The translations under genes were made by a program, and so were the position numbers. From an uncultured virus (IMG/VR IMGVR_UViG_3300017958_000005) (lineage: Duplodnaviria; Heunggongvirae; Uroviricota; Caudoviricetes): a stretch of DNA of 64,000 nucleotides. Where the stretch lies: IMG/VR virus record IMGVR_UViG_3300017958_000005, positions 1-64,000 of that record; one strand, written 5' to 3'. Positions 1 through 64,000 of the stretch are shown piece by piece. Numbering within the stretch: the first letter of the stretch is position 1; each line of letters begins with the position of its first letter. The notes under the pieces were generated by a model that was not told the DNA's origin, made no database searches, and worked only from the letters and a program-made list of their open reading frames with translations.

Positions 1-2874
1 AACGGTTGACTGTGTTCCGAGAATGCTGAGGTTTCCAGCAACAGTCAGGTTTCCGTCAATTCGGGCATCTTCCCGAACGCGGATATCGTCGAAAACTTCC
101 GAAACGATATTGAGTCGATAGCAACCCGGGTTCGAGGCGAGAAGAACTTCTGCGATTTCGACCGCATAGTTCGGGTAGGTCGGCGGGTTCGTTGTTAGTC
201 CACCCGGAGTTGTAGCCGACAAGTGGAGTCGATCGCCAACAGAGTACGACGAGAGGTCGATACCGAGAAGAATTCCGTCGATGATGATGAAACCATGGGC
301 GCCGTTAGCGATGGTCGCCTTGGTAATACCGGCAACGTTGATTTTGTCAGGATCGCTCGCATCGGCAAGGGCGATAGTTGGAATAGCAGAATTTTCCCCG
401 GTGTAGTAAACAACCGACCCGGCGGCAATGCTGGCCCCCGAGTTGTTGTATACGTACAGGGCGCGCTCCTGACCGAGCGCAATATCGACACCGGTCTGGC
501 TGGTGTCCATGCGGAGAGCATCGTTTGTGGAGTCGTACCAAACGCGGCTTTCCGCGTGGGTCGGCCTCGACATGGGTGTGTACGACGAAACATCCCAATC
601 GATGTAGTCGGTGTCGAGATGGTTCGGAGTGTCGTTAGCGCGACCCGCACCAAGAATGAGGATTTCGCCAGTGGTTGTGTCCTGACGAACCACACGACCG
701 ATCGCCTGAATCTTGTCGTCCTCGCCAGTCGGCCGTGTCGAGGTTAGGCCGCCACCGTCGGCAACATACAAAACTGTGTTAACGCTGTAAGCGTTAGTGT
801 TCATGCTTTCGATGACACCCAGAATTACCGCATGACCTTCAGCGTTATTTTCCAATTCGGCTGTGGTAATACCCAACGCTGGCATGGTCGAGGCGGTAGC
901 CGCATCAGACGGTGAAACCTCGGTGGCTCCACTCGCCCCAACAGATCCCGTAGCGTAAACCGGAGTACCCTTAGCAATCGTTGAACCACTGGTGTTCTTG
1001 ACATGCAGATACACAGGGCCAGCCAACTGGCCGTGAATGTGTGAAGCATCAAGCAGACTATTGACAGTTACATCTTCGAACGTGACGTTTGCCGTCGAGT
1101 CGAGCGTGATTGTCGGGGTGGCACCTTCACCAGAGTTGTTGGTCAGGGTGACACCGTTACCCGCGACAAGACTTTGTACGTAGTCCCCGGTCGTATCGGT
1201 CCCCAGAGCAATACTGTTGGCTTGGATTGTCGTTGTGATGTCGACGTTGGCCGTGCCATCAAAGGAGACTGATCCAGCAACATCCCCGCTAAGGGAGATT
1301 GTTCGAGCAGTTTCAAGTGCAGTTGCCGTGTCCGCATTGCCGGTCACATCACCAGTGACGTCTGCTGTTACGGTGTTGAAAGTTACGTCACTTGTGGTTT
1401 CTACTGCCTGACCAATGGCGACAGTTGGGGTTGATCCTTCACCAGAGTTGTTTGAGAGCGTTACACCGGTTCCGGCAGTGAGATTTTCTACGTAATCACC
1501 AACGGTGTCGGTACCCAAATTGATTTGGTCATTGACCCAAGCGGAGCCATTCCACTTTAAGAAATCACCGGTGGTAGCCGATGTGATTGTAACGTCCGAA
1601 CGACCTGTAGTAAGGGTCAAATCTGGGGTTGTTTGCACCCAAGTCGAAGTGGAAGAATCATAAAGAATGATGTCGCCATTTGATGGGTTGCCGACACTGA
1701 CATTGGCGATCTGGTTGAATTCGGTTGGGAAGGGGTAGTACGTCGTACCATCGTTTGTCCATTCCCATGCGTCAGAAGTTTCGTTCCAACGCAGGAGAAC
1801 ATTTGCTGATGTTCCACGCTCAATCTCAATTCCGGCATTTGTTGATGGTGCTCCGGTGACATTGGAATTAAGTGTGACAATATTGTCTTCAACCGCAAGG
1901 GTTTCAGTGTTAAGTGTCGTGGTGGTTCCGTTAACAGTAAGGTCGCCATCGACGGTGACATCATTAAACGTGACGTCACTTGTGGTTTCGACTGCCTGAC
2001 CAATTGCAACGGTGGGCGTATTACCTTCACCCGTTCCGCCAGTGATAGTTACACCCGTGCCAGCGGTGACGCCCTCCGTGTAATTACCCGTGGTGTCGGT
2101 GCCAAGAGCAACTGAATCAGCCTGAATCGTTGCGGCAATATCAACGTTGGCAGTTCCGTCAAATGACACTGAGCCAACAACGTCTCCGCTCAACGAAATG
2201 GTTCGCGCTGTTTCAAGAGAGGTGGCAGTGTCTGCGTTGCCGGTCAGGTCTCCAGTGAGTCCGTTGCTTGTCGACAGCCCGCCAGAAAGTGAAATGTCGG
2301 TTCCATCGCTGCTGATTGTCGCTCCACCGAGGTCAATCGAGGAGCCCGACAAGTAGATGTCGCGGAAGCGCGCCGAACTTGAACCCAAGTCGTAAGAAAC
2401 GTCAGCATCAGGAAGAATGTTTCCGCCAACAGTGATTCCGGCATCGGTTGTAACCGTGTTGAAAGTGACGTCATCCGTGGTTCCAACGGACTGGCCAATT
2501 GCGATCGTTGGCGTAGCGCCTTCACCAGAGTTGTTGGTAAGAGTGACGCCAGTTCCAGCGGTGAGGCTCTCAACGTAGTCGCCTACCGAGTCCGTGCCGA
2601 GATTGACGGCATCGTTAATCCACGCGGATCCGTTCCAGCGGAGGAAGTCGCCATCCGCAGCAGAGGTGATTGTGACATCACTAATGTCATTCAATACACC
2701 GGCGTTAAGAGTATTGAGGTATCCAAGGCTGGTCCAAGCGGTCGAACCATCGCCGACTTTCATCTTGGCCGTATCGGACTCATAACCTACTTCACCGTTA
2801 GCAAGGGTGGGGTTGGCCGAGGTCCAAGAAGCAGCCGTGCCTCTCCGGAACTGGATTACGACATTTGCGCTCAT
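1..2874 (-). CDS. Large tail fibre / receptor-binding protein (runs off the window at its 3' end), Mtd_N/hyaluronidase-type N-terminus
   Basis: Not in the ORF track because it has no stop in the window. ATG at 2874 reads MSANVVIQFRRGTAASWTSANPTLANGEVGYESDTAKMKVGDGSTAW, a typical fibre N-terminal motif. The frame is open to position 1, with repeated GDYVxxLTAGTGVTLTNNSGEGxTPT and GNADTATxLETARTISLSGDV units. Confidence 0.85.
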   Translation of the reverse strand, partial: MSANVVIQFRRGTAASWTSANPTLANGEVGYESDTAKMKVGDGSTAWTSLGYLNTLNAGVLNDISDVTITSAADGDFLRWNGSAWINDAVNLGTDSVGDYVESLTAGTGVTLTNNSGEGATPTIAIGQSVGTTDDVTFNTVTTDAGITVGGNILPDADVSYDLGSSSARFRDIYLSGSSIDLGGATISSDGTDISLSGGLSTSNGLTGDLTGNADTATSLETARTISLSGDVVGSVSFDGTANVDIAATIQADSVALGTDTTGNYTEGVTAGTGVTITGGTGEGNTPTVAIGQAVETTSDVTFNDVTVDGDLTVNGTTTTLNTETLAVEDNIVTLNSNVTGAPSTNAGIEIERGTSANVLLRWNETSDAWEWTNDGTTYYPFPTEFNQIANVSVGNPSNGDIILYDSSTSTWVQTTPDLTLTTGRSDVTITSATTGDFLKWNGSAWVNDQINLGTDTVGDYVENLTAGTGVTLSNNSGEGSTPTVAIGQAVETTSDVTFNTVTADVTGDVTGNADTATALETARTISLSGDVAGSVSFDGTANVDITTTIQANSIALGTDTTGDYVQSLVAGNGVTLTNNSGEGATPTITLDSTANVTFEDVTVNSLLDASHIHGQLAGPVYLHVKNTSGSTIAKGTPVYATGSVGASGATEVSPSDAATASTMPALGITTAELENNAEGHAVILGVIESMNTNAYSVNTVLYVADGGGLTSTRPTGEDDKIQAIGRVVRQDTTTGEILILGAGRANDTPNHLDTDYIDWDVSSYTPMSRPTHAESRVWYDSTNDALRMDTSQTGVDIALGQERALYVYNNSGASIAAGSVVYYTGENSAIPTIALADASDPDKINVAGITKATIANGAHGFIIIDGILLGIDLSSYSVGDRLHLSATTPGGLTTNPPTYPNYAVEIAEVLLASNPGCYRLNIVSEVFDDIRVREDARIDGNLTVAGNLSILGTQSTV

Positions 2875-3603
2875 TTACACTCCACCTGCGTCAATAGATA
2901 CATGAGCCCGGAGCCAAGTGGTTGGTGAGCCACCATCAGCCGAAATCACATCTTGCCATGAATAATTGTAGTCTGTAGCGTCGTTCTTCGTTAGCACCTG
3001 TCCGGTAGCCCCTCCCGCAGGAAGAGCGTAAAAGGTGCTTGCCTCCCACTGGGCGGTTGAAGAGTTGTACTGGAGAACCTGTCCGTCGGTTGGGCTTGAT
3101 GCATCAACGTCAGATAGTGAGTTCAGATCAATGGCGCCAGTCGCGCTTACCCACTGATTTCCGGTTCGGACGTACAGAATTCCGTCGTCGGTGTCGAACC
3201 ACATGTCACCGTCGGCGATATTGTTGGTCGGCGCAGAGGTTGAAAGTTCGACACTTGCGCTGCCAGCCTTGACCCAAGCGCCTTGGCTGCGAAGGTACAG
3301 GCGGTCCTCGTCGACATCGATGGCCATAGCGCCATCCGGGAGACTGGTGGTCGGCGGCCCGCTAGTAGTTAAAGTAATTACACCGTTTGATGCATACAGG
3401 GTGTCATCAGTTTTGAGTGTGGTGGCATCCGACCTATAAAGGTTTACATCACCAGCACCCGAACCATCACCCCAAGTGAGCCGTCCGCCTGCATCAATCC
3501 TCAGCCGAGCATTTGAATCACCGCTGACACGCGCGGAAATTGCTTCGTCTCCCGCATTGGCGAATTCGACGCCCCTTACGGGCGTGCCTACAAATCGTGT
3601 CAT
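2875..3603 (-). CDS. Tail fibre-associated structural protein (242 aa)
   Basis: ORF track; fibre-like motifs (DGDMWFDTDDGILYVR, LNSLSDVDASSPTDGQVLQYNSSTAQW, LPAGGATGQVLTK); abuts the next gene. Confidence 0.75.
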   Translation of the reverse strand: MTRFVGTPVRGVEFANAGDEAISARVSGDSNARLRIDAGGRLTWGDGSGAGDVNLYRSDATTLKTDDTLYASNGVITLTTSGPPTTSLPDGAMAIDVDEDRLYLRSQGAWVKAGSASVELSTSAPTNNIADGDMWFDTDDGILYVRTGNQWVSATGAIDLNSLSDVDASSPTDGQVLQYNSSTAQWEASTFYALPAGGATGQVLTKNDATDYNYSWQDVISADGGSPTTWLRAHVSIDAGGV

Positions 3604-3655
3604 GGTGAATCAGCCTCAACTGTTTCGTTGTTAGTGCCCCTCAAGGCAGAATTTT

Positions 3656-5014
3656 TTAGCCGCTGATGACCACCCGATATGCGCCAGAAGCAGGCGCAAC
3701 CGAGAAGGAAACATCAACTTGGTTGGCGTTCGTCCGCACAACATCAGTAATCACAGTGTCATAGGTATTGCTGTCGTATACCTGAACGGTGACGTCGCGA
3801 GTGCCAAAGTTGTGAACGATCGAGAAAGTGGTGTCCGTCGCATTACCGACAGTTTGGGCTGAAACCCGCGCCAAAGTCGGGGTGCTTGTGGTAAGGCCCG
3901 TCGCCGATGTCGCGGCGAGATTGTCGCGAGCGTCAGCCTCCGTACTGGCGTTCGTGCCACCATTTGCGATTGGAAGCAGGCCGCTGACACCGTTGCCAGA
4001 TGCACTCGTGAGATCAATCGTGTCAGTCGACAGAACACCTGAGGTAAACGTGATTCCAGTGCCCGCAATGTTGGAGTCAAGAGCAAGACCATCAGCGGTA
4101 GTTGTCAACCCGTCATAATTGGTGTCAATCTTGATTTGAAGATCGTCGGAAGCAATTTCGATGCCACCGTCACTCGCAACATTTACGTTAAGAACATCAC
4201 CAGTTTTTGATAGGCCGTCACCAGCAAGAATCGTTCCAGCCACCGAGAAGAGCGCAAATTCAAGCCCTGTCGTGCCGAGCGTAATTGTGCCATTGTTCGT
4301 GAGAACCCAACCGGCATCGGCATTGATCGTGCCTTCTTCAACGAAGGTGAACATTCCGGGAGTGACCTCATCGGCGCTGTCTGCGTCAGTTGCTCGAACC
4401 GCTGCTCCAGATGCTTGAACGATATAAATGCCGTTTTCGGAAGCAGAAGTCTGATCTTTGACAAGGACGCGATCCCCAGCGACCAGAGTCACACCATCTA
4501 TAGTGTCTCCAGCCTCAAGGTCGGTAGTGATACTTAGGTTGGTGGTTGTTGCTGCACGGACCGAGGCCTTAACGTCAAGACCGGTGCGAGCCGCGTCAAC
4601 GTATGCCTTGTTGGCGGCGTCCAGATCGTTTACCGGAGCGGAAACCTGAAGTCGTCCACCAGAATCGCGCAGGGCAATTGTCGAGCCAGTGTTTTGTGAG
4701 GTCTTGTTATCAAGGGCCTGCTTATCGGTGCCATTCAGCAGTCCGGATGCGCCAGAGGGGACTGAGTCAGCGATCGAGAAGGTGACTGAACCGTTGGATT
4801 CCGTAATGGTGAGAGCGGTCGTCAGAGACGAGAGTGCGTGGAGTGCTTTACGCCAGCCGGTGCCGTCATAGACTTTGAGTACCTTTTCGGTACTGTTGTA
4901 GATCAGTCGACCCTCAAAGTTGTTTGTAGTGGGGTCAGCGGAGAGGCTCTCGAAGCGACCATTGAGCAACTGATTCTGATTGAGGTCGAGATTCGTTACA
5001 AATTTTTGCGCCAT
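3656..5014 (-). CDS. Tail fibre/collar-like structural protein (452 aa)
   Basis: ORF track; DAANKAYVD, KASVRAATT and GDRVLVKDQTSASENGIY motifs typical of phage tail fibre proteins. Confidence 0.8.
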   Translation of the reverse strand: MAQKFVTNLDLNQNQLLNGRFESLSADPTTNNFEGRLIYNSTEKVLKVYDGTGWRKALHALSSLTTALTITESNGSVTFSIADSVPSGASGLLNGTDKQALDNKTSQNTGSTIALRDSGGRLQVSAPVNDLDAANKAYVDAARTGLDVKASVRAATTTNLSITTDLEAGDTIDGVTLVAGDRVLVKDQTSASENGIYIVQASGAAVRATDADSADEVTPGMFTFVEEGTINADAGWVLTNNGTITLGTTGLEFALFSVAGTILAGDGLSKTGDVLNVNVASDGGIEIASDDLQIKIDTNYDGLTTTADGLALDSNIAGTGITFTSGVLSTDTIDLTSASGNGVSGLLPIANGGTNASTEADARDNLAATSATGLTTSTPTLARVSAQTVGNATDTTFSIVHNFGTRDVTVQVYDSNTYDTVITDVVRTNANQVDVSFSVAPASGAYRVVISG

Positions 5015-5026
5015 TGATGACTCCCG

Positions 5027-5338
5027 TTACGTGAGATAGGCAAAGCCAGAAAAAGGAGCCGTAAACTCCAACCGAACTTCACTGTTACTTACATATGATA
5101 CATCACCAAAAACGACTGTATCGGCAGAATCAACAACCATCACGGACGGTTTCCCACCCAAAGTGTGATTAATTGTCCACGTTTGGGATGGCGATCCTTG
5201 AGTGTGCACGTGACGTCTGGTGTTGGTCCCACCAGCACTGAGCCGCACCTCGATAATTGTTGGGGCTTCTTCGTCAACCGTAACCTGATTGGGAGAGTCC
5301 TGATAGACGTAAACCTGATTTGGAACTGAGTTGCTCAA
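5027..5338 (-). CDS. Small virion/tail-associated protein (103 aa)
   Basis: ORF track; HTQGSPSQTWTINHTLG...FTAPFSGFAYL motif common in phage tail modules. Confidence 0.7.
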   Translation of the reverse strand: MSNSVPNQVYVYQDSPNQVTVDEEAPTIIEVRLSAGGTNTRRHVHTQGSPSQTWTINHTLGGKPSVMVVDSADTVVFGDVSYVSNSEVRLEFTAPFSGFAYLT

Positions 5339-5712
5339 CGTGTCACCTCCAAGGACAATGTAAATGTCCCCTTCAAGACACGACTCACAACGCCAGCACC
5401 AGAAATAATTTCCAAGTCGTACACACCGTCAGATGTCAACGATGCAGTCGTCGAATCATCCATTGACAAAACGATGCGACCTTTTACGCCTGCCGGTTCA
5501 ATCGAAATACGCCCATTTTCAGTAGTTAACTCAACCTGAAACGACGTCGATTCAGTTGTGCGACGTACCTGCATACGGGCCGTATAGTTCTCGAGATCCA
5601 TCTCCTGATACGTGGTACCAGTAGGATCGGTAGGATCTGGTTCCTTCAGAACTATGTCACGGGTAAAAGTAGCCCCTTGTTCGCATGTAATGTTGTATAC
5701 ACCTGCAATCAT
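5335..5712 (-). CDS. Tail/baseplate-associated beta-sandwich protein (125 aa)
   Basis: ORF track; YNITCEQGATF...YTARMQVR...GVYDLEI...G.FTLSLEVTR pattern; upstream RBS GAGG. Confidence 0.7.
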   Translation of the reverse strand: MIAGVYNITCEQGATFTRDIVLKEPDPTDPTGTTYQEMDLENYTARMQVRRTTESTSFQVELTTENGRISIEPAGVKGRIVLSMDDSTTASLTSDGVYDLEIISGAGVVSRVLKGTFTLSLEVTR

Positions 5713-5784
5713 GGGCGCCTCTTCCCTCTAAACCTACTTAATTGTAGATCAGAGACCCGGTTAAACCGGGTAAATTCGCGCCGA

Positions 5785-6000
5785 TCAGAGAACGGAAGCC
5801 GAATTTTTGTTCGGTCCAACCTTCTTCAGGCCCATGCTCATGGCAATCGAGAGCGCAACAGCGACAACGCCGGCTTTCAGATTGTCGGAACTAGCGAGGC
5901 CGTCGAAGTCGGCTCCCGTGGCCATCCAAACGCCGAGATACGCCTGAACGAAAGTTTTCGCAGCGCGCTCAACAGAGTCTTTGATAAAGTTCATGTTCAT
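5785..6000 (-). CDS. Holin, r1t/actinophage-type (71 aa)
   Basis: MNMNFIKDSVERAAKTFVQAYLGVW...AGVVAVALSIAMS: ERAxKTFxQ signature and two hydrophobic segments. RBS GGAGG lies just before the ATG at 6000, so the 6156 start in the track is too long. Confidence 0.8.
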   Translation of the reverse strand: MNMNFIKDSVERAAKTFVQAYLGVWMATGADFDGLASSDNLKAGVVAVALSIAMSMGLKKVGPNKNSASVL

Positions 6001-6036
6001 TTTGACCTCCCGGTCGTGTGTGCGGTGTGCACCTAT

Positions 6037-6045
6037 ATTATACCA
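6037..6045 (-). promoter_or_regulatory. Extended -10 promoter (TGGTATAAT) upstream of the holin
   Basis: Perfect TGnTATAAT on the minus strand in the intergenic gap, about 37 nt before the holin ATG. Confidence 0.65.
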
Positions 6046-6055
6046 AACAAGGAGG

Positions 6056-6364
6056 TCAGTTGATGACTTCCATGTACAACAGGACCTGCCCGGTTCGGTT
6101 TTCTTGAGCATCAACCTCGGCTTTCGTAGCAACCCTCTGCCAACCTGAACCATCATAGAAATGTGGCCGCTTCAAGTCGGTATTGCCGTCCGATTCATGC
6201 TCAATGTACGTCATTGTCCCTGAATCTCGAAACGATCCAAGGCCAGAATCGGCAGCGGAAATCGTGTCAAAGTACATGACCGACTGTTGCATCAAATACT
6301 CATTCATTTGCGTGGCAGTCAGCACCGTTTCGGGCTGAAACTCCATGAAACCTGAACCAGACAT
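6056..6364 (-). CDS. Small tail-associated protein (102 aa)
   Basis: ORF track; F...VLTATQMNEYLMQQSVMYF resembles actinophage minor tail protein N-termini; RBS AAGGAG. Confidence 0.65.
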   Translation of the reverse strand: MSGSGFMEFQPETVLTATQMNEYLMQQSVMYFDTISAADSGLGSFRDSGTMTYIEHESDGNTDLKRPHFYDGSGWQRVATKAEVDAQENRTGQVLLYMEVIN

Positions 6365-6385
6365 AATCTCTCCTTATACCCAATA

Positions 6386-9300
6386 CTACACGTTTTCGGC
6401 GCCGAAGCCGCCAAGTTCAAAAAGGTCCAAACGGCCAACACCAACGTTGTTCAATGTCAAATAGATTGCGTCCTGAACGGCATGCGAGAACACGAAACCC
6501 ATCGGGCGAGCAAGTTCAGCAATATTCAACACAGTCATAGAAGAATTCGTGACTGGATCAACATCTGGTGTTTCAGACTCAACTGTTCTAATATGGATAC
6601 GCCAATCGATACCACGATAATTAGGGCTAAGAGCAACAGTTTTATCTCCGGACAACACCTGCTGGACAGTAGAAACAATCGCGTCACGAGAACCCGATGC
6701 CCAACCGAACGAAGCATCTGACATCTGATAAATCGCGAATGCTTCAGCCTCTGTCGTATTGAAATGCGAACTAGACGTGACGGTCGTTGGCAATGCCAGC
6801 GCTGGCCCATCCACAGCATACACATACCCAGTAAAAATTTCTGGCGAGGTAGTGGTGAAACTGTCCCATTGTGGTGAACCCGGATAACCATAGATCCGTT
6901 CAACACTGGAATAACCGATCCACGTCAAATCACCAGTCGCCACACCTTGCCGCGCGAGACTACCGCCATAACCAAGAATGGCGATAGGACATTCAGGGTC
7001 TGAGGAGTTTAATCGCTGATCCCAATAAGTTCCCGAATACTTGTATTTAAACCAATCGATGCCGTCGTAAACATAAAAGATGTCACCTCTCCTCATATCT
7101 GAAAGAGTTCCGACGATACCGGGATCAACATCAAAGGAACCCGCAATCATGTTGATGACCTGTATGAACTTAGACGGTCCAATATAGTCAGCGTGGATTG
7201 AACTATAGGCATTTGTGTTGGGTCTCTTCAGGGAAATACCCATCTGCTCGAGGGTCAAGCCTGCCTGATACTCCGTTCGCCGACTTCGGCCTGCCATCCC
7301 GACACCGTAATGACTCCAAGATAGATAATTGAAAGAGTACCAAATGCTGTTGTCAACGCTGCCGTCGCTGTTGGGAGTTATCGCAGGCTTATAACCGGAA
7401 TAAAACGCGTGGATCCAACCTGATTCTCGAACACCCAAACTTTTTAGGTTTGATTCATACAATGTGGGCCGCCCATTGTAAATCCAAAGGTTTGGACCGA
7501 GGTCTTCAACGTGACTGAACATGCCTGCTGTTATCATGTTTCCGTCGTAACTCATACGTACAGTCGAGCCTAAACGAGTTTGAAAACTGGTGGACTGCGG
7601 AGACATTCTGTGCGGGCCGGCAAGAATAATGTCTTGCCCTCCACCAGCAATTGATGACTCATAAACTTTGTAATCGAAGGCCGGGGTTTGACCTGCTTCC
7701 ATAACCTCCCAACTTGCAGAGGATGAATTCCACCTAAACGCTTGCAAGAAACCGGAGTCAGCCGCGTTGATCAGAACATCGTCATGGTACAAGCCCAACA
7801 GTCCACCCGGGCATCCAATTACAACAGATTGACCGTCCCCACTAATATCACACGATGTAAAATTTCCCCAAAAGTTAACCGTCTCATAACCAGAACCGAG
7901 GTAAAACTCATTCAGTGCGCCGCCAAAAGCGCTGTCATATGTCGACGACATATCCCAAGTTGTAGGGAAAACGATCTCCTGAGGAGTCAAGGCGTAAAGG
8001 TCGGGTGTTTCCATCCACGAACCGCGCTGCTTCCATACGCCGGCAGACTGTCGGTCAAACACCGCCATGCGGTAAGTGAAAGAAGTAGACGATCCTAAAC
8101 CTTCGTGCGAAGCCGCCCTCGCCGCAATCAAATCCTGTCTAGAGACACCGCCAGAAATAACAATGCTGGTTCCATCCTCATTCAGACGGGCACACGGTCT
8201 CCATAAAGACCAAGAATCACTATTGTCATAGTTGAAAGTAAGAAGGTCATCGAAAGAGAAATCTTGAACCCATCGCTGACCATCCCAAACAAAAATGTAC
8301 ACGTTCCTCATCGAAGTTACGCTCAGCACCGAACCATCAGGTGTGATATCGATATACGTGCCGAACCCACCATTCTCCATATCCCAATTGTCCAATTGCG
8401 ATGCCACAGATGGAGGCGTAACTGTTTCTCCGTCCACATAAATGGGATCACCACGTTGCACATATTCCAAAGCATCAGGGTCCCAGTCAAAAACGTAAAC
8501 ACATCCTTGATCGTGGCCCCAAAACAATCCGTACTGATTGTCCGTTACGGTTGTTTCTTCAGGATTCCAGTTAACTGCTGATGCGAACACAGTATTGCCG
8601 TCATCAGTAATCGCAACATCGTAACCAAACTTAGTGAACAGTCGATCACTGGGACTCTCAATGATTCTGAAAGCCAATCCATGATCATAATCAGTTGTCT
8701 CACTCGGAGGAGAACCAGACCAACTCTTTCGTGGCCAGTCTTCTGGCCAGAGAGTGTCATTGACTGATTTCACCCAGTCAATTACGACAACATTGCTCTT
8801 TTGTATGTATTGTTGCAACGTTCGATCTTGCGTCGTATACGGTTGACCATAAATCGAAAACTCGCCATATGAAGTTGTGTAAGCCGAATGCGAGTAATTA
8901 GTAACCCTATCTGGGTCCTGAAACACGGCAAGTTGCAGTTGTCGAGCGGATGCGTCAAACCAAGGCATTAAAGCGTACTTGCCTTGGTTCGTCACATAGG
9001 ATGCTGTCTGAGCGTCTTGGTGGGCGCCGCGAATAAATAAACTTGTCGGATCGTATTGACTATTGCCGCCACCGTAGTTTGCGTCCGGAGTAGTGCGGGT
9101 GGTCCGAGCACCTGTATTGCCGTCAACGATGACAGCGCCAGCCATTTGTTGAAACGCAAACAGCGCCTTCTTGTCAGACATTGACCAATGCATGCGATCA
9201 GGGCCATCAGAATATTTATGGAACCTTATAAGGATCCAAACAAGTGGGGAGAACAGTGTATCTACTGCCACACGCAAAGAAACTGGAATTGAATACAGTT

Positions 9301-10492
9301 CACCGTCAATGGAATCTTCAACTTCTAAAATCACGTCGTTAAAGACGTAGAGGCCGTTAGCCAACCCGGCAGGTATTTGAGTAGTGCGGAAAGAAAGAGA
9401 AAAATGTTGCAACGGGTCATAGCCAGACGGCCGATTACTAGCCCCATCATTGCCCCAATCGATTGAAAAATGATCGTCGTTGTAAACACCTTCATAATTA
9501 TCAGATGTCAATAACGGGAGCACCTGTTCAAGAACAGCCCAATTATCGCTGGATGTTGCGTCATTAATATCCACCGCACTGTTGTACATGTCAATAATGC
9601 CCACGACACCGTCAGCGGCTGGATCGGTCATATCTTGATTTGCTACAACCTGCAAATAATTTTGCTGTTCTGATCGAATGTTCGCAATAAGCGGATGGCC
9701 CGTGAATTGCGCCAACCATGACCGGACAGACGGATCATGATACTCGGCATCAGTCAAAGTGCTTCGAGTAATCTGTTCCAAACCGGTGAATGACGGCGAC
9801 AATTCGCCCAACTCGTAATCAAACCAGTTTGCGTAAGTTGATACCGTGTCATTCATCGTTGTGGACAGAACGTCGATCAACTTAAACAACGGGTTATCTG
9901 GGTCTTCCTGCTGACTATCAATATCCCAGTAAAAAGAAGGCATGAACTTGCGTGCGTTTTGCACAACCTGATTTTGGTAGAACGCGTTGTCATCAATCAG
10001 GGCGGGAATAGTGAAGTAGATCGGTTCTCCATTATGTTCCGTGATACTCATCTGAACACGAACAAACGATTCCACAGTTATATCGTCAGGGACGAAATGA
10101 TTGGAACGAATCTGAGAAAATCGACCAATATCAGTATTTGTTATGTGTGGTGTGGGCGATGGCTGATTTGATTCAGCAATGACCGTTGAAACATAAAGAG
10201 AACCACTTCCTCGTAACTGAGCGTGGAACATGAGGTCGAAGTCCGCGCTGTTGGCCGCAGGAATTGGAACGTAGTCGATGTAGACGTTTACAGTTCCAGT
10301 TGAGTTATTTGGCTGAATTTTGTATGCAAAAAAGTTTGGGACTAGCCGGTCGCTTTCCGCATCTGAAAGTACGGCAGAACCACCCGAGAATTGCCATGAA
10401 GGTGTGACGTCCTGTATTTTCCTAAGCGATCCACTGCTATCTGTGGCCTTGAGGGCGGTATCGTTATCGAGAAAATTTACTGTAGTTGCCAT
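6386..10492 (-). CDS. Baseplate wedge (P2 gpI-like) protein with a large internal beta-propeller insertion (1368 aa)
   Basis: Follows baseplate J. gpI-like pieces at both ends (MPSFYWDID...WLAQFTG; GSRDAIVSTVQQVL...ARPMGFVF) with FG-GAP-like repeats in the middle. Confidence 0.65.
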   Translation of the reverse strand: MATTVNFLDNDTALKATDSSGSLRKIQDVTPSWQFSGGSAVLSDAESDRLVPNFFAYKIQPNNSTGTVNVYIDYVPIPAANSADFDLMFHAQLRGSGSLYVSTVIAESNQPSPTPHITNTDIGRFSQIRSNHFVPDDITVESFVRVQMSITEHNGEPIYFTIPALIDDNAFYQNQVVQNARKFMPSFYWDIDSQQEDPDNPLFKLIDVLSTTMNDTVSTYANWFDYELGELSPSFTGLEQITRSTLTDAEYHDPSVRSWLAQFTGHPLIANIRSEQQNYLQVVANQDMTDPAADGVVGIIDMYNSAVDINDATSSDNWAVLEQVLPLLTSDNYEGVYNDDHFSIDWGNDGASNRPSGYDPLQHFSLSFRTTQIPAGLANGLYVFNDVILEVEDSIDGELYSIPVSLRVAVDTLFSPLVWILIRFHKYSDGPDRMHWSMSDKKALFAFQQMAGAVIVDGNTGARTTRTTPDANYGGGNSQYDPTSLFIRGAHQDAQTASYVTNQGKYALMPWFDASARQLQLAVFQDPDRVTNYSHSAYTTSYGEFSIYGQPYTTQDRTLQQYIQKSNVVVIDWVKSVNDTLWPEDWPRKSWSGSPPSETTDYDHGLAFRIIESPSDRLFTKFGYDVAITDDGNTVFASAVNWNPEETTVTDNQYGLFWGHDQGCVYVFDWDPDALEYVQRGDPIYVDGETVTPPSVASQLDNWDMENGGFGTYIDITPDGSVLSVTSMRNVYIFVWDGQRWVQDFSFDDLLTFNYDNSDSWSLWRPCARLNEDGTSIVISGGVSRQDLIAARAASHEGLGSSTSFTYRMAVFDRQSAGVWKQRGSWMETPDLYALTPQEIVFPTTWDMSSTYDSAFGGALNEFYLGSGYETVNFWGNFTSCDISGDGQSVVIGCPGGLLGLYHDDVLINAADSGFLQAFRWNSSSASWEVMEAGQTPAFDYKVYESSIAGGGQDIILAGPHRMSPQSTSFQTRLGSTVRMSYDGNMITAGMFSHVEDLGPNLWIYNGRPTLYESNLKSLGVRESGWIHAFYSGYKPAITPNSDGSVDNSIWYSFNYLSWSHYGVGMAGRSRRTEYQAGLTLEQMGISLKRPNTNAYSSIHADYIGPSKFIQVINMIAGSFDVDPGIVGTLSDMRRGDIFYVYDGIDWFKYKYSGTYWDQRLNSSDPECPIAILGYGGSLARQGVATGDLTWIGYSSVERIYGYPGSPQWDSFTTTSPEIFTGYVYAVDGPALALPTTVTSSSHFNTTEAEAFAIYQMSDASFGWASGSRDAIVSTVQQVLSGDKTVALSPNYRGIDWRIHIRTVESETPDVDPVTNSSMTVLNIAELARPMGFVFSHAVQDAIYLTLNNVGVGRLDLFELGGFGAENV

Positions 10493-10493
10493 G

Positions 10494-11723
10494 TTAACTC
10501 GAAGCAGTCAGATTAACAGTGATGTTACTTGATGCGGAATTAGGTATGAGACCTTTCCTCAGGAATGTGACGTTACCGCTTGTCTCTGTTGCGATGTTTC
10601 CTGCCGCGACGTTGCCTGCGATATCCCCAATTACAACGTCTTCGACATACAAAACGCCGGGCATCGAACGCGCAACATTGGAGACTTCCGCAACACGAAT
10701 TGATTCGATGTCACCATTGAATCCCGCAGGACTTAAATATTTTTGAACCTCTTGCTGAACTGTTTCTCGTACAACATCAGCAGAATAAGTCACGTCATAA
10801 ATGATATTGATTGTGCATGAAACTTCGATAGGTGTGTAGTTGTAAACCCCGATATAAAGTCCTGCAATTGACCGATTAGTCACATCTAATTGAATGTCGT
10901 AAAGTTCCGCATTAGTGAGCGTTCGATCGATTCCATAAACAAAAACGGACGCATATCCCGGTGCGTTAGGAGCAACAAAATCTAAACCACCACCTGCATC
11001 GCCGTTGGTTAGATCATAAACCTTGGCTTGGGAAACATTGGAATATTGCGTCACGATATGTGATCGCATTTGTTCAGTTGTTGCGAATGATGCTGACAAA
11101 GCCCGAATAGCCGTCGTGCATCTCGCCAAGTAGGTGATGTCTGTTTCGGCATTCGTTCCATTGGAAAAATCAGCGAGAGCACTAACATCACCAAGTTCAG
11201 GGATAACAGTTTGACAAACAAACTCCGCTCCTTCAGGAACCAAAGGATGAATTCCAGTCAGAGTCGAAAGCACTTCAACTTCAACATAATGCAGAGGATC
11301 TGTCTCCGTTTGATTTGCGCCTCTCAGAATTGCAATTGCATCAGTGTTTTCATAAGTGAACGATTGATCATCACCCGCAACACTGATTGTGTAACTGAAG
11401 GTTGTTCCTGCTGGGATATAAACATCTACAAACTCGCCAGCAAACAAACGCAATGTGACAGAAGCCCTAGTGCCCTCATCGCGGTATACCCCAAGTATGC
11501 GGGCAACACCTTCCATAATTCTCGGCGGTAGGCGATTGATCGCTGCCGTATTTAGCGTTGTCATGTATGACATTGCTTGGAAAATTGCATCGTCAACCGT
11601 TCCTTGACGCAAGGTAAAATCAGGAAGAGTTAAGCGGGCAAGTTCGATTGCGCCAAAGTAAACGTCAACCGGATTAACATCGTAGGGAGTGAGATCTACG
11701 TACTCCGAAAAATCTGATGGCAT
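10494..11723 (-). CDS. Baseplate J-like wedge protein
   Basis: ARILGVYRDEGTRASVTL...IPAGTTF and NGTNAETDITYLARC motifs of the Baseplate_J family; synteny. Confidence 0.85.
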   Translation of the reverse strand: MPSDFSEYVDLTPYDVNPVDVYFGAIELARLTLPDFTLRQGTVDDAIFQAMSYMTTLNTAAINRLPPRIMEGVARILGVYRDEGTRASVTLRLFAGEFVDVYIPAGTTFSYTISVAGDDQSFTYENTDAIAILRGANQTETDPLHYVEVEVLSTLTGIHPLVPEGAEFVCQTVIPELGDVSALADFSNGTNAETDITYLARCTTAIRALSASFATTEQMRSHIVTQYSNVSQAKVYDLTNGDAGGGLDFVAPNAPGYASVFVYGIDRTLTNAELYDIQLDVTNRSIAGLYIGVYNYTPIEVSCTINIIYDVTYSADVVRETVQQEVQKYLSPAGFNGDIESIRVAEVSNVARSMPGVLYVEDVVIGDIAGNVAAGNIATETSGNVTFLRKGLIPNSASSNITVNLTASS

Positions 11724-11726
11724 ACG

Positions 11727-12029
11727 TCATCGTCTCCTGAACGAAAAGTTGACAATGTTTTCACCCTCGTCGTTGATTGCTGATTCAACTGATTCAATTT
11801 CAACCTCAGGCACAAAACGTGAAGCGTGCAAGACAAATGCACCTTTTTCGACACCGTTAAATGTTGGATCCCAGATACCAAAATCGGGAGTCAAGGGGAG
11901 CGACTGTGGCTCCGTCAAGGTGCAAATAGACAACAACTGCTTGTAATAGTCGTCAGTACCATCGACATCTCTCACAAGGCCATTGGCATCAAATTGTAAA
12001 GGGAACTTCATTGCGTCCATAATTACCAC
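11727..12029 (-). CDS. Baseplate wedge gp25/gpW-like protein
   Basis: KFPLQFD...LTEPQSLPLTPDFGIWDPTF is gp25-like; sits between spike and baseplate J. Confidence 0.7.
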   Translation of the reverse strand: MVIMDAMKFPLQFDANGLVRDVDGTDDYYKQLLSICTLTEPQSLPLTPDFGIWDPTFNGVEKGAFVLHASRFVPEVEIESVESAINDEGENIVNFSFRRR

Positions 12030-12042
12030 CGTAACAATTCTA

Positions 12043-12459
12043 TCAATGATAACCCTGAAGGGTGCTTACCTGCGATTGAAGGGTACTTACCTGCGATTGC
12101 AGGGTGCTTACCTGCGACTGAAGGGTGCTTACCTGCGACTCCAGAGCGTCTATTCGATTATCCAGCGATGCAGCGTAGGTTTGCAGTGCAAATACGTCAT
12201 ACGACCTATCCAACGCGCCAATTACAACAAGATTGTTTTTATTATGGTCAATAAACGCGCAAAGGACCCGCTCATTGACCTTCAGTGGTTGCTTCGGTGT
12301 AGAAAACACAACCGAACAATCCGTGATAGTGATACCAAGCATGGGAACCTTAACTGCGACACGACGCGTAGATCCGACATGCGTGACAGTGCCGATATAA
12401 ATACCGCCACCCGGTTCCGGATGGGAGGCACCACTAGCAGCAGAAACAAAACCAGCCAT
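12043..12459 (-). CDS. Baseplate spike (gpV/gp5 OB-fold-like) with C-terminal coiled coil
   Basis: GIYIGTVTHV...VAVKVPMLG OB-like N-terminus; (SQVSTLQ)x4 heptads; lies after the hub gene. Confidence 0.65.
   Translation of the reverse strand: MAGFVSAASGASHPEPGGGIYIGTVTHVGSTRRVAVKVPMLGITITDCSVVFSTPKQPLKVNERVLCAFIDHNKNNLVVIGALDRSYDVFALQTYAASLDNRIDALESQVSTLQSQVSTLQSQVSTLQSQVSTLQGYH
12056..12140. repeat. 21-bp tandem repeat, 4 copies, encoding SQVSTLQ heptads
   Basis: tgaagggtgcttacctgcgat repeated four times with few mismatches. Confidence 0.95.
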
Positions 12460-13550
12460 CAGTTTCCAAACCTTTCCATGTAATCAAACACGGACTCGAA
12501 TTTCTGTCCAACAGCAAGTTGATTAATTTCTTTATCTTCACGCTCTGGTGAGCGAAATTCGATACTGACCGGGTCATTACCCAAATGCGAGTAACTCACA
12601 TTACTAATAATATACGGCCCCTGCATTGTCGGATAATTTGTCACATGCACCGTCATTCCAGCACGCAATTTTGACCCAGAAGACCGTTCCAACTCAGCAG
12701 AACCTTGCACGGCAAGAGGGTCGTTGTCTGAGCGGCGAAGACTTGGCATTGAAACAAGTTTGAATGTGTCATCCGACCTGCTTGGATAACGGATGGGGCA
12801 AACATTCATTTCCGTAGCATTTTGCATATAGGGAATAACTTCCTCTTTTGGAATATTTTGGAAGTCTGAACCCCATCTACCCAGTAAATATTTTTGAGAA
12901 CAGAAAAACAAAACGCCTTCCGACTCAAACACGACAAACTTCGCATCAGAGGCCAGTCGCGAAAGAACATCCCAAGTCGAGTCAGCGGCACGATCGTTAG
13001 TTGCCTTATTTATCTTTTGTGTTTTTGAAGTAGATTCTGCAACGCAATCAAGACCATAATCATGGGCAACGTTAATAACCCAGTTGTGTCCGGTTCCCTT
13101 GATGCTTGAAGGATTTTTGTCACGGCGCATCTGCTGTACAGCCTTGTTTCTCAATTCCAGCGTCCATACTGGTTCGCTTGCCGGGCCGGAAGCACAAGCA
13201 GCAGAAGCAATTTCGAGTGACATGAATTGATGTGCGGCGAGCGTTTCTGCCGCTCCGACACCGTAACCATCCATAAGTTTGAGATCTGTGAGTGTGGATG
13301 TTTTAAAATAGACATCGCGACCAATAGCAAAATAGTTCGCTCGAGCAAGTTCGAAATTTGGGTCGTGAACACGAACAGTGAGTTGTGTCGCGAGATCGAT
13401 TCCCATTTCAACTTGAATGTCGAGAATCGCATCCCGAATATCGCTTTTACCATCTATCAGTGTTGGGTCATCCCAAACAAGGTCGGTTCGTCGGTCGACG
13501 AACTCGGCAGTACCACTAGACGTCCAATAATCGCTGTAAACATCACTCAT
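12459..13550 (-). CDS. Baseplate hub (late control D / gp44-like) protein
   Basis: QLTVRVHDPNF, STWDVLSRLASDAKFVVFESEGVLFF and LRAGMTVHV...GPYIISNVSY motifs; synteny. Confidence 0.75.
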   Translation of the reverse strand: MSDVYSDYWTSSGTAEFVDRRTDLVWDDPTLIDGKSDIRDAILDIQVEMGIDLATQLTVRVHDPNFELARANYFAIGRDVYFKTSTLTDLKLMDGYGVGAAETLAAHQFMSLEIASAACASGPASEPVWTLELRNKAVQQMRRDKNPSSIKGTGHNWVINVAHDYGLDCVAESTSKTQKINKATNDRAADSTWDVLSRLASDAKFVVFESEGVLFFCSQKYLLGRWGSDFQNIPKEEVIPYMQNATEMNVCPIRYPSRSDDTFKLVSMPSLRRSDNDPLAVQGSAELERSSGSKLRAGMTVHVTNYPTMQGPYIISNVSYSHLGNDPVSIEFRSPEREDKEINQLAVGQKFESVFDYMERFGN

Positions 13551-15097
13551 ACCGGAGTAGCCAGACCGCTAATCAAATTTACATCAAAATTCTTCCCTGC
13601 TCCATCAACACCGGAACTGAACAACGGAGCAGAGCCTTGGTCGCTGCTGGTGGGTTTCTTGATTGCCGGCACAGGAATAGAGAACTTCGGCATTGAAAAT
13701 TTTACAACTGTCAATTTTTCGATCGGGATTTCCCTTAACGTCAAACGAATTGTTGCCGCTGTGATTTCGCGACTTTGAGAATTCATTGACCGCCGCAGTG
13801 ATGTCACCTGCATGTCGGTAATAACGAACTCCATCGGCTTCCCCGTCTCGGCAGCACGTTTCAACTGGATACGGAACATGTCATCCAAGTTAAACACTGA
13901 AACAGGGGCACGTCGTTGCGACATGCGACGCAATGTATCGATGCGTGCTTGAACACTATTGAAGATGCCATCAGGCACAGTGGCACCGCCTTGTTCAACT
14001 CGATCCTCAGCGACTGTAAATTCCATTTCGGCTTGCATGAGGCTCCAGCCAGCCCATTCAACAAGTGGATAGTTCCCCTGACGATCAATATCCACCCATT
14101 CTGAACCCAGACCAGAATAACTAATAGTATTCGGAACATAAGGGAAGTAGAAAATATCTTGACGCGACTCTGAACGTTTCCCACCCGAAACCGTAGTGTC
14201 GGTAACGTATTCAGTGTAAGTCTGAATAATTTGGGGTCGTAGATCCGGCGCTTTGTCGGGGGGAGCAGAGTAACCAAAAGGCGCTTTAATAGTCACTTTT
14301 CTCGTAGCGGGCGTAGGCGCAATGGCATCCCGTGCAGGACTATTCGATGGACCAGTCTGCCTAGAACCCGAAGGACTACTCGCGTTGCCGCTCTGACGTT
14401 TTACTGACTCGCCAGTAATCGACTGAGACGGGTCAAAATACCAACGAATATACGCATCTGTATATCCAGCGTTCTTCAATGCTTCTTCCGCTTTACCCTT
14501 CAAAGACGCAATTGCGCCATGTAGCGCATAACTGCTAGAGAAATCCGACGATTCAAGAGAACTGATTTGTCGGCGCACACCGTTTGTAATACGATCCATT
14601 TCAGAACGCGTGTTACTAAGTTGATCAGACAGACGATCATCAGATGAAGTTGCTATCGCATACGGGGTCATGCTTGGAGACGAAAGATTCGCACCATTTG
14701 AAGTTGTTGACGAAGCGTACGCCTGTTCTCTCTGAACTTGAGCAATCCATGCATCTTTTTGAAACGTCGTTTTGACCTTATATTGCGGGTTGTATCCGTA
14801 GATTTTTGAACCAACCTTGTAATGAGACGCAGACGAGCCCGCTGGCCAAACCCATTTAGCGTAGGTTTTAGTGTAATTACTAATGCTGTACGGGTTATCA
14901 GGGTGTCCGGGCCCTAAAGTTTTCGTGTACGTTTCACTCTTCGCTTTGCCCCACAGGCGTTGAACGTAATAGGTGTTTCCGACTTTCTGTAAACCCCAGT
15001 AAGATTCAACCCGATACATAGTGTCTTGGTAACACAACGTGCCGGTTTCGTTCCGAACCGTATAAGCAATATTTACAGGCCAGTTTTCGCCACTCAT
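13547..15097 (-). CDS. Tail tube initiator / baseplate-associated protein (516 aa)
   Basis: C-terminal half FYFPYVPNTISYS...W..IDRQG..PL...FVITDMQV...ITAATIRLTLRE resembles tube-initiator folds; lies just after the tape measure gene. Confidence 0.6.
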   Translation of the reverse strand: MSGENWPVNIAYTVRNETGTLCYQDTMYRVESYWGLQKVGNTYYVQRLWGKAKSETYTKTLGPGHPDNPYSISNYTKTYAKWVWPAGSSASHYKVGSKIYGYNPQYKVKTTFQKDAWIAQVQREQAYASSTTSNGANLSSPSMTPYAIATSSDDRLSDQLSNTRSEMDRITNGVRRQISSLESSDFSSSYALHGAIASLKGKAEEALKNAGYTDAYIRWYFDPSQSITGESVKRQSGNASSPSGSRQTGPSNSPARDAIAPTPATRKVTIKAPFGYSAPPDKAPDLRPQIIQTYTEYVTDTTVSGGKRSESRQDIFYFPYVPNTISYSGLGSEWVDIDRQGNYPLVEWAGWSLMQAEMEFTVAEDRVEQGGATVPDGIFNSVQARIDTLRRMSQRRAPVSVFNLDDMFRIQLKRAAETGKPMEFVITDMQVTSLRRSMNSQSREITAATIRLTLREIPIEKLTVVKFSMPKFSIPVPAIKKPTSSDQGSAPLFSSGVDGAGKNFDVNLISGLATPV

Positions 15098-18000
15098 CGC
15101 CGCTCCCTATCAGACTGCTCGCGTGCTTTAATTCGAGACATCACAGTGTCAGCAATAAGTTGCGGATCTGCTCCAGAACCATTCACGTTAATCGTGTAGT
15201 TGTACGTCATATTTCCAGCAGTAGACCCCATGGTGGCCGGCGAGGAAGAGTCACCGGTGTTCGGTACCGCATGCAAATGACGAGAACCAGCGGAACCATG
15301 GAACTCCGCAAAACCGCCGCCGTTTTCAATCATTTGTTTGTACTGACCGAGGTTGTCTCCGATCAGGTCGAGAGCACCGCCCTTAATGTGGTCAGAACTT
15401 GGGCTTCCGAGATTGAAATTGCGCCAACCAGATGTCACAATTTGTTTGCCGTTAATCATCGATGACAGCGAACGGTGTGCCGCCATGGTGCGACCAAATC
15501 GTCCAGAAGCAGTGTCACCCCTCGGCGAGGAAGTATCCGAAGAACCTCCTGTGCTTGGAGGTGTCGTCGTCGTCGGGTCTGTCTCAATACCCAAGTCGGC
15601 GAGAGCATCATTCATCGCTTTCGTCAACCTACCCAACTGCGAAATGAATTCATCAGTCTGACCTTCAAGGCTCTTGCCCGTATCCTCAATCTCGTTAATC
15701 ATGATGTCAAGACCATACGATTTGAGAATGGCTTCAATTTCAGACTGCGACTTACCCTCAAAAATGTCGCCCGTGATACCCTCAGCCAATCTTCGAACAC
15801 CAGCCGATCCCAAAGCCGAATAGCGGCCTTCAAAGTTGGTTCCTTGAGCAACGGAGAATCCTGCATTTCTCAATACGCTCTGAATTTGCTCGGTAACCAT
15901 ACTGTTATCAGCAATACTTCCTGTACCAATGGTATCGAGGAACTGAGCAATAGGCCCAAAACTGCGAAGAGCACCCTCCATTCCCTCCAGAGTTCTGCCT
16001 TGACCAAACGCTGCGCCGCCACGACCAAACTGTCTCGTGAACTCCTGATTGGCACGGAAAACGTCGCCGCCATACAACGACACCAACGAGTCGTAAATCG
16101 CTGTGAGTTGCTCTCCGATATCTGCTGATGTGAGAGAGCCCTCGGAATTCATCTCAACCAGAGCGCGAGCCGCCTCGTCCATAATCAACGGTGCGTTCTC
16201 TGCCTCAATTGACTTATTTAGTTGCGCAAAAACATCGGACGCTTCGTCAGCCATAGCGCCTTGCAACTGCTGATATGACTGAATCATGTTTTGCGTCAAG
16301 GAAGCAATCATGTCCGACGTTTTCGCTGTAGCGTCATACAGATTGGTACCAGTTTCATGAGCGAGACTAATAATTTGGTCTTCAGTCATATGAAGCGCAT
16401 CTCGCAGACCGCTCATCCGGTCGTTATATGTTGAATCTGCGAAATCAATCGCATCAACAAATGCCTCAACCTGCGGAGTCAGTTTTTCTAACGCCTCTTT
16501 AGGTTTTTCCATCATCTCGGCTAATTGTTCCGTCGAGATTTCAAGACCAAGCGCTCGACGGTTATCGTAAATATTTTGGATTTGCTCTTTTCGATATGCG
16601 TCATCTATATTGGCACCACGACGATTCAAGAGAAGACCCATGCCGGCTGCTCCAAGGGGGCCACCCAGCAGATAACCGCCACCCATCAGAGCCGCACCTT
16701 TTAAGCCCCCGACGCCACCCATGCTCTTTCGATTCGGGTCACCCTTAATAGCCTGTCGTGAACTGGCAGCAACCTTTCGCAACTCATCAACATTGAAGAC
16801 CGAACCAAGATTGCCACTCACCGCAGCAAGTTCTTTAGCCGTTGAACCCTTCAAACCCGCGAGTGCCTCAGAGAACATCGACGATCCGATTTCCTCACCG
16901 GCTTCCCGTGCCGCATCTTTCTTCGCATTGTTTTTATTCCAAAACGACTTGACGCCACCCACAACACCACCGGCAATGGCACCAATAATCGCTCCATGAA
17001 TACCGAACTGTGCGCCCATCGCGGCACCACCGGCGGCACCACCCAAAGTTCCGACAACAGAATTCTCTGCCGTAAGAGCAGTTCCCAAACCGGCGACACC
17101 GAGACCCATCAACGGATTAAATCCAGCAACCATCGAACCCAACGCCATTGCACCCTGAGTTTCCTCAGGCATAAATTGGCTCGCAATACCTAAGCCAGCC
17201 ATGGTACCCATTCGGGCAGTGCCGGAATTATTGAAACGACCCACGCCCTCCATGAAACGCTGCCTCGTCGGAGTTCCCGTTCGCCACGAACGTGGACCAT
17301 ACTGGCCGGAGAAACGTTGCAGGGCGCTCGGCCCAGCCCATACTGGGCTTCCAGCCATGTACCCGCTCGCACCCGGAGTACCAAGGCCACGATTGTATTG
17401 CTGTGCGGCACGCAACCCCGACATACCGCCGTTGCGGTACGCGCTATAGAGGCTTTGACGCTGAGCCGCTGTCCCTGCAACAGGAGGAGGCAACATTCCC
17501 CCGCTCGTTTGGCTACGCATCCCGTTTGCCGGACCCGGATACAACTGTCCGCCAGCAGTACCACCGGTAACATTAACAACACCAGCATTAACATTCATGG
17601 TCCCAGTGTTCTTCGGGACAAAACCACCTTTGGTGTTTTTCATGGAACGGAACATGATGCCCGCACCCATCAGCAACCCGAACGCACCGAAACCATCACC
17701 CATGCCACCGAAAATGCTGGCAGATGCTTTGAAAACCTGACCAAGTGCACTGACGATCTGTTTTACGCCCTCAAGGATTTTATTGACAAACGGAAGTGCT
17801 TTGAAGAACAACTCACGTGACACATCCATGATTTCGCCGAACTTGGCGAGGATTGCCCCAACCTTGGTGCCAAATTCTTCAAGGTTTTCCCTATTGTCTT
17901 GAATCATCTCATTGAGAGATCCGAACCCTTCACGGAATCTATCAATGACAGGCATAAAGATGTTTTTCAACATCTGCTCTAAAACTCGTGCGCCTTCAAT

Positions 18001-19242
18001 TAACGGCCGGAGCGACTCCTTAATATTATTCCAGCCTTTAGTAAACCTTTCCCAACGGTCAGCCATCCGTTGCATCATTCCGGTTGCTCGAGGCAAGTAG
18101 TCGCGAATCAACATGACAAAAATGTCGGAAAGTTTCTCGGCGAAACCACCCACACTGTCAATAAATGGTCCGTTGCCGAAACGGATCAATTCGCCTTGGA
18201 CTCTACGGAATGCGTTCTCGAAAGTATTAAGAACTTCTCGGGTGACTTCCTTCAGGGGTTTCAAAAACTGTTGACCGAAGTCAGCGAAGTTATTTTGGAT
18301 CTCAGTGAAACCACCCTTAAGCACACTAACCAACGTGCTATTCACAGCCCCAAACTGGCCTTCAACACCGCCAAGAACAGCAAGGTTTCCTGAAAGAATT
18401 GCCTCTTTCAATTCTTCAGCCGTATTGATGCCCTGCTTTTTCGCTTCCTCCATGGCTTTTTTCATCTCAGGCCCGAGCGCTTCAGCCGCTTTAGTAATTT
18501 CACCAAACGACTTCTTCGGATCCTGCAACAAACCAATAAACTCGCCGGCGGCTTTTACGCCTTGCTCGAGTGGCTGGCCAGCAGAAGCAAAATCCATCAA
18601 ACCTTTAAGGAGATTTTGTGATCCACGAGTGAAGGTGGAATTCTTAGACACCGCAGCATATGCGGCATTCAAATTCTTCAGACCAACAGAAGCAAGTGCG
18701 GTATCGGTATGCAAGCCGCGCATCACGACTCGTACCTGATTCAGGTTGCTACCGAACTCACCAAACCCTGAATTGCGTCCCTTGTAGGCATGCATTGCTG
18801 CTGTTTGTTCACGCATGGCGGCAGCAACGGCAGCAATTGCGACAGCGGCAGCAGCGGCACCGGCGGCAACAACATTAAGCATTGCATGATACGCCCTACC
18901 TAACAGGTTGCCAGCCTTAAAAAGGGCATGAACGCCAATCATTGCAGCACCCATCAGCGCAAATTCGGCGACTGTTGCTTTCAACATGAGGCCCAGTCCC
19001 TTAAGGGAGACCTTGCCAAACATCGCAACCATTTTGTCTACGGAGTCAAAATGTCTCTTCCACGATTTGGTGATGTTCGTGAGCCGCTTATTTACAGCGT
19101 CGTTGTAACCCTTGGAAAAAGCATTCAACTTAGCCTGAGTTGCTGTGGCAGCAGCACCGATCTGAAGAAGACCATTACGAACTTTTCGGAGTTGGCGTTC
19201 CCCAATTGCCCCAATTTTAATTCGTAGTGATGCTTGTTCCAT
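15094..19242 (-). CDS. Tape measure protein with C-terminal M15-like peptidase domain
   Basis: 1382 aa, Ala/Gly-rich, helical, with hydrophobic stretches; follows the tail chaperone. C-terminal VTSGWR...SDHIKGGALDL...RHLH. Confidence 0.9.
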   Translation of the reverse strand: MEQASLRIKIGAIGERQLRKVRNGLLQIGAAATATQAKLNAFSKGYNDAVNKRLTNITKSWKRHFDSVDKMVAMFGKVSLKGLGLMLKATVAEFALMGAAMIGVHALFKAGNLLGRAYHAMLNVVAAGAAAAAVAIAAVAAAMREQTAAMHAYKGRNSGFGEFGSNLNQVRVVMRGLHTDTALASVGLKNLNAAYAAVSKNSTFTRGSQNLLKGLMDFASAGQPLEQGVKAAGEFIGLLQDPKKSFGEITKAAEALGPEMKKAMEEAKKQGINTAEELKEAILSGNLAVLGGVEGQFGAVNSTLVSVLKGGFTEIQNNFADFGQQFLKPLKEVTREVLNTFENAFRRVQGELIRFGNGPFIDSVGGFAEKLSDIFVMLIRDYLPRATGMMQRMADRWERFTKGWNNIKESLRPLIEGARVLEQMLKNIFMPVIDRFREGFGSLNEMIQDNRENLEEFGTKVGAILAKFGEIMDVSRELFFKALPFVNKILEGVKQIVSALGQVFKASASIFGGMGDGFGAFGLLMGAGIMFRSMKNTKGGFVPKNTGTMNVNAGVVNVTGGTAGGQLYPGPANGMRSQTSGGMLPPPVAGTAAQRQSLYSAYRNGGMSGLRAAQQYNRGLGTPGASGYMAGSPVWAGPSALQRFSGQYGPRSWRTGTPTRQRFMEGVGRFNNSGTARMGTMAGLGIASQFMPEETQGAMALGSMVAGFNPLMGLGVAGLGTALTAENSVVGTLGGAAGGAAMGAQFGIHGAIIGAIAGGVVGGVKSFWNKNNAKKDAAREAGEEIGSSMFSEALAGLKGSTAKELAAVSGNLGSVFNVDELRKVAASSRQAIKGDPNRKSMGGVGGLKGAALMGGGYLLGGPLGAAGMGLLLNRRGANIDDAYRKEQIQNIYDNRRALGLEISTEQLAEMMEKPKEALEKLTPQVEAFVDAIDFADSTYNDRMSGLRDALHMTEDQIISLAHETGTNLYDATAKTSDMIASLTQNMIQSYQQLQGAMADEASDVFAQLNKSIEAENAPLIMDEAARALVEMNSEGSLTSADIGEQLTAIYDSLVSLYGGDVFRANQEFTRQFGRGGAAFGQGRTLEGMEGALRSFGPIAQFLDTIGTGSIADNSMVTEQIQSVLRNAGFSVAQGTNFEGRYSALGSAGVRRLAEGITGDIFEGKSQSEIEAILKSYGLDIMINEIEDTGKSLEGQTDEFISQLGRLTKAMNDALADLGIETDPTTTTPPSTGGSSDTSSPRGDTASGRFGRTMAAHRSLSSMINGKQIVTSGWRNFNLGSPSSDHIKGGALDLIGDNLGQYKQMIENGGGFAEFHGSAGSRHLHAVPNTGDSSSPATMGSTAGNMTYNYTINVNGSGADPQLIADTVMSRIKAREQSDRERR

Positions 19243-19260
19243 TGGGCTGAACCCCTACAA

Positions 19261-19463
19261 CTAAGACCGATTTTGTCGTGCTTTTCGCTCCTGTTCCTCA
19301 CGGTCGCGCTCTATAACTTTAGCACAGGCCATAAGTAGTACCCATTCGTCATCGTCAAGGGCGAGCAAATCCAAAGGATTTGTTCCCCATAACTCTCCTA
19401 GTCGAGCCGAAGAAATCACATAGGAATCTTCGGTTAATTCATCTAGGAGTCCTTCGTAGGGTC
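19261..19463 (-). CDS. Tail assembly chaperone, frameshifted (GT-type) C-terminal extension
   Basis: The -1 frame is open from GGACCCT (~19464-19458) to TAG at 19261: YEGLLDELTEDSYVISSARLGELWGTNPLDLLALDDDEWVLLMACAKVIERDREEQERKARQNRS. It fills the gap before the tape measure gene. Confidence 0.7.
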
Positions 19464-19964
19464 CACAGCATCTACGGTCTCCCCATATCCAGCGGCCTCA
19501 AGGATAGCGAGTGCCGCAGCCTCTACGTGGGGATCAGTGTGGAAAAAAGCCATAACGGCGTCTGGTACAGGACGGGTACAGTCCGTAGATGCAAGTATAT
19601 CAGCGGAGGCAAAGTTGAGTGGGAAGCCATTCTCATCGAATACTTCTTCCTCATCCATTTCAATGCCGATAGTCGTGTGCCCGACCACGTAAGCAGCAAA
19701 CTTGGTTGGGTCCATTCCGTTACGAGTGTCCTCGCCAGCGTTGCGACGCCAAGCCTTCATCTGCTTCTGCGTGATGTTCGGACTGATCTTCAGGGCAACA
19801 CCCGGACGATCAGGAACTTCCAAGATGACTTCAGGTCGCGTTACCTTCGCTGAAATCTTCTCTTTCAACCTGTCGAGAGGTGATTCAACCTTGCTTGAGC
19901 CAGCCGCCTTTGCCGGAGCCGGATCATCAGGGGTGTCGTTGTCAATATACAGTGAGTCGCTCAT
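19443..19964 (-). CDS. Tail assembly chaperone (G-type)
   Basis: 173 aa between tube and tape measure; ends ...VDPTKDS. Confidence 0.8.
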   Translation of the reverse strand: MSDSLYIDNDTPDDPAPAKAAGSSKVESPLDRLKEKISAKVTRPEVILEVPDRPGVALKISPNITQKQMKAWRRNAGEDTRNGMDPTKFAAYVVGHTTIGIEMDEEEVFDENGFPLNFASADILASTDCTRPVPDAVMAFFHTDPHVEAAALAILEAAGYGETVDAVDPTKDS

Positions 19965-20013
19965 GGTTCGTCAACCTAGCACAGTCAGCGCGATTTTGGC
20001 GCAACAATGCAAC

Positions 20014-20042
20014 GCGGCCCACCCCATTTCGGGATGAGCCGC
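20014..20042 (-). terminator. Stem-loop after the tail tube gene
   Basis: Minus strand GCGGCTCATCCC-GAAAT-GGGGTGGGCCGC pairs with G:U wobbles and is followed by a weak U-tract (GTTGCATTGTT). Confidence 0.55.
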
Positions 20043-20076
20043 AAAGCCGTAAAACCTAGGTTTTATCGAGTTTTTA

Positions 20077-20541
20077 TCAGGATGCAGAGTTCACATTCTG
20101 AATAGCAAACGTCAGAGCGAAAGTCGCCGGAGCGCCAGATGACGAGTCACCCTCAGGCTCCGTGATTCCGACAAGCAGAGCGTTCGAGTAGACGCGGTCG
20201 GTGCCGATCACCTCGATGTCGCAGTCGTACGTTTTCACGTTGACGTTGTAGTACGCCTGACCGACGAGCGGACGCAACTGGGCCAACTTGCGGGCAAGAC
20301 CGGCGGCTCCGTCACTCTCGGTGTAGTCATCGTCGTAATGAGCGGTGAGCGTAATGTCACCAATCTCGAACGGCGCGCAAAGAACCGTAGGGAACTTCGC
20401 TCCACCTTCATAGATTTTCTCAACCGACGCCGTGATCTCACCGCCGGACACCTGAGCGAAACGAAAGCCCTCCCACTTGGGGTGGTTCGTATCAACTGGT
20501 GCGATATCGGCGAGGATCTGTCGCTGTGAAGTTTTGGCCAT
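20077..20541 (-). CDS. Tail tube protein
   Basis: 154 aa directly after the sheath; FAQVSGGEITA...GDITLT...PEGDSSSGAPATFALTF. Confidence 0.8.
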   Translation of the reverse strand: MAKTSQRQILADIAPVDTNHPKWEGFRFAQVSGGEITASVEKIYEGGAKFPTVLCAPFEIGDITLTAHYDDDYTESDGAAGLARKLAQLRPLVGQAYYNVNVKTYDCDIEVIGTDRVYSNALLVGITEPEGDSSSGAPATFALTFAIQNVNSAS

Positions 20542-20558
20542 CTGTCATTCTCCCTTGG

Positions 20559-22037
20559 TCAGACAACCGAGTTGGTCAGGTTGCTCTTAACGATGTCGAC
20601 TTCGATCTTGTCGCCGACACTCGACACGCGGATACCGACCTTGGCCTTGATAAGACCATCAGCCAACTGGGTAACAGGGTTGAGCGACGTATCGCACTTA
20701 ACCGTGTATCCATAGTCGATCCGCTTGCCGTTTGCGTCGAACGCCTCATAAAGGGCGCCGGCGAGACGAAGAGGTTCAAGCACAGCGATGAGTTTCGCCT
20801 CAACGCTGGCAAAAATGTTGTTACGTCCGTCGATGACGCTGAAGAGAAGATCTTCAAGCGTGCGATTGGCCTCGACAACCACGTGGTTGACAAGATCCTG
20901 CGCCGTCATGTAACGGAAGTTGCTGGTGTCCGACGAGAGCGAACGAGCGCCATAGATGCGAATCGTGTTATTGATCGTGCGAATGGCGTTCACGTGTGCT
21001 TCGTCCAGTGCATCTCCCGCCGACTTGTCGAGAGCAAACTCGATTCCGTTGACGTAGCGTGCGTTCGAGATGATGCCTGCGCCGGGCTGCTGAGGTCCAA
21101 CCTGATTGTGTGCGCGGGAGCGAACACCGGCAGCGTAGCCAAGCGGTGGAATCAGACGGTTGATGCCCGGAGTGGAAGTTGGAACATAAACCCACGGGTA
21201 AAACACCGCAGCATGCTCACCATTAGCAGCACCGAGCGCTTCCGACCTGCCGTTAGCACCAGCAGTCACTGCGGTGGTACCAGCCGGATAGTGATGGATG
21301 CTCATACGGTTGTTGGTGTTCGCGTGGGCGATAAGCGCGTCACGGACGACAGCGGAAGTTGTCTCTGGGCACCCAACAACGCCAGTTCCAAAAGAATTGA
21401 GGAACAAGTCGAGAGCAGCCGAGTACTGGTTGTCACCGGGGGCTCCACCGTCGCTCACCACTGAATTGTCAGCGTTCGTGGTCGGGAACGCAGTTGAAGC
21501 AACTGGAGCGGGCATCAACGTGCCGGTGATTTCCGCCGTCACATATCGAGAAGCAATAGCGCTCGTGTTGATGCGTCCGACCATCTGAGCAAGCGACAAA
21601 CAGTCACCAGTGTTGTACACCATGGTGCCTTCCCAATAAAGGCGAAGAGCCGAACTGTTTGCAGCAACACCGATGACGACTTCGTAATTGAGATCGTCTA
21701 CCCATGTTCCCGGACCGTTGGCGGTAAGTTGCAATGCCGAATCAGCGTTGACATCATCGAGTTCGATGTACGAAGTGACTGGGTTGGCGCCAGTGACTCG
21801 AGCGACGTAACACTGGGTGCCGCCCTCCTCGAAGAATGCTTTAACGGTGTCATGCAGGTAGCCGTTTGAGACGTATCCGCCGTAGAGGGCCTCGTACTCT
21901 TCCATGCTGTTGACTTTTGAGGCCTGATCGGCAGGACCACGCTCGGTGATACCTGCAAAAAAAGCCTGTGACGATTCGCGAGTGGTGTTCCCGGTAGGGC
22001 CACTTCGCACTGCTGTTGAAATTACGACTCCCGGCAT
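20559..22037 (-). CDS. Tail sheath protein
   Basis: MPGVVI...AFFAGITERGP...FFEEGGTQCYVARV...AVFYPWV...VNAIR...IYGARSLS: classic contractile sheath motifs. Confidence 0.95.
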   Translation of the reverse strand: MPGVVISTAVRSGPTGNTTRESSQAFFAGITERGPADQASKVNSMEEYEALYGGYVSNGYLHDTVKAFFEEGGTQCYVARVTGANPVTSYIELDDVNADSALQLTANGPGTWVDDLNYEVVIGVAANSSALRLYWEGTMVYNTGDCLSLAQMVGRINTSAIASRYVTAEITGTLMPAPVASTAFPTTNADNSVVSDGGAPGDNQYSAALDLFLNSFGTGVVGCPETTSAVVRDALIAHANTNNRMSIHHYPAGTTAVTAGANGRSEALGAANGEHAAVFYPWVYVPTSTPGINRLIPPLGYAAGVRSRAHNQVGPQQPGAGIISNARYVNGIEFALDKSAGDALDEAHVNAIRTINNTIRIYGARSLSSDTSNFRYMTAQDLVNHVVVEANRTLEDLLFSVIDGRNNIFASVEAKLIAVLEPLRLAGALYEAFDANGKRIDYGYTVKCDTSLNPVTQLADGLIKAKVGIRVSSVGDKIEVDIVKSNLTNSVV

Positions 22038-22137
22038 AGGATTCTTCCCTTTTCTTGCGTCGGACGGTCACTTGTAAGTGTAATCACAATTGTACAGAAC
22101 ACTTATTCGTTTCCTTGCAACTGCTTTGTATAGGATA

Positions 22138-22536
22138 TCAGACCTCATCTTCCGATGAGTTGACATTTTCGGGTTCTTCCACCTTCTCCTCGACTTCGGG
22201 CGCTGCCTCTTCAGCGGTCTCCTCTTTGGGAGATTCTGCTGATTCATCGGACACCACTTCCTCGACGGGATCAGTTTTGGTTTTGGAGGGAGATTTCTTT
22301 GGCTTTGAAGGAGCATCCACACTGGTTTCGTCGATAGCGACGTCGCCGCGCTCAACAGCGGCCTTCAGGGTTGCGTCCTGCTTTTTAAGGCGACCCCAAG
22401 AACGTGCTGGCATGACCTGACCTTCATCGTTGATCATTACGCTGTAGGAGCGAAGGCTGTGGACACCAACTCCACCGTCCACTTTGGCCATCGCTGCTTC
22501 TGAGCGTGTGCAAACTTCGAAATGATTTCCAGACAT
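22138..22536 (-). CDS. Hypothetical protein with acidic C-terminal tail
   Basis: ORF track gives 22138..22554. The likely start is ATG 22536, 6 nt downstream of TATACT (leaderless type). Confidence 0.6.
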   Translation of the reverse strand: MSGNHFEVCTRSEAAMAKVDGGVGVHSLRSYSVMINDEGQVMPARSWGRLKKQDATLKAAVERGDVAIDETSVDAPSKPKKSPSKTKTDPVEEVVSDESAESPKEETAEEAAPEVEEKVEEPENVNSSEDEV

Positions 22537-22550
22537 GTGTAGAGTATACC

Positions 22551-22814
22551 TCACTTACCTTTTAGAAGACGTCCAGTTTTACCGAACGACGCCAATGTTT
22601 TCAAGAACTTTTTTTCCAGACCGTCTACGATTCTCGGGTTATCTTTTGACACGAGCCAGATTTCGTGTCGTTTCGTTTTGCATGAATGGTCACAGATTTC
22701 AAAGTTGTCTATACCGCTGCAAGCGACGACAACTTTGTCCTTTGTGTCATAGCCAAACGCATAAACATCAGACACGCCGTTATTCAATTTAATACAACAA
22801 CCACAATTACTCAT
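22551..22814 (-). CDS. Hypothetical Cys-rich protein (87 aa)
   Basis: ORF track; 4-bp overlap with the upstream gene. Confidence 0.5.
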   Translation of the reverse strand: MSNCGCCIKLNNGVSDVYAFGYDTKDKVVVACSGIDNFEICDHSCKTKRHEIWLVSKDNPRIVDGLEKKFLKTLASFGKTGRLLKGK

Positions 22815-23419
22815 AACTCAATGCTTTCCGTAGATCCCATTCCTCTAATAACCGTTTCGATATCGAACTCACCGACCTCGCCCAAAGGCTCGCGCATCAC
22901 AATCTCATTGATTGACAAGTCGTAACCCAAATACGAGCCAGCAAGCATTCGATCACCCTTCAATACAGTGAGGTCCGAGAACTGCTCCTGAATTGTTCCC
23001 TCATCAACGAGAACTTGGAAAGTTTCCCGAGGATCGGTTGCCCTCAAACATGGGCGGTCAAGCAACGCTGAACGCACGACCGTAGTCAGACGGTCTCTCA
23101 TGGTCGTGGCCTCTTCAGACCCAGCATCACGCACCCAAACGTATGTTCGCATCTGATACGTGACCCGATACTCGGGATGACTCCGATCAAAACCAATTCG
23201 CTCAAAGTTCGATGTCGAGATAGCCACCGTAATCAGGGTCGGCCACGAATCCAAAGCAATTGGTTCGTAAGTCAAATACTTGCGGGGATCAGGCAGTAGA
23301 TAGTCATCTAAATTCCATCCATTACGATACGAAACCAATCGAGTCGGAAGATCGAACTTGAGATACTCGTTTACATACTGTTTGGCGAAATGTGCGCCAT
23401 GCATCAAATCAATTGCCAT
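22811..23419 (-). CDS. Tail completion/terminator protein
   Basis: 202 aa between the neck genes and the sheath; assigned by synteny. Confidence 0.6.
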   Translation of the reverse strand: MAIDLMHGAHFAKQYVNEYLKFDLPTRLVSYRNGWNLDDYLLPDPRKYLTYEPIALDSWPTLITVAISTSNFERIGFDRSHPEYRVTYQMRTYVWVRDAGSEEATTMRDRLTTVVRSALLDRPCLRATDPRETFQVLVDEGTIQEQFSDLTVLKGDRMLAGSYLGYDLSINEIVMREPLGEVGEFDIETVIRGMGSTESIEL

Positions 23420-23425
23420 AAACCA

Positions 23426-23887
23426 TCACCCGTCCACGTCGCCGTCTTTAATGTATTTAGCGGTTTTCTCTGCCCACTCGCGAGAGAAATTCATCGGCTC
23501 ATACACAACTTCACGTTTCGGCATCTTCGTAGTGCCGTACTGATGGAATTTAGCATACTTAATACCATTACCAAAAGTAGCCTCTTTATCTCGAATCTCA
23601 CTATCTGTACCACGCAGTTCACTGAGGCTTCGAAACAAGCGTCCACTCTGAACCATGGGCGGAGCACCGGGAAAATGAACAGATTTCCAAGATGCATACT
23701 CTGCATCGAGAGGTCGCCAACCGCCAGCAGCCAAGCCGTTGTCAAGGAAGTTTTGACGCCAGTCTCGCTGAAGTTGACGCCTCATGGCACGAAACACCGG
23801 TTTGAAATTATCTGCGCGATGCATCATCCCGCGAAGGTCAGAACGAGTGCCGTCGTCCTCCCACTCAACATCAAAAAGAAGTGCCAC
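23426..23887 (-). CDS. Virion morphogenesis (gpG/gpS-like) neck protein
   Basis: GGWRPL...MVQSGRLFRSL...YAKFHQYGTTKMPKR motif of the phage virion morphogenesis family. Confidence 0.85.
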   Translation of the reverse strand: MALLFDVEWEDDGTRSDLRGMMHRADNFKPVFRAMRRQLQRDWRQNFLDNGLAAGGWRPLDAEYASWKSVHFPGAPPMVQSGRLFRSLSELRGTDSEIRDKEATFGNGIKYAKFHQYGTTKMPKREVVYEPMNFSREWAEKTAKYIKDGDVDG

Positions 23888-23889
23888 GG

Positions 23890-24516
23890 CTATGACACCT
23901 GAACGCGTCGATACCTCTTGACCGCCATCAATTCTTTTTCAAGAAAACCGGTTTCCATCGGCGCAACATTTCGTGGTTCCAAATCCTTGACACCGACAAC
24001 GTCGTCATGCATGTTTTGCATTTCACGAGTGGCAGCACGCAAAATCATCAACTTGAACATTTTGATGTCGTTGCCCGCCAAACCAGCGTCGTATGTGACT
24101 TCAACAATGTCATCCGCCCAACCACGGAAAAGATCCATCCCGTATCTGCGAACAACAAAATCACGATCCTCAGTCAAAGTTTCCCATTCCTGAAAACGTG
24201 GCTTCAACCTGACCTGAGAAACGGAGACAACCGGTGAATTGCGCAAATAAATCGTTGCAGGTGGCTGGGCATAAGTGATCGGATTCATCGTTGTATCTAG
24301 TGATGTGTTGTAGAAAAACGACGACATCGGAACGCCAACATGGTTTGCTGGAAGTTTGTATTCCTCGGTAAAAGTTCCAACCTCGATAGGTCGATTTAAG
24401 TACGCCTCGAGTTCGCTTTGCAATCCACCAAGCACCATTTCAGCGGCGTCCTCTTGACGCAGCGAAAAGGATATATCCATGTAATTTTTGAGATCAGCGA
24501 TAGAAACAAGCACCAA
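23890..24516 (-). CDS. Head-tail adaptor/connector protein
   Basis: LVSIADLKNYM...ELEAYLNR...PVVSVSQV...VEVTYDAG, typical of gp6-like adaptors; start TTG/GTG at 24516/24513 after AAGGGGG. Confidence 0.75.
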   Translation of the reverse strand: MVLVSIADLKNYMDISFSLRQEDAAEMVLGGLQSELEAYLNRPIEVGTFTEEYKLPANHVGVPMSSFFYNTSLDTTMNPITYAQPPATIYLRNSPVVSVSQVRLKPRFQEWETLTEDRDFVVRRYGMDLFRGWADDIVEVTYDAGLAGNDIKMFKLMILRAATREMQNMHDDVVGVKDLEPRNVAPMETGFLEKELMAVKRYRRVQVS

Positions 24517-24529
24517 GGCCCCCTTCGAA

Positions 24530-24697
24530 TTAGCCTCGGCGACGACGGCCGCGTTCGCGAATAATGTCACGAATCGTTTCGTCACGACGCCTGCGACCAA
24601 CAAGACGACCGACGCCCTGCGCACCAGATCTAATCAAACGACGAAGAGTGCCCGGCCTACGGACGGTCTCATCTCCTGTTCTACCGGGTACAGCCAT
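24530..24697 (-). CDS. Small Arg-rich basic protein (55 aa)
   Basis: RBS AAGGAG then MAVPGRTGDETVRRPGTLRRLIRSGAQGVGRLVGRRRRDETIRDIIRERGRRRRG. Confidence 0.65.
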   Translation of the reverse strand: MAVPGRTGDETVRRPGTLRRLIRSGAQGVGRLVGRRRRDETIRDIIRERGRRRRG

Positions 24698-24761
24698 GTC
24701 AATCTCCTTAAGGTGATGACATAAGTGTAGCACCAGAACACGTGCGTTTTTAAGAAAAATA

Positions 24762-25310
24762 CTAGCGATCTGGGCCCGGAGGTGGTTCAACTAGAGCGCC
24801 ACCGGCGTCAACTGTTCCCGCAGGAGCCTCAACCGGAACCCACGCACGAGAATACTGATGGTTTTTTACGTTTCGGCTTTTCAGAATCGTTCCATCTAGC
24901 ATCAACTCGAGTTCATCGCCGCGCATCGACCACTGGCGATTGAAATCTTCTGCCTTAAACACACCAGAGCGTTTCAGGGTGCGGACAATGTTTGACAACT
25001 TTTTAGCAACGATGCTTCCACGGCCTCGATTGAGTTGAATATGAAGCGCCATTGCCTCAACCTCAGATATGTCTAAAGAACGCACGGGAACAACGTCAAA
25101 CTTCTCTCGCAGGTGTTTATTCCCTTGAATCAACATGACCCTCTGAGACCCATCAATGATTTGTTTCGTTGAAGAACGAATAACTATTGGAGTTAGCAGT
25201 CCGTAATCTCCAAGCGAGGAGGCCAAGGTCAGCAGATCCGGCCGAAGAATATGGGTGGCGTTCCATGTTGGAACAACAAGTTCATCAATTTCCATGTACT
25301 CAAGCATCAT
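24762..25310 (-). CDS. ParB/Srx-like protein (IbrB-like)
   Basis: SLGDYGLLTPIVI...IIDGSQR...IQLNRGRG...YSRAWVP matches the IbrB-type ParB pattern; coupled to a PAPS-reductase-like gene. Confidence 0.8.
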   Translation of the reverse strand: MMLEYMEIDELVVPTWNATHILRPDLLTLASSLGDYGLLTPIVIRSSTKQIIDGSQRVMLIQGNKHLREKFDVVPVRSLDISEVEAMALHIQLNRGRGSIVAKKLSNIVRTLKRSGVFKAEDFNRQWSMRGDELELMLDGTILKSRNVKNHQYSRAWVPVEAPAGTVDAGGALVEPPPGPDR

Positions 25311-26442
25311 TATCCTCGCTCAACTTTTCCAGTGCTTTACGGCGAAGAGTATCCGCCCTTGTTTTTGGCCCAACAGGTGACGCCGCCAACGTGGTCAACT
25401 CGTTCAACAGCAAGTTGCGAATCAGCCAGTTCAGTGGATATGAATACGGATCGGCAGCGTGCTTCTTCCTGAATTCAGCAACGAAGGCTCTCGCCCTAGT
25501 TTGCTTCGTCGGGCCTATCATGAAAGTGCCCACTACGTCTTTGACGCCGTCCCAACCACGAGACGCAAACTTTTCAATGACCTGTTCGATGTCATACTCT
25601 GGCCACCATCTACGTTGAGCATCGATGTATGGGAAGCATTCGTAGAGCCTGTCGTAGAACTCCGGTTCTGTCGCAACAAGATCCCCAATACGTCGAATGG
25701 CAACGGAGTGTAAGGGAATACCAACCCGCGTGTTTGATCCTGTAAGTGCGGCAAGATCATAATATTCGCAATACGGTGCACCATGTTCCTCAGAGATGAA
25801 TTTGAATACATCATCGGTATTCCAGTCATAGATGACCTTCGCGAATTTAAGTGGAACACCGCTCTTCAGTCGGTACGGCTTCACAATGTAGTTCTCGTGG
25901 AGTTTCTGAACACATGACCTGTAACGAATCATGGATTCCGATGCTCGAACACCGGTAATAAAAGCGGTCGAACCCTTTTTCCCCTGCATGGTGTAATAGT
26001 CAACAGATTCCGGAAGGCTTTTGCTGTGATCTAGGCCAAACGAGTAACCGGTAATCGCATCATCCGGCATCTCGCGAACAAGACGACCCTCTGAGCGTCG
26101 TTGATCACCCCACAAAATGACAGACTGCCGGCGACCCAAAACCCAAACCTCAGCACCATAAGGCAGGCAATACCACTCCATGTCGACCCAGTCAAAATTC
26201 TTGACCATGTTGACATAGTCAATGACTACGGGTGAGACCATTTCCTCGTCACGAAAAATAACTTTCACAGGGCCGAGGCCACGCTCTTCGTGAATTTCTT
26301 TGGCCAAATACAAGACTGCTGTTGAGTCTTTTCCCCCAGAAAATTGGACGCAAACGGTATCGAACGAATCATAGATATGGCGAATTCGTTCACGCGCAGC
26401 ATCGACAACGCTGATGTCTAGAAACATCCTCTGACGTGTCAC
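25300..26442 (-). CDS. PAPS reductase-family PP-loop protein (IbrA-like)
   Basis: VQFSGGKDSTAVL, VIFRDEE, WYCLP, GVRASESMIRY and IYDWNTDDVF motifs; GTG start at 26442 overlaps the upstream TGA. Confidence 0.85.
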   Translation of the reverse strand: MTRQRMFLDISVVDAARERIRHIYDSFDTVCVQFSGGKDSTAVLYLAKEIHEERGLGPVKVIFRDEEMVSPVVIDYVNMVKNFDWVDMEWYCLPYGAEVWVLGRRQSVILWGDQRRSEGRLVREMPDDAITGYSFGLDHSKSLPESVDYYTMQGKKGSTAFITGVRASESMIRYRSCVQKLHENYIVKPYRLKSGVPLKFAKVIYDWNTDDVFKFISEEHGAPYCEYYDLAALTGSNTRVGIPLHSVAIRRIGDLVATEPEFYDRLYECFPYIDAQRRWWPEYDIEQVIEKFASRGWDGVKDVVGTFMIGPTKQTRARAFVAEFRKKHAADPYSYPLNWLIRNLLLNELTTLAASPVGPKTRADTLRRKALEKLSEDNDA

Positions 26443-27053
26443 AACTTGCCTCGCTTGATCTTGCCTCGCTTGATGTCGTATGCGAGTTTGGTTTGAGTTG
26501 GCTTGGTAAACGGCGCAGGGTGCCTGAAAATACCAAGGTACAGGGCTTCCCATCGTTCCTGTGTTTCAATTCGAATCCAGTTCCCCCTAATCAGAGGTGA
26601 GGGATAAGGTGCTCGCCCAAGCATCTCGTTGATCTCAACAACTGTGTATCCCTTGTCGCGGATTCGCTGTGCGATTTTTTTGCTGTAAGAGGAACGCACC
26701 AGTTGCTTGGGGCCGAAATTGTCTGGTCGAACCCGCAAGATCTTGCTTTCCGTTTCTCGCCAAACCATCTTGGATTTCCCGGAACGGATTTTTTTGAGCG
26801 TTGCTTCATGTATGCCTGACCGTATTGCAACAGCGTTGATGCTAACCCCATGTTCCTTCAGGTAAAGCAAATGTCGTTGAGCAACGCCCGGATCAACCGA
26901 ACGACTCGGCGGCTCAGGCCCAATCCCCTGCTTGAATCGTCGATGCAGACGCATACGCTCACGATTGTAGGTTCTGTGTGCGATTACGCATGCCTCACAC
27001 TTGCAACCCCTTGAATACCCGGCGTGCTCTCCGTGGCGTATCGGTTTGCTCAT
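26439..27053 (-). CDS. Zn-finger/HTH putative DNA-binding protein
   Basis: HGEHAGYSRGCKCEAC N-terminus and HTH-like GVSINAVAIRSGIHEATLKKIRSG. Confidence 0.65.
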   Translation of the reverse strand: MSKPIRHGEHAGYSRGCKCEACVIAHRTYNRERMRLHRRFKQGIGPEPPSRSVDPGVAQRHLLYLKEHGVSINAVAIRSGIHEATLKKIRSGKSKMVWRETESKILRVRPDNFGPKQLVRSSYSKKIAQRIRDKGYTVVEINEMLGRAPYPSPLIRGNWIRIETQERWEALYLGIFRHPAPFTKPTQTKLAYDIKRGKIKRGKL

Positions 27054-27718
27054 GGGGAAACTCTACCGTGGGCCTCCCAAGCGTCAAACGTCACCGGCAT
27101 TTTTTCTTTGAATGAATACTCAATCGCGCCGGCATAATCCCGGATTTCCCTTTGAGCGGTAGAATCCGTACGCAAAGAGAGGAAGTTCATAAGCGCCCTA
27201 GCGTTTACAGTCCAGTAAAACTCCGTGAATGTTGACACCGGGAGTACCGTTCTGGCAATTTCCTTCGCAACTCCCCGCTCAAGCAAATAGTTGTATGTTC
27301 TAAACGCCGCCTGATTCGACTGATTGATCACCTCGGAGACCTGCTCAGCCAACTCGTCATCAAGAGGTTCAAAAGTATAACTCCCCGGTTTACCCGTCTG
27401 CTTTCGACAATATTCTCCGACAGGCACATACCCAGCATTGTCCAAGCGGGTATACCGACCAGAAATTTCATTGAACGAACCAATGCGGTGCCGGAACCAT
27501 TCGCGGGCGACAAAAATTGGACACTTGACGTGGAACCGAAATGAGTTGTGCTCGAAAGGCGTCCCATGACGCTCCCTCATCAGAAAATTAATGAGCCCCT
27601 CATCAGCATCACCCATGACCTCTCGCCTATCCCCAAAAGAAACTCTGGCGGCATTGACAACAGACAGATCATCAGCCATCGCATCGTCAAGTCGAACAAA
27701 ACCATGTTCATGAATCAT
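27050..27718 (-). CDS. thyX: Flavin-dependent thymidylate synthase
   Basis: VNAARVS, HGTPFEH, REWFRHRIGSFNEISGRY (RHRx7S motif) and NARALMNFLSLR; RBS GGAGG before ATG 27718. Confidence 0.95.
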   Translation of the reverse strand: MIHEHGFVRLDDAMADDLSVVNAARVSFGDRREVMGDADEGLINFLMRERHGTPFEHNSFRFHVKCPIFVAREWFRHRIGSFNEISGRYTRLDNAGYVPVGEYCRKQTGKPGSYTFEPLDDELAEQVSEVINQSNQAAFRTYNYLLERGVAKEIARTVLPVSTFTEFYWTVNARALMNFLSLRTDSTAQREIRDYAGAIEYSFKEKMPVTFDAWEAHGRVSP

Positions 27719-27719
27719 C

Positions 27720-28502
27720 TTAGACCTCCGAATGCGCGTCGATAAAGGACATAATTTTCTCTGCCGTTGTAGACCCGTCGTAGCCGGGGTCATTCCGCAA
27801 CCACCGAATAAAGTCATACCATCGACGTTGCTGCTCCGGATCGTCGAATACCAAGGTGTATTGAACGACAGCCTGAGGCGCAGAACCCGGTGACGCTACG
27901 GTCGAACCCTGAATTGCAACTTGCTTATGATCGACGTCACCACCGGCCACAATTTGACGCTCGCCGTCAGCGTTCTCTTCGACAATAGGATTGTAAGTTG
28001 GCTTTGTGTCAACTATGACTGGCGGAACATAAGACGAAGAACCGACCGTCGGATCGTTGGCGTTAAATGATGCTTCCTCGTATGCGGCGATTTCAAACTC
28101 GTCCCATCCAAGTCCATCGAAAAGGTCCTGATAGTTGTTCTCTGCCATCATTTCCATGAGTTCAAAAACCGCAGCGTTATCGCTTTGGCCTAGTTCAACA
28201 GTTCGGTTGTCAGCAAGAGCGAAGGCAATTGCTTTATCCATGTCACCATCCATGCGCACTGCCGCAACCTGAGTCCATCCCAGTCGTCGTGCTGCTTCAA
28301 CTTGGTGATTCCCAGCGATTACCGTGAATGTTCCATCATCACCATTTGGAGTGATGACAATTGGACGCACTTGTCCGAATTCACGATACGACGCCATGAT
28401 TGCCTCAACGTTACCTTTTCGAGGATTACTAGGCAGTGGCGTCAAAACGCTGAGGTCGATAGCAAGATCGGCAATTGCTTTATCAATATTGTTACTCACC
28501 AC
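27720..28502 (-). CDS. ParB-like N-terminal domain protein
   Basis: NPRKGNVEAIMASYREFGQVRPIVI...VIAGNHQVEAARRLGW...ALADNRT. Confidence 0.85.
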   Translation of the reverse strand: MVSNNIDKAIADLAIDLSVLTPLPSNPRKGNVEAIMASYREFGQVRPIVITPNGDDGTFTVIAGNHQVEAARRLGWTQVAAVRMDGDMDKAIAFALADNRTVELGQSDNAAVFELMEMMAENNYQDLFDGLGWDEFEIAAYEEASFNANDPTVGSSSYVPPVIVDTKPTYNPIVEENADGERQIVAGGDVDHKQVAIQGSTVASPGSAPQAVVQYTLVFDDPEQQRRWYDFIRWLRNDPGYDGSTTAEKIMSFIDAHSEV

Positions 28503-28953
28503 TAATCACCTCAATAACATCGATGTGAGCATTTTCCATGAACAAACGCACTCTAGCCCAATCTTCATACGCTGAATCGGAATAACAAACCACCCTGACA
28601 ATTCCACTGGAGGCAATTTGTTTGGCGCACCCGTAACAGGGTGGTCCGTTTACAATCAGGGTGCCACCAATCCTTTGACTGGGGTCAGACCACAACAGCG
28701 CATTTGCTTCGGCATGTTGAGCGATGCAGTTGTCGTAAACCGCGCCATTGGCCGATCCCTCCGTATAGCGTGGACAATGACCGTCGACACAATGACCAAT
28801 TCCCGGCGGGGAGCCGTTATAACCCACTCCAGCGACACGGCCATTGGGCATTAGAACAACAGCGAAATACTGACGTTTAGCGCAAGTGGAAAACCTGCCG
28901 GCCAGATCAACGCACGACTCAAGCCAGTTCTTCTCGCGCCTTGATATTGTCAC
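28492..28953 (-). CDS. dCMP deaminase
   Basis: GYNGSPPG, HAEANAL and PCYGC zinc-binding motifs. Confidence 0.92.
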   Translation of the reverse strand: MTISRREKNWLESCVDLAGRFSTCAKRQYFAVVLMPNGRVAGVGYNGSPPGIGHCVDGHCPRYTEGSANGAVYDNCIAQHAEANALLWSDPSQRIGGTLIVNGPPCYGCAKQIASSGIVRVVCYSDSAYEDWARVRLFMENAHIDVIEVISGE

Positions 28954-29297
28954 GGCCCAACCTGAACACGCACATTTGCATTCAGTGTCCGCATGGCATC
29001 AATTGACGTTCTAAGTGACAACAACTTTTCCCGCTTCGATTTCACAAGCGCTTCAGCAATCTTGAAATCGTATTGCTCATCCGCCATCTTGTAATCAGCC
29101 CAAGACTCACGTTCCTTAATTGAGCCCTTAGCGCTGAGATATTCTTTAGCCCAATTTGATTTATATAAGGCTTCTTTCTTCGCCGAATCTTCCGCTAATA
29201 CTTCGAAGGCCTCCGTCTCATCTTCGAGATCAGCGATCAAACGAAGCAACTCGTCTTCGATTTCAACCTGACTAATAGGGCTGTTTCTACGGTTCAT
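28950..29297 (-). CDS. Coiled-coil hypothetical protein (115 aa)
   Basis: ORF track; helical composition; overlaps its neighbours in the recombination block. Confidence 0.6.
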   Translation of the reverse strand: MNRRNSPISQVEIEDELLRLIADLEDETEAFEVLAEDSAKKEALYKSNWAKEYLSAKGSIKERESWADYKMADEQYDFKIAEALVKSKREKLLSLRTSIDAMRTLNANVRVQVGP

Positions 29298-29799
29298 TTC
29301 TCCACTCTATTTTTTCTAATGCGGCCAAATGTGATTCTGGCCAACTGTAAGATGACTCACCTAAATGCGCTAAAACCATCTGACGCAAAATCCATGCGTC
29401 ACACATATCGTCAGATCCAGAACCAGACCACACGATTCCGGTTCTCGCAGAAATTGAACTTACAACTTCGGTTTTCGAAGCATTCCCTTTTCCGGTGGCG
29501 AACTTCGCTCGTGAAGTGGGTGGTATTTCCACGTAAGGAATACCATGCTCATAAAAATCGACACGCAAAACTCCACCAAGTTCACCCAAAGCATGAGCGT
29601 GAGAATTTCTTGAAGAAAAGGAATATCCCTCGATCGCTATCAGATCTATCGAGTGCGCCCGCACAAGAGCGTTGACAAAATTACGTATCTGAATTAGACG
29701 TTCAGGACCTTTTGTCTTCGGCTGAAAAACCATCGTTTCATCGTCAGACATGCAAACACCAGTCGATGTCAGCGATGGATCAACACCAAGGACGTTCAT
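29287..29799 (-). CDS. RuvC-like Holliday junction resolvase
   Basis: VLGVDPSLTSTG, IAIEGY, FATGKGNASK and DDMCDA motifs; ATG 29799. Confidence 0.9.
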   Translation of the reverse strand: MNVLGVDPSLTSTGVCMSDDETMVFQPKTKGPERLIQIRNFVNALVRAHSIDLIAIEGYSFSSRNSHAHALGELGGVLRVDFYEHGIPYVEIPPTSRAKFATGKGNASKTEVVSSISARTGIVWSGSGSDDMCDAWILRQMVLAHLGESSYSWPESHLAALEKIEWRNEP

Positions 29800-30167
29800 T
29801 TCTCCCAGCCGTGTTTCGCTAAACCCAACTCGAATGCCAACTGCGGATAATTGCCAATTCGAACATGACATTCTCGACAGACTGCAATGCAGTTGGACTC
29901 ATCAAGAATCGAACCGCCCTGACTTCTGCGAACAAGTTCGTGAATGTCTACACTCCCCCTACGAGTGTAAGCAATGACTCCATCGTGCCTCGCAAAAACC
30001 GGACACGCTTGACAGTATCTGTGATCGTCCAACATTTTTGCGACAAGTTTGCGTCGCTCAACATATTCTGCTTCACGTTTCTTGCTACGCACTTTCAATG
30101 GCGAACCACGCTTCAGACCACCAGACCTCTTCAAAGGGGTCCGCTTCATCGGTTTGCCACGCTTCAC
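29796..30167 (-). CDS. HNH-like endonuclease
   Basis: CQAC...DIHELVRRSQGG...NCIAVCRECH. Confidence 0.8.
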   Translation of the reverse strand: MKRGKPMKRTPLKRSGGLKRGSPLKVRSKKREAEYVERRKLVAKMLDDHRYCQACPVFARHDGVIAYTRRGSVDIHELVRRSQGGSILDESNCIAVCRECHVRIGNYPQLAFELGLAKHGWEK

Positions 30168-30673
30168 AACAACGCAGCATCCACGTTGTCGAACTCCCAG
30201 CGATTATCGAGGGTAGCCCACAGTGCTTTGTCGACCTCAGTTTCTTCCATGTTGTACTCCTGCAACATGGTCCGATGCATCTTGATAGCGCGACGATAAA
30301 AATCTGCGGTTTCCCAAGGGCTTTCCTCGATGACCTGACCGTTTTCAATCATCGCATTAACTTGGTTCAAGCGTCTTTGAACAAAGAACCTAAATCGCTC
30401 AACCTTGTTTCGCTTAGATTTGTATGCCGACTCAGCGGTCTTCAATAATTTTGCACCATCACGGCCAAGCGCTTTGTACCTAGATGCATCGGCTTCAGAG
30501 TCAGCATCAATATCGTCAATCTGTCCGTTCAAGTTTTCAACAAGTACCTGAAGGGCCCGTCTCCACTTGTCCCAGTTTTCTTGCTTCATTAATGTCTGTC
30601 TTTGATCTGGCGACAGTTTATTTTTGACTTCTTCAGCCACCATTTGTGCAAAAATTTCGTCCGGAATCACCAC
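30164..30673 (-). CDS. Hypothetical helical protein
   Basis: ORF track (30164..30718); GTG start after GGAGG. Confidence 0.6.
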   Translation of the reverse strand: MVIPDEIFAQMVAEEVKNKLSPDQRQTLMKQENWDKWRRALQVLVENLNGQIDDIDADSEADASRYKALGRDGAKLLKTAESAYKSKRNKVERFRFFVQRRLNQVNAMIENGQVIEESPWETADFYRRAIKMHRTMLQEYNMEETEVDKALWATLDNRWEFDNVDAALL

Positions 30674-31446
30674 TACCTCCAAGCAGGGCAAATTGTTTTG
30701 TAGGCGCACCAATCGCAAAGCCGTGAGGTGCGAGTTTCGAATTGATGTGTCTCACACGCCTCATCAATAAGACGCTTCGTGATAGTTACATACTCAATTG
30801 TATCGCTTCTATCCTGATCAGTGAATGGAACTTTATATTTAGTCCCATCCTTCAAATACAACAGTTCGAGTTGATCAGGTTCACATACTCCGAGTTCACC
30901 AATCAGCGTCCCATAAATCCGCAGTTGCAAAAATTTGTCATCGACCCATCGCTTTGCAGGAGTTTTTCCGGTTTTGTAATCGGAAATAACATTTGTGTCA
31001 CCGATGGTTAAACGGTCGATGAAACCCTTCAATGTCACACCATTAATCTGGCCATTCAACTCGTACTCAATGTGGGTTGCGTCAACTTGCTTAGGGTTCT
31101 CGACATTGAAGATGTTCTCCAGACACCACCACGAGTTCCAGCGGAACATTCTGATGACATCTGGATCAGTACCAATCCAAGGCGTTACGCGTTCGAGCCA
31201 TTCACTGTTCTCCCACGTGCTCGCAGCAAGTGACTTTAGGTTCGCTAAATTCCTATCGTCGGATGGGAGCACGTAGAAGTATTCCAATGTTTCATGCACA
31301 AAGTTACCCATCAGCGTCGCCTGCGTTGGCTCGTCTGGGATCATGTCGATTTTTGAGAACCGAAACTTCTGCGGACACTGATTGAACGTGCCCATTGATG
31401 ATGGCGATAAATGCGGTGGGGGGACTAGAACATCACTACTCGCCAT
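30673..31446 (-). CDS. RecB/Cas4-like PD-(D/E)XK exonuclease
   Basis: HLSPSS...CP, GNFVH, GFIDRL...DYKTG, QLRIY and C-terminal CDWC..C Fe-S ligands. Confidence 0.9.
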   Translation of the reverse strand: MASSDVLVPPPHLSPSSMGTFNQCPQKFRFSKIDMIPDEPTQATLMGNFVHETLEYFYVLPSDDRNLANLKSLAASTWENSEWLERVTPWIGTDPDVIRMFRWNSWWCLENIFNVENPKQVDATHIEYELNGQINGVTLKGFIDRLTIGDTNVISDYKTGKTPAKRWVDDKFLQLRIYGTLIGELGVCEPDQLELLYLKDGTKYKVPFTDQDRSDTIEYVTITKRLIDEACETHQFETRTSRLCDWCAYKTICPAWR

Positions 31447-32080
31447 TAGGCTCAACCCATTCCCCGCCCATCATAATGCGAACGCACTCACCGATTAGAA
31501 ACTCCAGATCGACAGCCGACGCGGTTTCCAAAGTGGGCTTAGGGGCGCCGTCGGCATACTCCGACCATACCTGTCCAAGTTCAGCCTTCTGATCGGCATT
31601 CAATTCCTTAGTGTGGCTAATGAAAGAAGTCCACAGTGCGATGATTTCTTCACTAACGACAGGCTTGGAAGCCTCCTCGTCAATGGCCAAAGCCTCGTCG
31701 GTTCGTGCGAGGTAGAGGCCGATACCGAACTGTTGAGCGGCCTTCTTGAGAGCGTCCGAAACGGCGCCCTTGAACTCGTCACCAAGATCAACAATGTCTC
31801 CGTTCTTGGTGCGCTTAATCTTCTGACCGCCAATGCCATCCTTCCAGACCAACGTGCCGTCAATGGTGGTTTCGATGCGAACATGGGCGACAATGAAGTC
31901 AGGATCAAGTTGGTCTCGGGCGCACGAGATGATCTGGCTACTCCACTTTTCTACACCAAACACCTTGTTCATTCGAGTGATGACTTCACTGACGGGAATG
32001 TAAGTCAGGTTCGCACCACCCTTTTTAAGGGTCCGTTCAACCTCTCGGGGAAACGGTTCGTACAGGTCATTCAATTCCAT
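31436..32080 (-). CDS. Rad52/Sak-like single-strand annealing protein
   Basis: LTYI...VITRMNKVFG...KGAVSDALKKAAQQFGIGLYL. Confidence 0.9.
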   Translation of the reverse strand: MELNDLYEPFPREVERTLKKGGANLTYIPVSEVITRMNKVFGVEKWSSQIISCARDQLDPDFIVAHVRIETTIDGTLVWKDGIGGQKIKRTKNGDIVDLGDEFKGAVSDALKKAAQQFGIGLYLARTDEALAIDEEASKPVVSEEIIALWTSFISHTKELNADQKAELGQVWSEYADGAPKPTLETASAVDLEFLIGECVRIMMGGEWVEPNGE

Positions 32081-32583
32081 TACTTCGCCTTTCCAATATT
32101 GCCCTTGCGGACAATGACGCTGGTTTTTGCTTCTGACTCGCAGTAGTTGTCAGGGTTGATTCCAATTTCATTCAACTTTGATGCACGCCAATACGAAGGC
32201 TGAACAAAGTCCAACATACGCATGGCGACATCCTCCGAAGACATGACAACCTCGCCGGTATCCATGTCAATCGATGATTGAACGATTCTACGCACGACGT
32301 CGTTTGCAATGTCCTTGTGACGCCACTTCGTGCGAGACGATGACATCTTGCGTTCGATTTCAGCACCGTCACGCAACTTGATGAATTCATTGTTTCGCAT
32401 CAGGACGCCCATTCGTGCTTCGACAGAAGAATAGACGTACGAGAGATCCGTCTTGAGAAGATTCAGTTCGAGCATCAAATTTGCGGCATCTTCCACATTG
32501 ACCTCATCGGACAAATATTCCGCGAGTGCATCATCGAGATCCGCGATTTGACGCCGAAGATCAGCAATCAAGTTAGTAATCAT
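32080..32583 (-). CDS. Hypothetical protein (167 aa)
   Basis: ORF track; RBS AAGGGG; coupled to the SSAP gene. Confidence 0.7.
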   Translation of the reverse strand: MITNLIADLRRQIADLDDALAEYLSDEVNVEDAANLMLELNLLKTDLSYVYSSVEARMGVLMRNNEFIKLRDGAEIERKMSSSRTKWRHKDIANDVVRRIVQSSIDMDTGEVVMSSEDVAMRMLDFVQPSYWRASKLNEIGINPDNYCESEAKTSVIVRKGNIGKAK

Positions 32584-32615
32584 TGTTCCCCTTTAATAAG
32601 TGTGGGTGGTTGTTG

Positions 32616-33920
32616 TTATACGACGATAGCAACTCTTTTTCGCTGTGGCAACCCCAAACCTGTTAAATGTGTGAACGCCCCCACAGCAGAGTCGACTTGG
32701 TCATCATGTGGCGCGGCCTCCGGGAACGCCGATAACTCATCAAGCCATTCTGTTAACCATGGGGCGCGTACACATCTGACGTTGCCGTTGGCAACAGCAG
32801 CAGCAAATGGCCGTGCGCGCGTAACCTTGTCTCCAGTCGAACGGATTCCAGCAAAATCATAGCCAGACAGCACATATCGAGCATACTGATCGACAAGGGC
32901 CTTCCCTGATGAACCCGGCTCTTGCTCCATGCGAATCGCAACATGCCTTCCGTCTTCGTACGCCGTTTGAGCGATCAGTTGTTCAACCTTCTCGCCCTTG
33001 ACCCTTGCTTTCTTTACATCAAGGATGTATGCGATGCCCTGATCGAACAGCATCAACGTACCCACAGTCCAGTCAGGGTCCGGGTTGGACTGTGATGGTT
33101 CGGTGGCAGCCAAGTCCCAGAATCGAACAGCCCGGGCAGCAGATGAAATCTCAGGGACCTCATGCTGATCGAGAAGAACAACATTTTCACGTTCAAAAAG
33201 ACTGCCAAGCGTAGTTGACCACCAATCACCTTCTTCGAGCCGGCGTCGCTCAACAGGGTCAAGCGCTTGAAGGGTCTGTCTGTAGGAAGCAGCGTCGATA
33301 CCCGGGTTGTCCGTCAACTTCGACGGAACGAAAATCCGGTTGTGTTCGAGACCTTCAACAATGAATCGTTGCCGCACCCAGTTGGGCGCCGGGTTGGAAG
33401 CAGCCCTCATCCGTAGTGGCACCTTGGACAGGGGGCCGTTTGCTGGACGACGCAAACGCGAGAACATGTAGCGGTAGTCCGATTCGCGAATCTCGGTGAC
33501 CTCGTCCATTCCGATAAATTGAAATTCAGCACCCTTATAACGCAAATAGTCCTGCTGATTGTTCAAATACCCGAAAGATATGCGTGCGCCAGACGGGAAA
33601 ACTGCCGTGTAGTTATTGGCGTTCCACCGAACGTCATCTTCGGCAGCAATCCAAGATTGGAAACGGTCCATGATTGCTCCGGGCAAAGCAAGGTCAGCGT
33701 AGGTGCGCCTAAACAGGATTGCGCTATACCCGGGCACATCGACATATTGAAGTGCCGACATCAAAAGGGCCGAACTTTTACCGCCACCGGCCGCTCCGCC
33801 AAACAGGGCCTCGAGAGCGTACGTACGCAAAAAGACCTTTTGCGTCAACGATGCGGACTCTGGACAGTACAGCGCTTCCTTCGGCTGCAAATAATCTAAA
33901 ACCTTTTGCCAATCTTCCAC
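32616..33920 (-). CDS. terL: Terminase large subunit
   Basis: Walker A LFGGAAGGGKS, Walker B FIGMDE, ASNP motif, nuclease RFWDLA...HDDQVDS. Confidence 0.95.
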   Translation of the reverse strand: MEDWQKVLDYLQPKEALYCPESASLTQKVFLRTYALEALFGGAAGGGKSSALLMSALQYVDVPGYSAILFRRTYADLALPGAIMDRFQSWIAAEDDVRWNANNYTAVFPSGARISFGYLNNQQDYLRYKGAEFQFIGMDEVTEIRESDYRYMFSRLRRPANGPLSKVPLRMRAASNPAPNWVRQRFIVEGLEHNRIFVPSKLTDNPGIDAASYRQTLQALDPVERRRLEEGDWWSTTLGSLFERENVVLLDQHEVPEISSAARAVRFWDLAATEPSQSNPDPDWTVGTLMLFDQGIAYILDVKKARVKGEKVEQLIAQTAYEDGRHVAIRMEQEPGSSGKALVDQYARYVLSGYDFAGIRSTGDKVTRARPFAAAVANGNVRCVRAPWLTEWLDELSAFPEAAPHDDQVDSAVGAFTHLTGLGLPQRKRVAIVV

Positions 33921-33978
33921 TGAGAGACCTTTCGCGCTATTACCAGAATAGACGACAACGTTGCGCTATGTTGTGAGT

Positions 33979-34176
33979 ATGGCCGAGCAGATAAAAACGA
34001 AGTGGCGACGCATGCGTGAAAAAGTCAACCGCGTTAATGTTGCCAACCTTCTGATGCTATTATTTATAGTGTTTACCAGTATTGGTGTCGCTCTTGTCGC
34101 CCCTTCGGCGGGATGGGGTTTCATTGCTGCTGGTGTAACAAGCGGCATATTCGGCTATCTGCTGGGACTTGAATAA
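33979..34176 (+). CDS. Small membrane protein upstream of the portal
   Basis: Two hydrophobic segments; ATG 6 nt after TATGTT; typical position in HK97-type head operons. Confidence 0.7.
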   Translation: MAEQIKTKWRRMREKVNRVNVANLLMLLFIVFTSIGVALVAPSAGWGFIAAGVTSGIFGYLLGLE

Positions 34177-34178
34177 GC

Positions 34179-36164
34179 ATGGCATGGAACTCCTTTGAAA
34201 AGAAGTCACTCAACAACATTGAGTCGAAAGCCGCACGGGTGTCGGTCGGTGCGCCCATTGCCAACAACCCCAGTTACGCCGGAAAAGGTTACCGAGACCC
34301 TTGGGACATTGAACGTGCGTACAAAGAGGGGATGCAGAAAGTTGTCTGGGTATCGCGATGCATCGACGCGATTGCCGGCAACCAAGCGCGACTACCAGTA
34401 ATTCTTCGGCAAAACAATGATCCCGAAGGAAAGATCGTTACCAAAAAGAATCTTGGAAACGGCAGCATTCTCGACATCCTGAACACGAAGGCGAACGAAG
34501 GCGAAAACTCCTTCATCTTCCGTTACAGGCTTTCCGCCCAACTTCTGATGAGCACACGAGGTGCTTTCATTGAGAAGATTAGGGGGCGCGATGGTCGAAT
34601 TATCGGGCTGAACTTGCTTCCCCCTCAGTACACGTCACCAATTCCTGACCCGAGGCGCTTCGTTGCTGGCTATGAAGTGCTCATGCCTAACGGCGAGAAA
34701 ATCATCATGAAGCCAGATGATGTCATTTGGATTCGCCGTCCGCACCCCATTGACCCATACCTGTCGATGACTCCAATGGAATCAGCAGGTATCGCGATCG
34801 AAATCGAAAACCTTGCGAAACTTTATAACCGCAACTATCTCATCAACGATGGCCGACCGGGTGGTCTCCTTGTTCTCAAGGGAGAAATCGACGAGGATGA
34901 TAAAGATGAACTACGTAATCGTTTCCGAGGAAATCTTGGACGCACCGGCGCAACAACGGTAATCGCCGCTGATGATGGTGTTGACTACGTCGACACCTCG
35001 TCGAGCCCCCGCGATGCTGCTTACATTCAGATGCGGCAAATCACGAAAGAAGAGATTCTCGCCTCCTTCGGCGTGCCTGAATCGGTCATCGGTAATGCTG
35101 CGGGTCGAACATTCTCGAATGCTGCCGAGGAAATCCGAGTTTTCTGGATTGAGACGATGATGCCTCACTTGGAGCATCTTGCTCGAGGGCTGGACGAAGC
35201 AGACGAGAAGCATTATGTCGACTTCGACACCTCTGAAGTTCCGATCCTTGTGATTTACAAGCAGGAGCGGGAAAGATACCTGCTCGATGAACTCCAGCAA
35301 GGTCTCATCACCCCAAATGAATACCGCGAGGCAACCGGTCGGAAAAAGGTGGAATCAGAACTTGCCGATTCCATGTTGATGAATCCCAACCTCACGCCTG
35401 TCGGAAACACAGAAAAACCGATGCCCGGGCCAGAAGCGCAAATGGGTGGAGGGGCCCCCGGAATGCCGGGAGCGATGCCGGGAGCGATGCCCGGACAACC
35501 GGGAGAAACGCCAGCGGCAATGCCGCCGCAGCAGCCGGGCGCCGCACCGCTTGATCCAAACACCATGCAGGGCGCTATGGCGGCTGAGCAGGCTCCGATG
35601 GAAACAACTAACGTTGAGCCACCGGAAGGACAGTTGGCGGATCCGGCGTTCGGTAATGTGAATACCAAATCTGACATAGATGCCGATCTTGAGCGTTGGA
35701 CTCAAATCCTTGAGCGGTCACTTGAAAGGCTTGTTGAGCGACAGCAGCGAGTTGTGCTTGAAAAAGTAAGTGGTCAGAAAGCGCGAAAAGCACTTGCCGA
35801 GGGAACAATCGATCCGGACAGCGTAATGCCATTAGACGTCTGGACGAAGCAGTTGGAAGAAGACATTCTTCCTGTCTTGAACTCAATTATGAAGGACGGG
35901 CAGGGTTTTGATGTGAAGTCGGAAAATAACGACGACATGGTTGTTCATGCCAACGCTGCACTCAGTCGCATTAAAACTGTGGTTTCTGATACCCGCACGT
36001 TTTTGGATATTGAGATCAATAAGTGTATGGCCATTCCAGACGGTGAATTGCGCCTGAAAGTGCTTCGTTCTGCGCTTACAGGGCATTTTGCCTATCTGAT
36101 GGGCAAGAAGGTTAACGAGATTGCGACCGCAGAGGCTCGCAGGGCTTGGAAATTGGCCAAGTAG
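34179..36164 (+). CDS. Portal protein, HK97 family, with Pro-rich linker and helical C-terminal extension
   Basis: VSRCIDAIA, NDGRPGGLL, EILASFGVP...G...TFSNA and GLITPNEYR motifs. Confidence 0.95.
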   Translation: MAWNSFEKKSLNNIESKAARVSVGAPIANNPSYAGKGYRDPWDIERAYKEGMQKVVWVSRCIDAIAGNQARLPVILRQNNDPEGKIVTKKNLGNGSILDILNTKANEGENSFIFRYRLSAQLLMSTRGAFIEKIRGRDGRIIGLNLLPPQYTSPIPDPRRFVAGYEVLMPNGEKIIMKPDDVIWIRRPHPIDPYLSMTPMESAGIAIEIENLAKLYNRNYLINDGRPGGLLVLKGEIDEDDKDELRNRFRGNLGRTGATTVIAADDGVDYVDTSSSPRDAAYIQMRQITKEEILASFGVPESVIGNAAGRTFSNAAEEIRVFWIETMMPHLEHLARGLDEADEKHYVDFDTSEVPILVIYKQERERYLLDELQQGLITPNEYREATGRKKVESELADSMLMNPNLTPVGNTEKPMPGPEAQMGGGAPGMPGAMPGAMPGQPGETPAAMPPQQPGAAPLDPNTMQGAMAAEQAPMETTNVEPPEGQLADPAFGNVNTKSDIDADLERWTQILERSLERLVERQQRVVLEKVSGQKARKALAEGTIDPDSVMPLDVWTKQLEEDILPVLNSIMKDGQGFDVKSENNDDMVVHANAALSRIKTVVSDTRTFLDIEINKCMAIPDGELRLKVLRSALTGHFAYLMGKKVNEIATAEARRAWKLAK

Positions 36165-36197
36165 CAGTTTACGTAAATAACTCGCAGTTTACGTAAA
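36164..36197. repeat. Direct repeat GCAGTTTACGTAAA x2 containing palindrome TTTACGTAAA
   Basis: Copies at 36164-36177 and 36184-36197 in the portal-protease intergenic region. Confidence 0.9.
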
Positions 36198-36256
36198 CCC
36201 TTTATTTTGCTCGTATTAGTTGCATTACGTCAACTACGCTTCGTTTATTATATTTA

Positions 36257-37957
36257 GTGTCGAAGGAGCGAAAAATGCCCACTAACGAACTTACCGATCT
36301 CGAAATCAAAGCAGCGCCAGCCGGCCAGATGACCGTAAATCAGGCAAAAGGCATCGTCGAGGCTTTCGTTGCAGGAATTGGCAACAAAGACTCTGTGGGC
36401 GATATTTGCGCCTCGGGAGCGTTCAACGCGAGCCTTAAGCGCCGCAAGCCACGCGTGGTGTGGGGACACAACTGGAATGACCCAATCGGTAAAGTGCTTG
36501 AAATCTATGAGGTTCCGGCTACCGACCCCCGCCTTCCGGAAAAGATGAAACGTGCCGGAATCGGTGGACTTTACGCAAAAGTTCAGTTCAACCTCAACAG
36601 TGAAAAAGGACGCGAAGCGTTCGCAAATGTCCAATTTTTCGGTTTAGAGCAAGAATGGTCAATCGGATACAAAACGCTCGACGCCATTTTCGATCCCGCC
36701 AAGCAAGCGAATGTTCTCAAAGAAGTCGAACTTTACGAAGTCAGCCCAGTTCTTCATGGCGCAAACCAGTTGACGGGAACAATTTCCGTAAAAGCAGCGA
36801 AGCAGAAACTGCGCGACCCCAAGGGTGGGCTGACCGCCGCTGGGCGACGTCACTTCAACCAGACCGAAGGATCGAACCTCAAGCCGGGCGTTAAAGGTCC
36901 TGCTGATACGCCGCAAAAAATGCGTCGGAAAGGCTCGTTTCTGACTCGCTTCTTCACAAACCCATCCGGGCCAATGAAAAAGCCGGACGGCAAGCCGACT
37001 CGCCTCGCACTTTCAGCGGCTGCATGGGGCGAACCAGTTCCACAAAACCGCAGTGACGCAGCCAAACTCGCCGCAAAAGGACGTCGACTCCTTGAACGCT
37101 ACGAGAATGCGAAGAAAAAAGATGCTGATTGGGACGAGGAGCAAATCGACTATACGGTCTTTGAGAACTTCTTCGCCGAGGATAACCCCGAGTTCAAAAC
37201 GCTCGAAACTGACGAGGGATTCTCTATTAACGATATTGAAATCGACGAGGTCGACGAAAAGGGCCACTACATGATGCGTATGGTTCCACGCAGAGCCCCA
37301 GAAAGCCCCCGCCGTGACATTTTCGCAGAAGGCGAAGCGCAATCCCTCAATGCGGAGAAGCGAAACGCCCTTGAAATGGAAATTGCTTCACGAACCCAGA
37401 TGCCGATCAAACTCATTGAGGCGACGGAAAACTTGGCTGTCTTTGCTAAGAGCAAGCCAGATGGTACTAAGAAGTTTTACCGCCTTCCATACCACTGGGA
37501 CACTGAAACCCAGCAATACATGTTTGGCAAGCCAGAGCGCGTCGAGCCAGCGATGATGTGGCGCCCACGGAAGCCACGCGTCGTCGTCCCATCACAAATG
37601 CCGTCAATGCCGGTTGAAGTAAAGCCTCAAGGTGAAGGGCGAGGCGAGTACAACAACCCTGTAACCGTGAAGTTTGAAGAAGATGAGAAAAGCGCAATCG
37701 ATCAAATGATGGAGTGGCTTGATGAATCTGAAGATGTCGAAATGAAGGAAGATGCTGTTCGCTTCATCATCGAATGCGACATGGAAGATGCCTTCAACGT
37801 GAAATCTGCATTCGACCCAATCTTCGATTACTACAAAGTTGACGTCGAAGTTACTGAAGATGGAATTGAAGTTCTGTCAGAGGCTTCTGACGACTTCTTG
37901 AATGCCATTGCGGTTGCTTCCAAATCGATCTTCGGGGAGACCGAAAAAAAAGTCTGA
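36257..37957 (+). CDS. Prohead maturation protease (HK97/S78-like) with C-terminal extensions (DUF6321-like)
   Basis: GNKDSVGD...GAF...VWGHNWNDPIG...EWSIGY...LYEVSPVLHGAN, followed by KGGLTAAGR...RKGSFLTRF...ALSAAAWG. Confidence 0.92.
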   Translation: MSKERKMPTNELTDLEIKAAPAGQMTVNQAKGIVEAFVAGIGNKDSVGDICASGAFNASLKRRKPRVVWGHNWNDPIGKVLEIYEVPATDPRLPEKMKRAGIGGLYAKVQFNLNSEKGREAFANVQFFGLEQEWSIGYKTLDAIFDPAKQANVLKEVELYEVSPVLHGANQLTGTISVKAAKQKLRDPKGGLTAAGRRHFNQTEGSNLKPGVKGPADTPQKMRRKGSFLTRFFTNPSGPMKKPDGKPTRLALSAAAWGEPVPQNRSDAAKLAAKGRRLLERYENAKKKDADWDEEQIDYTVFENFFAEDNPEFKTLETDEGFSINDIEIDEVDEKGHYMMRMVPRRAPESPRRDIFAEGEAQSLNAEKRNALEMEIASRTQMPIKLIEATENLAVFAKSKPDGTKKFYRLPYHWDTETQQYMFGKPERVEPAMMWRPRKPRVVVPSQMPSMPVEVKPQGEGRGEYNNPVTVKFEEDEKSAIDQMMEWLDESEDVEMKEDAVRFIIECDMEDAFNVKSAFDPIFDYYKVDVEVTEDGIEVLSEASDDFLNAIAVASKSIFGETEKKV

Positions 37958-37983
37958 GGGGTCGCGCTCAAAGTTTCGACCCC
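37944..37983 (+). promoter_or_regulatory. Programmed -1 ribosomal frameshift signal (A8 slippery site plus stem-loop)
   Basis: GAA AAA AAA GTC TGA; 6-nt spacer; GGGGTCG-12 nt-CGACCCC stem; the -1 frame is open into the 38104 ORF. Confidence 0.8.
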
Positions 37984-40827
37984 AACGCTGTAGATGGTGA
38001 CGAGGACGGTCTCGTTCAGGAGGGCACCCCCTTCGAGCGTCCAGCCACACCCAATGTCGCTCGCGCCCTTAGGAGCGCCACAAGTTCCGCCGGATTCGAC
38101 GGGATGAAACGCGACGATATGGCGAAAATGCGTTCAGAAGAATTCAACGAGGCGGTACAGAAACAGTTCGAAAAAGCAAAGGAACTGAGGGCCGAACTGT
38201 ACGAGAAATATCCAAAACTGGATGCGATGCTTGCAGCGCAGCAGATTGCGACCGTCACTTCAGTTCGCACCGGTCAGGACATCCGTGAAGAAGATGTCAT
38301 GGAAGAACTTCAAGATCTGCTGAAGATCGATAGCGACGAAATCGACGACCTAGCAGACATCATCGCCAGTACACGATTCAGCCAAGACCTCCTCGAAGCG
38401 GACGAAGCGCAAATGTCAATTTCTCGCGCTCGAGATTTCGTTGAGGAAACAACTGAGGACATGGGGAACATCTCGCTCGCAATCACCGACATGGAAGAAG
38501 ACGTAGAAACCGCTCTTGACCGAATCAAGAAAGAACTTGACGGCATGGAGATTTCTACAGGGCAATTCAAAGATCTTGCTGAATCCGATGACCGTGCCGA
38601 CGCAACCCGCAGGCTACTCACTGATTTGATTGACGACCGAGAAGAACTTGAGCAACAGATTCCTCAAATGGGCTACCTTCTTGAAGATTACGACGAGGTC
38701 AAGGAGATGCGCGATCAACTCAAAGACCTCGTAGATGAACTCGAAGAACTTTCAAGTGGACCTGTTGAATCTAGGGAGCGGGGACGAGATCTGCTTAAGC
38801 AAGGTTTCCTGAACGCTGACTCACTAAACACGGGGTACGACGAAGACAAGTTTCGTGAGATGCTTGGAAAGTTCCGCAAGACAAAGACTTACGAGCGTGC
38901 CACCGAAGGGATGACAATCGTCCGCAAGCGCAGTATTCCAAAATCTGAACCCGTTGCTGACAGCGACGCCGCAAGGGACATTCATGGACTTGGAAAGCGC
39001 AGCATCATCAACATCCCGGAAACGGGCGTTCAGGTCATGCTCAACGATGATCAACGTGGCGATGCTCGTCGCACCATCGCTGGTCTCAGGTCATCAACAC
39101 AAAATCCTGATGCTTTCGAGAAGATGGACGAGTGGCTTTCCGGTAAATCGCCCAATATTTCGCGAGATCAGCATGAGGAGATTTTCAACGAGTTCGCAGA
39201 TGCCGCCAACCGGGATTTGGATCTTGGAGACCTCCGACACGTCCGTGACGCGATCAACTTGGCGGCAATGTCTGAAGATGGAAAATGGAAAACGCCAAAG
39301 GCTGAGGGTGGATTCGATGGAAGACCAAAACCCGCTGGTCTGACTAAGCGCCAAAGAGCAGATTTGTTGGAGTGGGGGCAAAACGACGCAGATGACATGC
39401 TGCGTAGACGCTTCGTTGGTCTGAAAGAAGATGATGTGTCCCCCAAGGGGTGGATGATGCTCCGCAACGATTTTGGCGGTGGCATGCGTTCAGCAACTGG
39501 CGGTGGAAGCATCAATGAAACGCGTGACACCGGCAAGCGAGCACAGCGAGGTAGGCCGGTTGGCGCTGGTGATGAGAAGAAATTCAAGGGCAAACCGTTC
39601 TCGGAAGTAAAACCTGACAATTGGGATCAGTTGACTGCCGATGAGAGGTTTGACGAACTTCTTACGAATTTGCACCCTTCTAAGACCGGTCTTCGAGAAG
39701 TTGACTTCAACCGTTTGAGAAAAGAACTGGTGCTGGAGTCTCTCCGCTCAGATCAGGAAAGCGAGCGTGCTCGACGTCGGGCTCAGCGTCGGGAAGCGCT
39801 GGCGAACGTCAGGGTAAGCAAACCAACTGAGCGCCCTGCTGCTCGACCTGCTCCAGTTGCTACAACCGCTGAACAAGCCAAGAAGCAGCGTCAGCAGGAA
39901 GTCACGAAAATCGGCAACCGAGTTGCCCGTATTTCGTCAAATATTGACAAGCAGTTCGAGAGAGACGAAGAACGTGGTTTGGACCCCAACGATGAGTCCC
40001 ATAGAGATATTTGGGCGTCACTTACCGACATTTTGGAAGATAGCGATGAGTTAACCCTGTCTCAAGCAGAATCCATCGCTGCAACCCTTGACGACTACCT
40101 AGAAGAAGCATCCGGAGCAGATCTTACTGCAACCGAATCAAACAGTGTCCAAAATGCTCAGGTTCTTCGCGCAGATATGGGCGATCTGATTGACAGATAT
40201 AGGCTTGACCCGAATATCAGCAAGGGTGACAGTTCAGCGGCGGTCCGAATTGGCGGCGAAGGTGAAGAAGATGTCGCCACCACCGGCCGCTCCGCCGCAC
40301 GATTCCTTTCCGAAGGCGGAATGCGATCATTTACCTCATACAAGCCTTCCCCAACCGTCCAAGAATACGCAGAAGCACGCAGAAGCCAAGGGCTACGCAG
40401 TCAACAGGCTGGACGAACCGTAATCAATGAGGAAGCGACATTCTTCAAGGCAATCGAAGATTCTCTGGCAAAAGAAATCAGAGAAGCACGTAACGCCAAC
40501 GATTCACGAACGGTTAAGGGGCTTGAACTACTTCAGCGAATTATGCGTCGTCAAGATTCAGGCAAAGTCTCGGATCGTCGAACCAACGCCGGCGCACTTT
40601 GGGTGACGGCAGACGAAGCCGATGAGATTTTGGACGCGATGATGTTTGCCCTTGACCGACAAATGGAAACAGGCGGATCTAGGGTGGACCTGTATGCACA
40701 ATTTGTCGAAATTATCTCGGCTGCCGCAATGGGGACATTCATCAGCAAGACGACCTCGGAGGTTTCGTCACGAACCCAAGCACGAACGAACAGTCAAGGA
40801 CGACAAGTAAATATCCCGAATCAGTAG
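37951..40827 (+). CDS. Large head-associated protein, probably made as a -1 frameshift fusion to the protease
   Basis: The track ORF 38104..40827 extends upstream in frame to 37951. The extension encodes the shared tag FDPNAVDGDEDGLVQEGTPFERPA. Confidence 0.75.
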   Translation, partial: SLRGRAQSFDPNAVDGDEDGLVQEGTPFERPATPNVARALRSATSSAGFDGMKRDDMAKMRSEEFNEAVQKQFEKAKELRAELYEKYPKLDAMLAAQQIATVTSVRTGQDIREEDVMEELQDLLKIDSDEIDDLADIIASTRFSQDLLEADEAQMSISRARDFVEETTEDMGNISLAITDMEEDVETALDRIKKELDGMEISTGQFKDLAESDDRADATRRLLTDLIDDREELEQQIPQMGYLLEDYDEVKEMRDQLKDLVDELEELSSGPVESRERGRDLLKQGFLNADSLNTGYDEDKFREMLGKFRKTKTYERATEGMTIVRKRSIPKSEPVADSDAARDIHGLGKRSIINIPETGVQVMLNDDQRGDARRTIAGLRSSTQNPDAFEKMDEWLSGKSPNISRDQHEEIFNEFADAANRDLDLGDLRHVRDAINLAAMSEDGKWKTPKAEGGFDGRPKPAGLTKRQRADLLEWGQNDADDMLRRRFVGLKEDDVSPKGWMMLRNDFGGGMRSATGGGSINETRDTGKRAQRGRPVGAGDEKKFKGKPFSEVKPDNWDQLTADERFDELLTNLHPSKTGLREVDFNRLRKELVLESLRSDQESERARRRAQRREALANVRVSKPTERPAARPAPVATTAEQAKKQRQQEVTKIGNRVARISSNIDKQFERDEERGLDPNDESHRDIWASLTDILEDSDELTLSQAESIAATLDDYLEEASGADLTATESNSVQNAQVLRADMGDLIDRYRLDPNISKGDSSAAVRIGGEGEEDVATTGRSAARFLSEGGMRSFTSYKPSPTVQEYAEARRSQGLRSQQAGRTVINEEATFFKAIEDSLAKEIREARNANDSRTVKGLELLQRIMRRQDSGKVSDRRTNAGALWVTADEADEILDAMMFALDRQMETGGSRVDLYAQFVEIISAAAMGTFISKTTSEVSSRTQARTNSQGRQVNIPNQ

Positions 40828-40916
40828 AACGTCAATAAGTACTCCACAGAATAAGCCAATTTTGGGGTACAATTTGACAAACGGTCCTCACGAAAAAACA
40901 GTTTAAATACCTCTGC

Positions 40917-42479
40917 ATGGTCACAGGCAAACAGGCTATGATGCCATGTAGTGGTTGTAGCATCTCTAAGAGATGTTTACTGAATAACATGCAGTACAAG
41001 GAGCCTACCAACATGGAACAAGAAGAGAAAGCAGTCATCAAGATCGATGCCGAGGGCAAGATGATGAACTGCGCCAAAGGCCATGGTGGAGACGACTGCG
41101 GCTACAAAACTGGCGCGAAGATGTGCGGCAAGTGTGGAGCCATGGCAGTTGAAGTAAAAGATGACGATGCCGACTCCGAAGATCTCGAGGCCAAGTCCTA
41201 CGATGAAATCGACGAAGACGACGAAATTATCGAAAAGGCACTCGCCGCCGTTGCTACCGATGAAGACGAGGACGAGGACGAGGAAGAGTCCGACGAGGAA
41301 TCGGATGATGACGCCGAGATGAAGGCTGTTGGCAACGCTCCACAGATGGATGAAGAAGAAGACGAAGAAGACGAAGACGAAGAAGAGGACGACGTTGCCC
41401 CCGCAGAGGCCGCCCCAGCCGAAGAGGCCACTCCTGCCGATGATGAGCCCACCCCTGATTCTGATGCCGAGATGGAAGAAGAAGAAGACGAAGACGAGGA
41501 AGAGGACGACGAAGAGGAAAAAGGCTGGATGGGTGACGCTCGCAAGCGCCGCCTCCAGACCATGGGGCGCAAATCTGCCGACCTTGGTCAGACCGGCTTC
41601 CTCTGCGCCGTCGAGCGCAAGGTGTACCCGGGAAGCGCATCCGTCTGTGACGACTGCCCGGGTGGATGTATCGCCGAAAAAGGCATGCCCGGTCTCATCG
41701 AAATCGAAGGCAAGGCCGAAGCAGAGTTCAACGGTACCGTCATTGATTCCGGATACTCGCAGGACAGCGACATCTACGTCATTGACCTTGAAGTTAAGGA
41801 CGGACACGCCATCGAAGTGTTCATGGAGGGATCCACTGGCGAAACCCTCGGCTTCCATCGTCTCGACGACTCTGTGTTTGAGCAGAAATCGCTGACCGCT
41901 GACACCGAACTAATCGATTTCAACGTCGCTGCCGAAATTGCCGTCAAATCAATCGAAGGGGTTGAAGGCATCGTTACCGCTGTGGAGCCTGACACCTTCG
42001 AAGGCTTTGACGTTTACGCAGTAGAGGTCGACGGTATTGATGGCAAGTCATATGACGTATTCGTCGCTCTAGACGGAGAAGTGCTTGGTTTCGACACTTA
42101 CGAACCGGACGAGGCGGAAGAGATTGAAGCCGAAGCGGCAGAAATCGCCCTCAAGCGTGCGTTTAATGAATCCCAGCGAGAGGAAATGGCCAAAGAAGGT
42201 CTTGCGCTTCCTGATGGTTCTTTCCCAATTTCCAATGTTGACGATCTGCGCAACGCAATCATGGCCCATGGCCGCGCCGTCGACAAGGAGAAAGCCAAGA
42301 AGCACATCATTAAGCGCGCCCGAGAAATGGGTAAGGAAGAGATGATTCCTGCTGCTTGGACATCCGCCAAGAAAGAAGACGCCGAGGTGAACGACATCAA
42401 CGACGCAAGTTTCATGCGTTCGCTGGTCGAGTTTGAAATGCTCATGAACGAGGACGACAGCAACGACGGGAACTCCTGA
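40917..42479 (+). CDS. Acidic scaffold-like head protein with Cys clusters, tandem PepSY-like domains and a DUF6582-like C-terminus
   Basis: D/E-rich tracts; two PepSY-like units; ALPDGSFPI...DLRNAI...GR...HIIKRA; alternative start at 41013 after AAGGAG. Confidence 0.7.
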   Translation: MVTGKQAMMPCSGCSISKRCLLNNMQYKEPTNMEQEEKAVIKIDAEGKMMNCAKGHGGDDCGYKTGAKMCGKCGAMAVEVKDDDADSEDLEAKSYDEIDEDDEIIEKALAAVATDEDEDEDEEESDEESDDDAEMKAVGNAPQMDEEEDEEDEDEEEDDVAPAEAAPAEEATPADDEPTPDSDAEMEEEEDEDEEEDDEEEKGWMGDARKRRLQTMGRKSADLGQTGFLCAVERKVYPGSASVCDDCPGGCIAEKGMPGLIEIEGKAEAEFNGTVIDSGYSQDSDIYVIDLEVKDGHAIEVFMEGSTGETLGFHRLDDSVFEQKSLTADTELIDFNVAAEIAVKSIEGVEGIVTAVEPDTFEGFDVYAVEVDGIDGKSYDVFVALDGEVLGFDTYEPDEAEEIEAEAAEIALKRAFNESQREEMAKEGLALPDGSFPISNVDDLRNAIMAHGRAVDKEKAKKHIIKRAREMGKEEMIPAAWTSAKKEDAEVNDINDASFMRSLVEFEMLMNEDDSNDGNS

Positions 42480-42502
42480 AGGCTGGGAAAGAGTGGCCCA
42501 CT

Positions 42503-45500
42503 ATGGCCAACATCCGGGCCGAACGAGTAATACTTTCTGATCGCGTCAACACCTATCGACGTGATTACGAAACCATTGGTGCTCTCTTTCGGATAAAGAG
42601 TGCGGTACTTGCTTCCCAAGAGAGCCTTGACCCAAACATCTCTGTAAAAGCGTTAAATCAGGATCTTCCCAAAAAAGATAAAAAAGATTCTGAGAAGCGC
42701 ACTTCTGGTACGGGAGTTGAAGAACAACTCCCCGAACTTCGCTATGCGCCTAACGGCAAACGTGGCCGTGGCGACGTACTCAAACTGCATGTAACCCCAC
42801 GCGACCTCACAACTGGCAACGAACCAAACTTTGGTTGGATTCCTGCTCCTGAGAAAAAATCCGAAGAGGAAACACGCAAACAAATGCGTGAACTGTTGGA
42901 TTGGAAGAAGCGCCGACCCAAAGTTCGCGTCAGGAGTTTTCGTGCTGACCCAAGAACAGGTCAACGAGTAGAGGATTCCGGTGTCGATGTCGAAGTAAAA
43001 GGACTCGGCAGAAAACTGAACCAGATTGTTCCCGGAGGGAATTTGTCCTCACGTGCGGCTGGGGCAGTTGGAGTACTAACTGACGCAAACGGGAAATTCC
43101 GATGCCCGCCCGGAACCCCGGCAGCCAACCAGTTCACCGATGAATTTGGTACAAACTGTTTCAAACCAGCACTCTCCTCGCGTCGACTCATTGGAGCGAT
43201 GCGTCGGTGGTTCGACAAATATGTTGAACTCGGAGAACAAATCCAACTGCTTGAAAGCATGGGCATATACGGTGTCGGGCCAGACGACCTAACCCCTCAA
43301 TACAGGCAAAACATCCGAAACATGGTTCGGGCTGCTGGAAGTGTTGCGCCAAAAGAACGCGTCCAAGAAGTTCAATCCCGAATGGACACCGCAATTGATG
43401 CCCTCCAAACACGACTTGGAACGACTCGCGACACCACAGACAATGCCGACATGTGGACCGCGCTGGCAACGCTGGCCGCCGATGAATGGCAAGACCTTGA
43501 CTTCTCAGGGATTTTTTCCGGACCGGAAGGCTGGGGTTCGTGGAACAAAAACATGCTTGCCGACCCAAAGGGTCGCACTCCTCAAGCAGCAGCAGATCAC
43601 ACTGCCGACGTTCGTAGCCAATACATCTCAATGTTTGACAACTGGGTGTCGGACGGCCCAATGCGCCAAAGGTACCGAGATGGAGACCCCGAAGCCAGAG
43701 CCCTCATTGACGAAATGGTTACCCGCCATCTGGCAGCAGAGCGTGGCTTCTTAAAGGCGATTCTTCAGGAGTATCAAGAATCCCCGGAAATCATGCGTCA
43801 AGTAAAGACGCTAGGCCGAACGCAAATCCGTGATGGCGAGGCGTTTGATGACTATTGGCGAGTAGATGGAGAATGCAGCCCGGCAGGTTTCCACCCCAGA
43901 GATGGGTTCGCTCTGAATATTGACTTCAACGCGGCAGCAGTGGCTCTGAAACCAGCAATCCAAAACGGACTAGCAAATTACACTTCTGACGGCCGCATCC
44001 TCTTATTCGATATCGACCCCAACGATGTGTCTCGCTCATTCACTTCGGAAGCCGAACAGTGGGCCGAAATCGGAAACCTGATGCAGAACACCGTCGATCT
44101 TGAACGGTGGCGAAATGTTTACGCTCAAGACCTTTCTACCGCACGCCACGGCTCAATCGAAGCAAAGGGTGTGCATATCGCAAAACATGAACTTGGTCAC
44201 GCCCGCCAGTACCAGTTCATTAAAAATGCCGTCTTGGACACCCACGCCAAAACAGGCTCCACCTACTTAGTCAACTCAACTTCAGGTCAAATTGAACGGC
44301 TCGACGTTTCTCCCGATCAGTGGACTAACCAGCAATGGGTTGATGTGGTGACGAGTCAGGTTCAACGTCTTATCCCAGAAAAGTACCTCGCCGATGGCTT
44401 CCCACCGACGTCGCTTGAGACGTTCGAAGGAACAATGCTTCACATCATGGCGGGAAGGTATTACCAAGACGAAGTTCAAAATTTCTTCAACTTGAATGAT
44501 GATGCCAAACGAGGACAGTCGGCATTGATGATGCTCGAAGGCATGACAGAATTGCGCGCGCTTCGAGATATGGGTGTCCTCATGGATCCAGAACTCGACC
44601 GGCTCGTGTCATGGATGGACGACGTTGACCCCAGAACACCGGAACGCCCTGATCCGCAAGGAGTTATCTGGCCGCCGCCGACAAGTTCAGCAATGCAAGT
44701 GTTCCAGCCGGATCCCAATGGAACGTGGGACACAATTAGCCGCACCCCGATTGAAGATCCAAACCCGTTCATTCCTGACCTTGGCGGAAAACAGGAACAT
44801 ATCGATGCCATCAATTCACGCATCTCAAGTCTCAATCGCAGTCTTCCCGACGCCGAAAGAGACCTTTTTGATCCAAGAAGCGAAGTCGTCGAAATCCAGA
44901 ACGGCAATGACGTTGTCGAACAACTGAGAAGTGGCAAAACCGCTCTCGACATTGAAAACCTGACGGTTAAGAAACAGCAAATCATTGACCGCGAAGTACT
45001 TGCTGAGGACATCGCAGCAACAGGAGAAATCGACGATGTTGGGGATCTCGAGGTCGGCGATGCCATCCGATTCAAAGGATTCAAAACACTTGATCGCCGC
45101 ATGGATGCTGATCAAGAACAAGACCTTTCGGCTGACGAAGGAAAACGGAAAGTCAACTTTGTTCTACCTAAGGGAACAAAAGGCATCGAAAAACAAAACC
45201 CGGCGAACAACGAGCCCGATCAGGTTGAGATTCCCGGCGGAGAATACGAAGTCCGTTCTGTTAACCCAGATGGAACTGTCACGCTAGTTCCCCGCAGCCA
45301 AGATGATGCCGACACCGTTGCTCGTCGCCTCATCGACAGTCTTGATGGAAGTTCCGACATAGACGACGTTCGCGATGCTGTAAGAACAGTTCAGAAACGG
45401 GCGCAGAAGTACGTCCAGAAAAAGGAAAAGATTCGTCGAGCCACGCGATCCAGCGACCCGGCCACCGCACAACGTATGGAGCGGCGCAATGCGGCGATTG

Positions 45501-48500
45501 TCGAAGAAATTCGGCAACGTGGAGCAAACCCATTCCGCGTAACCGACAGAGATATCGAACGCATCTGGGGCTCTGTAAGACCCGGTGAACGTCCACCATT
45601 CACCCGTGCCCAAGCAGAAGAGGCTTACGGACGTGCGCTCGAAACTATCGAAGATCTCCGTGGCCGACCAACAACTGGGCGATTTGGTCGAGCATTGGAA
45701 GCAACTGATGAAGTCAGAGAATTCCTAGAGACCGCCCGCCAAAGCGAAATCGGTGCGCGTATTGAACGCGCTGTAATGGAGTACCACAACGGTTTCGATT
45801 CACGCCCACGATACCGGACCGACATGGACGGCCTTCAGAGCATCATTGACACAGGGGACTCACGTGGCCTCATCCCGCCACGCGGTTCTCAGTGGGATCC
45901 GTTCCTTGATGCTGAAGATGCCATGCAAGGGTTCACTCCAGATGATGGAATTCGTCCACTCTTCGGCAATCTGCTGCACGCTGACGATGACAGCGCCATT
46001 CAACGCTACTTGGACAACATCAAGGGTTACGCCGCTATTCGAGACTCGGAGTTCTTCGATCGGGTAACTGAGTCGCCACTCGGCAAAGTCCTAACCGGAG
46101 ATGTCGAATTGGTTCTTCGTGCCGATGTCGCTCGCCGAACCGGATACGGAATTGGTGATGCACGAGGTCAAATCGCGTTTGGCGTCATGATTCACGACGA
46201 CGATCCAACGCGTGTCCGTCAAGCACTCCTGACACGTCGATTTGGCGGACCTATTGACGACACCGCAACCACAGGCGCAGCATTGGACTTCTTGCACGCA
46301 GACCTGACCGGTGACTACTCGGGAATCAGAACCCCGATGGACACCCTTTCCCTTGACGCTGGCCTCAGCGTAGACGTCAGAGATCGAACTATCCGTGGAC
46401 GAGTAGACGCAGATGCATTTATCGCAGGCGGATTCAACGGCGAAGAACTAGAAAATGTTCGAATCGGTAGTGCTTCACTGAACTACAAACGTCAATTCCT
46501 AGCACCAGCAGAAGTCGGCGCGAACAACAGCGAACTCCGCAAGAGGCTCGGTCTTGCCGGTCTCTCTCAAACTGAAGTAGACACCGTGTTTGAGTTCGCT
46601 CAAAGCGGCCGCCTCGACCTCGAATCAGCCGACTTGCTACGAATGAACAAAGCAGCACGGGAACAGGCAGACCGTTTCGCAAGAGTCGGTATCAGCACAA
46701 CTTTCACCAACGATAAGGGCATTAACGTCCTTGATGGTGCTTCGGTATCGGTAGAAACACCGGGTATTGGCCGCATCGAAGCATCCAAGCGTGCCGACGA
46801 CATCCTGCGTGTACGCCTTGAGGGAGAAATCGCCGAGCGCGCAGAAGACATTGCCAAACAAATTCGATCTGGTGTTGGTCTTCGTTCAGCAACCTCTTCA
46901 CCACGCCGAGACGCCCCAATCAATGTCGTTGACCCCTTTAGTGATGACCCATTTGGCGGTGTGGTTGACCGAGCACGGACTGTTGTCACCGACCGTATTC
47001 GCGACGAAGTAAGCGAAAGAGCAACGGCGCTTGCAACAGAGAAGATTGGCCGTCTGGGAGCCAAACTTTCCCGTCGTCAAGTTCAGAATCGCGGCATACA
47101 AAGAGTTGGCATGAACGTTCTTCAATCGGACCGAGCAGAAAATTTGCTTCGTCGGGCCGGACTTGAGACAGACGACATTGAGAACATCCGCTTTGTCGGT
47201 GAACTTGCTGCTGCCTTCGGAACTTCCGGACCGGCCGGCGTCGGATTGGTTCTCGCTCGACGCGGAAGCCGTGAAGGAATCGATTTTGGTGTTCGCAAAG
47301 CACGCGAACAAGGTTGGATCACCGACAGCCAAGCCAACGCAATCTTGCGCGCCGCAGACACCGTTGCACCAGAAGGACTTCCTGATGCGGTGACGAACGC
47401 AATTGGTGAACAAGCGCAGCGAGCCATCAACTCAGACGCAGCCGATCGTGCTAGGGAAATCGCAAGCGCCGCCGCTGAACGTGTGCGTGAACTTGACCTT
47501 GGTGATCGTGTTGGGGACATTTTTGATAGGGGTCGCACGGCCGATACTCCTGCTCTTCCGTCCACACCCAACGACCCATTCTCCGCGAATGATCCGTTCG
47601 CACCTATCTCCGGTGGAGGGCTTCGCTCTCAAACTGGGCGTTCGATTCTCGCACAGTCGAAACCAATTTTTGACATTGAATCTGATGACGACATCAACAA
47701 ATTGGCCGACGAACTGCGAACCCTTACGCAACCAGATTCAAGAAACCCTAATAACCACGTGAGCATCGTGGCAGAAGAGTTGCGAGACATTATTGGCGAT
47801 ATAGAAACTCCTGATCTTCTCACTGGTGAACCACGCAAATATGCGGAAGACATCACTGACAGCATTCCTTCATATATTGCCAACAGAGTACGCGAGCAAC
47901 TGGGCGATATGCCGCTTTCTGACGAACAGAAGCAACGCGTTGGGGAACTGCTCGCGGCATCCGAGCAGATGCGAGAACTTGACGCCTTCCGGTTTGACAT
48001 CATGCAACGGAGGACACCTGATCAAGTCACTGATACGAATGACCCATTTGGTGGTCCACCACCAAGAAGGCCAAGCGCACCACCACCAAGAAGGCCTACA
48101 GCAAACGACCCATTCTCTGACGGTCCAGAAGAAGTTCCAGAAACGCCGCCTCAGTACACCGCTGCGCAAGCACGCGAACGTCTCGATGAGATCCTTGCAG
48201 ATTCAACGATTTTTACAACCGAATTCAATCAGCGCCAAGCAACTATCACCGAGCGAGAAAATCGTCGATCCGAAGTGGAAACACGCAGGCAAGAACTTGA
48301 GTCAGTAATCAATGAACTGGCTAGATACGAAATGGTTACCGCTGACCGTCTGACAGAAGAAATTGATAGAACTGCACCAGTTGGAAAAGCCACAACCACA
48401 CAAGCGGCCAAAATCGATCCCAGACAACACGCCCCACAGCAAGGCATTGTTCGTGACCCCAAAGAGGTCCAGCGAATCGCAGAACAGACTGTCGCTCCCG

Positions 48501-49531
48501 CTGCCGACCTCACCTTGCCAGAACACCGTGATGAGTTGCGCACGCTCCTGCTCGAGAACGAAAACATCACCAAATGGCTTGGCCTCATTCAGGAACGAAC
48601 CCCCATCATCAAGGAGGGGATCGGCAACTGGATGAATGATGTTTACGCCCTTAACCCACCCCCCGCAGACTGGGACGTCAATGAAATATGGCGAGAGTCC
48701 GGAGGCTTGGTCGGAGCGCGACTTACCGAAGCGCTCATTAGAAGCAGAGGTTATGACGCGCCAGCAATGACTGTAAATGAAGCAGAAATGGATCTTCTTC
48801 TAGCCACCCGTGGACTTATGCCGATCTCACGTGGTGCTACCAACAACATGCAACGCGCAACCCTTGATTCGTCAGAAGAATTCCTCACCGGAGGCGGCAT
48901 TGACGGTGCTGGGCTCTATTTCGCTATCGAAGGAACAAGCCCCACCCGACTGGGTGGCGGACATCACGAGGCCGACGGCTACATCGAAGGCGTATCAGAT
49001 GCTTCTGTTATCCGTGGCGCGCTAAACCCCGGCGCGAAAGTAATGCAAATTTCTGCTGCAACACGAATGGCTGAAGAATACCGGTTGGAAACTCTAGGTG
49101 AGGATGTTGGTGCAGGAGGGGAAGCGAACCCTCTGATCGCCCTGAGGCGCAGCCTCGTGAACGACCCATCTCAGGCCGATTTGTTGGAAGCGTTAGATTC
49201 GGCGATTGTTGATTCAACCGACCCAGCAAAGTTTGACGGAGGATCAGTTAACGGACGGACAGTAATTCCGTTGCTCTTGGGCTATGACGCTACAATTTCC
49301 GAGACACGAGATGATAACCGCGTTGTCATTCTGAACCGCTCGGCAGCAATCCTGCAAGACACAACGTATACGGGTCAAGAGTGGGCTGAGGCAAAACCAT
49401 GGGATCGCCTCTTGGAACGCGCCAAAGTGCTTGGTGCCGACATGGACATTCCTATCGGCCTCTCACCGGAAGAAAGAACACAGTGGGTTCTTGAGAAGTT
49501 GGAAACAGAATTTGGAGCGATCAGTGGATAG
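42503..49531 (+). CDS. Giant multidomain (polyvalent) head-region protein, 2342 aa
   Basis: ORF track; HELGH zincin motif, degenerate VIP2-like ART segment, DUF3626-like segment and C-terminal ART-like domain. Confidence 0.8.
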   Translation: MANIRAERVILSDRVNTYRRDYETIGALFRIKSAVLASQESLDPNISVKALNQDLPKKDKKDSEKRTSGTGVEEQLPELRYAPNGKRGRGDVLKLHVTPRDLTTGNEPNFGWIPAPEKKSEEETRKQMRELLDWKKRRPKVRVRSFRADPRTGQRVEDSGVDVEVKGLGRKLNQIVPGGNLSSRAAGAVGVLTDANGKFRCPPGTPAANQFTDEFGTNCFKPALSSRRLIGAMRRWFDKYVELGEQIQLLESMGIYGVGPDDLTPQYRQNIRNMVRAAGSVAPKERVQEVQSRMDTAIDALQTRLGTTRDTTDNADMWTALATLAADEWQDLDFSGIFSGPEGWGSWNKNMLADPKGRTPQAAADHTADVRSQYISMFDNWVSDGPMRQRYRDGDPEARALIDEMVTRHLAAERGFLKAILQEYQESPEIMRQVKTLGRTQIRDGEAFDDYWRVDGECSPAGFHPRDGFALNIDFNAAAVALKPAIQNGLANYTSDGRILLFDIDPNDVSRSFTSEAEQWAEIGNLMQNTVDLERWRNVYAQDLSTARHGSIEAKGVHIAKHELGHARQYQFIKNAVLDTHAKTGSTYLVNSTSGQIERLDVSPDQWTNQQWVDVVTSQVQRLIPEKYLADGFPPTSLETFEGTMLHIMAGRYYQDEVQNFFNLNDDAKRGQSALMMLEGMTELRALRDMGVLMDPELDRLVSWMDDVDPRTPERPDPQGVIWPPPTSSAMQVFQPDPNGTWDTISRTPIEDPNPFIPDLGGKQEHIDAINSRISSLNRSLPDAERDLFDPRSEVVEIQNGNDVVEQLRSGKTALDIENLTVKKQQIIDREVLAEDIAATGEIDDVGDLEVGDAIRFKGFKTLDRRMDADQEQDLSADEGKRKVNFVLPKGTKGIEKQNPANNEPDQVEIPGGEYEVRSVNPDGTVTLVPRSQDDADTVARRLIDSLDGSSDIDDVRDAVRTVQKRAQKYVQKKEKIRRATRSSDPATAQRMERRNAAIVEEIRQRGANPFRVTDRDIERIWGSVRPGERPPFTRAQAEEAYGRALETIEDLRGRPTTGRFGRALEATDEVREFLETARQSEIGARIERAVMEYHNGFDSRPRYRTDMDGLQSIIDTGDSRGLIPPRGSQWDPFLDAEDAMQGFTPDDGIRPLFGNLLHADDDSAIQRYLDNIKGYAAIRDSEFFDRVTESPLGKVLTGDVELVLRADVARRTGYGIGDARGQIAFGVMIHDDDPTRVRQALLTRRFGGPIDDTATTGAALDFLHADLTGDYSGIRTPMDTLSLDAGLSVDVRDRTIRGRVDADAFIAGGFNGEELENVRIGSASLNYKRQFLAPAEVGANNSELRKRLGLAGLSQTEVDTVFEFAQSGRLDLESADLLRMNKAAREQADRFARVGISTTFTNDKGINVLDGASVSVETPGIGRIEASKRADDILRVRLEGEIAERAEDIAKQIRSGVGLRSATSSPRRDAPINVVDPFSDDPFGGVVDRARTVVTDRIRDEVSERATALATEKIGRLGAKLSRRQVQNRGIQRVGMNVLQSDRAENLLRRAGLETDDIENIRFVGELAAAFGTSGPAGVGLVLARRGSREGIDFGVRKAREQGWITDSQANAILRAADTVAPEGLPDAVTNAIGEQAQRAINSDAADRAREIASAAAERVRELDLGDRVGDIFDRGRTADTPALPSTPNDPFSANDPFAPISGGGLRSQTGRSILAQSKPIFDIESDDDINKLADELRTLTQPDSRNPNNHVSIVAEELRDIIGDIETPDLLTGEPRKYAEDITDSIPSYIANRVREQLGDMPLSDEQKQRVGELLAASEQMRELDAFRFDIMQRRTPDQVTDTNDPFGGPPPRRPSAPPPRRPTANDPFSDGPEEVPETPPQYTAAQARERLDEILADSTIFTTEFNQRQATITERENRRSEVETRRQELESVINELARYEMVTADRLTEEIDRTAPVGKATTTQAAKIDPRQHAPQQGIVRDPKEVQRIAEQTVAPAADLTLPEHRDELRTLLLENENITKWLGLIQERTPIIKEGIGNWMNDVYALNPPPADWDVNEIWRESGGLVGARLTEALIRSRGYDAPAMTVNEAEMDLLLATRGLMPISRGATNNMQRATLDSSEEFLTGGGIDGAGLYFAIEGTSPTRLGGGHHEADGYIEGVSDASVIRGALNPGAKVMQISAATRMAEEYRLETLGEDVGAGGEANPLIALRRSLVNDPSQADLLEALDSAIVDSTDPAKFDGGSVNGRTVIPLLLGYDATISETRDDNRVVILNRSAAILQDTTYTGQEWAEAKPWDRLLERAKVLGADMDIPIGLSPEERTQWVLEKLETEFGAISG

Positions 49532-49748
49532 CAAACGAGTCACCACCGGAGATGACGGCATCCGTTTTCAGCCTAGCCAGACGTACTTGAAGTACATGGA
49601 AACCAGCGCTGTTCGTGAACTGCTTGATAAAGACCCCGACGTTGAACCGTACCTCCAGCAGATCTTTACTGCGCTGCCACAAGTCAGTGAAGTAATCGAT
49701 CTTTACAAAAACACCTACATCATGGCGCTGCGTGAGGTTGAAGAATGA
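49524..49748 (+). CDS. Small protein (74 aa) coupled to the giant gene
   Basis: GTG at 49524 after GGAG; overlaps the stop of the 2342-aa ORF and the start of the next ORF. Confidence 0.65.
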   Translation: MDSKRVTTGDDGIRFQPSQTYLKYMETSAVRELLDKDPDVEPYLQQIFTALPQVSEVIDLYKNTYIMALREVEE

Positions 49749-52234
49749 GAGCAGTACTAATTGGTCAAGTTAGAAAAAACCCGGTCTACTACGACCTAGA
49801 CGGAAAAGAAACTGACGCGTTCGTTGTCGATAAAGAAAACAACGTTGTTCCGGTCAACGTTATCTCCCTCATTGGCAAAGGCCTCATAGAACCCATCAAC
49901 GACTCCGACTTCACTGACTTCTTTTGGAATGGTTCCAAAGAGAGCAGCAAAAGATGGGAAAACATTTTTATCCATCGCGTTCAAGATGTGCCAGACAAAC
50001 TGTTGCGTGGAGTTCAAATGCTTACCACTCCACCAAAAAAGAAGAATCCGGCGCGATCGAAAGCCGTTGAGGAAAAAGCGCTGAGAGCAGATGCCTACAA
50101 AGCGCTTGTTGAGAGCGAGCAGCACGAGAAAGCACTGGGTCGAAGTCTAAATCGATTCGGTGGAAGGGCTACTGCGGGTGTTCGTGGATTCGTTCGTAAT
50201 GCCCGATGGGACCCTGACGCATTGGATGCTGACGGTGATGGTTGGGTTCAGGAAGGAACACAGTTCGCTCGTCGGATAACCGGTGCAAATGTGACGAAAC
50301 CGAATAAGCCTTCTCCACCCGAAGTCAACGTTGAGCACTATCGCGCGCTTAGAAGTCAACAAAGGCGCAATTATCAGAACTATCTAAGCGGATCGATCAG
50401 TGAACGACTTGCAAAACGTAAAGCGCGATTTTACATCGACCGCATGGAGAAAGTTGACCAAATGATCGAAAGCCGTTTCTCTGACGGCAAGCGAATCAAG
50501 ACCGTTGGCGATATGCGTAAAGCGTTTGAACGTGCTCATCCGGGTTTCATTACAGGTGACAGCACTGCCGAATACTTGAATAGCGCAGATCCTGATGAGG
50601 AACTAAAAGACACGGTTAGGGAACATGGCTACATGTTTCTTTTGGCACTTATGTCGAATCCGGACCTAACGAAAGCAAACTGGAAATTCACTAAAGTTGA
50701 TCCATCCGAAGAGTTTTCTGGCGCCGCTGCTTTCAAAGGGCCGAACAAAATCGACAGACTTGGAAAAGCACGAGATTTGCCTCGAAACCGAAAAATGCTT
50801 ATCGAGATCTCCTACAAAGATGAATTTCCCGAAGCGAAATTTAGAGATGCGCAACAAATGGATGCTCGTTTACGTTTGCAACTTGAGAACACCAAGATTA
50901 TTGCGTCCATATTGAGGTCTGATTTGCCAGACGATGAGAAGCAGGAGTTTGTTCGTCGTTTTCATGCTCGCTCAACAGCATTCCACGAAATGACACATGG
51001 AAGCATGTATTTTAAAGCGTTCACAGATTCATTGGCGTTAGTCGGTTTACAGCCTGACGAAAAAACCGACGCCGATGCGATCTTGGATGAGGTGTATACA
51101 GCAATATCAGATTTAGCACCAGAAAAAGCATCCCTTCTTGCCGATCAATTCTGGGCAGAAACTATTGCCATGCCAGTTGCATTAGTCAACCGTGTCTTGA
51201 ATTATCTTATGCTTCGTTCCAGTATGGATCCAAGAGCGAAATCAACCATGCTTGATGCGATCAATGCGGATCTCACGGATGGTCAACCCAATGCCCCTGA
51301 ACCATTGCGTGTCTCAAAGAAACTCTCCGCGTTTCTTAATGACAAGCAAATCCCGAAAAATCTTGCTAAGCCAAACGATCCACAAGATACAACCTTCGAA
51401 GAAGGTGACGCTTTATCAATCAACTCGACTATGAACATACTTGCGCATCTGGTCAACGACTTGGGTTCTGGAAATGGTTACCAGAATAGGCTTCCGTGGG
51501 CTGGACGGAAGGCAGTTAACTTTGGTAAGAGCGAAGATGACATTGCCCTGAATTGGCCGCTCCTCTTGGAACATGGAATTCCAAATACAGACCTTGATTC
51601 AGAAGATGTAAAAACATTGCTTATGGCAAATATTCGCATTGGAGAAGTAATCTCGGAAGTGCTTCAATCAGGTAATCCAGACAGCATCAGGAATTTTGCT
51701 GCTATTGCGGCAAGTAACCAAACACAAATTGCTCCCGCTGTTTGGTTGGGCCTTACTGGGAATATCGCAAATCAAAGCATGCGTGAAGCATACGTTCAAT
51801 CCAGTATTCGAGGGGGAGTATCGCAACTTTGGGAAAGCGTTAAAGCAAGCGGCACGGACCGTGATCGAGGAAGAATCATTGACACCCTCGCCTTACTCTT
51901 GGGCGTATGGGACGACCTGACCCCACAGCAACGCGATCTTGCTAAGAACTATGCCGCAATGTCGGGTGGCGGTCTTTATGCTTCGTACGCTGGATATATC
52001 ACTAACTTCACGCAGTTGGGTCGAGTTTTCGATGGACTCAACTATGAACTGCTCGCCGAACTTGGCCCCTTAGCCCTATTCGGCAATGTGGCAGAAATGG
52101 CGGATGAACAGGCTGGCGGGATTCGCGAACTTGACCCATCTGAACCAACATATGAAGCATTGCAGAAATTGATTTCGTGGCTGTGGCCCGAACTCCCCTT
52201 CGCGTTAAACGGTAAAGAGAAGGCAAAGTCATGA
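49745..52234 (+). CDS. Large head-region protein with HExxH metallopeptidase motif (829 aa)
   Basis: AFHEMTHG; shared tag WDPDALDADGDGWVQEGT. Confidence 0.8.
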   Translation: MRAVLIGQVRKNPVYYDLDGKETDAFVVDKENNVVPVNVISLIGKGLIEPINDSDFTDFFWNGSKESSKRWENIFIHRVQDVPDKLLRGVQMLTTPPKKKNPARSKAVEEKALRADAYKALVESEQHEKALGRSLNRFGGRATAGVRGFVRNARWDPDALDADGDGWVQEGTQFARRITGANVTKPNKPSPPEVNVEHYRALRSQQRRNYQNYLSGSISERLAKRKARFYIDRMEKVDQMIESRFSDGKRIKTVGDMRKAFERAHPGFITGDSTAEYLNSADPDEELKDTVREHGYMFLLALMSNPDLTKANWKFTKVDPSEEFSGAAAFKGPNKIDRLGKARDLPRNRKMLIEISYKDEFPEAKFRDAQQMDARLRLQLENTKIIASILRSDLPDDEKQEFVRRFHARSTAFHEMTHGSMYFKAFTDSLALVGLQPDEKTDADAILDEVYTAISDLAPEKASLLADQFWAETIAMPVALVNRVLNYLMLRSSMDPRAKSTMLDAINADLTDGQPNAPEPLRVSKKLSAFLNDKQIPKNLAKPNDPQDTTFEEGDALSINSTMNILAHLVNDLGSGNGYQNRLPWAGRKAVNFGKSEDDIALNWPLLLEHGIPNTDLDSEDVKTLLMANIRIGEVISEVLQSGNPDSIRNFAAIAASNQTQIAPAVWLGLTGNIANQSMREAYVQSSIRGGVSQLWESVKASGTDRDRGRIIDTLALLLGVWDDLTPQQRDLAKNYAAMSGGGLYASYAGYITNFTQLGRVFDGLNYELLAELGPLALFGNVAEMADEQAGGIRELDPSEPTYEALQKLISWLWPELPFALNGKEKAKS

Positions 52235-52569
52235 ATCAGAAAGAATGGAACAAAAAACTCGAGAAAACTACCGGTTTTCCAATCAGTGAAATGTTCACTG
52301 CGCTATCCAGTGATCAACTGATTGGGAAGATTCGGGAGGCTGAAGATGGAAAGGATCCATTCGCTGACAAAAGAATGGAAAAATTTGAGCAATTTCTTGA
52401 TGTCCATTCAAATAAGCGCGTAAACCCAAACAATCCTTTTAGGGACGATCGAGATCGTGAAATTTGGTCAACGATCGAGTTCCGGACAGTTCTCTTGCCT
52501 CCAAAAGAACGAAATAAGCGGATTCCAACCTATTTCGGACCGAATCGAGTACAACTAGAAGTTTCCTAG
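52231..52569 (+). CDS. Small protein (112 aa)
   Basis: ATGA overlap with the preceding gene. Confidence 0.7.
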   Translation: MNQKEWNKKLEKTTGFPISEMFTALSSDQLIGKIREAEDGKDPFADKRMEKFEQFLDVHSNKRVNPNNPFRDDRDREIWSTIEFRTVLLPPKERNKRIPTYFGPNRVQLEVS

Positions 52570-52602
52570 CATCATCATTATCTATTCTAAACTGGATACA
52601 CC

Positions 52603-53238
52603 ATGGATGAAATCGAAGTCAAAGGCCCACAAGATGTAATCCTCGACCTTCCACAGGAACGAGTCACGGCGATTACTGGCGGCAGGGGACCGCGTCGCGG
52701 CAACCTTGAGAGGTTGTTGCGCTATTGGCGTCCCATCATGAAAAAGCCGGGTGGATTCAGAAGGTGTCGTGTAATTCTTGCGGACCACCCAGAACTTTAC
52801 CCACTCGAACGAATCTGTGCTTGGCTGCACCATGAGACAACCGGTCTTTGGCCCAATGAGGGATGTCACCATCCCGGAATGAAAAACTGTAGAGGAAAAC
52901 TCAAGAAGCGGAACTGGTCTGATGCCGACTGGAGCAAGAGGATGGCTCGACGCTTCAAAAAGAACAAGAAATCTATCTTTGATCATCAAGTTGATGACAT
53001 GTTCTACGGTGATTTTATTGAACGTAAAGAACTTGAAACAGATTTCGACTATAATCAAGTAGTTACCGAAACAGATTTCAAGCATGCGATGTCCGTTTTG
53101 TCAGACTTCATGGACATGGAACCTGATTTCGTCTCGTATATCAGAGATTACGAAAACTGGGAAATCGTCGGAGACGACGAAAACGGCGATGAAATTTCGG
53201 CAACATTCGTGAAAACCGAAGATTGCGGATGTGACTGA
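52603..53238 (+). CDS. Head-associated protein (211 aa)
   Basis: LLRYW...PGGFRRC...ICAWLHHETTGLWP resembles, from memory, a motif in actinophage head-module proteins; N-terminal IEVK/GP site. Confidence 0.7.
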   Translation: MDEIEVKGPQDVILDLPQERVTAITGGRGPRRGNLERLLRYWRPIMKKPGGFRRCRVILADHPELYPLERICAWLHHETTGLWPNEGCHHPGMKNCRGKLKKRNWSDADWSKRMARRFKKNKKSIFDHQVDDMFYGDFIERKELETDFDYNQVVTETDFKHAMSVLSDFMDMEPDFVSYIRDYENWEIVGDDENGDEISATFVKTEDCGCD

Positions 53239-55193
53239 TGGCCACTTCATACATTTACGAAAAAGAAGTTGATTGTGAAGCGTGTCCAAGTGTTCGCGTG
53301 AAAAGAACGATCATCGCCAAACTCGAACAGAAAGAAAACGTTCGTTACCTCCGGCAAACTCGCGCAAATCGTGAAGAACTCGTGCAATTTAAAGCACTTT
53401 CTAAACGAAACGGGAATATTCGCCAGTATGACGTCAAACGAGTTGGCGCAATCGGGTCAAGTAGCCGTCTGGGGCAAGCAGCCCAAGCAATCGGAACCAT
53501 TGCCACCCCCGGAAATATTTCCCCTTACCGCAGCCCAATCAGGTCAGGAATTGCTCGTGCCCTGACTCCCGGCAAACCCGGTGGTATGCGTGGTGTACGT
53601 CGCCGGGGACGAACCTCTAGGTGTCCAGAAGGATTCCAGTACGGTGGTCGTTTTACTGACAATGAATTCTCGACATGTGGGCAACAGTTGTTCGATGTTC
53701 CATCTCCCCTTGGCGCAACAATTCGCGCAATTCGTGAGCAGCAAAGAGCCGCCGCTCGAGGACCAGCCCAACCGCGAACTGCCGCTACGCCAATTGCCTC
53801 ACAAGGAACAGTGAATCGTGACCGTGCCGTTCGTGCGGCACAAATTCCGCGCGTGTCAGCCACCACGAAGAAAACCGATCGCGATAAGAGCACCGCTGAA
53901 GTAATCAAAACGATGGGCAAGCCAGACATCAACGCCACTCGCCTCGTCCGACGTGACGGATATGTTCTCGAGCCAGTCGTGACACCCCGAGTTCTTCGAA
54001 CCATCCCAGACAACCGAGACATGGTTGATGCAACATTTATTCTGACTGCCAAGAATCGCGCAGACCTTGGCGACCAAGAACTTGGGCTTCTTTCAAATAC
54101 AGGCGTAACCAACGTCACGTATGTTTTTCAAGACGGATCTTACGTTCAGATTCGAAAAGTTCGTTCATTGACCCGTGGTGAGCGACGCAAGTTGGGTCGC
54201 ACCGTGAACGCGGCGATGAAAGTTGATAACGAAAGTGACCCTCTTGCACGCCTGAAATACGTTTCAGATGAGACCGGTGATGGCATCGATCTCGTTGAGA
54301 GCCTACGAGGCGGTCGCACGATTCAAAAAATCCTTTCCGGGAAAGGCAAAGTTTCGAGATCGAAAGATTCAGAAACTGTCGATCCGCTTGGAGACGCCGC
54401 AAAAACAGTTCGAGACGGAGGAGACATCTCCTCTATCCGCCCAACAATCCTGCAAGAAGCGATTGGTAAAACGAATCTCTTCAAAAAGACAGGTACTGAC
54501 AAGTACAAGGCTGCCGATGGCAGGGTTTACACACTGCGCACTTCGGGCAAGTCAGGCGAACACATTACGCAAGCCATGTCATCCGCAGTCCAAGACCACC
54601 TCGGACTCAACGGTGTTGATATCGCATTTGTCGGTAAGGGATCATCGAAGCGCAAGTACTTGTCCATGACCCCGGAATCCGAGATCGTCGACGGTGCGCT
54701 TTCCAAAGAGAAGTCATTCAATGACCTCGATGTGGACGACGTGGCAAAACTTTTCGTATCTGACATGGTTATGGATATAGAAAGTCGCGCCAGCAACACG
54801 GTTGCGATCTTCGACAAGGGGGATGAGTCGTCGCTCATTGCGACATTTGCCCAAAGTGAACTCGTGGATCTTTCGGATGCCAAAATTCGTGAACGTACCC
54901 AGAAAAAGATTCGCGACATGAAAGCATTGCAACCCGACAGCATTTACAGTAAATACTATAAGAGTTTGAAGGCTGAACAGCGCCGACAAATGCAAGAAGA
55001 GATCGACAAACTCATTGCGAAAGCACGCGAATTTAACTTCACCAAATTCCGCGACAAACTCTACGCAGATGGAGAACTCTCCTCAGCGGAGAAGACACAC
55101 TTGAACATTATTGCTAAAATTATTAAGACACGTATTGATGTACTTACCGACAGTAGGGAAGTTTTGATGCGTGTTCTCGGAGGTCAGAAGTGA
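53238..55193 (+). CDS. Head-region protein with degenerate HipA/PI3K-like kinase C-terminus (651 aa)
   Basis: RCPEGFQYGGRFTD tag; GRVYTLR...AVQDHLGL...LFVSDMVMDIESRASNT. Confidence 0.7.
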   Translation: MATSYIYEKEVDCEACPSVRVKRTIIAKLEQKENVRYLRQTRANREELVQFKALSKRNGNIRQYDVKRVGAIGSSSRLGQAAQAIGTIATPGNISPYRSPIRSGIARALTPGKPGGMRGVRRRGRTSRCPEGFQYGGRFTDNEFSTCGQQLFDVPSPLGATIRAIREQQRAAARGPAQPRTAATPIASQGTVNRDRAVRAAQIPRVSATTKKTDRDKSTAEVIKTMGKPDINATRLVRRDGYVLEPVVTPRVLRTIPDNRDMVDATFILTAKNRADLGDQELGLLSNTGVTNVTYVFQDGSYVQIRKVRSLTRGERRKLGRTVNAAMKVDNESDPLARLKYVSDETGDGIDLVESLRGGRTIQKILSGKGKVSRSKDSETVDPLGDAAKTVRDGGDISSIRPTILQEAIGKTNLFKKTGTDKYKAADGRVYTLRTSGKSGEHITQAMSSAVQDHLGLNGVDIAFVGKGSSKRKYLSMTPESEIVDGALSKEKSFNDLDVDDVAKLFVSDMVMDIESRASNTVAIFDKGDESSLIATFAQSELVDLSDAKIRERTQKKIRDMKALQPDSIYSKYYKSLKAEQRRQMQEEIDKLIAKAREFNFTKFRDKLYADGELSSAEKTHLNIIAKIIKTRIDVLTDSREVLMRVLGGQK

Positions 55194-58100
55194 AACAGTA
55201 CGCTTTAGTAAAGGACATGGTTAACGGCTCGTCTTACTATGGCGTTGTCATCCGTGAAAATGGGCTTACCGAATGCAAAGGTGTTTCAGGTGTAGGCGAA
55301 AAGTGGGCGGAATCTTACAACAACGCCGAAACTAAGTCCCTTGACGATGGTCTTCCCTATGGTGTGAAAATCGGAGAATTCCATGCGTTGACTCAAAGCG
55401 AGGAAATCCTTGTCGAACACATGCTTGACGGCAACACTGTTCGTTTCCCAGACAGAACTCAACTGAAGCAACTGTCTTTCCACAAAACAGACGCTAATTC
55501 AAGCCTTCCTGCCGTTTCAAACACGCCGCTTTCAGCATTTTTGATGGATGACCTGCAAACCGCAGTTGACTACAAGATTCGCGCTTTCCTCTCCGACTCT
55601 GCGAGAGCGTCAGTGATGCTGAAGTCACGTCTTGAAAGATACGGCATCAGCGACACAACTGTCGGCTTCAAGTCTGCAAGCAATAACAGTTTCCTGAATG
55701 AAGACATGTCCAGTGTGGCTCGTGGACATGGCAATCTTCGACGTGCGCTGTTGGATATCAGAGACGCAAAATCAACCTTCCTAGAAAATCATCCGGGATA
55801 TCAGGTTGGAATCGAGGAAAAAGCAATCGGGCGTAGCCTCGGTCGAGGTGCGCGCATTGGCAGACGTGCGGCTCGCGCCTTCAAGCCATACGACCCGAAC
55901 GCAATCGATGGCGACATGGACGGAATTGTTCAAGAAGGAACACCTTGGGAACGTCCAGCAGTCAGAGTTGGTGGACGTGGCGTTCGCTTAACCCCAACGC
56001 AGCAGCGGGCAAGAAGCGAAATTGCTCCAGATGTCGGGATGCGTAGCCGGACGGGTGATGGAGAAAGCATTCAGGACAGGCTTACAGCGGCGCGTAACAG
56101 TCGACAGCAAAAACTTGCCGATCGCATGCGTGAAATGGGTTTCGACGATGACAATCAAAAAGAAATCAATGACTGGCTGAGAACCTTTAACCCGGAAGAT
56201 TTCGAATATACCGACATTGATGATCTCGAGATTGAAGGTCTGACCTCGCGCCGTGGCTCATCCAGCCCTACCGGCAGCATTTTTGGTCAGCGCCGTTACT
56301 CAAGCGAGGATTGGATCGAAGGCCAACTCGATGAGGGGCCGCTTGCTGGTTCTTTCTTTGAACTTCGAACCGCACGCGATTACACCGAAAGCAACTTTAA
56401 TGATCCGGGTGAAACGCTCGGTGGTAATGATGAGTTGACTGTTTACACGCCTGATGGTGTCGTTCTCAGTTTCGAAAACGAAACATGGGAAGACTCTTTG
56501 GACCTTATCAATGTCCGCGCACCGGGCGGTGATGGCCTTCGGTCAAGAAGTCGACGCGGGGATGACGAGGACTACCCTCGTATCGACCCCGATCTCATCA
56601 ACAGGTTGCGAAATGAACGATTTGTTCCCGAGACAAGTCGTTCTGGTCGTGCACGTCAAAACCGCATCATTAACACCCCGAACGCTGATGGTGGTCCACC
56701 ACGTCGTGCAGTCCGGGAGCGCTCTGGCCGAGTTGTCCCAGAACCACCGGCACGTGATCGGAGCGGACTGCGCAGCAGGACCGGTGACACCGCCAACAGA
56801 AATGCCGAATTGACCGGTGTAGGAACAACCGTCCCCAAAGCCATGAAGGCAAACAGGAAGTTCTTCCAAACACTTGCTGCCAACGGATTCGTTTGGGACG
56901 ACAAGCCTGACACCAGTGGCAGAGTTAGGATTTTCCTACCCGACCGCATGTCCGACTGGACACTTGACCAGCCCGACAGCGTCCGTAATCAGTGGGGCAA
57001 ATTCAAACCAGCCCGCGAAAATCAGGCAGCCGGCTTCATTCACGTACACCCCGGCAAGGACACGCCACAACGTCCTGAAAACATGGCGAAACGTTTCCTG
57101 CGCACCATTTTTGGCGACACCGCATGGGACGACATGGAAGCAAACGCCAAGAAACCCGGCGATAAGCGCGGCACTGGTCGAATCGGAGTAATTCCTTCAA
57201 CTAGCACCGGCGCGACTGGATTGCGTTCCGCAACGTCTCGTGCTCGCACTCGTACTGCCTCAACGGAAAGAGTAGCAACGCCCACCACAACCGGACGAAG
57301 CCTCCGCTCGGGCCAACTGCGCAAACTTGGAAAGCCCGGTGTCGCAAGAGGTGAAAGCGACGGAAAAATCTGGGAACAATTGGATGACAACCAACGCGAT
57401 TTGTTCAAGCAATTTGCACAGGCGCGTGAAGTTCAGTTGATGCGGAATCTCACTCAGGATGCGAGAATGCGAAAGTTCCGCAACAAGATGATAGATGATG
57501 GCGATTTCGACGAAATCGACGAGGACGGCAACGTTGTGCGGAATTACAACAAACCGCTTGCTCGAAACATCATCCCATTGGCGCAACGAGAAATTGACGA
57601 TCTGCTTCGCGATGAAAAAATCACGGAGGAAACCCACGTAAAGTGGCAGAAAACTTTGGACGACATCAAGACGTTGCGCAACATGAAGGAAAGCGACAAC
57701 TACGAAGCGCTGGAGCACCTGCATCCGGCAAGTCGTGCCAAGATCATCAAGGACGCTCGGGGTGAAGATTCAAGCATTCCGGGTGTTCGTGCACTGAAGG
57801 CTGATGGTCCGTCAACGTTCTTCGGTGATCAAGCCCGTACAGCCAGTGGTCGTAGCGCCGGTAAGAATCGGAAACCGAAAAGGAAGCGGCCTTTCGCTGA
57901 CCGCATTATCACACCGAATGTTGAACGACTACAGCGTCGGGCGGCTCGTCGTCAACGAGCACAAGCGATTCGTCGGGGAGGCCTTGTTCGCGGTCAAGAG
58001 GCTGACGTTTCTGCAACGCAAAATGCTCGACGCAAACTGGCTCGTCAACTTCGTCGAGCACGACGCAGATTTAAAGGAGAACGCGACGAAAGAGCGATCC

Positions 58101-59035
58101 GTAAAATCTTTGACGAAAAGAAGAAAAATCACCCATTGGCCCGTACAAAAGAAGGCGCTCCAGAAGTCAATGACAAGTACGTTGATTACCTTGCCTTCGT
58201 CGGATCAAATATTGATAAACGTCAAAAAGGTGAACTCTCATCAGACGTTCGCGACAGCGTCCTTCGAGACCTTTGGCAAAACGGAGGATTCAACCAACGC
58301 CCCGAACTCATTTCTGCGGACGAGATGCAGGCCCTCAGCGATGCGGGTTGGCAGGTTCTACACCGAGGAGTTGACAGACTGGGAACTCAAGCACAAGCAA
58401 ACACAGATTCGTACAAGGAAGACTTGGACCGTTTCACGCCCGGCGAAACTAATCTACGAGCACATGGCGTTGGCGAATACTGGGCTGCTCCGGGGAGTGG
58501 GCACTGGGGAGGTTACGGTTCTGGCATGCTTGCCTTCATTGACCCAGAAGGCAAAAGGATCCAGAGGAATAAACTCAAGGGATTATCAGATGAATCTTGG
58601 CCAGCAATGAAGGAAATCCAAGATCTCATCGATGAACTAGGTGATGGAGTTGCACAAGGTGAAGACCCTGCAAACTTCGTTGATCAAGTAATGGAACGAC
58701 TCCGCTCCAATGGTCTCGAAGGTCTCCTCGAAAAAGATAATGAAATCATCCAAGTGGCTCGCCAATTGCTCGACAGGTACAAGGGCATGACCCCGAATGA
58801 CACAAAGCGTGAAAATACGTGGAATGCCATTCAATATATGCTCGGCCAATCGAGGCAGGCGCAATGGTCAGGCGGAGAGGGATATTGGGCTCCAATCCTC
58901 GGCTACGACTACGTCACCTCAAACGAGGGCGTGTTCCTTGTTCACAACCGAGGCAGTGTTGCTGTGCTTGACGTCGCCGAACCGCTCAGCGGCGGAGCAG
59001 CAAAGACAATTGTAGATGGCCTCAATGAAGGGTAA
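55190..59035 (+). CDS. Large multidomain head-region protein with C-terminal ART-like domain (1281 aa)
   Basis: Tag YDPNAIDGDMDGIVQEGT; six G[LM]RS-like linkers; LHRGV...HGVGEYWA...LGYD...VHNRG. Confidence 0.8.
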   Translation: MKQYALVKDMVNGSSYYGVVIRENGLTECKGVSGVGEKWAESYNNAETKSLDDGLPYGVKIGEFHALTQSEEILVEHMLDGNTVRFPDRTQLKQLSFHKTDANSSLPAVSNTPLSAFLMDDLQTAVDYKIRAFLSDSARASVMLKSRLERYGISDTTVGFKSASNNSFLNEDMSSVARGHGNLRRALLDIRDAKSTFLENHPGYQVGIEEKAIGRSLGRGARIGRRAARAFKPYDPNAIDGDMDGIVQEGTPWERPAVRVGGRGVRLTPTQQRARSEIAPDVGMRSRTGDGESIQDRLTAARNSRQQKLADRMREMGFDDDNQKEINDWLRTFNPEDFEYTDIDDLEIEGLTSRRGSSSPTGSIFGQRRYSSEDWIEGQLDEGPLAGSFFELRTARDYTESNFNDPGETLGGNDELTVYTPDGVVLSFENETWEDSLDLINVRAPGGDGLRSRSRRGDDEDYPRIDPDLINRLRNERFVPETSRSGRARQNRIINTPNADGGPPRRAVRERSGRVVPEPPARDRSGLRSRTGDTANRNAELTGVGTTVPKAMKANRKFFQTLAANGFVWDDKPDTSGRVRIFLPDRMSDWTLDQPDSVRNQWGKFKPARENQAAGFIHVHPGKDTPQRPENMAKRFLRTIFGDTAWDDMEANAKKPGDKRGTGRIGVIPSTSTGATGLRSATSRARTRTASTERVATPTTTGRSLRSGQLRKLGKPGVARGESDGKIWEQLDDNQRDLFKQFAQAREVQLMRNLTQDARMRKFRNKMIDDGDFDEIDEDGNVVRNYNKPLARNIIPLAQREIDDLLRDEKITEETHVKWQKTLDDIKTLRNMKESDNYEALEHLHPASRAKIIKDARGEDSSIPGVRALKADGPSTFFGDQARTASGRSAGKNRKPKRKRPFADRIITPNVERLQRRAARRQRAQAIRRGGLVRGQEADVSATQNARRKLARQLRRARRRFKGERDERAIRKIFDEKKKNHPLARTKEGAPEVNDKYVDYLAFVGSNIDKRQKGELSSDVRDSVLRDLWQNGGFNQRPELISADEMQALSDAGWQVLHRGVDRLGTQAQANTDSYKEDLDRFTPGETNLRAHGVGEYWAAPGSGHWGGYGSGMLAFIDPEGKRIQRNKLKGLSDESWPAMKEIQDLIDELGDGVAQGEDPANFVDQVMERLRSNGLEGLLEKDNEIIQVARQLLDRYKGMTPNDTKRENTWNAIQYMLGQSRQAQWSGGEGYWAPILGYDYVTSNEGVFLVHNRGSVAVLDVAEPLSGGAAKTIVDGLNEG

Positions 59036-59044
59036 ACTATTGAC

Positions 59045-59428
59045 ATGAGTGATACAACTAACGAATGGGGCGAAGATCTGCAAGAGGTAGAGCGTCGACA
59101 GCAATTCACCGACCGGTTTAACGAGTTGATGGACTTGACCGACTACCCGCCATTTTCAATCAATCTTGAAAAACACAACGAGTATCGCGAAGAAGTCATG
59201 GCCTACAGCGTGAAAATCTCTGAACAAATTCGTGAAAGCGACGCAATCGAAGATCGACCATTCTCAACACTTATGGCGAAATGGGAAGATGACCTTGACG
59301 AGGCCAAACTCTACAAACAGCGTTATGGTAGGGATTTTGTTGGCGCCCAGAAAGCGGCCGCAAAGAATGACGGCATCTCCATGCGTGACGTAAAGCCCAT
59401 CGGACCACCATCAGCATATAAAGACTGA
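59045..59428 (+). CDS. Small acidic helical protein (127 aa)
   Basis: ATG 6 nt after TAAACT; TGATG overlap with the next gene. Confidence 0.7.
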   Translation: MSDTTNEWGEDLQEVERRQQFTDRFNELMDLTDYPPFSINLEKHNEYREEVMAYSVKISEQIRESDAIEDRPFSTLMAKWEDDLDEAKLYKQRYGRDFVGAQKAAAKNDGISMRDVKPIGPPSAYKD

Positions 59429-61032
59429 TGAATAAAGGGGCCGCCGGGAAAGCGCGAGCACTCCGACGCGCTAAAGAATTGGGATGCACTGGTGCACACA
59501 AACATCCTGACGGCGGCTGGATGGCATGCTCCACCCATGAAGAGTACGAGCGTTTAGAAGCCGAAGAAGAGTCCGAGCAAGAAGAAAAATCCGTTCTTTC
59601 TCGTGTTCGTGAATTCCAAAGTGTTCGCGAACGAAAAGGCAAACGCCGCAAAAAGAAAAATAAAAAGAACTGGGAAAAACTCGGTGAACGTGGCGTTGTT
59701 TCAATCGACACAATCACTGGCGGCGGGCTCGTTTCGGGCGCTGTCGCTGGAAAAGTTGCATCAGCAATCCCCCGTGACGGAGAAGAAGATGTTTTTACCG
59801 ACATCAACTCAGCACGTCGAAGGGCGCGACAACTGGGATGTATCGGAGTTGCACGACGTCGTTCCACTGGCGGTCAAGTCGTATGGACTCCGTGTTCAAA
59901 CATCACCGACTATGCGCGACGCACAGGAAGCACCGCCCTTGGCCGTCGATACATAGAACGAATGCGACGGCAAGAAGCGCGTCGAATCGTTGAAGAAGAA
60001 CGCAAGCGCGGTCGCTACAAGCGTAAAATTTCCCTATTTGAAGAACTTCACGGGAAAGCGCTCGGCAGGAAAATCCGTCAGGCTGCTGCTGTTTTCGATG
60101 CCAATGCCACGGATGGTGACAACGACGGGATGGTGCAAGATGGCACCGCTTTTGCTAGACCAGCAATCCCCAAGGGTGTCGGTAAGTCGAAAACATGGAA
60201 AGACCTCATTGAGATGGAGCCCGGTTGGATGTCCGAGGCACCAAAAAACATTCAAAGAGCAGCGTCGCAGGAAGCGAGAGAAAAACACCGGAAATTACGT
60301 GTTTCTGGGCTTCGTTCGCAGCAAACCGGGTCCGGTGGTCGTGCTCAAGTGAGTCGAATCATGCAACAAGTCATGCCAGAGCATCGTGGAAAAGAGGATA
60401 GAACCCTCTATTTCATTGGCGGAACAACTGGTGCGGGGAAGTCAACTCTCACCCGAAATGACAGATTTGGGATACCGGGGCCTGATGCTGCTGCACATAT
60501 TGACCCTGATGAGATTAAGGCCGGTTTGGTTGGCTGGGATAATGGCCGTGGTGCTGGTGCCGTTCACGATTCTTCACGACGAGTTACCGATCACGCCATG
60601 AAAGCAGCGGCTGAGGAAAAAACCGATATGGTCGTTCAGGGTACTGGCAAGAGGACTGAGCACCTTCAAATGGCTCGTCAAAATGGATATGCAACTGTTG
60701 GGCACTTTGTTCATATTCCCGGTGACGAAGCAGATCGCCGGATTGTTCAGCGAAATGCTGACAATAGGCAGAATGGTGGAGCGATAATCCCGGAATGGTT
60801 TGGGAGCCAGATTGGTCGTGAACTACAGCCGATTGTTCCTCGTCAAATTACATCCGGATTATTTGATGAATTCTTCTTGTGGGATAACAGCGGAGACACA
60901 CCCGTTCTGATTGCTAAGCGCACCAAAGACGGAAATTACAACATCAATGATATTGATGCTTTCAATGATTTCTTTAGTCCGACCGGAGCCGAGTACGTCA
61001 AGAACTACTGGGATAGTAAGTCAAGTAGTTAA
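59428..61032 (+). CDS. Head-region protein: two DUF3721-like Cys/His repeats, shared tag and zeta-toxin-like P-loop kinase (534 aa)
   Basis: AKELGCTGAHKH...WMACSTH and ARQLGCIG...WTPCSN; GGTTGAGKST, HIDPDEIK, RIVQR, LWDNS. Confidence 0.85.
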   Translation: MNKGAAGKARALRRAKELGCTGAHKHPDGGWMACSTHEEYERLEAEEESEQEEKSVLSRVREFQSVRERKGKRRKKKNKKNWEKLGERGVVSIDTITGGGLVSGAVAGKVASAIPRDGEEDVFTDINSARRRARQLGCIGVARRRSTGGQVVWTPCSNITDYARRTGSTALGRRYIERMRRQEARRIVEEERKRGRYKRKISLFEELHGKALGRKIRQAAAVFDANATDGDNDGMVQDGTAFARPAIPKGVGKSKTWKDLIEMEPGWMSEAPKNIQRAASQEAREKHRKLRVSGLRSQQTGSGGRAQVSRIMQQVMPEHRGKEDRTLYFIGGTTGAGKSTLTRNDRFGIPGPDAAAHIDPDEIKAGLVGWDNGRGAGAVHDSSRRVTDHAMKAAAEEKTDMVVQGTGKRTEHLQMARQNGYATVGHFVHIPGDEADRRIVQRNADNRQNGGAIIPEWFGSQIGRELQPIVPRQITSGLFDEFFLWDNSGDTPVLIAKRTKDGNYNINDIDAFNDFFSPTGAEYVKNYWDSKSSS

Positions 61033-61183
61033 CTAGATAAGGGCCTTATGTAATGCCCTTAAAAAAATAGTGTTATTTGCCTTATTTGGGGCTAGTGATG
61101 TTGTACCTTATAGGTAAGGGCGCGTGCTTACGTAGGCCTTGTAAACCATCCATCACGTAATTCTTCCAAGGAGAAGACCCATC

Positions 61184-62500
61184 ATGGCAGATTCAAGCCG
61201 CATTACGGAGTTGCAGACCGCGCTCCAGAGCAAGATGGACGAGAACAAGGCCATTGCCGACTCGTTCAAAATTGAGGACGGCGTCGTCGTCGTCGAAAAT
61301 GACCAGAAGTCCGCGTTCGACGCGAACATGAAGGACATCAAGGAGATCAAGTCACTGATCGCCGGCCTTCAGGACTTCAGCGAAGTTCAGTCGTGGAGTG
61401 CAGAGTCGGTTGAGTCCGTCGCTGCTGCCGCTGCTGCTGGCGAGGGCCTCCGCGAGGCTCGCGCTCAGTTCAAGTCGATCGGTGAGGAATTCCTCGCTTC
61501 CGACGAGTTCAAGAGCCTTCAGGGTGGCCGTAACGGCGCGAACATGCCGTCGCCATTCCAGTACTCTGGCTCGCTGACCACCAGCGGTTACGGCGTTAAG
61601 GACATCTACTCGGCGATGCCTTCCGGCACCCCGGGTCAGTTTGGTTCGATCCAGCGCGATCCGATTGTGATCCCGCCGCAGCGCACCAAGCGCGTCCGCG
61701 ACCTGTTCCCGACCCGCACCACTTCGGCTGCGATCATCGAGTACTTCCGCATGACCGGATTCACCAACAACGCGGCGACCGTCGCTGAGCGTGGTGGCAC
61801 CCCCGAGACGTTCGCTGCGAAGCCGCAGTCGACGATGACCTTTGAGGGCGCTCAGGCTCCCGTTCGCACCATCGCTCACTGGGAGGCCGCTCACCGTAAC
61901 GTCCTCGCCGACGAGCCGCAGTTGCGTTCGATCATCGACAACGAGTTGATGTACGGCCTCCGTCTTCAGGAAGACGCTCAGATCCTCTCTGGTGACGGAA
62001 CTGGTGAGAACCTCACTGGTGTTCTCAACACCACTGGTATCCAGACCTACGACTGGTCCGACGGTGCGCTCAGCCCGGTTCCGGACACGAAGGCTGACGC
62101 GATTCGTCGCGCCGCCACGCTTTCGTTCCTCGCCTACTACGAGCCGACCGGCGTCGTTCTTCACCCGAACGACTGGGAGGACATCGAGTTGACGAAGGAC
62201 AGCAACGGTCAGTACCTCGTCGCGGTTTCGGTCGCGATGGGTGGCGAGCCGCGCGTCTGGCGTCTCCCGGTCGTCGAGACCCCCGCTATCGCCGAGGGCA
62301 CCGCTCTCGTCGGTGCGTTCGGTACCGGCGCCCAGTTGTACGACCGCGAGCAGGCGAACATCCGGATCTCCGAGCAGCACTCGGACTTCTTCGTTCGCAA
62401 CGCGATCGTGGTGCTCGCCGAGCAGCGTCTGGCCCTCGCGGTCAAGCGTCCGGAGGCCTTCGTGAAGGTTTCCTTCGACGGCGCTCCCGAGGCTCCCTGA
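61184..62500 (+). CDS. Major capsid protein, HK97 fold
   Basis: 438 aa with N-terminal coiled-coil delta domain; KPQS...VRTIAHW, QILSGDGTGENLTG, VLHPNDW, AEQRLALAVKRPEAF; RBS AAGGAG; strongly GC3-biased codons. Confidence 0.97.
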   Translation: MADSSRITELQTALQSKMDENKAIADSFKIEDGVVVVENDQKSAFDANMKDIKEIKSLIAGLQDFSEVQSWSAESVESVAAAAAAGEGLREARAQFKSIGEEFLASDEFKSLQGGRNGANMPSPFQYSGSLTTSGYGVKDIYSAMPSGTPGQFGSIQRDPIVIPPQRTKRVRDLFPTRTTSAAIIEYFRMTGFTNNAATVAERGGTPETFAAKPQSTMTFEGAQAPVRTIAHWEAAHRNVLADEPQLRSIIDNELMYGLRLQEDAQILSGDGTGENLTGVLNTTGIQTYDWSDGALSPVPDTKADAIRRAATLSFLAYYEPTGVVLHPNDWEDIELTKDSNGQYLVAVSVAMGGEPRVWRLPVVETPAIAEGTALVGAFGTGAQLYDREQANIRISEQHSDFFVRNAIVVLAEQRLALAVKRPEAFVKVSFDGAPEAP

Positions 62501-62540
62501 TCCTCGGATCAACAACTAACGGCCTAGAGCCGTAGGAACG

Positions 62541-62573
62541 TCCCCCGGGTTAGTCCCCGGGGGATTTTCCTTT
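62541..62573 (+). terminator. Rho-independent terminator after the major capsid gene
   Basis: TCCCCCGGG-TTAGTC-CCCGGGGGA followed by TTTTCCTTT. Confidence 0.85.
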
Positions 62574-62591
62574 ATATGTACAATGTTTAAT

Positions 62592-62753
62592 ATGGCAAAG
62601 AACAGCAACGCCGACAACGATTATTGGGATGAATACAAACGGATTGGTCGAGACTTCAGGGGTGGACCAGAAGACCTCGAGGAACTTGTTGTTGATGAAC
62701 ATCGGCACGTGCGTATCCATCGCCGTAGAAAAGAAAAGATGACCGACGAATGA
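62592..62753 (+). CDS. Small hypothetical protein (53 aa)
   Basis: MAKNSNADNDYWDEYKRIGRDFRGGPEDLEELVVDEHRHVRIHRRRKEKMTDE; ATG 7 nt after TACAAT; overlaps the next start. Confidence 0.6.
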   Translation: MAKNSNADNDYWDEYKRIGRDFRGGPEDLEELVVDEHRHVRIHRRRKEKMTDE

Positions 62754-63115
62754 TGACTCTGTACACCTATCGGGCACGGCTTGACCGTGTTGTTGACGGA
62801 GACACCGTCGACCTAACCATTGACCTTGGATTTGATATCCACCACAAAGTCCGTTGTCGTCTTTATGGAATCAACACTCCCGAGAGCCGAACAAAAGACC
62901 TTGCTGAAAAAGAAAAAGGTCTTGCCGCTAAAGCCTACGTGGAAGACTGGTTTAATTGGAATAAAGAGTGTTTTGTTCAAACCATGAAGGATGGCAAAGG
63001 CAAGTATGGTCGCCTTCTCGCCAATATCTACCCAGACGAAAAGTGTGAGTTCTCTCTTAACGAACAGTTAGTTGACTCCGGTCACGCTGTCGAATACTTT
63101 GGTGGAGCACGATAA
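62750..63115 (+). CDS. Thermonuclease (SNase-like) family protein
   Basis: RVVDGDT, RLYGINTPE and GKYGRLLA motifs. Confidence 0.92.
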   Translation: MMTLYTYRARLDRVVDGDTVDLTIDLGFDIHHKVRCRLYGINTPESRTKDLAEKEKGLAAKAYVEDWFNWNKECFVQTMKDGKGKYGRLLANIYPDEKCEFSLNEQLVDSGHAVEYFGGAR

Positions 63116-63117
63116 TC

Positions 63118-63399
63118 ATGTCGGATTCGCCCGGATGGTGGGTGAATTCTAACGACCATTACTGGAACCTAGATGGGACCCCAGCAAAGGCAATGCTCAT
63201 CAAACGGCTACGAGAAAACGTAAAAATCGTCTCACTTATGCCATGGACATCCGATGTTTACGGATGTTACCCATGTGATGTTTACTGGGTGGACAGAGAA
63301 ACATGTTGGGTCTGTGGTGACGAGGGTTTACTCCTCGCCAACGCACAGACCAAAATCAACATGGTGAAGGACGCCCACAGGGGCAACACCATCACTTGA
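63118..63399 (+). CDS. Hypothetical protein with CxxC pairs (93 aa)
   Basis: ORF track; CYPC...CWVC; upstream GGAG. Confidence 0.6.
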   Translation: MSDSPGWWVNSNDHYWNLDGTPAKAMLIKRLRENVKIVSLMPWTSDVYGCYPCDVYWVDRETCWVCGDEGLLLANAQTKINMVKDAHRGNTIT

Positions 63400-64000
63400 T
63401 TGGACATGCGCCCGTAGCGCAGTCATCCATAACGACGTCCTCCGAGAAGATTGACTGCACCAAGGGAACCGAGAAGTCAATCTTTTCCAACATCTTCTTG
63501 TACTCATCTTCAGTACATTCCTCGTAAGGCGGAAGCGGGAAGTTGTGATCCGAGTGCAGAAGGAACGAGACAGACTTGACACCGTCGGTGTAATTCTTCG
63601 ACAGCCACTCACGGATGTCGTCAAGTTCTTCAATTCGATAGTAGACGGTTACGGACACAGCGTTGTCTGCCCAGACGGTCTGCATCTTCTTAACCCATTC
63701 CAACTGGTCAATAGCAGTCATGTCAGCAGCAAGTACTGAACCCTCTGGCGATTCACATGGGAACTCAACAACATAGCGAGTGCGATCTTCGCGTCCATCG
63801 ATGCCCACGTCCCACTTGACTGGGTAGCCGCGCCGACGGCAAGCATCAACCAACGGATCTGACGAGCCAAATCGAACACGACGAATGTAATGACGAGCAT
63901 ACGCAGGATGAACACCCGGAGTCACACCCGGTAGCAGAGCCAACGTTCCAGAAGGCTGAACAGTAGTCAGACGAATCGACTTCGGGAAACCATGCTCCGC
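63392..64000 (-). CDS. nrdJ: Class II (B12-dependent) ribonucleotide reductase, 3' part
   Basis: TTVQPSGTLALLPGVTPGVHP...YIRRV, WADNAVSVTV, KSVSFL, PYEE and C-terminal CATGACPIK; the frame runs off the window. Confidence 0.92.
   Translation of the reverse strand, partial: AEHGFPKSIRLTTVQPSGTLALLPGVTPGVHPAYARHYIRRVRFGSSDPLVDACRRRGYPVKWDVGIDGREDRTRYVVEFPCESPEGSVLAADMTAIDQLEWVKKMQTVWADNAVSVTVYYRIEELDDIREWLSKNYTDGVKSVSFLLHSDHNFPLPPYEECTEDEYKKMLEKIDFSVPLVQSIFSEDVVMDDCATGACPIK

Follow-up and report, generated by a model that had tools for sequence, protein, structure and literature searches.

Why should about 23 kb of genes for giant multi-enzyme proteins separate the head-protease gene from the capsid gene in an uncultured salt-marsh phage? 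The block in question lies in the window analysed here, a stretch of 64,000 nt from IMG/VR record IMGVR_UViG_3300017958_000005, in which all features described below are on the + strand. It is preceded by genes encoding a portal protein of 661 aa (34179..36164; Pfam Phage_portal, E 3e-48; phrog_2662) and a prohead protease of 566 aa (36257..37957; Pfam Peptidase_S78, E 4e-12, and DUF6321, E 2e-28; phrog_80), the latter being composed of an S78 domain (residues 29-176), a DUF6321 domain (residues 186-257) and a long C-terminal region. It is followed by the gene of an HK97-type major capsid protein whose N-terminal region is delta-like (61184..62500; Pfam Phage_capsid, E 1e-46). In between are 10 ORFs of at least 100 aa and one of 50 aa, in agreement with the ca. 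11 intervening ORFs of the original prediction. These encode, in order, p907 (38104..40827), p520 (40917..42479), p2342 (42503..49531), p829 (49745..52234), the small conserved p112 and p211 (together 52231..53238), p651 (53238..55193), p1281 (55190..59035), the small p127 (59045..59428) and p534 (59428..61032), each named after its length in aa; the 50-aa ORF sits in the 49531-49745 gap between p2342 and p829. By arithmetic, single copies of all block proteins (7,514 aa) already sum to ca. 0.83 MDa, so that their copy numbers must be low.

GenBank phage searches matched no isolate phage in the family of the window phage, and comparisons were made with uncultured relatives (342 in total, 80 loci kept). 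The block is syntenic in all five large relatives (106-174 kb), in which 24-45 kb extend from the protease start to the capsid start. Its core members occur in a conserved order and modules are freely swapped between relatives. p211 is 53-67% identical in 5/5 relatives, p112 has matches in 2/5 and p127 has a homolog in G002 (34% identity). Fusions between the protease and cargo are common among the 80 loci, with fusion ORFs reaching at least 3809 aa and a downstream ORF of up to 5345 aa. The protein fused in this way is the first block member, to which p907 corresponds, the junction being in frame in most relatives and involving a -1 frame change in the window (see below). Fusion and block ORFs of relatives carry UvrD, ArdcN with MPTase-PolyVal, Sigma70_r4 and RNase_T, and the modules that relatives contribute beyond those of the window comprise sigma region 4, Mor/HTH, DnaJ, Clp_N, NUDIX, RNase T, GNAT, UvrD helicase and ArdC.

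Six large proteins of the block share a junction module that begins with a lysine-containing start site. K[ASG][LI]GR occurs in four of them (p2342 K166, p829 K129, p1281 K211 and p534 K210), for a mean of 0.08 in shuffled sequences, and p651 has DVKRVG at residue 65 (nt 53430-53447). These sites had all been predicted, together with EKKSLRGR, which is found in no called ORF. A tag does follow the start sites as proposed, yet there are two different tags and not one. The first, D-x-D-x-D-G-x-[VI]-Q-[ED]-G-T-x-[FW]-x-R, is present in p829 (start site and tag, 50129-50299), p1281 (55820-55975) and p534 (60055-60192), with pairwise BLASTP E-values of 2e-7 to 8e-6. The other tag is the Cys motif CPxG...FTDxxxxxC of p2342 (start site KGLGR at 42998-43012, tag at 43103-43159) and p651 (tag at 53622-53678). 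A tag profile search retrieved 935 protein clusters at E<=1e-3, 134 of which at E<=1e-10. Among the best 40 of these 935 matches, the tag is fused to a portal in three and to an S78 domain in one, Zeta with ART occurs in three and ART-PolyVal in three, and 20 have no Pfam family. In proteins with repeated tags, a K-A or K-S pair lies 5-40 residues upstream of many copies. The nearest cultured phages, Cantare and Gordonia phage Gray, have no tag. In other HK97-fold shells, cargo docks on the inner surface through a short peptide, as with encapsulin cargo-loading peptides and the C-terminal targeting tail of the HK97 protease; those peptides are terminal and much shorter than the tag, which is a candidate docking element.

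The second recurrent motif is a tetrapeptide linker. G[LM]RS occurs 11 times in the block, in p907 (residues 327, 460, 739 and 763; nt 39082, 39481, 40318 and 40390), p2342 (GLRS at nt 46877 and 47618), p1281 (nt 56036, 56534, 56765 and 57218, plus an SLRS at 57299) and p534 (GLRS, 60307-60318); the five proteins initially claimed are reached solely if the ALRS of p829 (50345-50356) is counted. The motif is commoner in the block than elsewhere: the rest of the crude proteome, 18,216 aa, has a single site, and 2000 shuffles of the block gave 0.31 on average and never more than 3. Its codons vary from site to site, and the linker positions of p907 are kept in an alignment with four relatives, in which the flanking sequence varies. 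The linker differs from lineage to lineage, being G[LMF]RS (11 in the window, 12 in G001 and 12 in G002), GLAS (11), ISGRM (14 as SGRM) or [GS]P[VI]G (23), with off-class counts of 0 to 3 and additional classes in other loci. Of 47 internal homology breakpoints, 22 are at most 30 aa away from a linker or a start site, when 8.75 would be expected by chance and none of 2000 random trials reached 22. In p2342, homology with relatives stops at the GLRS of residue 1459, and one relative has an insertion of ca. 130 aa bounded by two linkers. In four relatives, no Pfam domain is split by a linker and several abut one. Linkers are lineage-specific and located at module borders.

The capsid protein itself has a candidate maturation site, K97|S98-I-G (nt 61472-61483), and its alignments with shorter capsid proteins start at residue 97-98. 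This delta/mature border reads [KR]-S-[IV]-G in 4/4 N-termini read, with S98 and G100 invariant in 6/6 sequences, and the Cantare capsid has EAK-SLGEAF at the matching place. The border resembles the tag-start site and does not contain the linker of the lineage. The S78 domain, catalytic motifs included, is nearly invariant across seven linker classes and for this reason hardly explains the lineage-specific linkers. That a single protease cuts both types of site is doubtful, because this domain hardly changes among lineages whose linkers are wholly different. A tentative alternative, which we regard as possible, is that S78 cuts the constant K|[SAG][LI]G sites of the capsid border and tag starts and that a zinc peptidase in p2342 cuts the linkers, with which it would co-evolve. 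This zincin-like domain (43220-44782, residues 240-760; HELGH at 44186-44200) gave an AF2 model with pLDDT 70 and pTM 0.77, whose best fold matches are sequence-specific endopeptidases, namely the catalytic domain of anthrax lethal factor (1yqy_A; Z 8.4, within the range that the tool terms common; rmsd 4.6, 194 aligned), PPEP-3 (Z 5.4) and PPEP-2 (Z 5.0). The p2342-like proteins of 6/6 lineages have an HExxH, the alignment shows no variation at H323, E324, H327, E440 and E444, and across linker classes BLAST detects p2342-like proteins in the tag region alone. Autoprocessing by a zincin domain has also been predicted as possible for polyvalent proteins (Iyer, Burroughs, Anand, de Souza, Aravind 2017, PMC5512222, in the part relating to these proteins). 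Against this second protease, the domain matches no Pfam peptidase family, it could just as well act as an effector on host proteins, and its fast divergence may just reflect distance since portals are also at 54-56% identity.

The EKKSLRGR site is not an ordinary ORF site, as it appears solely when the protease frame is left by -1 at a run of eight A (37944..37951). This slippery A_AAA_AAA, the only A8 run of the window, occurs one codon ahead of the protease stop (37955-37957) and is a candidate site for -1 frameshifting or transcriptional slippage. Position 37951, at which the original prediction had the block start, is the first -1-frame codon past the run. In the -1-frame stretch (37945..38103) lie KKSLRGR, the tag FDPNAVDGDEDGLVQEGTPFERP and, at 38065-38076, an ALRS linker; the stretch has no start codon of its own and reads into the frame of the p907 ORF. 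Over 46 aa, it matches the in-frame protease-cargo junction of G001 at 70% identity (E 2e-19), with nucleotide differences of 14/11/32 by codon position and 20 synonymous for 14 non-synonymous codon changes, a substitution pattern that indicates purifying selection on the -1-frame tag. A -1 shift at the A8 run would fuse protease, tag and p907, as is the case in frame in relatives. Six nt past the A run, a hairpin with a 7-bp stem (GGGGTCG/CGACCCC, 37958..37983) folds at -14.1 kcal/mol (z -1.78, with an equally good fold in 13 of 200 shuffles) and lends modest support to recoding. Programmed -1 frameshifting sets product ratios in dnaX (A_AAA_AAG), lambda G/GT and retroviral Gag-Pol. The junction resembles such cases in its slippery A run, a zero-frame stop close behind, a hairpin past a 6-nt spacer and a long -1 ORF without start; it differs from them in that the candidate shift would join a head protease to cargo and that most relatives are fused in frame. 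A literature search found no paper on a -1 frameshift joining these two partners.

It is rather unlikely that the frame change is instead a recent mutation or a homopolymer error, with no recoding and p907 translated from its own ATG. The arrangement of an A run and a -1-frame tag is found in just 2 of 26 distinct protease-end contexts, the z-score of the hairpin is as given above, and the contigs are compatible with a mixed population. Nevertheless, the A8 run is identical in four IMG/VR contigs and is covered gap-free by Logan contigs from one DNA run and three RNA-library runs, of which the latter may derive from carried-over DNA and in all of which minor variants are invisible. Substitutions in the -1 stretch follow a coding pattern, and A runs are otherwise avoided in the window (7 A7 matches for 23.3 expected). 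Finally, a second and independent lineage (L059/L062) has, likewise at its protease/cargo junction, an A run (A7) separated by 6 nt from a GC hairpin, with the tag in the -1 frame at the protease end.

As to the products of the block, the zeta-like kinase anticipated earlier is confirmed in p534 (60394-60774, residues 323-449; Pfam Zeta_toxin, E 7e-9, 35.8 bits for a cut-off of 22.3), which also carries a DUF3721 (residues 8-37, E 7e-10). The HExxH, HipA-like and ART-like assignments stand as structural leads of differing strength. Besides the p2342 zincin, p829 has an HEMTH (50984-50998), the HExxH being kept in its G001 and G002 homologs. The C-terminal domain of p651 (54423-55187) appeared HipA/PI3-PI4-kinase-like in an Atlas structure search, in which residues 396-650 match HipA_2/HipA_C clusters with TM values, by row, of 0.60-0.66 that are below the family-naming bar of the tool, and this identity is taken as a lead. 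The C-terminal domain of p1281 (58067-59032; AF2 pLDDT 85, pTM 0.83) has weak ART/PARP-fold matches (Z 3.7-4.3) and may be ART-like; that of p2342 (48470-49528) resembles it when judged by eye, so that two domains are possibly of this type. Window proteins match none of the PolyVal Pfam families, and most window segments have no recognisable family, which makes "effector" an assumption for most of them.

Several phages are known to load proteins into the head. T4 directs cargo, an ADP-ribosyltransferase included, to the prohead by way of a short peptide; the head protease trims this cargo, which is then injected. The prohead protease gp21 cuts the capsid-targeting sequence of the internal proteins IPI-III and Alt, as outlined in PMC9024508. 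The block differs by its S78 family protease, its cleavage motifs, the position of the tag (65-210 residues inside the protein and not at the extreme N-terminus) and the many internal linkers of its polyproteins. In phiKZ and SPN3US, many head-internal proteins are cut at a short motif by the prohead protease and a large protein mass reaches the host (PMC7411985, PMC10052503, PMC5694885); these are T4-like protease systems in phages of 240-280 kb with separate, scattered genes, whereas here an HK97/S78 module, one contiguous block, a protease fusion and lineage-specific linkers are found. Phage P1 packages very large anti-restriction proteins in ca. 40 copies, among which DarB (250 kDa) bears at its N-terminus a signal of 30 residues for capsid targeting; darB adjoins portal and protease genes, the capsid protein has its own N-terminal scaffold domain, and the Dar proteins share no consensus signal (PMC9024508, in its account of P1). 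Polyprotein linkers and a protease fusion are not described for Dar in that account. The block also resembles polyvalent proteins, which are of giant size, combine many domains and include enzymes that counter defence or modify the host; their genes adjoin those of the portal and terminase in the head region, and they have been predicted to be packaged (PMC5512222, same part). Block relatives carry their hallmark ArdcN and MPTase-PolyVal, and tag-bearing proteins carry ART-PolyVal. Compared with polyvalent proteins as described there, the differences are a syntenic block of 24-45 kb between the S78 protease and capsid genes, the prohead-protease fusion, the shared junction tag, the lineage-specific tetrapeptide linkers and the frame change.

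That the block proteins are packaged and yet structural, forming an internal scaffold, an inner body or a phiKZ-like DNA-organising core, is improbable. The block is situated in the head module with its core members in conserved order, and both p907 and p520 are acidic and largely without recognisable domains. p520, which occurs in all relatives (51-78% identity), is rich in Cys at its N-terminus, continues with an acidic stretch whose length varies and is conserved in its C-terminal half, in which residues 413-491 match the C-terminal part of "capsid maturation protease" genes of Gordonia phages (tblastn E 1e-15); this domain is thus common to protease genes of cultured relatives, and p520 is a candidate for a scaffold or a targeting protein. 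Zeta kinase, NUDIX, RNase T, DnaJ, sigma region 4, UvrD and ArdC are, however, hard to explain as structure, as is the free exchange of modules among relatives. Least likely of all is that these are ordinary late or early cytoplasmic proteins, never packaged and incidentally located, with linkers serving as flexible spacers or partner sites (e.g. for a kinase): Pfam searches detected no MuF domain or known capsid-targeting sequence among block proteins, Ser occurs in most linker variants and kinases are among the block products, but fusions to the prohead protease and, elsewhere, to portals, the capsid-like tag-start site and the lineage-wide swap of one linker for another, which requires a trans-acting reader, all speak against it.

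The anatomy of the block, its motif statistics, synteny and fusions are direct observations. The modular cargo-polyprotein system first envisaged is partly supported: synteny, protease fusions, tag recurrence, the capsid-like border and linker placement strengthen it by comparison of sequences, its single tag is in fact two, and a single protease for both types of site is doubtful. The block is thus probably the cargo part of the head-assembly module in an uncultured phage family, with proteins that would be taken up by the head, processed there by proteolysis and passed to the host together with the DNA. Block proteins would enter the procapsid, the first riding on the prohead protease itself; in the window phage, the -1 change at the A8 run would yield much free protease and little protease-tag-cargo fusion. 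The remaining proteins carry the junction module, made of the K-[ASG]-[LI]-G start site, which resembles the K|S-I-G border of the capsid protein, a basic spacer and a DxDxDG loop or Cys motif. Once in the head, cuts at start sites and at lineage linkers, here G-[LM]-R-S, would release single modules, the candidates recognisable in the window being a lethal-factor-like zincin, a second protein with HExxH, one HipA-like and one Zeta-like kinase and the two possibly ART-like domains, and the freed modules would exit with the DNA.

The gene block lies within an HK97-type head module in which Pfam recognised a portal gene (Phage_portal, E 3e-48; 34179-36164, + strand), the S78 prohead protease gene, which also carries a DUF6321 domain and a long tail (Peptidase_S78, E 4e-12; 36257-37957, + strand), and an HK97-family capsid gene (Phage_capsid, HK97 fold family, E 1e-46; 61184-62500, + strand). 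Between protease and capsid, ORFs of 907, 520, 2342, 829, 112, 211, 651, 1281, 127 and 534 aa follow one another on the + strand (their products are designated hereafter by length, e.g. p907) and one larger gap within the block holds an additional 50-aa ORF, in agreement with the ca. 11 intervening ORFs of the original prediction. The protease and capsid genes, said there to be normally adjacent, are indeed so in the cultured phages with the closest capsid proteins, which are Actinobacteria phages (Brevibacterium phage Cantare and Gordonia phages, ca. 50% identity) and in which an additional gene block sits between portal and protease and not between protease and capsid. The window covers the initial 64 kb of a virus record that consists of a single 78.8-kb contig; this record is probably incomplete, given that the protease and p534 genes recur in identical form on a 99.8-kb IMG/VR contig (L005/L084). 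The neighbouring genes (25300-33920, - strand; 62750-63115, + strand) encode an opposite-strand terminase and Rad52-like, Cas4/PD-(D/E)XK, RuvC, ParB_N, ThyX and PAPS-reductase-like products, and a staphylococcal-nuclease-like endonuclease gene is located directly 3' of the capsid gene. An ORF open at the window start (1-2874, - strand) matches Mtd_N, the N-terminal domain of the major tropism determinant (E 4.5e-14), which hints at a target of a diversity-generating retroelement.

Searches of IMG/VR detected 342 relatives of the protease, of which 80 loci were kept. In five large relatives (G001 to G005; 106-174 kb, four of them at least 90% complete), the capsid gene occurs 24-45 kb behind the protease start and the gene order is the same throughout: protease with p907-like cargo, p520, p2342-like, sometimes p829, small proteins, p211, p651, p1281-like and p534-like. 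Single ORFs reach 5345 aa. The relatives as a whole have up to 5 Pfam families per ORF, and the modules recognised in them include Sigma70 region 4, Mor/HTH, Clp_N, NUDIX, Zeta toxin, DnaJ, GNAT, RNase T, DUF3626, KTSC, UvrD helicase and ArdC-N together with MPTase-PolyVal.

The short linker motif between modules, G[LM]RS in the window, was found at 11 sites in four block proteins compared to one in the remaining 18,216 aa of the crude proteome, and shuffled block proteins gave a mean of 0.31 and a maximum of 3 sites (2000 trials). The predicted linkers are thus real and concentrated in the block, but occur in four of its proteins, and in five only if ALRS in p829 is counted. The sole G[LM]RS outside the block, PANGMRSQTSGG, is at residue 574 of a 1382-aa tail-region protein, possibly the tape measure (15094-19242, - strand), and may mean nothing since ca. 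0.75 chance match is expected. Each lineage has a linker of its own, the motifs being nearly mutually exclusive: G[LMF]RS in the window, G001 and G002 (11, 12 and 12 found, 0.31-0.66 expected), GLAS in G005 (11 found, 0.41 expected), (I)SGRM in G004 (14 found, 0.15 expected) and [GS]P[VI]G in G003 (23 found, 0.79 expected), with GLSSG, R[FL]SSG, LRSSG and PVRPP in further loci. Repeats at the DNA level were ruled out as the origin of the linkers since their codons vary among sites, so that selection acts on the peptide rather than on the DNA.

Several comparisons place the linkers at module borders. In alignments their positions are kept while the flanks vary; a ca. 130-residue insertion in one relative has a linker at each end, and ca. 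880 extra residues in the p2342 of the window are joined exactly at GLRS. When the window was compared to G001 or G002, 22 of the 47 internal homology breakpoints fell no more than 30 residues from a linker or start site, where 8.75 were expected by chance (none of 2000 random trials reached 22). No Pfam domain of the relatives is cut by a linker and several abut one, DnaJ for instance beginning 14 residues after ISGRM. Replacement of the motif genome-wide between lineages implies a trans-acting reader, for which a protease would be the most economical candidate.

The second recurrent element is a start site followed by a tag peptide. As predicted, K-[ASG]-[LI]-G-R is over-represented, K[ASG][LI]GR occurring in four block proteins when 0.08 would be expected by shuffling, and the start sites are located at residues 65-211. 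The single conserved tag proposed at the outset is in fact two. In p829, p1281 and p534, the start site is followed by a common peptide of ca. 45 residues (BLASTP E 2e-7 to 8e-6) ending in D-x-D-x-D-G-x-[VI]-Q-[ED]-G-T-x-[FW]-x-R; p2342 and p651 have in common a Cys motif, CPxG...FTDxxxxxC, which is kept in both protein families in all five relatives. A profile built from 11 tags matched 935 representative proteins, all at E<=1e-3 and 134 of them at E<=1e-10; most measure 500-3000 aa and many contain 2-8 matched stretches, and a K-A or K-S pair lies 5-40 residues upstream of many copies in the multi-copy proteins. The best 40 of these 935 matches include three portal fusions, one S78 fusion, three Zeta + ADP-ribosyltransferase and three ART-PolyVal proteins, other domains being NUDIX, RNase T, DUF3626 and HipA with PI3-PI4 kinase; 20 of the 40 have no Pfam family. 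The tag module thus behaves as a junction element of head-associated polyproteins, and may serve for docking, as a protease exosite, or in both ways. Prediction of a complex between the capsid protein, protease residues 1-190 and the tag returned "no answer" (score 0.00), which speaks neither for nor against binding. Pfam gave no match for five tag segments (E<=10), tblastn searches of GenBank phages gave none with p2342, p1281 or a 62-aa tag, and the tag was not found in Gordonia phage Gray or in the head genes of Cantare. One tag-bearing protein with a NUDIX domain (P0028, 1720 aa) carries Hint and homing-endonuclease domains as well, meaning that this putative cargo protein harbours an intein. 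The tag-start sites KAIGMPIGS of G003 and KALGGRIGR of G004 appear to embed the linker of their own lineage, a pattern too fuzzy to count.

Which protease would act at these sites was approached through the capsid protein, in which a conserved [KR]-S-[IV]-G occurs where homology to shorter capsid proteins starts. The candidate maturation site at which the N-terminal delta-like region would be removed, K97|S98-I-G, is conserved, the shorter proteins aligning from residue 97-98, and Cantare has EAK-SLGEAF at this position. The border motif resembles the K-[ASG]-[LI]-G tag-start sites and also the Lys|Ser maturation site of HK97. The linker of the same lineage was looked for at the capsid delta border and is absent. 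Capsid-border and tag-start sites are constant across lineages and the S78 catalytic motifs hardly differ among seven linker classes; a search for S78 residues that track linker class gave no convincing column, the domain being nearly invariant. Since both the S78 domain and the start sites are constant, the variable linkers fit S78 poorly. Beside S78, a candidate linker protease encoded by the block itself is the zincin-like domain modelled in p2342 (residues 240-760; pLDDT 70, pTM 0.77). Its HELGH is invariant, as are E440 and E444 downstream, and HExxH is found in the p2342-like protein of 6/6 lineages. The best structural match of the model is the catalytic domain of anthrax lethal factor (1yqy_A; Z 8.4, rmsd 4.6, 194 aligned), with Pro-Pro endopeptidases and other zincins ranking next; this region had no Foldseek match in the PDB (E<=0.001) and no Pfam match by segments (E<=5).

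The start site EKKSLRGR, also predicted in the block, is present in no called ORF of the window, but KKSLRGR is encoded in the -1 frame behind the protease end, where it is accompanied by an entire DxDxDG tag and an ALRS linker, all upstream of the annotated p907 ATG. The protease gene ends in GAA AAA AAA GTC TGA, and the -1 frame is open from 37891 and continues directly into the 907-aa ORF. No ATG, GTG or TTG occurs from 37891 to 38103, so this stretch has no start of its own. It aligns with the in-frame protease-cargo join of G001 (70% identity over 46 residues, E 2e-19) and, in the comparison with this one relative, differences on codon positions 1, 2 and 3 number 14, 11 and 32, with 20 synonymous against 14 non-synonymous codon changes; therefore the stretch evolves as coding sequence. 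A slippery heptamer of the X_XXY_YYZ type, A_AAA_AAA, is found at 37945-37951 with the zero-frame stop at 37955-37957. The A8 run at the protease end is the only one in the window, where runs of at least 7 A are depleted overall (7 matches, 23.3 expected from shuffles). A 7-bp GC stem can form 6 nt 3' of the run (-14.1 kcal/mol, z -1.78), which is only modestly more stable than in shuffles, 13 of 200 folding as well.

The frame change may, less probably, be a recent mutation: the -1 arrangement occurs in two of the 26 distinct protease-end contexts, and many others are in-frame protease-cargo fusions. The arrangement is identical in four IMG/VR contigs and was also recovered in independently assembled contigs from one DNA run and three RNA-library runs, all four examined as contigs and as such blind to a minor A9 RNA variant and to expression levels. 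Similar features recur at this junction in a divergent second lineage (L059/L062): the run is A7, the spacer to the GC hairpin measures 6 nt and the tag again occupies the -1 frame. The junction is probably a site of -1 recoding, either ribosomal or by transcriptional slippage, which would yield free protease and a minority of protease-tag-p907 fusion. In another locus (L066:3318-4632), the protease is divided between two open frames (206 and 241 aa) with a 26-nt overlap, a +1 relation and no homopolymer, corresponding to either another recoding site or an assembly error.

Assignment of the remaining domains was uneven. The zeta-like kinase of the original prediction was recovered in p534 (Pfam Zeta_toxin, 35.8 bits for a gathering score of 22.3, with a visible GAGKS P-loop). 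This protein combines DUF3721 with Zeta, and p2342 its zincin-like domain with other segments, so that multi-domain polypeptides are encoded beside the head genes. The GCxGxH...W.PC motif of DUF3721 seemingly occurs twice in p534 (59449-59538 and ca. 59810-59900, the second copy judged by eye) and is likewise placed at the N-terminus of the p534-like proteins from G003 and G005. The C-terminus of p651 (residues 396-650) resembles HipA/PI3-PI4 kinases in an Atlas model (HipA_2/HipA_C clusters, TM by row 0.60-0.66), below the bar of the tool for naming a family, and this region had no Pfam HipA/PI3-PI4 match. The C-terminus of p1281 (residues 960-1281) is modelled as a confident fold (pLDDT 85); PARP, cholix and exotoxin A rows span the model weakly (Z 3.7-4.3), helical rows score higher, and no Pfam ART match was found. 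HExxH is kept in p829, for which an Atlas structure search gave best scores of at most 0.79 and no model. The p520 product has its C-terminal domain in common with protease genes of cultured relatives and is a candidate scaffold-like or targeting protein. Its acidic part (41258-41518) shows length variants in metagenome contigs, including a 15-nt insertion after 41276 and junctions at which 187-214 nt are skipped, and is therefore polymorphic in the population. Pfam searches of 17 inter-linker segments (E<=5) gave noise-level rows only, phmmer against PDB sequences none for p2342 and only rows with E>=0.06 for p1281 and p651, and Foldseek against the PDB no row at E<=0.001 for the p2342 and p1281 models.

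Phage proteins that are packaged, processed and injected are already known from T4 internal proteins, phiKZ, SPN3US, P1 Dar (PMC9024508) and polyvalent proteins (Iyer et al. 2017, PMC5512222). The block resembles the latter in that single polypeptides encoded with head genes combine unrelated effector domains; the hallmark domains of polyvalent proteins (ArdcN, MPTase-PolyVal, ART-PolyVal) are absent from the window proteins (E<=0.01) and their segments (E<=5), and are instead present in the relative L064 (ArdcN, MPTase-PolyVal) and in tag-bearing proteins (ART-PolyVal). The ArdC-N and MPTase-PolyVal pair ties the block family to polyvalent proteins. The block differs from MuF/SPP1 gp7 toxin fusions, no Phage_Mu_F Pfam match being found in 15 proteins, and from T4-type capsid targeting, the protease being S78 and not gp21-type and the start sites lying at residues 65-211 and not at the extreme N-terminus. 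An open-access literature search found no paper on this phage family, the tag or DUF6321, nor on an HK97/S78 module interrupted by a cargo block of 24-45 kb, on cargo carried by the protease, on a junction tag common to several proteins, on linker alphabets specific to a lineage or on a frame change in the protease gene.

The observation itself is confirmed. The modular cargo-polyprotein reading proposed initially, in which the proteins would be loaded into the head, cut and injected, is partly supported by the synteny of the block, by linkers at module borders and by their lineage specificity, but not in its single tag, and S78 fits poorly as the cutter of linkers. A bolder proposal, a three-layer "cargo code", combines a head-interior tag, zincin-read linkers and a protease frameshift, and we consider it rather unlikely. 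According to it, the K|A-L-G start site and the calcium-loop-like DxDxDG peptide (at least 935 protein clusters) would mark head-interior proteins; fast-evolving linkers (GLRS, GLAS, ISGRM, GPVG and others) would be recognised by a lethal-factor-like zincin that co-evolves with them and is part of the cargo, each lineage cutting only its own polyproteins; and the amount of cargo per head would be set by a -1 frameshift on the protease gene, similar to that of Gag/Gag-Pol.

If the cargo-polyprotein reading proved true, an abundant environmental phage group would devote as much as a quarter of its genome (44.8 of 174 kb in one relative) to proteins delivered with the DNA, and the rules of loading and cutting would be readable from sequence. 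This would offer a handle to predict injected anti-defence and host-takeover proteins in metagenomes and a portable tag to load foreign proteins into HK97-type capsids. The family would also provide a natural case of co-evolution between protease and cleavage site in DNA phages, and the frame change in the protease gene would represent a new use of recoding in head assembly.

Follow-up and report, generated by a model that had tools for sequence, protein, structure and literature searches.

The prohead protease gene of an uncultured salt-marsh phage, analysed in a window of 64,000 nucleotides (the whole stretch of DNA under study), probably ends in a programmed -1 ribosomal frameshift that yields both a 560-aa protease and a fusion of ~1,517 aa. 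In the proposed mechanism, the majority of ribosomes would read GAA AAA AAA GTC TGA and release the protease, and a minority would pause on A_AAA_AAA, held by a hairpin 6 nt downstream, slip one base back and continue via a tag sequence into a 907-aa ORF (p907). The join would add 958 residues, giving a protease-tag-p907 fusion, possibly made at a controlled stoichiometry, and cleavage of this fusion and of the other tag-bearing proteins would come after head assembly. Rather than an error, the site resembles a recoding switch that has been conserved, and comparison with relatives shows the fusion to be the ancestral gene product. The central claim of an earlier sequence-only reading, fusion of the protease to a tag-led protein through a -1 shift at the A-run, is strongly backed by comparison: by relatives with a single ORF, by a kept heptamer and by a second junction in the related loci L062/L065.

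Table 1. Coordinates of the protease junction, the tag copies and the neighbouring head genes in the window.
Feature	Position	Strand	Remarks
Portal protein gene (context)	34179..36164	+	Pfam Phage_portal, E 3e-48
Prohead serine protease gene, 0 frame	36275..37957	+	560 aa from ATG 36275
SD-like hexamer GGGGAG	37934..37939	+	5 nt upstream of heptamer
Slippery heptamer A_AAA_AAA	37945..37951	+	Inside A8 run 37944-37951
Startless -1 stretch, 51 codons	37951..38103	+	Expected to be translated only after the shift
Spacer GTCTGA, 6 nt	37952..37957	+	Includes 0-frame stop; same spacing in L062/L065
Stem-loop, 7-bp GC-rich stem plus small inner helix	37958..37983	+	GGGGTCG (37958-64) / CGACCCC (37977-83)
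Tag core FDPNAVDGDEDGLVQEGTPFERPA	37975-38046	+	Within startless stretch
ALRS motif	38065-38076	+	Within startless stretch
907-aa ORF (p907), -1 frame relative to protease	38104..40827	+	C-terminal two thirds of the putative fusion
Tag copy in p829	50207..50278	+	ORF 49745..52234
Tag copy in p1281	55889..55960	+	ORF 55190..59035
Tag copy in p534	60094..60165	+	ORF 59428..61032; DUF3721 and Zeta_toxin domains
HK97-fold major capsid protein gene (context)	61184..62500	+	Pfam Phage_capsid, E 1e-46, residues 159-431

The protease matches PHROG 80 (head maturation protease) as well as Peptidase_S78 (E 4e-12) and DUF6321 (E 2e-28) in Pfam, both passing curated cut-offs, and is ordered as an S78 domain, DUF6321 and a conserved C-terminal domain; His65 and Ser129 are invariant in an alignment of 13 sequences. 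The ORF list opens the gene at 36257 (566 aa if GTG 36257 is used), and the true start is likely ATG 36275, preceded by the Shine-Dalgarno sequence GAAGGAG. Some 23 kb occupied by large ORFs separate the protease from the gene for the major capsid protein, which bears a delta-like region of ~100 aa at its N-terminus. The protease gene closes with the stop TGA at 37955-37957, and its A8 run is the longest of six A/T runs of at least 7 in the window. This 3' end, the run, the 6-nt spacer with the perfect stem behind it, and the continuation of the -1 frame into the ORF at 38104 had all been described in the sequence-only reading and are confirmed in the sequence and its translation. Folded alone, the hairpin has a dG of -14.1 kcal/mol. 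Its z-score varies with the length of flank folded, being -2.8 on 30 nt (3/200 shuffles equally good), -1.9 on 39 nt, -1.4 on 147 nt and -0.34 on 59 nt, and its significance hinges on the control chosen, as composition-preserving shuffles of 45-59 nt give just -0.3 to -2.2. Ranked against every in-frame position in its ORF, the 38-nt segment 3' of the site is in the lowest 1.5% (rank 0.015). A search for a structure common to the window's own subfamily found none. The 3' arm of the hairpin also codes for a conserved FDP. The hexamer GGGGAG could, as a hypothesis only, be an upstream frameshift stimulator; relatives have GGTGGT-type strings at this position, with Gly codons that show no synonymous variation.

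Open from 37891 onwards, the -1 frame translates as ...KKSLRGRAQSFDPNAVDGDEDGLVQEGTPFERPATPNVARALRSATSSAGFDG and reaches M at 38104; no ATG, GTG or TTG was found in this frame before 38104. The startless stretch aligns residue for residue with in-frame sequence of relatives, and its translation is strongly backed by such comparisons. Its tag, as had been claimed, occurs in three other window proteins, p829, p1281 and p534, whose similarity in BLASTP is confined to the tag. Among 75 distinct tag contexts (221 loci), the two without an upstream start codon are the window and L062/L065 junctions. The tag sequence, which includes a DxDxDG-like acidic loop, is often present twice per protein and usually lies internally, 150-250 residues from the N-terminus, or directly after the protease; the proteins that bear it have Zeta_toxin, ADP-ribosyltransferase, UvrD helicase, kinase and RNase_T domains. 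Helical and acidic in character, the 907-aa protein has a conserved ~145-aa domain at its C-terminus; no known fold or family was found for it, and it may be the cargo proposed in the sequence-only reading or could instead be scaffold- or core-like.

In the nearest relatives, protease, tag and a homologue of the 907-aa protein form one ORF of 1,640-1,750 aa. Extended p907 aligns collinearly with what follows the protease in the single ORFs of L011, L013 and L014 (identity 44-46% across residues 340-957, E 1e-153 to 1e-161), the protease frame is open into the tag, with no stop, in 14 loci, and the join falls exactly in KK (FGETEKK|SLRG in the window, FGGGSKKALRS in L010). Homologues that start independently and lack the run, named beforehand as evidence against the shift, are not what the relatives present, these having one ORF with a heptamer; the slippery site and usually a hairpin have instead been kept. 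An in-frame X_XXY_YYZ heptamer lies 11-17 codons before the tag in 49/52 distinct tag-bearing related loci (two others have it farther upstream, one has none), a count that leaves out the 64/116 distinct loci without a regex-recognised tag. Of these, 26 were read by eye, with the heptamer found in 15, missing in 10 and unclear in 1; it is also missing in L038 and L145, and the cassette is not universal. The heptamer background is 0.46% (127 in-frame in 27,465 codon positions), none of 178 other GK dipeptides is written G_GGA_AAA, and 7/132 other KK dipeptides are written A_AAA_AAA. Synonymous pair diversity drops to 0.0 in the slippery codons of two subfamilies (23 and 15 distinct sequences), against 0.3-0.85 in the flanks; the residue in front of the heptamer is variable (G, L, P, A, S, E, R), but its third base always matches X. 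Most relatives have G_GGA_AAA, C_CCA_AAA or C_CCT_TTT. Upstream in-frame heptamers accompany 48/51 junction tags versus 5/27 tags in other genes, none of the latter being of junction type or position. A GC-rich hairpin usually follows the heptamer: in 10/20 loci the next 38 nt have a rank of 0.05 or lower among in-ORF controls; L062 is at 0.051, and none of the 20 exceeds 0.38. A 7-bp consensus hairpin in 7 sequences contains one compensatory pair (CG in 4, GC in 3).

The relatives also differ in which product is the default. In 48 loci the 0 frame encodes the fusion and a -1 slip stops within 1-12 codons, where shifting would yield a short protease. The opposite polarity is found in the window lineage and, independently, in L062/L065, where a 0-frame stop lies 7 codons after CGA AAA AAA, the -1 frame holds the tag and 557 codons, and the 6-nt spacer is followed by a GCGCCC/GGGCGC hairpin. 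These are the only short 0-frame ORFs among 54 loci with a C-terminal match, the remaining ones being 802-2,573+ codons long, except in contig-truncated loci and one of 241. On this comparison the cassette is family-wide and the window shows its minority polarity, the unshifted product usually being, by this reading, the fusion. A single-base change in the slippery run may swap the default form, as would have occurred at least twice (window lineage, L062/L065); from a cassette working in either polarity, every family member would therefore make both long and short forms.

An unlikely alternative is that the fusion gene was simply broken in this lineage by a one-base insertion in an ancestral A7 run, in which case the protease would end at 37957, the 907-aa protein would be made tagless from ATG 38104 or not at all, and any slipping would be incidental. 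Frameshift mutations arise most often in homopolymers, an A7 run being a hotspot for one-base insertion, and the change may be young: all copies of the lineage share at least 99.88% identity, and the relatives that come next (~71% identical) are unsplit; soon after an insertion the tag would still appear intact. However, a slippery heptamer with a hairpin was already conserved at the site, and shifting should therefore persist after the insertion. The same polarity evolved independently in L062/L065, the 0-frame stop lies one codon past the run with the hairpin well placed, and 13 DNA runs (possibly of one campaign, and possibly including the source) hold all sampled words, which makes the lineage widespread in its habitat. 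The ATG 51 codons on could initiate the 907-aa protein independently, but it is without a good SD, as are many genes in the window, and a tagless p907 would drop a module kept by every relative.

It is considerably less probable that RNA polymerase stutters on the A8 run, adding one A in some mRNAs that an unshifted ribosome would translate into the same protein lengthened by one Lys. In favour of this route, bacterial slippage is known at runs of 7-9 A. However, the runs of relatives (G_GGA_AAA, C_CCA_AAA, C_CCT_TTT) are too short for stuttering and are classic ribosomal heptamers, and the conserved spacing of heptamer and hairpin suits a ribosomal mechanism. Logan contigs from DNA run X1 and from three RNA-library runs (X14, X15, X16) span A8 without gaps or other letters; the RNA-library contigs, which may include DNA and are silent on translation, rule out a dominant A9 only, since contigs omit rare variants and a minority A9 form could go unseen. 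The same contigs bear on the suspicion that A8 is a sequencing or assembly error concealing a single in-frame ORF: homopolymer length errors happen and the relatives are in frame, but the 401-nt junction is identical in 11/11 loci tested (three metagenome contigs and near-identical contigs of the lineage, with 99.88-99.99% identity and 1-5 mismatches), and run length is not systematically miscalled, because the assemblies of A7-run relatives are in frame in some cases (L010, L055) and out of frame in another (L062); the error raised for checking in the sequence-only reading is scarcely credible.

On the frameshift reading, the tag probably serves as a signal for head loading or docking that can be removed. 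The EKK|SL protease site once proposed at the junction is unsupported; [GA][LM]RS recurs instead, flanking the tag and exemplified by ALRS 39 residues after the join, the 907-aa ORF having four G[LM]RS motifs in addition to the ALRS of its extension. This enrichment suggests [GA][LM]RS as the probable site of cleavage by the protease, both in the fusion and in the other tag-bearing proteins.

Among known systems, the frameshift signal of E. coli dnaX (tau/gamma) is made up of a heptamer, a stem-loop and an upstream SD-like element. The window shares the A-rich X_XXY_YYZ heptamer, a stem-loop a few bases downstream and possibly the SD-like string, and the family's common polarity likewise shifts to an early stop, so that long and short proteins share their N-terminal part. 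However, dnaX encodes a polymerase subunit and not a phage head protease, the polarity in the window is reversed, the shift lengthening the product, and the candidate upstream element is closer (5 nt). According to Atkins et al. (2016), the dnaX frameshift gives a 1:1 ratio, and in retroviral Gag-Pro-Pol and totivirus Gag-Pol a minority of ribosomes shift at the ORF end, giving a fusion that includes the protease, is incorporated into particles in a set proportion and is afterwards cleaved by its own protease. The logic proposed for the window is the same, although homology is none: the phage is a dsDNA tailed phage with an HK97-type head, and its protease is the upstream partner, outside the extension. 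Phage recoding is described in the tail assembly chaperone G/GT and the T3/T7 capsid proteins 10A/10B (Atkins et al., 2016), and capsid recoding is reported in Lactobacillus phage A2 and Listeria phage PSA; these too are late structural genes with two related products at a fixed ratio, but the prohead protease is uninvolved and is not joined to internal or ejected proteins. A protease-cargo frameshift had been called unusual, which holds insofar as a literature search found no frameshift fusing a phage prohead protease to an internal or ejected protein; it is not an oddity of this phage, the cassette being family-wide.

In the nested protease-scaffold genes of herpesvirus (UL26/UL26.5) and lambda (C/Nu3), the protease is fused to an internal head protein, the fusion brings it into the procapsid, self-cleavage frees it, and a second product shares sequence; these systems differ in using separate in-frame starts and not a frameshift, and in having a known scaffold as partner. 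The C-terminal tail of the HK97 protease is reportedly a capsid targeting sequence. T4 internal proteins carry a short peptide targeting them into the prohead, which the prohead protease removes, and P1 DarB has a signal at its N-terminus for targeting to the capsid (P1 paper). The tag may similarly be a short peptide directing proteins into the prohead, but its sequence differs, and it is usually internal and often occurs twice per protein. Polyvalent proteins, described as large, multidomain, encoded beside head genes and presumed to be packaged, with MuF and portal domains as head handles (Iyer et al., 2017), resemble the tag-bearing proteins in their multidomain build and effector-like domains; that text contains 'protease' once and 'frameshift' zero times. 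A gene of 4,902 nt annotated 'capsid maturation protease', gp27 of Gordonia phage DalanDe, differs in having its protease domain near the C-terminal end and no annotated recoding, and in Rhodococcus phage Jflix2 capsid and protease are fused.

At the 3' end of the protease gene the sequence reads GAA AAA AAA GTC TGA, and its run of eight A residues (A8, 37944-37951) contains a slippery heptamer of the X_XXY_YYZ form, A_AAA_AAA (37945-51), placed on the 0-frame codons AAA AAA. A 6-nt spacer after A8 leads into a GC stem of 7 bp, in which GGGGTCG (37958-64) pairs with CGACCCC (37977-83) at a dG of -14.1 kcal/mol. The -1 frame is open from 37891, reads ...KKSLRGRAQSFDPNAVDGDEDGLVQEGTPFERPATPNVARALRSATSSAGFDG and then enters ATG 38104 of a 907-aa ORF (p907); 958 codons of this frame are homologous to sequence that relatives carry in frame, and no ATG, GTG or TTG occurs upstream of 38104. 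Within this startless stretch lies a motif of ~25 residues, here called the tag, which recurs inside three other proteins of the window (p829, p1281 and p534, named by their length in residues) and by BLASTP is the only part common to them. The sequence-only reading had described the A8 run, spacer, stem, startless frame and recurrent tag, and all of these were recovered. An Rfam search of 37500-38500 gave no match at E<=1. An SD-like GGGGAG ends 5 nt upstream of the heptamer, where relatives have frozen Gly codons of the GGTGGT type; its spacing differs from that of the upstream SD-like stimulator of dnaX.

The source record comprises 78,820 bases (~49% complete by CheckV) and derives from salt-marsh metagenomes. 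The gene order TerL, portal, protease, MCP fits a prohead protease, with 23 kb of large ORFs separating protease from MCP. Residues 29-176 of the protease match Peptidase_S78 (PF04586, HK97 gp4 type) at 47.0 bits against a cut-off of 21, the protein matches PHROG 80 (E 9e-32), and its start, ATG 36275, has a good SD; a PDB sequence search gave no match for it. His65 (WGHN) and Ser129 (EWSIGY), which we take to be the catalytic residues, are unvarying across 13 sequences, two isolate phages among them.

Coordinates of the head module and of the candidate cleavage motif in the window
Feature	Position	Strand	Remark
Large terminase (TerL)	32616-33920	-	Head module
Portal	34179-36164	+	Head module
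Prohead serine protease, Peptidase_S78 + DUF6321	36257/36275-37957	+	Head module
Large ORFs of 907, 520, 2,342, 829, 211, 651, 1,281, 127 and 534 aa	~23 kb, protease to MCP		Without family match, p534 excepted (DUF3721, Zeta_toxin)
HK97-type major capsid gene (MCP)	61184-62500	+	Head module
[GA][LM]RS sites (candidate motif)	ORFs 37951-40827, 42503-49531, 49745-52234, 55190-59035, 59428-61032		13 in all, one at 38065-38076

Relatives of the protease (the best 80 of 342 from IMG/VR and 80 of 129 from metagenome contigs) encode as a single ORF the product that the sequence-only reading had joined across the -1 frame. In 14 loci read closely the protease frame continues stop-free into the tag, as in L010 (...ASKSLFGGGSKKALRSLRRVNARFDPNAIDGDEDGLVQEGTPFERPATP...), and among 54 loci matching the protease C-terminus clearly short 0-frame ORFs occur only in the window lineage, with 586 codons from one stop to the next, and in a second lineage, L062/L065, with 454; the others extend over 802 to >2,573 codons or are truncated at a contig end, with a single exception of 241 codons. 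The window stretch 37951-40824 is collinear with the post-protease part of the 1,642-1,650-aa ORFs of three relatives (L011, L013, L014), to which p907 extended through the startless frame is 44-46% identical over residues 340-957 (E 1e-153 to 1e-161), and it matches L010, L043, L038 and L005 more weakly. When the shifted reading of the window, FGETEKK|SLRG, is aligned with FGGGSKKALRS, there are zero extra residues, and therefore the sole difference of frame is one base inside the A-run. On these alignments the one-gene, or fusion, state is ancestral. The cargo that follows the protease in relatives varies and includes a UvrD helicase, sigma-70 region 4 (sigma70_r4) and KTSC domains.

The check for conservation that had been proposed was made for both the heptamer and the hairpin. 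Heptamers were counted at the homologous spot in the 52 loci with a regex-recognised tag, out of 116 distinct loci among 166, where the forms A_AAA_AAA, G_GGA_AAA, C_CCA_AAA, G_GGA_AAG, T_TTT_TTT and C_CCT_TTT were seen: the heptamer lies 11-17 codons upstream of the tag in 49/52, further upstream in 2, and is absent in 1 (L038). The other 64 distinct loci lack a regex tag and stand outside this count; in 26 of them, read by eye, a junction heptamer was present in 15, absent in 10 and ambiguous in 1. Elsewhere in these ORFs in-frame heptamers occupy 127/27,465 codon positions, with G_GGA_AAA at 0/178 GK and A_AAA_AAA at 7/132 KK; as a further control, an in-frame heptamer stands at 5/27 tags in non-protease genes, none equivalent in kind or place, against 48/51 at protease junctions. 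The slippery codons show a synonymous pair diversity of 0.0, compared with 0.3-0.85 in their surroundings, both in one subfamily of 23 sequences and in the window subfamily of 15, and the residue preceding the heptamer varies, yet its third base always equals X. Homologues with a start of their own and no slippery run, the pattern named by the sequence-only reading as contrary to its proposal, were not what was found. The possibility that the heptamer is an internal ribosome-binding site was rejected, as relatives have no start codon after it.

With regard to RNA structure, the 38 nt 3' of the site rank <=0.05 against in-ORF controls in 10/20 loci (window 0.015, L062 0.051), and one subfamily has a 7-bp hairpin in common, with one compensatory pair. 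Composition-preserving shuffles weaken this evidence (z -0.3 to -2.2), and in the window the hairpin z is weak once more flank is folded. RNAalifold returned no consensus pairs for 11 sequences of the window subfamily, because their hairpins differ in sequence and offset. Judged from codon and junction comparison across the family, the elements of the signal are conserved beyond coding needs. In the L050-L146 subfamily, diversity is also 0.0-0.09 in the three Gly codons (GGT GGT GGG type) preceding the heptamer, and low in the hairpin arms; the frozen Gly codons may represent an upstream stimulator.

The same signal is found in two polarities. Fusion in the 0 frame is seen in 48 of the 52 loci; the other 4 (two window-lineage variants, L062 and L065) are split and carry the tag in the -1 frame. 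A -1 slip in the fused loci runs into a stop 1-12 codons on (KKSA* in L010, KKR* in L055, GKS* in L054), such that fusion would be the default and a short protease would arise via the shift, as the short form of dnaX does. In the window the polarity is reversed: the short protease would be the default and the fusion would require the shift, which is also the arrangement of retroviral Gag-Pro-Pol (Atkins et al. 2016). The second reversed lineage consists of two contigs, L062 and L065, of 99.6% mutual identity and with a tag subfamily unlike that of the window; L062 has no close relative but L065. Their junction has CGA AAA AAA, a 0-frame stop 7 codons on, a 6-nt spacer and a GCGCCC/GGGCGC hairpin, and their -1 frame holds the tag and 557 codons. 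Across 75 distinct tag contexts from 221 loci, only the window and L062/L065 junctions have a tag without an upstream start codon.

These observations can be accommodated by a model in which ribosomes would slip by -1 at A_AAA_AAA over the hairpin, giving both a 560-aa protease from ATG 36275 and a fusion of ~1,517 aa (559 + 958 residues). A plain split gene, that is, a one-base change in the A-run with no programmed shift, is an unlikely but credible explanation. Such a run is a mutational hotspot, and no diverged relative shares the window-lineage split: among the 80 metagenome relatives kept of 129, none at ~72-100% identity has a complete junction. The IMG/VR relative L016 is 90% identical and ends within the protease. 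In addition, ATG 38104 could initiate p907 independently, as its SD is poor yet many genes here lack one. For the programmed shift argue the sequence elements, their conservation and the one-gene relatives, and on this comparison the core of the original proposal, a frameshift fusing protease to tag and p907, is supported; programmed -1 frameshifting probably operates in the window phage. Transcriptional slippage as the main route appears distinctly improbable, and a ribosomal shift is preferred over polymerase stuttering because the heptamers of most relatives carry runs of only 3-4 identical bases; moreover, the contigs from RNA libraries exclude a dominant A9 mRNA, a statement that concerns the dominant form and not a minority A9. 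That the A8 is a sequencing or assembly error is very unlikely, despite samples that are not fully independent, since they may stem from a single campaign with the source among them, and despite counts taken from contigs, which hide rare variants: the 401-nt junction is identical in 11/11 loci (eight loci on four near-identical IMG/VR contigs, which are 99.88-99.99% identical to the window with 1-5 mismatches, and three metagenome contigs), and Logan contigs of one DNA run (X1) and three RNA-library runs (X14, X15, X16) span A8 with no gaps and no other letters, so that at contig level the A8 versus A9 check favours A8.

The tag belongs to a module of ~45 residues comprising (E)KALGRSL, a basic linker and FDPNAxDGDxDGxVQEGTPFERP, with invariant residues within. 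Its profile matches 882 protein clusters at E<=0.001, of which 205 reach E<=1e-10; the 33 clusters scanned include 6 S78 protease fusions, in which the tag lies at ~residues 450-630, and others carry Zeta_toxin plus ADP-ribosyltransferase, DUF3626, RNase_T or kinase domains. A head-loading role for the tag is plausible. The T4-type CTS is a short N-terminal peptide with a prohead-protease site at its end; the tag is internal or post-protease, of other sequence and flanked by [GA][LM]RS, and thus is not a CTS member, though its function may be CTS-like. A complex prediction for the tag (A4) and MCP (A3) scored 0.00 against a mark of 0.32, which allows no call on binding either way. Several proteins with a tag (P0121, P0124, P0125, P0128, P0138, P0154) often have two, one near each end of an HExxH region, which suggests that paired tags bracket a metallopeptidase-like unit. 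Three or four separate tag genes lie on single contigs of relatives (L173/L174, L205, L206; L196, L211, L177), as in the window, and it seems usual for one phage to have several tagged proteins.

The EKK|SL site at the frame junction, which had been put forward as a candidate protease cleavage site, has no support and was rejected, as it does not recur. A different candidate emerged in [GA][LM]RS, typically G-L/M-R-S-x-T/Q/S, which occurs 13 times in 5,944 residues of extended p907, the 2,342-aa p2342, p829, p1281 and p534, against two copies among the 11,196 residues of 22 further ORFs; shuffled sequences had 0.57 copies on average and never more than 5, so that 13 was reached in 0/2,000. One copy lies 20-40 residues past each tag (ALRS in the window), relatives have ALRS directly at the join, and copies align across p907 relatives. 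We read it as a candidate prohead-protease cleavage motif, by which the tag could be excised after assembly.

The p907 protein is acidic and helical, ends in a conserved domain of ~145 residues, and gave no Pfam or PHROG family, no isolate-phage match and no PDB sequence match. An AlphaFold2 model of its last 370 residues (mean pLDDT 74.6) is mostly helical with a small alpha/beta C-terminal domain, for which searches of PDB and BFVD returned nothing at E<=0.001. As for its role, p907 may be cargo or may resemble a scaffold or core protein. The 520-aa protein that follows (40917-42479) has N-terminal Cys clusters and long Asp/Glu runs, and is conceivably an extremely acidic partner for the basic tag linkers. 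In p534, encoded beside the capsid gene, the tag is accompanied by two DUF3721-like CxGxH...W..C motifs and by a Zeta_toxin/AAA_33 kinase-like domain, an architecture that is effector-like. Polyvalent proteins (Iyer et al. 2017), which have several effector or enzymatic domains and packaging-gene neighbours, offer a comparison: p534 has DUF3721 and Zeta_toxin and the fusions of relatives have UvrD, sigma70_r4 and KTSC, while p907 has no recognised domain.

In its fullest form the model proposes a two-way recoding switch where the prohead protease meets a tag-led polyprotein, conserved across a very abundant clade of aquatic phages, by which each phage would make both free and cargo-tethered protease from one locus, with shifting efficient enough for a one-base swap of the default and with the tag as a general head-loading signal, removable by the protease, for injected effectors such as zeta-toxin kinases, ADP-ribosyltransferases and helicases. 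The chances of this full scheme are about even. If shifting is efficient, a one-base change in the run would swap the default product cheaply, which would explain the coexistence of both polarities. If true, the switch would give phages an equivalent of retroviral Gag-Pro-Pol, and if the signal is real, its two polarities amount to a natural experiment on the co-evolution of frameshift efficiency and gene architecture. It would further show how a large environmental phage group sets the ratio of free protease to protease linked to internal proteins, and the tag with the candidate cleavage motif would allow the internal and ejected proteins of uncultured phages to be predicted from sequence and could serve to bring foreign proteins into the head. 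Annotation is affected in practice, as such genes are split or cut short by gene callers and the startless tag escapes them.

In phages, programmed frameshifts are textbook matter where tail chaperones and some capsid genes are concerned. The known structural cases include tail chaperones and the capsid genes of T3/T7, A2 and PSA, and the word 'prohead' is absent from the first 300,000 characters of Atkins et al. (2016). The available part of the PRFect paper has no mention of a prohead-protease frameshift, and 'frameshift' is absent from the text of Iyer et al. (2017). Literature searches, which covered papers outside subscription, turned up no account of prohead-protease recoding and no paper mentioning DUF6321. 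Fusions of the protease do occur in isolate phages: Jflix2 has a capsid-protease fusion, and in gp27 of DalanDe, a cultured Gordonia phage (L167), the S78 match is near the C-terminal end (locus 9001-9570), with the extra domains on the other side of the protease than in the window. Gene 27 of DalanDe (5674-10575, 4,902 nt) is annotated 'capsid maturation protease'.

In aquatic metagenomes the clade occurs in great abundance: the MCP has at least 4,698 related proteins at E<=1e-20 among 8,000 candidates, the best 120 of them 74-100% identical. Conservation of the MCP is far above that of the protease C-terminus or the cargo. One MCP relative bears the label of a Pontimonas MAG, and a scan of species genomes for the host returned 2 MAG contigs from different phyla, which are probably mis-binned phage DNA; these links are too thin to name a host. 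At MCP residues ~86-93, the end of a helical N-terminal region of ~100 residues, GEGLREA resembles [GA][LM]R and could be the delta-domain cleavage point. Finally, the 1,382-aa ORF at 15094-19242 (-) contains GMRSQTSG and two looser copies of the motif, and its product may be another processed virion protein.

Follow-up and report, generated by a model that had tools for sequence, protein, structure and literature searches.

In phage HK97, the capsid protein gp5 is cut after Lys103 and acquires the new start Ser-Leu-Gly-Ser; the prohead protease of giant phages recognises the motif A/S/G-x-E. Other proteins packed into phage heads are described as processed in several ways. In T4, unrelated head-packed proteins (IPI-III and Alt) share a short peptide, the capsid-targeting sequence (CTS). 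According to the available part of one source, it comprises the first ~10 residues of the propeptide, lies before a prohead-protease site, works with the gp21 protease and the scaffold core, and is removed by the protease (PMC9026906). Giant phages of the SPN3US/phiKZ type have many head-internal proteins that undergo cleavage by the prohead protease and are ejected into the host cell, and the portions of the sources drawn on here describe no shared, retained N-terminal mini-domain for them (PMC5694885, PMC7411985, PMC10052503). Polyvalent proteins are long multi-effector proteins encoded in late or virion gene settings, and their processing takes place either before packing or after it; it is ascribed to an in-built MPTase peptidase in a paper that contains no mention of 'calcium', 'EF-hand' or 'DxD' (Iyer et al. 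2017, PMC5512222).

Here we analysed a 64,000-nt window from an uncultured Caudoviricetes virus (IMG/VR IMGVR_UViG_3300017958_000005), in which four proteins share a 24-residue tag. Like the T4 CTS, the tag is a short peptide common to unrelated proteins and coupled to a likely prohead-protease site. Unlike the CTS, it follows the site by 12-25 residues, would stay on the mature protein, has a predicted fold of 24-30 aa and accompanies an S78 (HK97-type) protease. Both the protease family and the cut motif differ from those of the SPN3US/phiKZ type. Polyvalent proteins have payloads in common with the tag proteins (zeta-toxin-like kinase, ART and nucleases; PMC5512222, in the part available), whereas the joints here consist of a prohead-protease-like site and the tag. 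We propose, with moderate confidence, that the tag is the retained N-terminal handle of processed head-cargo modules, within a cassette of protease site, basic linker and tag. The cassette is probably a label of proteins destined for incorporation into the head and for delivery to the host, because a calcium-loop-like mini-domain follows a likely protease site in four unrelated proteins and recurs in hundreds of phages.

Four copies of one tag in the head gene block

The initial annotation had reported the motif in four unrelated proteins, and translation at the positions given in Table 1 reproduced each peptide exactly. The four copies have the consensus [FWY]D[PA]xAxD[GA]DxDGxVQ[DE]GTx[FW]xR. 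The D, D, D, G and V of the loop are invariant in these copies; in a 106-row alignment the same columns were preset by the search pattern. Using a profile built from 106 tags, we recovered the four copies (E 8e-13 to 2e-17) and no others in the six-frame translation of the 78,820-bp contig, the next match reaching only E 0.67. All four lie within a 25-kb block that runs from the protease gene to the capsid gene, and the profile scan found no tag in p4, p5 or p9 of this block.

BLASTP among the four tag-bearing proteins (E ≤ 0.01) gave matches confined to 29-73 residues around the tag, the cassette being the sole similarity among them. The N-terminal parts of p6, p10 and p12 and the C-terminal part of the protease had only the site in common; no other similarity among them was below E 0.01. 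Nucleotide identity between tag pairs was 39-52 of 72, and 4-11 of the 13-19 codons at residues identical in a pair differed. The earlier reading of protein-level conservation with synonymous divergence agrees with these counts.

Table 1. Positions of genes, tags, sites and junction elements in the window
Feature	Position	Strand	Details
Portal protein gene	34179..36164	+	PF04860 E 3e-48; phrog_2662/phrog_12
Prohead protease ORF, 566 aa, frame 2	36257..37957	+	Peptidase_S78 aa 29-176; DUF6321 aa 186-257; conserved C-terminal part ending ASK↓SIFG
Likely site K↓SIF(G), protease-p3 product	37922..37933 (K 37922-37924)	+	Protease frame; aligns with EKAL(GR) of relatives
A8 run	37944..37951	+	A_AAA_AAA in protease frame; candidate -1 frameshift/slippage site linking protease ORF to p3
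7-bp stem GGGGTCG/CGACCCC, 12-nt loop	37958..37983	+	6 nt 3' of A8 run; in minimum-energy fold
p3 open frame, 955 codons	37960..40827	+	First canonical start 38104; N-part acidic, helical
Tag copy 1	37975..38046	+	FDPNAVDGDEDGLVQEGTPFERPA
p5, 2342-aa ORF	42503-49531	+	No tag
VKGLGR site-like motif in p5	42995..43012	+	No tag downstream
p6, 829 aa	49745..52234	+	129-aa N-part; EKALGR 50126-50143; tag copy 2; HEMTH motif aa 414
Tag copy 2	50207-50278	+	In p6
p10, 1281 aa	55190..59035	+	211-aa N-part; EKAIGR 55817-55834; tag copy 3
Tag copy 3	55889-55960	+	In p10
p12, 534 aa	59428..61032	+	DUF3721 aa 8-37; GKALGR 60052-60069; tag copy 4; Zeta_toxin-like kinase aa 323-449
Tag copy 4	60094-60165	+	In p12
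HK97-type major capsid protein	61184..62500	+	PF05065 E 1e-46; N-terminal delta-like domain; QFK↓SIG at 61466-61483

Candidate cleavage sites and the capsid boundary

A K-[AS]-[LI]-(G)R site had been proposed 10-25 aa before each tag. This held for copies 2-4, where the distance was 25 (EKALGR, p6), 22 (EKAIGR, p10) and 12 residues (GKALGR, p12). For copy 1, the likely site was ASK↓SIFG and not KSLRGR. As the tag is C-terminal to the K↓[AS][LI]G site, it would, as previously suggested, lie near the new N-terminus if the proteins were cut.

We compared these sites with the delta-domain boundary of the capsid protein. In an alignment of the window protein and ten relatives, positions P1'-P3' read [ST][ILV]G in 11 of 11 sequences, and P1 was K in five and R in two of the 11. 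The cargo sites (K↓A-L/I-G) and the capsid site (K↓S-I-G) of the same phage are alike, as expected of S78 prohead-protease substrates. The capsid site is of the K↓S-L/I-G type found at the delta-domain boundary in HK97 capsid maturation by S78; the difference from HK97 is that this type of site recurs in very large proteins other than the capsid protein, with the tag downstream in each case.

The junction between the protease ORF and p3

Tag copy 1 is in frame 1, directly 3' of the protease-ORF stop (37955-37957, frame 2) and 5' of the first ATG/GTG/TTG of the ORF ending at 40827. Its only apparent route of expression is a -1 shift out of the protease ORF at the A8 run, a candidate frameshift or slippage site where contigs of four of four runs had no indel. 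A_AAA_AAA is followed by a 7-bp stem after a spacer of 6 nt, an arrangement that resembles a programmed -1 frameshift site, but the 73-nt stretch with the stem gave no more stable a fold than its shuffles did (z -0.5). In relatives, an in-frame fusion takes the place of the shift: in 7 of 28 large host ORFs, the protease, EKALGR, the tag and the C-terminal part form a single frame. The window protease ORF is collinear with residues 5-454 of one single-frame relative (P0140), and the C-terminal 580 aa of p3 are homologous to the C-terminus of the relatives' protease fusions.

Predicted fold and resemblance to calcium-binding loops

AlphaFold2 modelled the isolated 32-mer with a mean pLDDT of 87 (25/32 residues ≥90) and no helix. 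In a tandem-tag protein, the same local bridge formed twice in the model, with the remaining linker disordered. Judged from these models, about 24-30 residues around a DxDxDG loop make up a mini-domain that folds by itself.

This core, earlier likened to Ca2+-binding loops, is present in the tag. The loop shares D-x-D-x-D-G and a hydrophobic residue at position 8 with EF-hand and other DxDxDG loops, and it has an acidic residue at position 10; because of this loop, the tag probably binds Ca2+. It is not an EF-hand proper, having Thr instead of Glu at position 12 and no flanking helices in the AlphaFold2 model, and it further differs in having conserved aromatic, Pro and Ala residues ahead of the loop and [FW]-E-R-P behind. 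The Pfam EF-hand family gave no match at E ≤ 10. A PDB profile search returned nothing significant, the best hit being the EF-hand loop DALDGDGDGFV of Rab11-FIP3 (E = 2), and Foldseek against the PDB and a wide VIA-align search found no match to the 32-mer model, which is probably too short. A complex prediction of the capsid protein, Ca and the tag, run without controls (score 0.00, mark 0.32), bears neither way on binding.

Distribution and position of the tag

A tag profile search, with 44-residue natural stretches as the query, matched 968 protein clusters among 1.84 billion proteins, and the unannotated cassette was found in hundreds of uncultured phages. Among the 120 matches listed, every protein was unnamed or a 'hypothetical protein', save one labelled a response regulator; the cluster members of three proteins carried neither an accession nor an informative name. 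The cassette was nearly virus-only, with at least 122 stretches in viral contigs versus 12 in 185,579 cellular genomes; 11 of these 12 came from assembled contigs of environmental origin, and the one match in an isolate lacked the flanking residues. The tag-bearing phages came from marine, salt-marsh and fresh waters.

Neither Pfam (to E 10) nor NCBIfam (to E 1) had a family for the tag segments, and the ESM Atlas yielded no usable match. Searching 50,697 isolate-phage records by tblastn with the cassette and a tandem-tag protein detected no tag under a low-complexity filter that may hide it; under the same filter, one small ORF (L003) and P0186 matched isolate phages outside the tag only.

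We then determined where the tag lies in its host proteins, using the best 150 of the 968 matches, which contained 176 strict-motif tags. Ninety-five of the 176 were ≤45 aa from the N-terminus, some of them possibly owing to truncated metagenomic gene calls, and 81 were ≥60 aa from it. K[AS] was present ≤40 aa upstream of 64 of these 81 internal tags, compared with 31% of windows drawn at random from those proteins, and was lacking within 40 aa in the other 17. Tags at native N-termini (MA.R.LR.EPY...) are similar to the ends predicted after cutting (K↓ASRRPLRPEPY...), and the flanks of the tag are often very basic.

Fusions, payloads and gene neighbourhoods in relatives

The suspected association with head genes was borne out in nine records with both a protease and a capsid gene, where 26 of 35 tags lay in the protease-to-capsid block, ~26% of the DNA. 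Six of the nine tags outside the block were in large ORFs 2-13 kb past the capsid gene. An S78 protease was found in 11 of 20 tag-bearing records, many of which are fragments. One 48.7-kb record rated 100% complete (G004) contained the tag and gave no match to S78, PF05065 or PF04860.

In a group of uncultured phages of 66-137 kb, giant ORFs take up 16-52 kb from the protease gene to the capsid gene and frequently begin as a protease fusion; protease-fused tag ORFs have open frames of up to 4433 aa. Two portal fusions (P0044 and P0048) contain 3-4 variant tags, most with K[ASG] a few residues upstream as judged by eye. In addition to proteases and portals, effector domains were attached to the tag. 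The payload domains were Zeta_toxin, ART-PolyVal, RNase_T, NUDIX, HipA_2/PI3_PI4_kinase, GNAT, HTH/sigma-70 r4 and PG_binding_1, a set that is typical of delivered effectors. Several tag proteins combined domains: RNase_T, DUF3626 and NUDIX in P0237, portal and GNAT in P0044, and portal and ART-PolyVal in P0048.

Some small tag ORFs lay in the interval from protease to capsid gene (L005, L022), others directly after the capsid gene (L028, L032, L036) or beside non-structural genes, the last in 5 of 15 annotated loci (L004, L007, L010, L011, L019) and also in L049 and L066. Tags also occurred in tandem, at the C-termini of 80-170 aa ORFs and next to PG_binding_1. The initial annotation had regarded wide occurrence in non-virion proteins, or membership in a larger folded domain unrelated to head genes, as evidence against a sorting signal. 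The motif is indeed widespread and some of its small ORFs adjoin non-structural genes, but the tag is not part of a larger fold.

Role of the tag

We propose that a portable cassette, made of a K↓[AS][LI]G-type site, a short basic linker and the tag, would open each mature cargo module, which in this phage would be the protease-fused part (p3), p6, p10 and p12. Within the procapsid, K↓A/S would be cleaved by the S78 prohead protease, which would likewise cut the capsid delta domain; the basic linker and tag would then form the new N-terminus. There the tag may serve as a handle, either keeping the released cargo where it is or guiding its exit during infection, a role argued from its position. 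The tag most likely acts after the cut, since it would be retained and is also present in protease- and portal-fused proteins.

The initial annotation had instead inferred a capsid-targeting or ejection-sorting signal that functions like the T4 CTS. In the targeting version, the tag would bind the capsid protein, delta domain, portal or protease in the procapsid and load p6, p10 and p12. This would suit a cassette that is the only element common to four head-block proteins, the concentration of tags in the protease-to-capsid block, and the small tag ORFs between or just after the protease and capsid genes. However, a T4-type signal forms the very N-terminus, precedes the site and is lost, whereas the tag is on the C-terminal side of the site, which makes a removable capsid-targeting peptide unlikely. 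A targeting signal would also be redundant in the protease and portal fusions, because these are already covalently joined to the protease or portal, and the 129-211 aa N-terminal parts of p6, p10 and p12 could themselves direct targeting. Moreover, the complete genome G004 has the tag but none of the three head families. We consider a capsid-targeting role doubtful; the ejection-sorting role named beside it in the initial annotation may still apply.

The tag could also be a generic Ca2+-stabilised knob with no sorting role, serving on many phage proteins as a structural staple or making contact, in a cation-dependent way, with the host envelope or with DNA. The DxDxDG core, the basic flanks, the tandem and C-terminal tags, the PG_binding_1 neighbours and the non-structural neighbourhoods would all fit, but such a knob would not be expected to follow so strong an N-terminal or post-site position rule or to concentrate in head and neck modules, and we judge it quite unlikely.

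A more specific form of the handle, which we regard as rather improbable, is a calcium-switched leader. In the Ca2+-rich particle, the folded tag would keep each released effector docked, either close to the portal or on DNA; during infection, the tag would lead the protein N-terminus-first through the tail and let go in the low-Ca2+ cytoplasm. It is very improbable that the tag, as a folded exosite or spacer, presents the upstream K↓A/S to the S78 protease, as the capsid and p5 sites have no tag, the 95 tags at native N-termini have no site before them and G004 has no S78, even though K[AS] is enriched upstream of internal tags and S78 occurs in tag-bearing records.

Head-carried proteins that are delivered to the host, such as anti-defence factors, toxins, polymerases and regulators, are hard to spot from sequence. 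A short, highly specific cassette that is almost confined to viruses would flag these proteins and their cut positions in metagenomes. Were the calcium-switched leader true, one short signature would predict the injected-protein set and its processing sites for a large part of uncultured phages, including a clade devoting 16-52 kb of genome to such cargo. Since the tag is small, self-folding in the models and tolerant of any payload, phage engineering could use it as a handle for loading, provided that its role is borne out.

Other features of the window

The nearest isolate relatives of the capsid protein were those of actinophage myoviruses (~50% identity), and one stretch each of two of these phages, Cantare and Gray, contained no tag. 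A search for a reverse transcriptase in the contig, prompted by an Mtd_N fibre, found none. The four tag proteins of the window did not match phrog_7924 at E ≤ 0.001; four small tag ORFs of other phages matched it via the tag. Only p12 among the window proteins has a named effector domain (Zeta_toxin). By eye, a second Cys/His stretch at aa ~125-150 of p12 resembles that of DUF3721.

Tag copies and their conservation

The initial annotation had quoted four peptides of a 24-aa tag, [FWY]DPxAxDGDxDGxVQ[ED]GTx[FW]xR, and each proved to be an exact translation of the DNA at its position. A six-frame regular-expression scan of all 78,820 bp of the contig (49% complete by CheckV), of which the window makes up bases 1–64,000, detected only these four copies. 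A profile built from 106 tags likewise returned the same four and no others (E 8e-13 to 2e-17; next best match, E 0.67). Between copies, 39–52 of 72 bases agreed, and 4–11 of the 13–19 codons for identical residues differed synonymously, bearing out the earlier claim that the tag is conserved at the protein level. BLASTP similarity among the four host proteins (p3, p6, p10, and p12, carrying copies 1 to 4) was confined to 29–73 residues around the tag, and the parts preceding the protease-like sites showed no detectable mutual similarity.

The tags are carried by the first, fourth, eighth, and tenth ORFs after the protease ORF, in a block with ORF sizes that include 955, 520, 2342, 829, 651, 1281, and 534 aa. 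The left half of the window contains tail fibre, baseplate, nucleotide, and recombination genes, together with the large terminase. In p12, the tag is accompanied by DUF3721 and a Zeta_toxin-like kinase domain.

Features of the tag-bearing block and of related loci
Feature	Position	Strand	Match or remark
Tail-fibre-like ORF	1–2874	−	Starts with Mtd_N (major tropism determinant) domain
Portal gene	Start of 34–63 kb block	+	PF04860
Protease ORF, 566 aa	After portal	+	Peptidase_S78 and DUF6321
Giant-ORF block	36257–62500
Nine ORFs	Between protease and capsid genes	+	Almost all without family match
A8 run	37944–37951		Reads A_AAA_AAA in protease frame
Candidate −1 frameshift, whole element	37944–37983
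Tag copy 1	37975		p3
First ATG/GTG/TTG of copy 1 frame	38104
Tag copy 2	50207		p6
HEMTH (HExxH) motif	50984–50998		p6, aa 414–418
Tag copy 3	55889		p10
N-terminal part of p12	59428–60051		Two Cys/His-rich stretches, the first matching DUF3721
Tag copy 4	60094		p12
Major capsid protein gene, HK97-type	After ORF block	+	PF05065; N-terminal delta-like part
Small SNase (staphylococcal-nuclease) homologue	62750–63115, directly after capsid gene	+	phrog_452
Small tag ORF with 2OG-Fe(II) oxygenase gene	L011:3666–4331; L038:3244–4457; L056:3244–4457; L007:3–560
Glycosyltransferase gene by capsid or tail gene	L005:2–1575; L022:5229–6035; L054:1–981		Contigs with small tag ORFs

A protease-like site upstream of the tag

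Copies 2, 3, and 4 are preceded by EKALGR, EKAIGR, and GKALGR, respectively. Residues 94–99 of the capsid protein read QFK↓SIG (the arrow marks the predicted cut by the S78 prohead protease). The [ST][ILV]G at this position was kept in all 11 aligned sequences (the window and 10 relatives), preceded by K in five and by R in two. HK97 gp5 is cleaved after Lys103, giving a new start Ser-Leu-Gly-Ser. From these sequences, the K↓A-L/I-G cargo sites therefore resemble the site at which this phage's own capsid protein would be matured. A similar motif, VKGLGR, occurs in the untagged 2342-aa ORF (p5).

We then analyzed tag position in the best 150 of 968 profile matches; of these 150 proteins, 51 were shorter than 250 aa. 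Their 176 strict-motif tags fell into two groups, 95 starting no more than 45 residues from the N-terminus and 81 starting at least 60 residues in. K[AS] lay no more than 40 residues upstream in 64 of these 81 internal tags, compared with 31% of random windows from the same proteins. Native N-terminal forms (MA.R.LR.EPYDPD...), some of which may come from truncated gene calls, resemble the predicted post-cut ends (K↓ASRRPLRPEPYDPD...).

The Cys/His-rich stretches of p12 precede its protease-like site, so that the N-terminal part may be freed by cutting as a separate small metal-binding protein. In p6, the HExxH motif suggests a zincin-like metallopeptidase; the region had no family match.

Junction between the protease ORF and copy 1

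Copy 1 lies in frame 1, upstream of the first possible start codon of its own open frame, and begins 18 nt past the stop codon that closes the protease ORF in frame 2. A −1 shift at the A8 run would yield ...ASK↓SIFGETEKKSLRGRAQSFDPNAVDGD..., and a 7-bp GC-rich stem begins 6 nt downstream of the run, in a stretch that folded no better than its shuffles. A relative, P0140 (2268 aa), encodes both parts in a single frame and is collinear with the protease ORF plus p3: aa 14–558 of the protease ORF match its residues 5–454, and aa 3–33 and 353–930 of p3 match its residues 472–502 (the tag) and 1606–2266. In-frame protease fusions accounted for 7 of 28 large tag-bearing ORFs in viral contigs, each with a portal gene immediately upstream, and the protease frames of whole records ranged from 1015 to 4433 codons. 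Copy 1 is likely joined to the protease by a candidate programmed −1 shift or by transcriptional slippage. The alternative is that p3 begins at the first start codon of its frame, leaving copy 1 as an untranslated relic. The A8 run was unchanged, with no indel, in contigs from all four sequencing runs compared (two from RNA and two probably from DNA). These runs are not independent evidence, since each carries the label salt marsh metagenome and the contig may derive from them. If used, the candidate frameshift would fix the ratio of free protease to protease–cargo fusion.

Spread of the tag and its predicted fold

A degenerate DNA pattern for DGDxDGxVQ[DE]GT matched at least 122 IMG/VR stretches, from which we obtained 109 distinct in-frame contexts. 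Residues beyond the pattern were conserved too: it is preceded by aromatic-x-P-x-A and followed by [FW]-E-R-P, with the flanking R invariant and the A nearly so. Among cellular genomes (one each of 185,579 species), the pattern occurred in 12 stretches. Eleven lay on assembled environmental contigs and had full tags, and the sole isolate match, in Chromatium, did not have the flanking residues. At the protein level, 1.84 billion cluster representatives yielded 968 profile matches at E ≤ 0.001, 310 of them at E ≤ 1e-10. With a longer profile, 345 of the 7,999 candidates scored from a 5.8-billion set reached E ≤ 1e-6. Of the 120 matches listed for the longer profile, all were unnamed or called 'hypothetical protein', except one 'response regulator'. 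Neither Pfam nor NCBIfam has a model matching the tag; in some small ORFs the tag falls within a match to phrog_7924, a profile of unknown function. A full-text search of limited reach found no published description. In the polyvalent-protein paper (PMC5512222), the terms 'calcium', 'EF-hand', and 'DxD' do not appear. The tag is real and widespread, with a clear position rule and no Pfam or NCBIfam model.

AlphaFold2 modelled the 32-mer alone, with a 106-row alignment, at a mean pLDDT of 87 (25 residues ≥90), with one short bridge and no helix. In a model of a tandem-tag protein, both tags showed this local bridge, and the stretch linking them to the PG-binding domain was disordered. Both flanks of the window tags are basic and of low complexity, and no solved structure matched the tag. 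On these models, the tag is therefore predicted to be an independent unit rather than a piece of a larger domain.

Attached domains and gene neighbourhoods

The profile check proposed in the initial annotation was carried out, and the attached domains ranged from protease and portal to effectors. The tag was linked to the S78 protease, to Zeta_toxin, ART-PolyVal, RNase_T, NUDIX, DUF3626, and DUF7178, to HipA_2 with PI3_PI4_kinase, to GNAT, and to HTH/sigma-70 region 4; PG_binding_1 occurred in small proteins carrying a tandem pair of tags. Portal linkage was seen in P0044 (3015 aa) and P0048, with three to four variant tags each. In these two proteins, the portal is joined to a long series of effector modules (GNAT, ART-PolyVal), and the variant PRDGDGDGxIYDGTPxERPAP parts one module from the next.

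Gene neighbourhoods were taken from ~60 loci, and we examined 20 whole tag-bearing records, picked mostly by length from the 122 loci. S78, PF05065, and PF04860 were each matched in 11 of the 20, and at least one of the three in 14; a 100%-complete 48.7-kb record had no match to any of them. In the nine records with both genes, the protease–capsid distance was 16–52 kb, and 26 of 35 tags fell inside this block (~26% of the DNA); of the remaining nine, six were in large ORFs 2–13 kb past the capsid gene. At three loci, large tag ORFs were placed between the neck genes and the gene for the tail sheath. Some small tag ORFs lay in the interval from protease to capsid gene, and some immediately followed the capsid gene or immediately preceded the major tail/sheath gene. 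Others adjoined ribonucleotide reductase, primase, thymidylate synthase, or 2OG oxygenase genes, with non-structural neighbours at 5 of 15 loci in one set and 2 of 5 in another. Of two findings named beforehand as counting against a head role, membership in a larger fold was not borne out, as the tag folds alone in the models; wide occurrence in non-virion proteins was partly borne out, the motif being widespread and some small tag ORFs lying beside non-structural genes.

Together, the site, basic linker, and tag form a cassette that would open each mature module of head-incorporated cargo proteins, which would enter the head by fusion to the protease or portal, or through the cargo's own N-terminal part. 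The initial annotation had likened the tag to the T4 capsid targeting sequence. Unlike such a sequence, as defined in PMC9026906, the tag would stay on the protein after the predicted cut, and it is also present in proteins that do not need targeting. A T4-like targeting role is therefore less likely than one that follows cutting, in which the tag would hold or lead the freed N-terminus and which may depend on Ca2+.

Eight uncultured phages of 66–137 kb (G006–G013, from loci L017, L029, L061, L067, L071, L044, L021, and L064) share a giant-ORF block with the window: 16–52 kb of giant ORFs separate the prohead protease and capsid genes, with protease frames of up to 4433 codons. The genome share devoted to likely head cargo in this group is unusual.

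The contig that carries the Mtd_N-containing ORF yielded no reverse transcriptase when searched. Small tag ORFs next to 2OG-Fe(II) oxygenase genes may reflect chance placement within variable islands, or may point to hydroxylation of the Asp-rich loop. Glycosyltransferase genes adjoin capsid or tail genes in three contigs with small tag ORFs.
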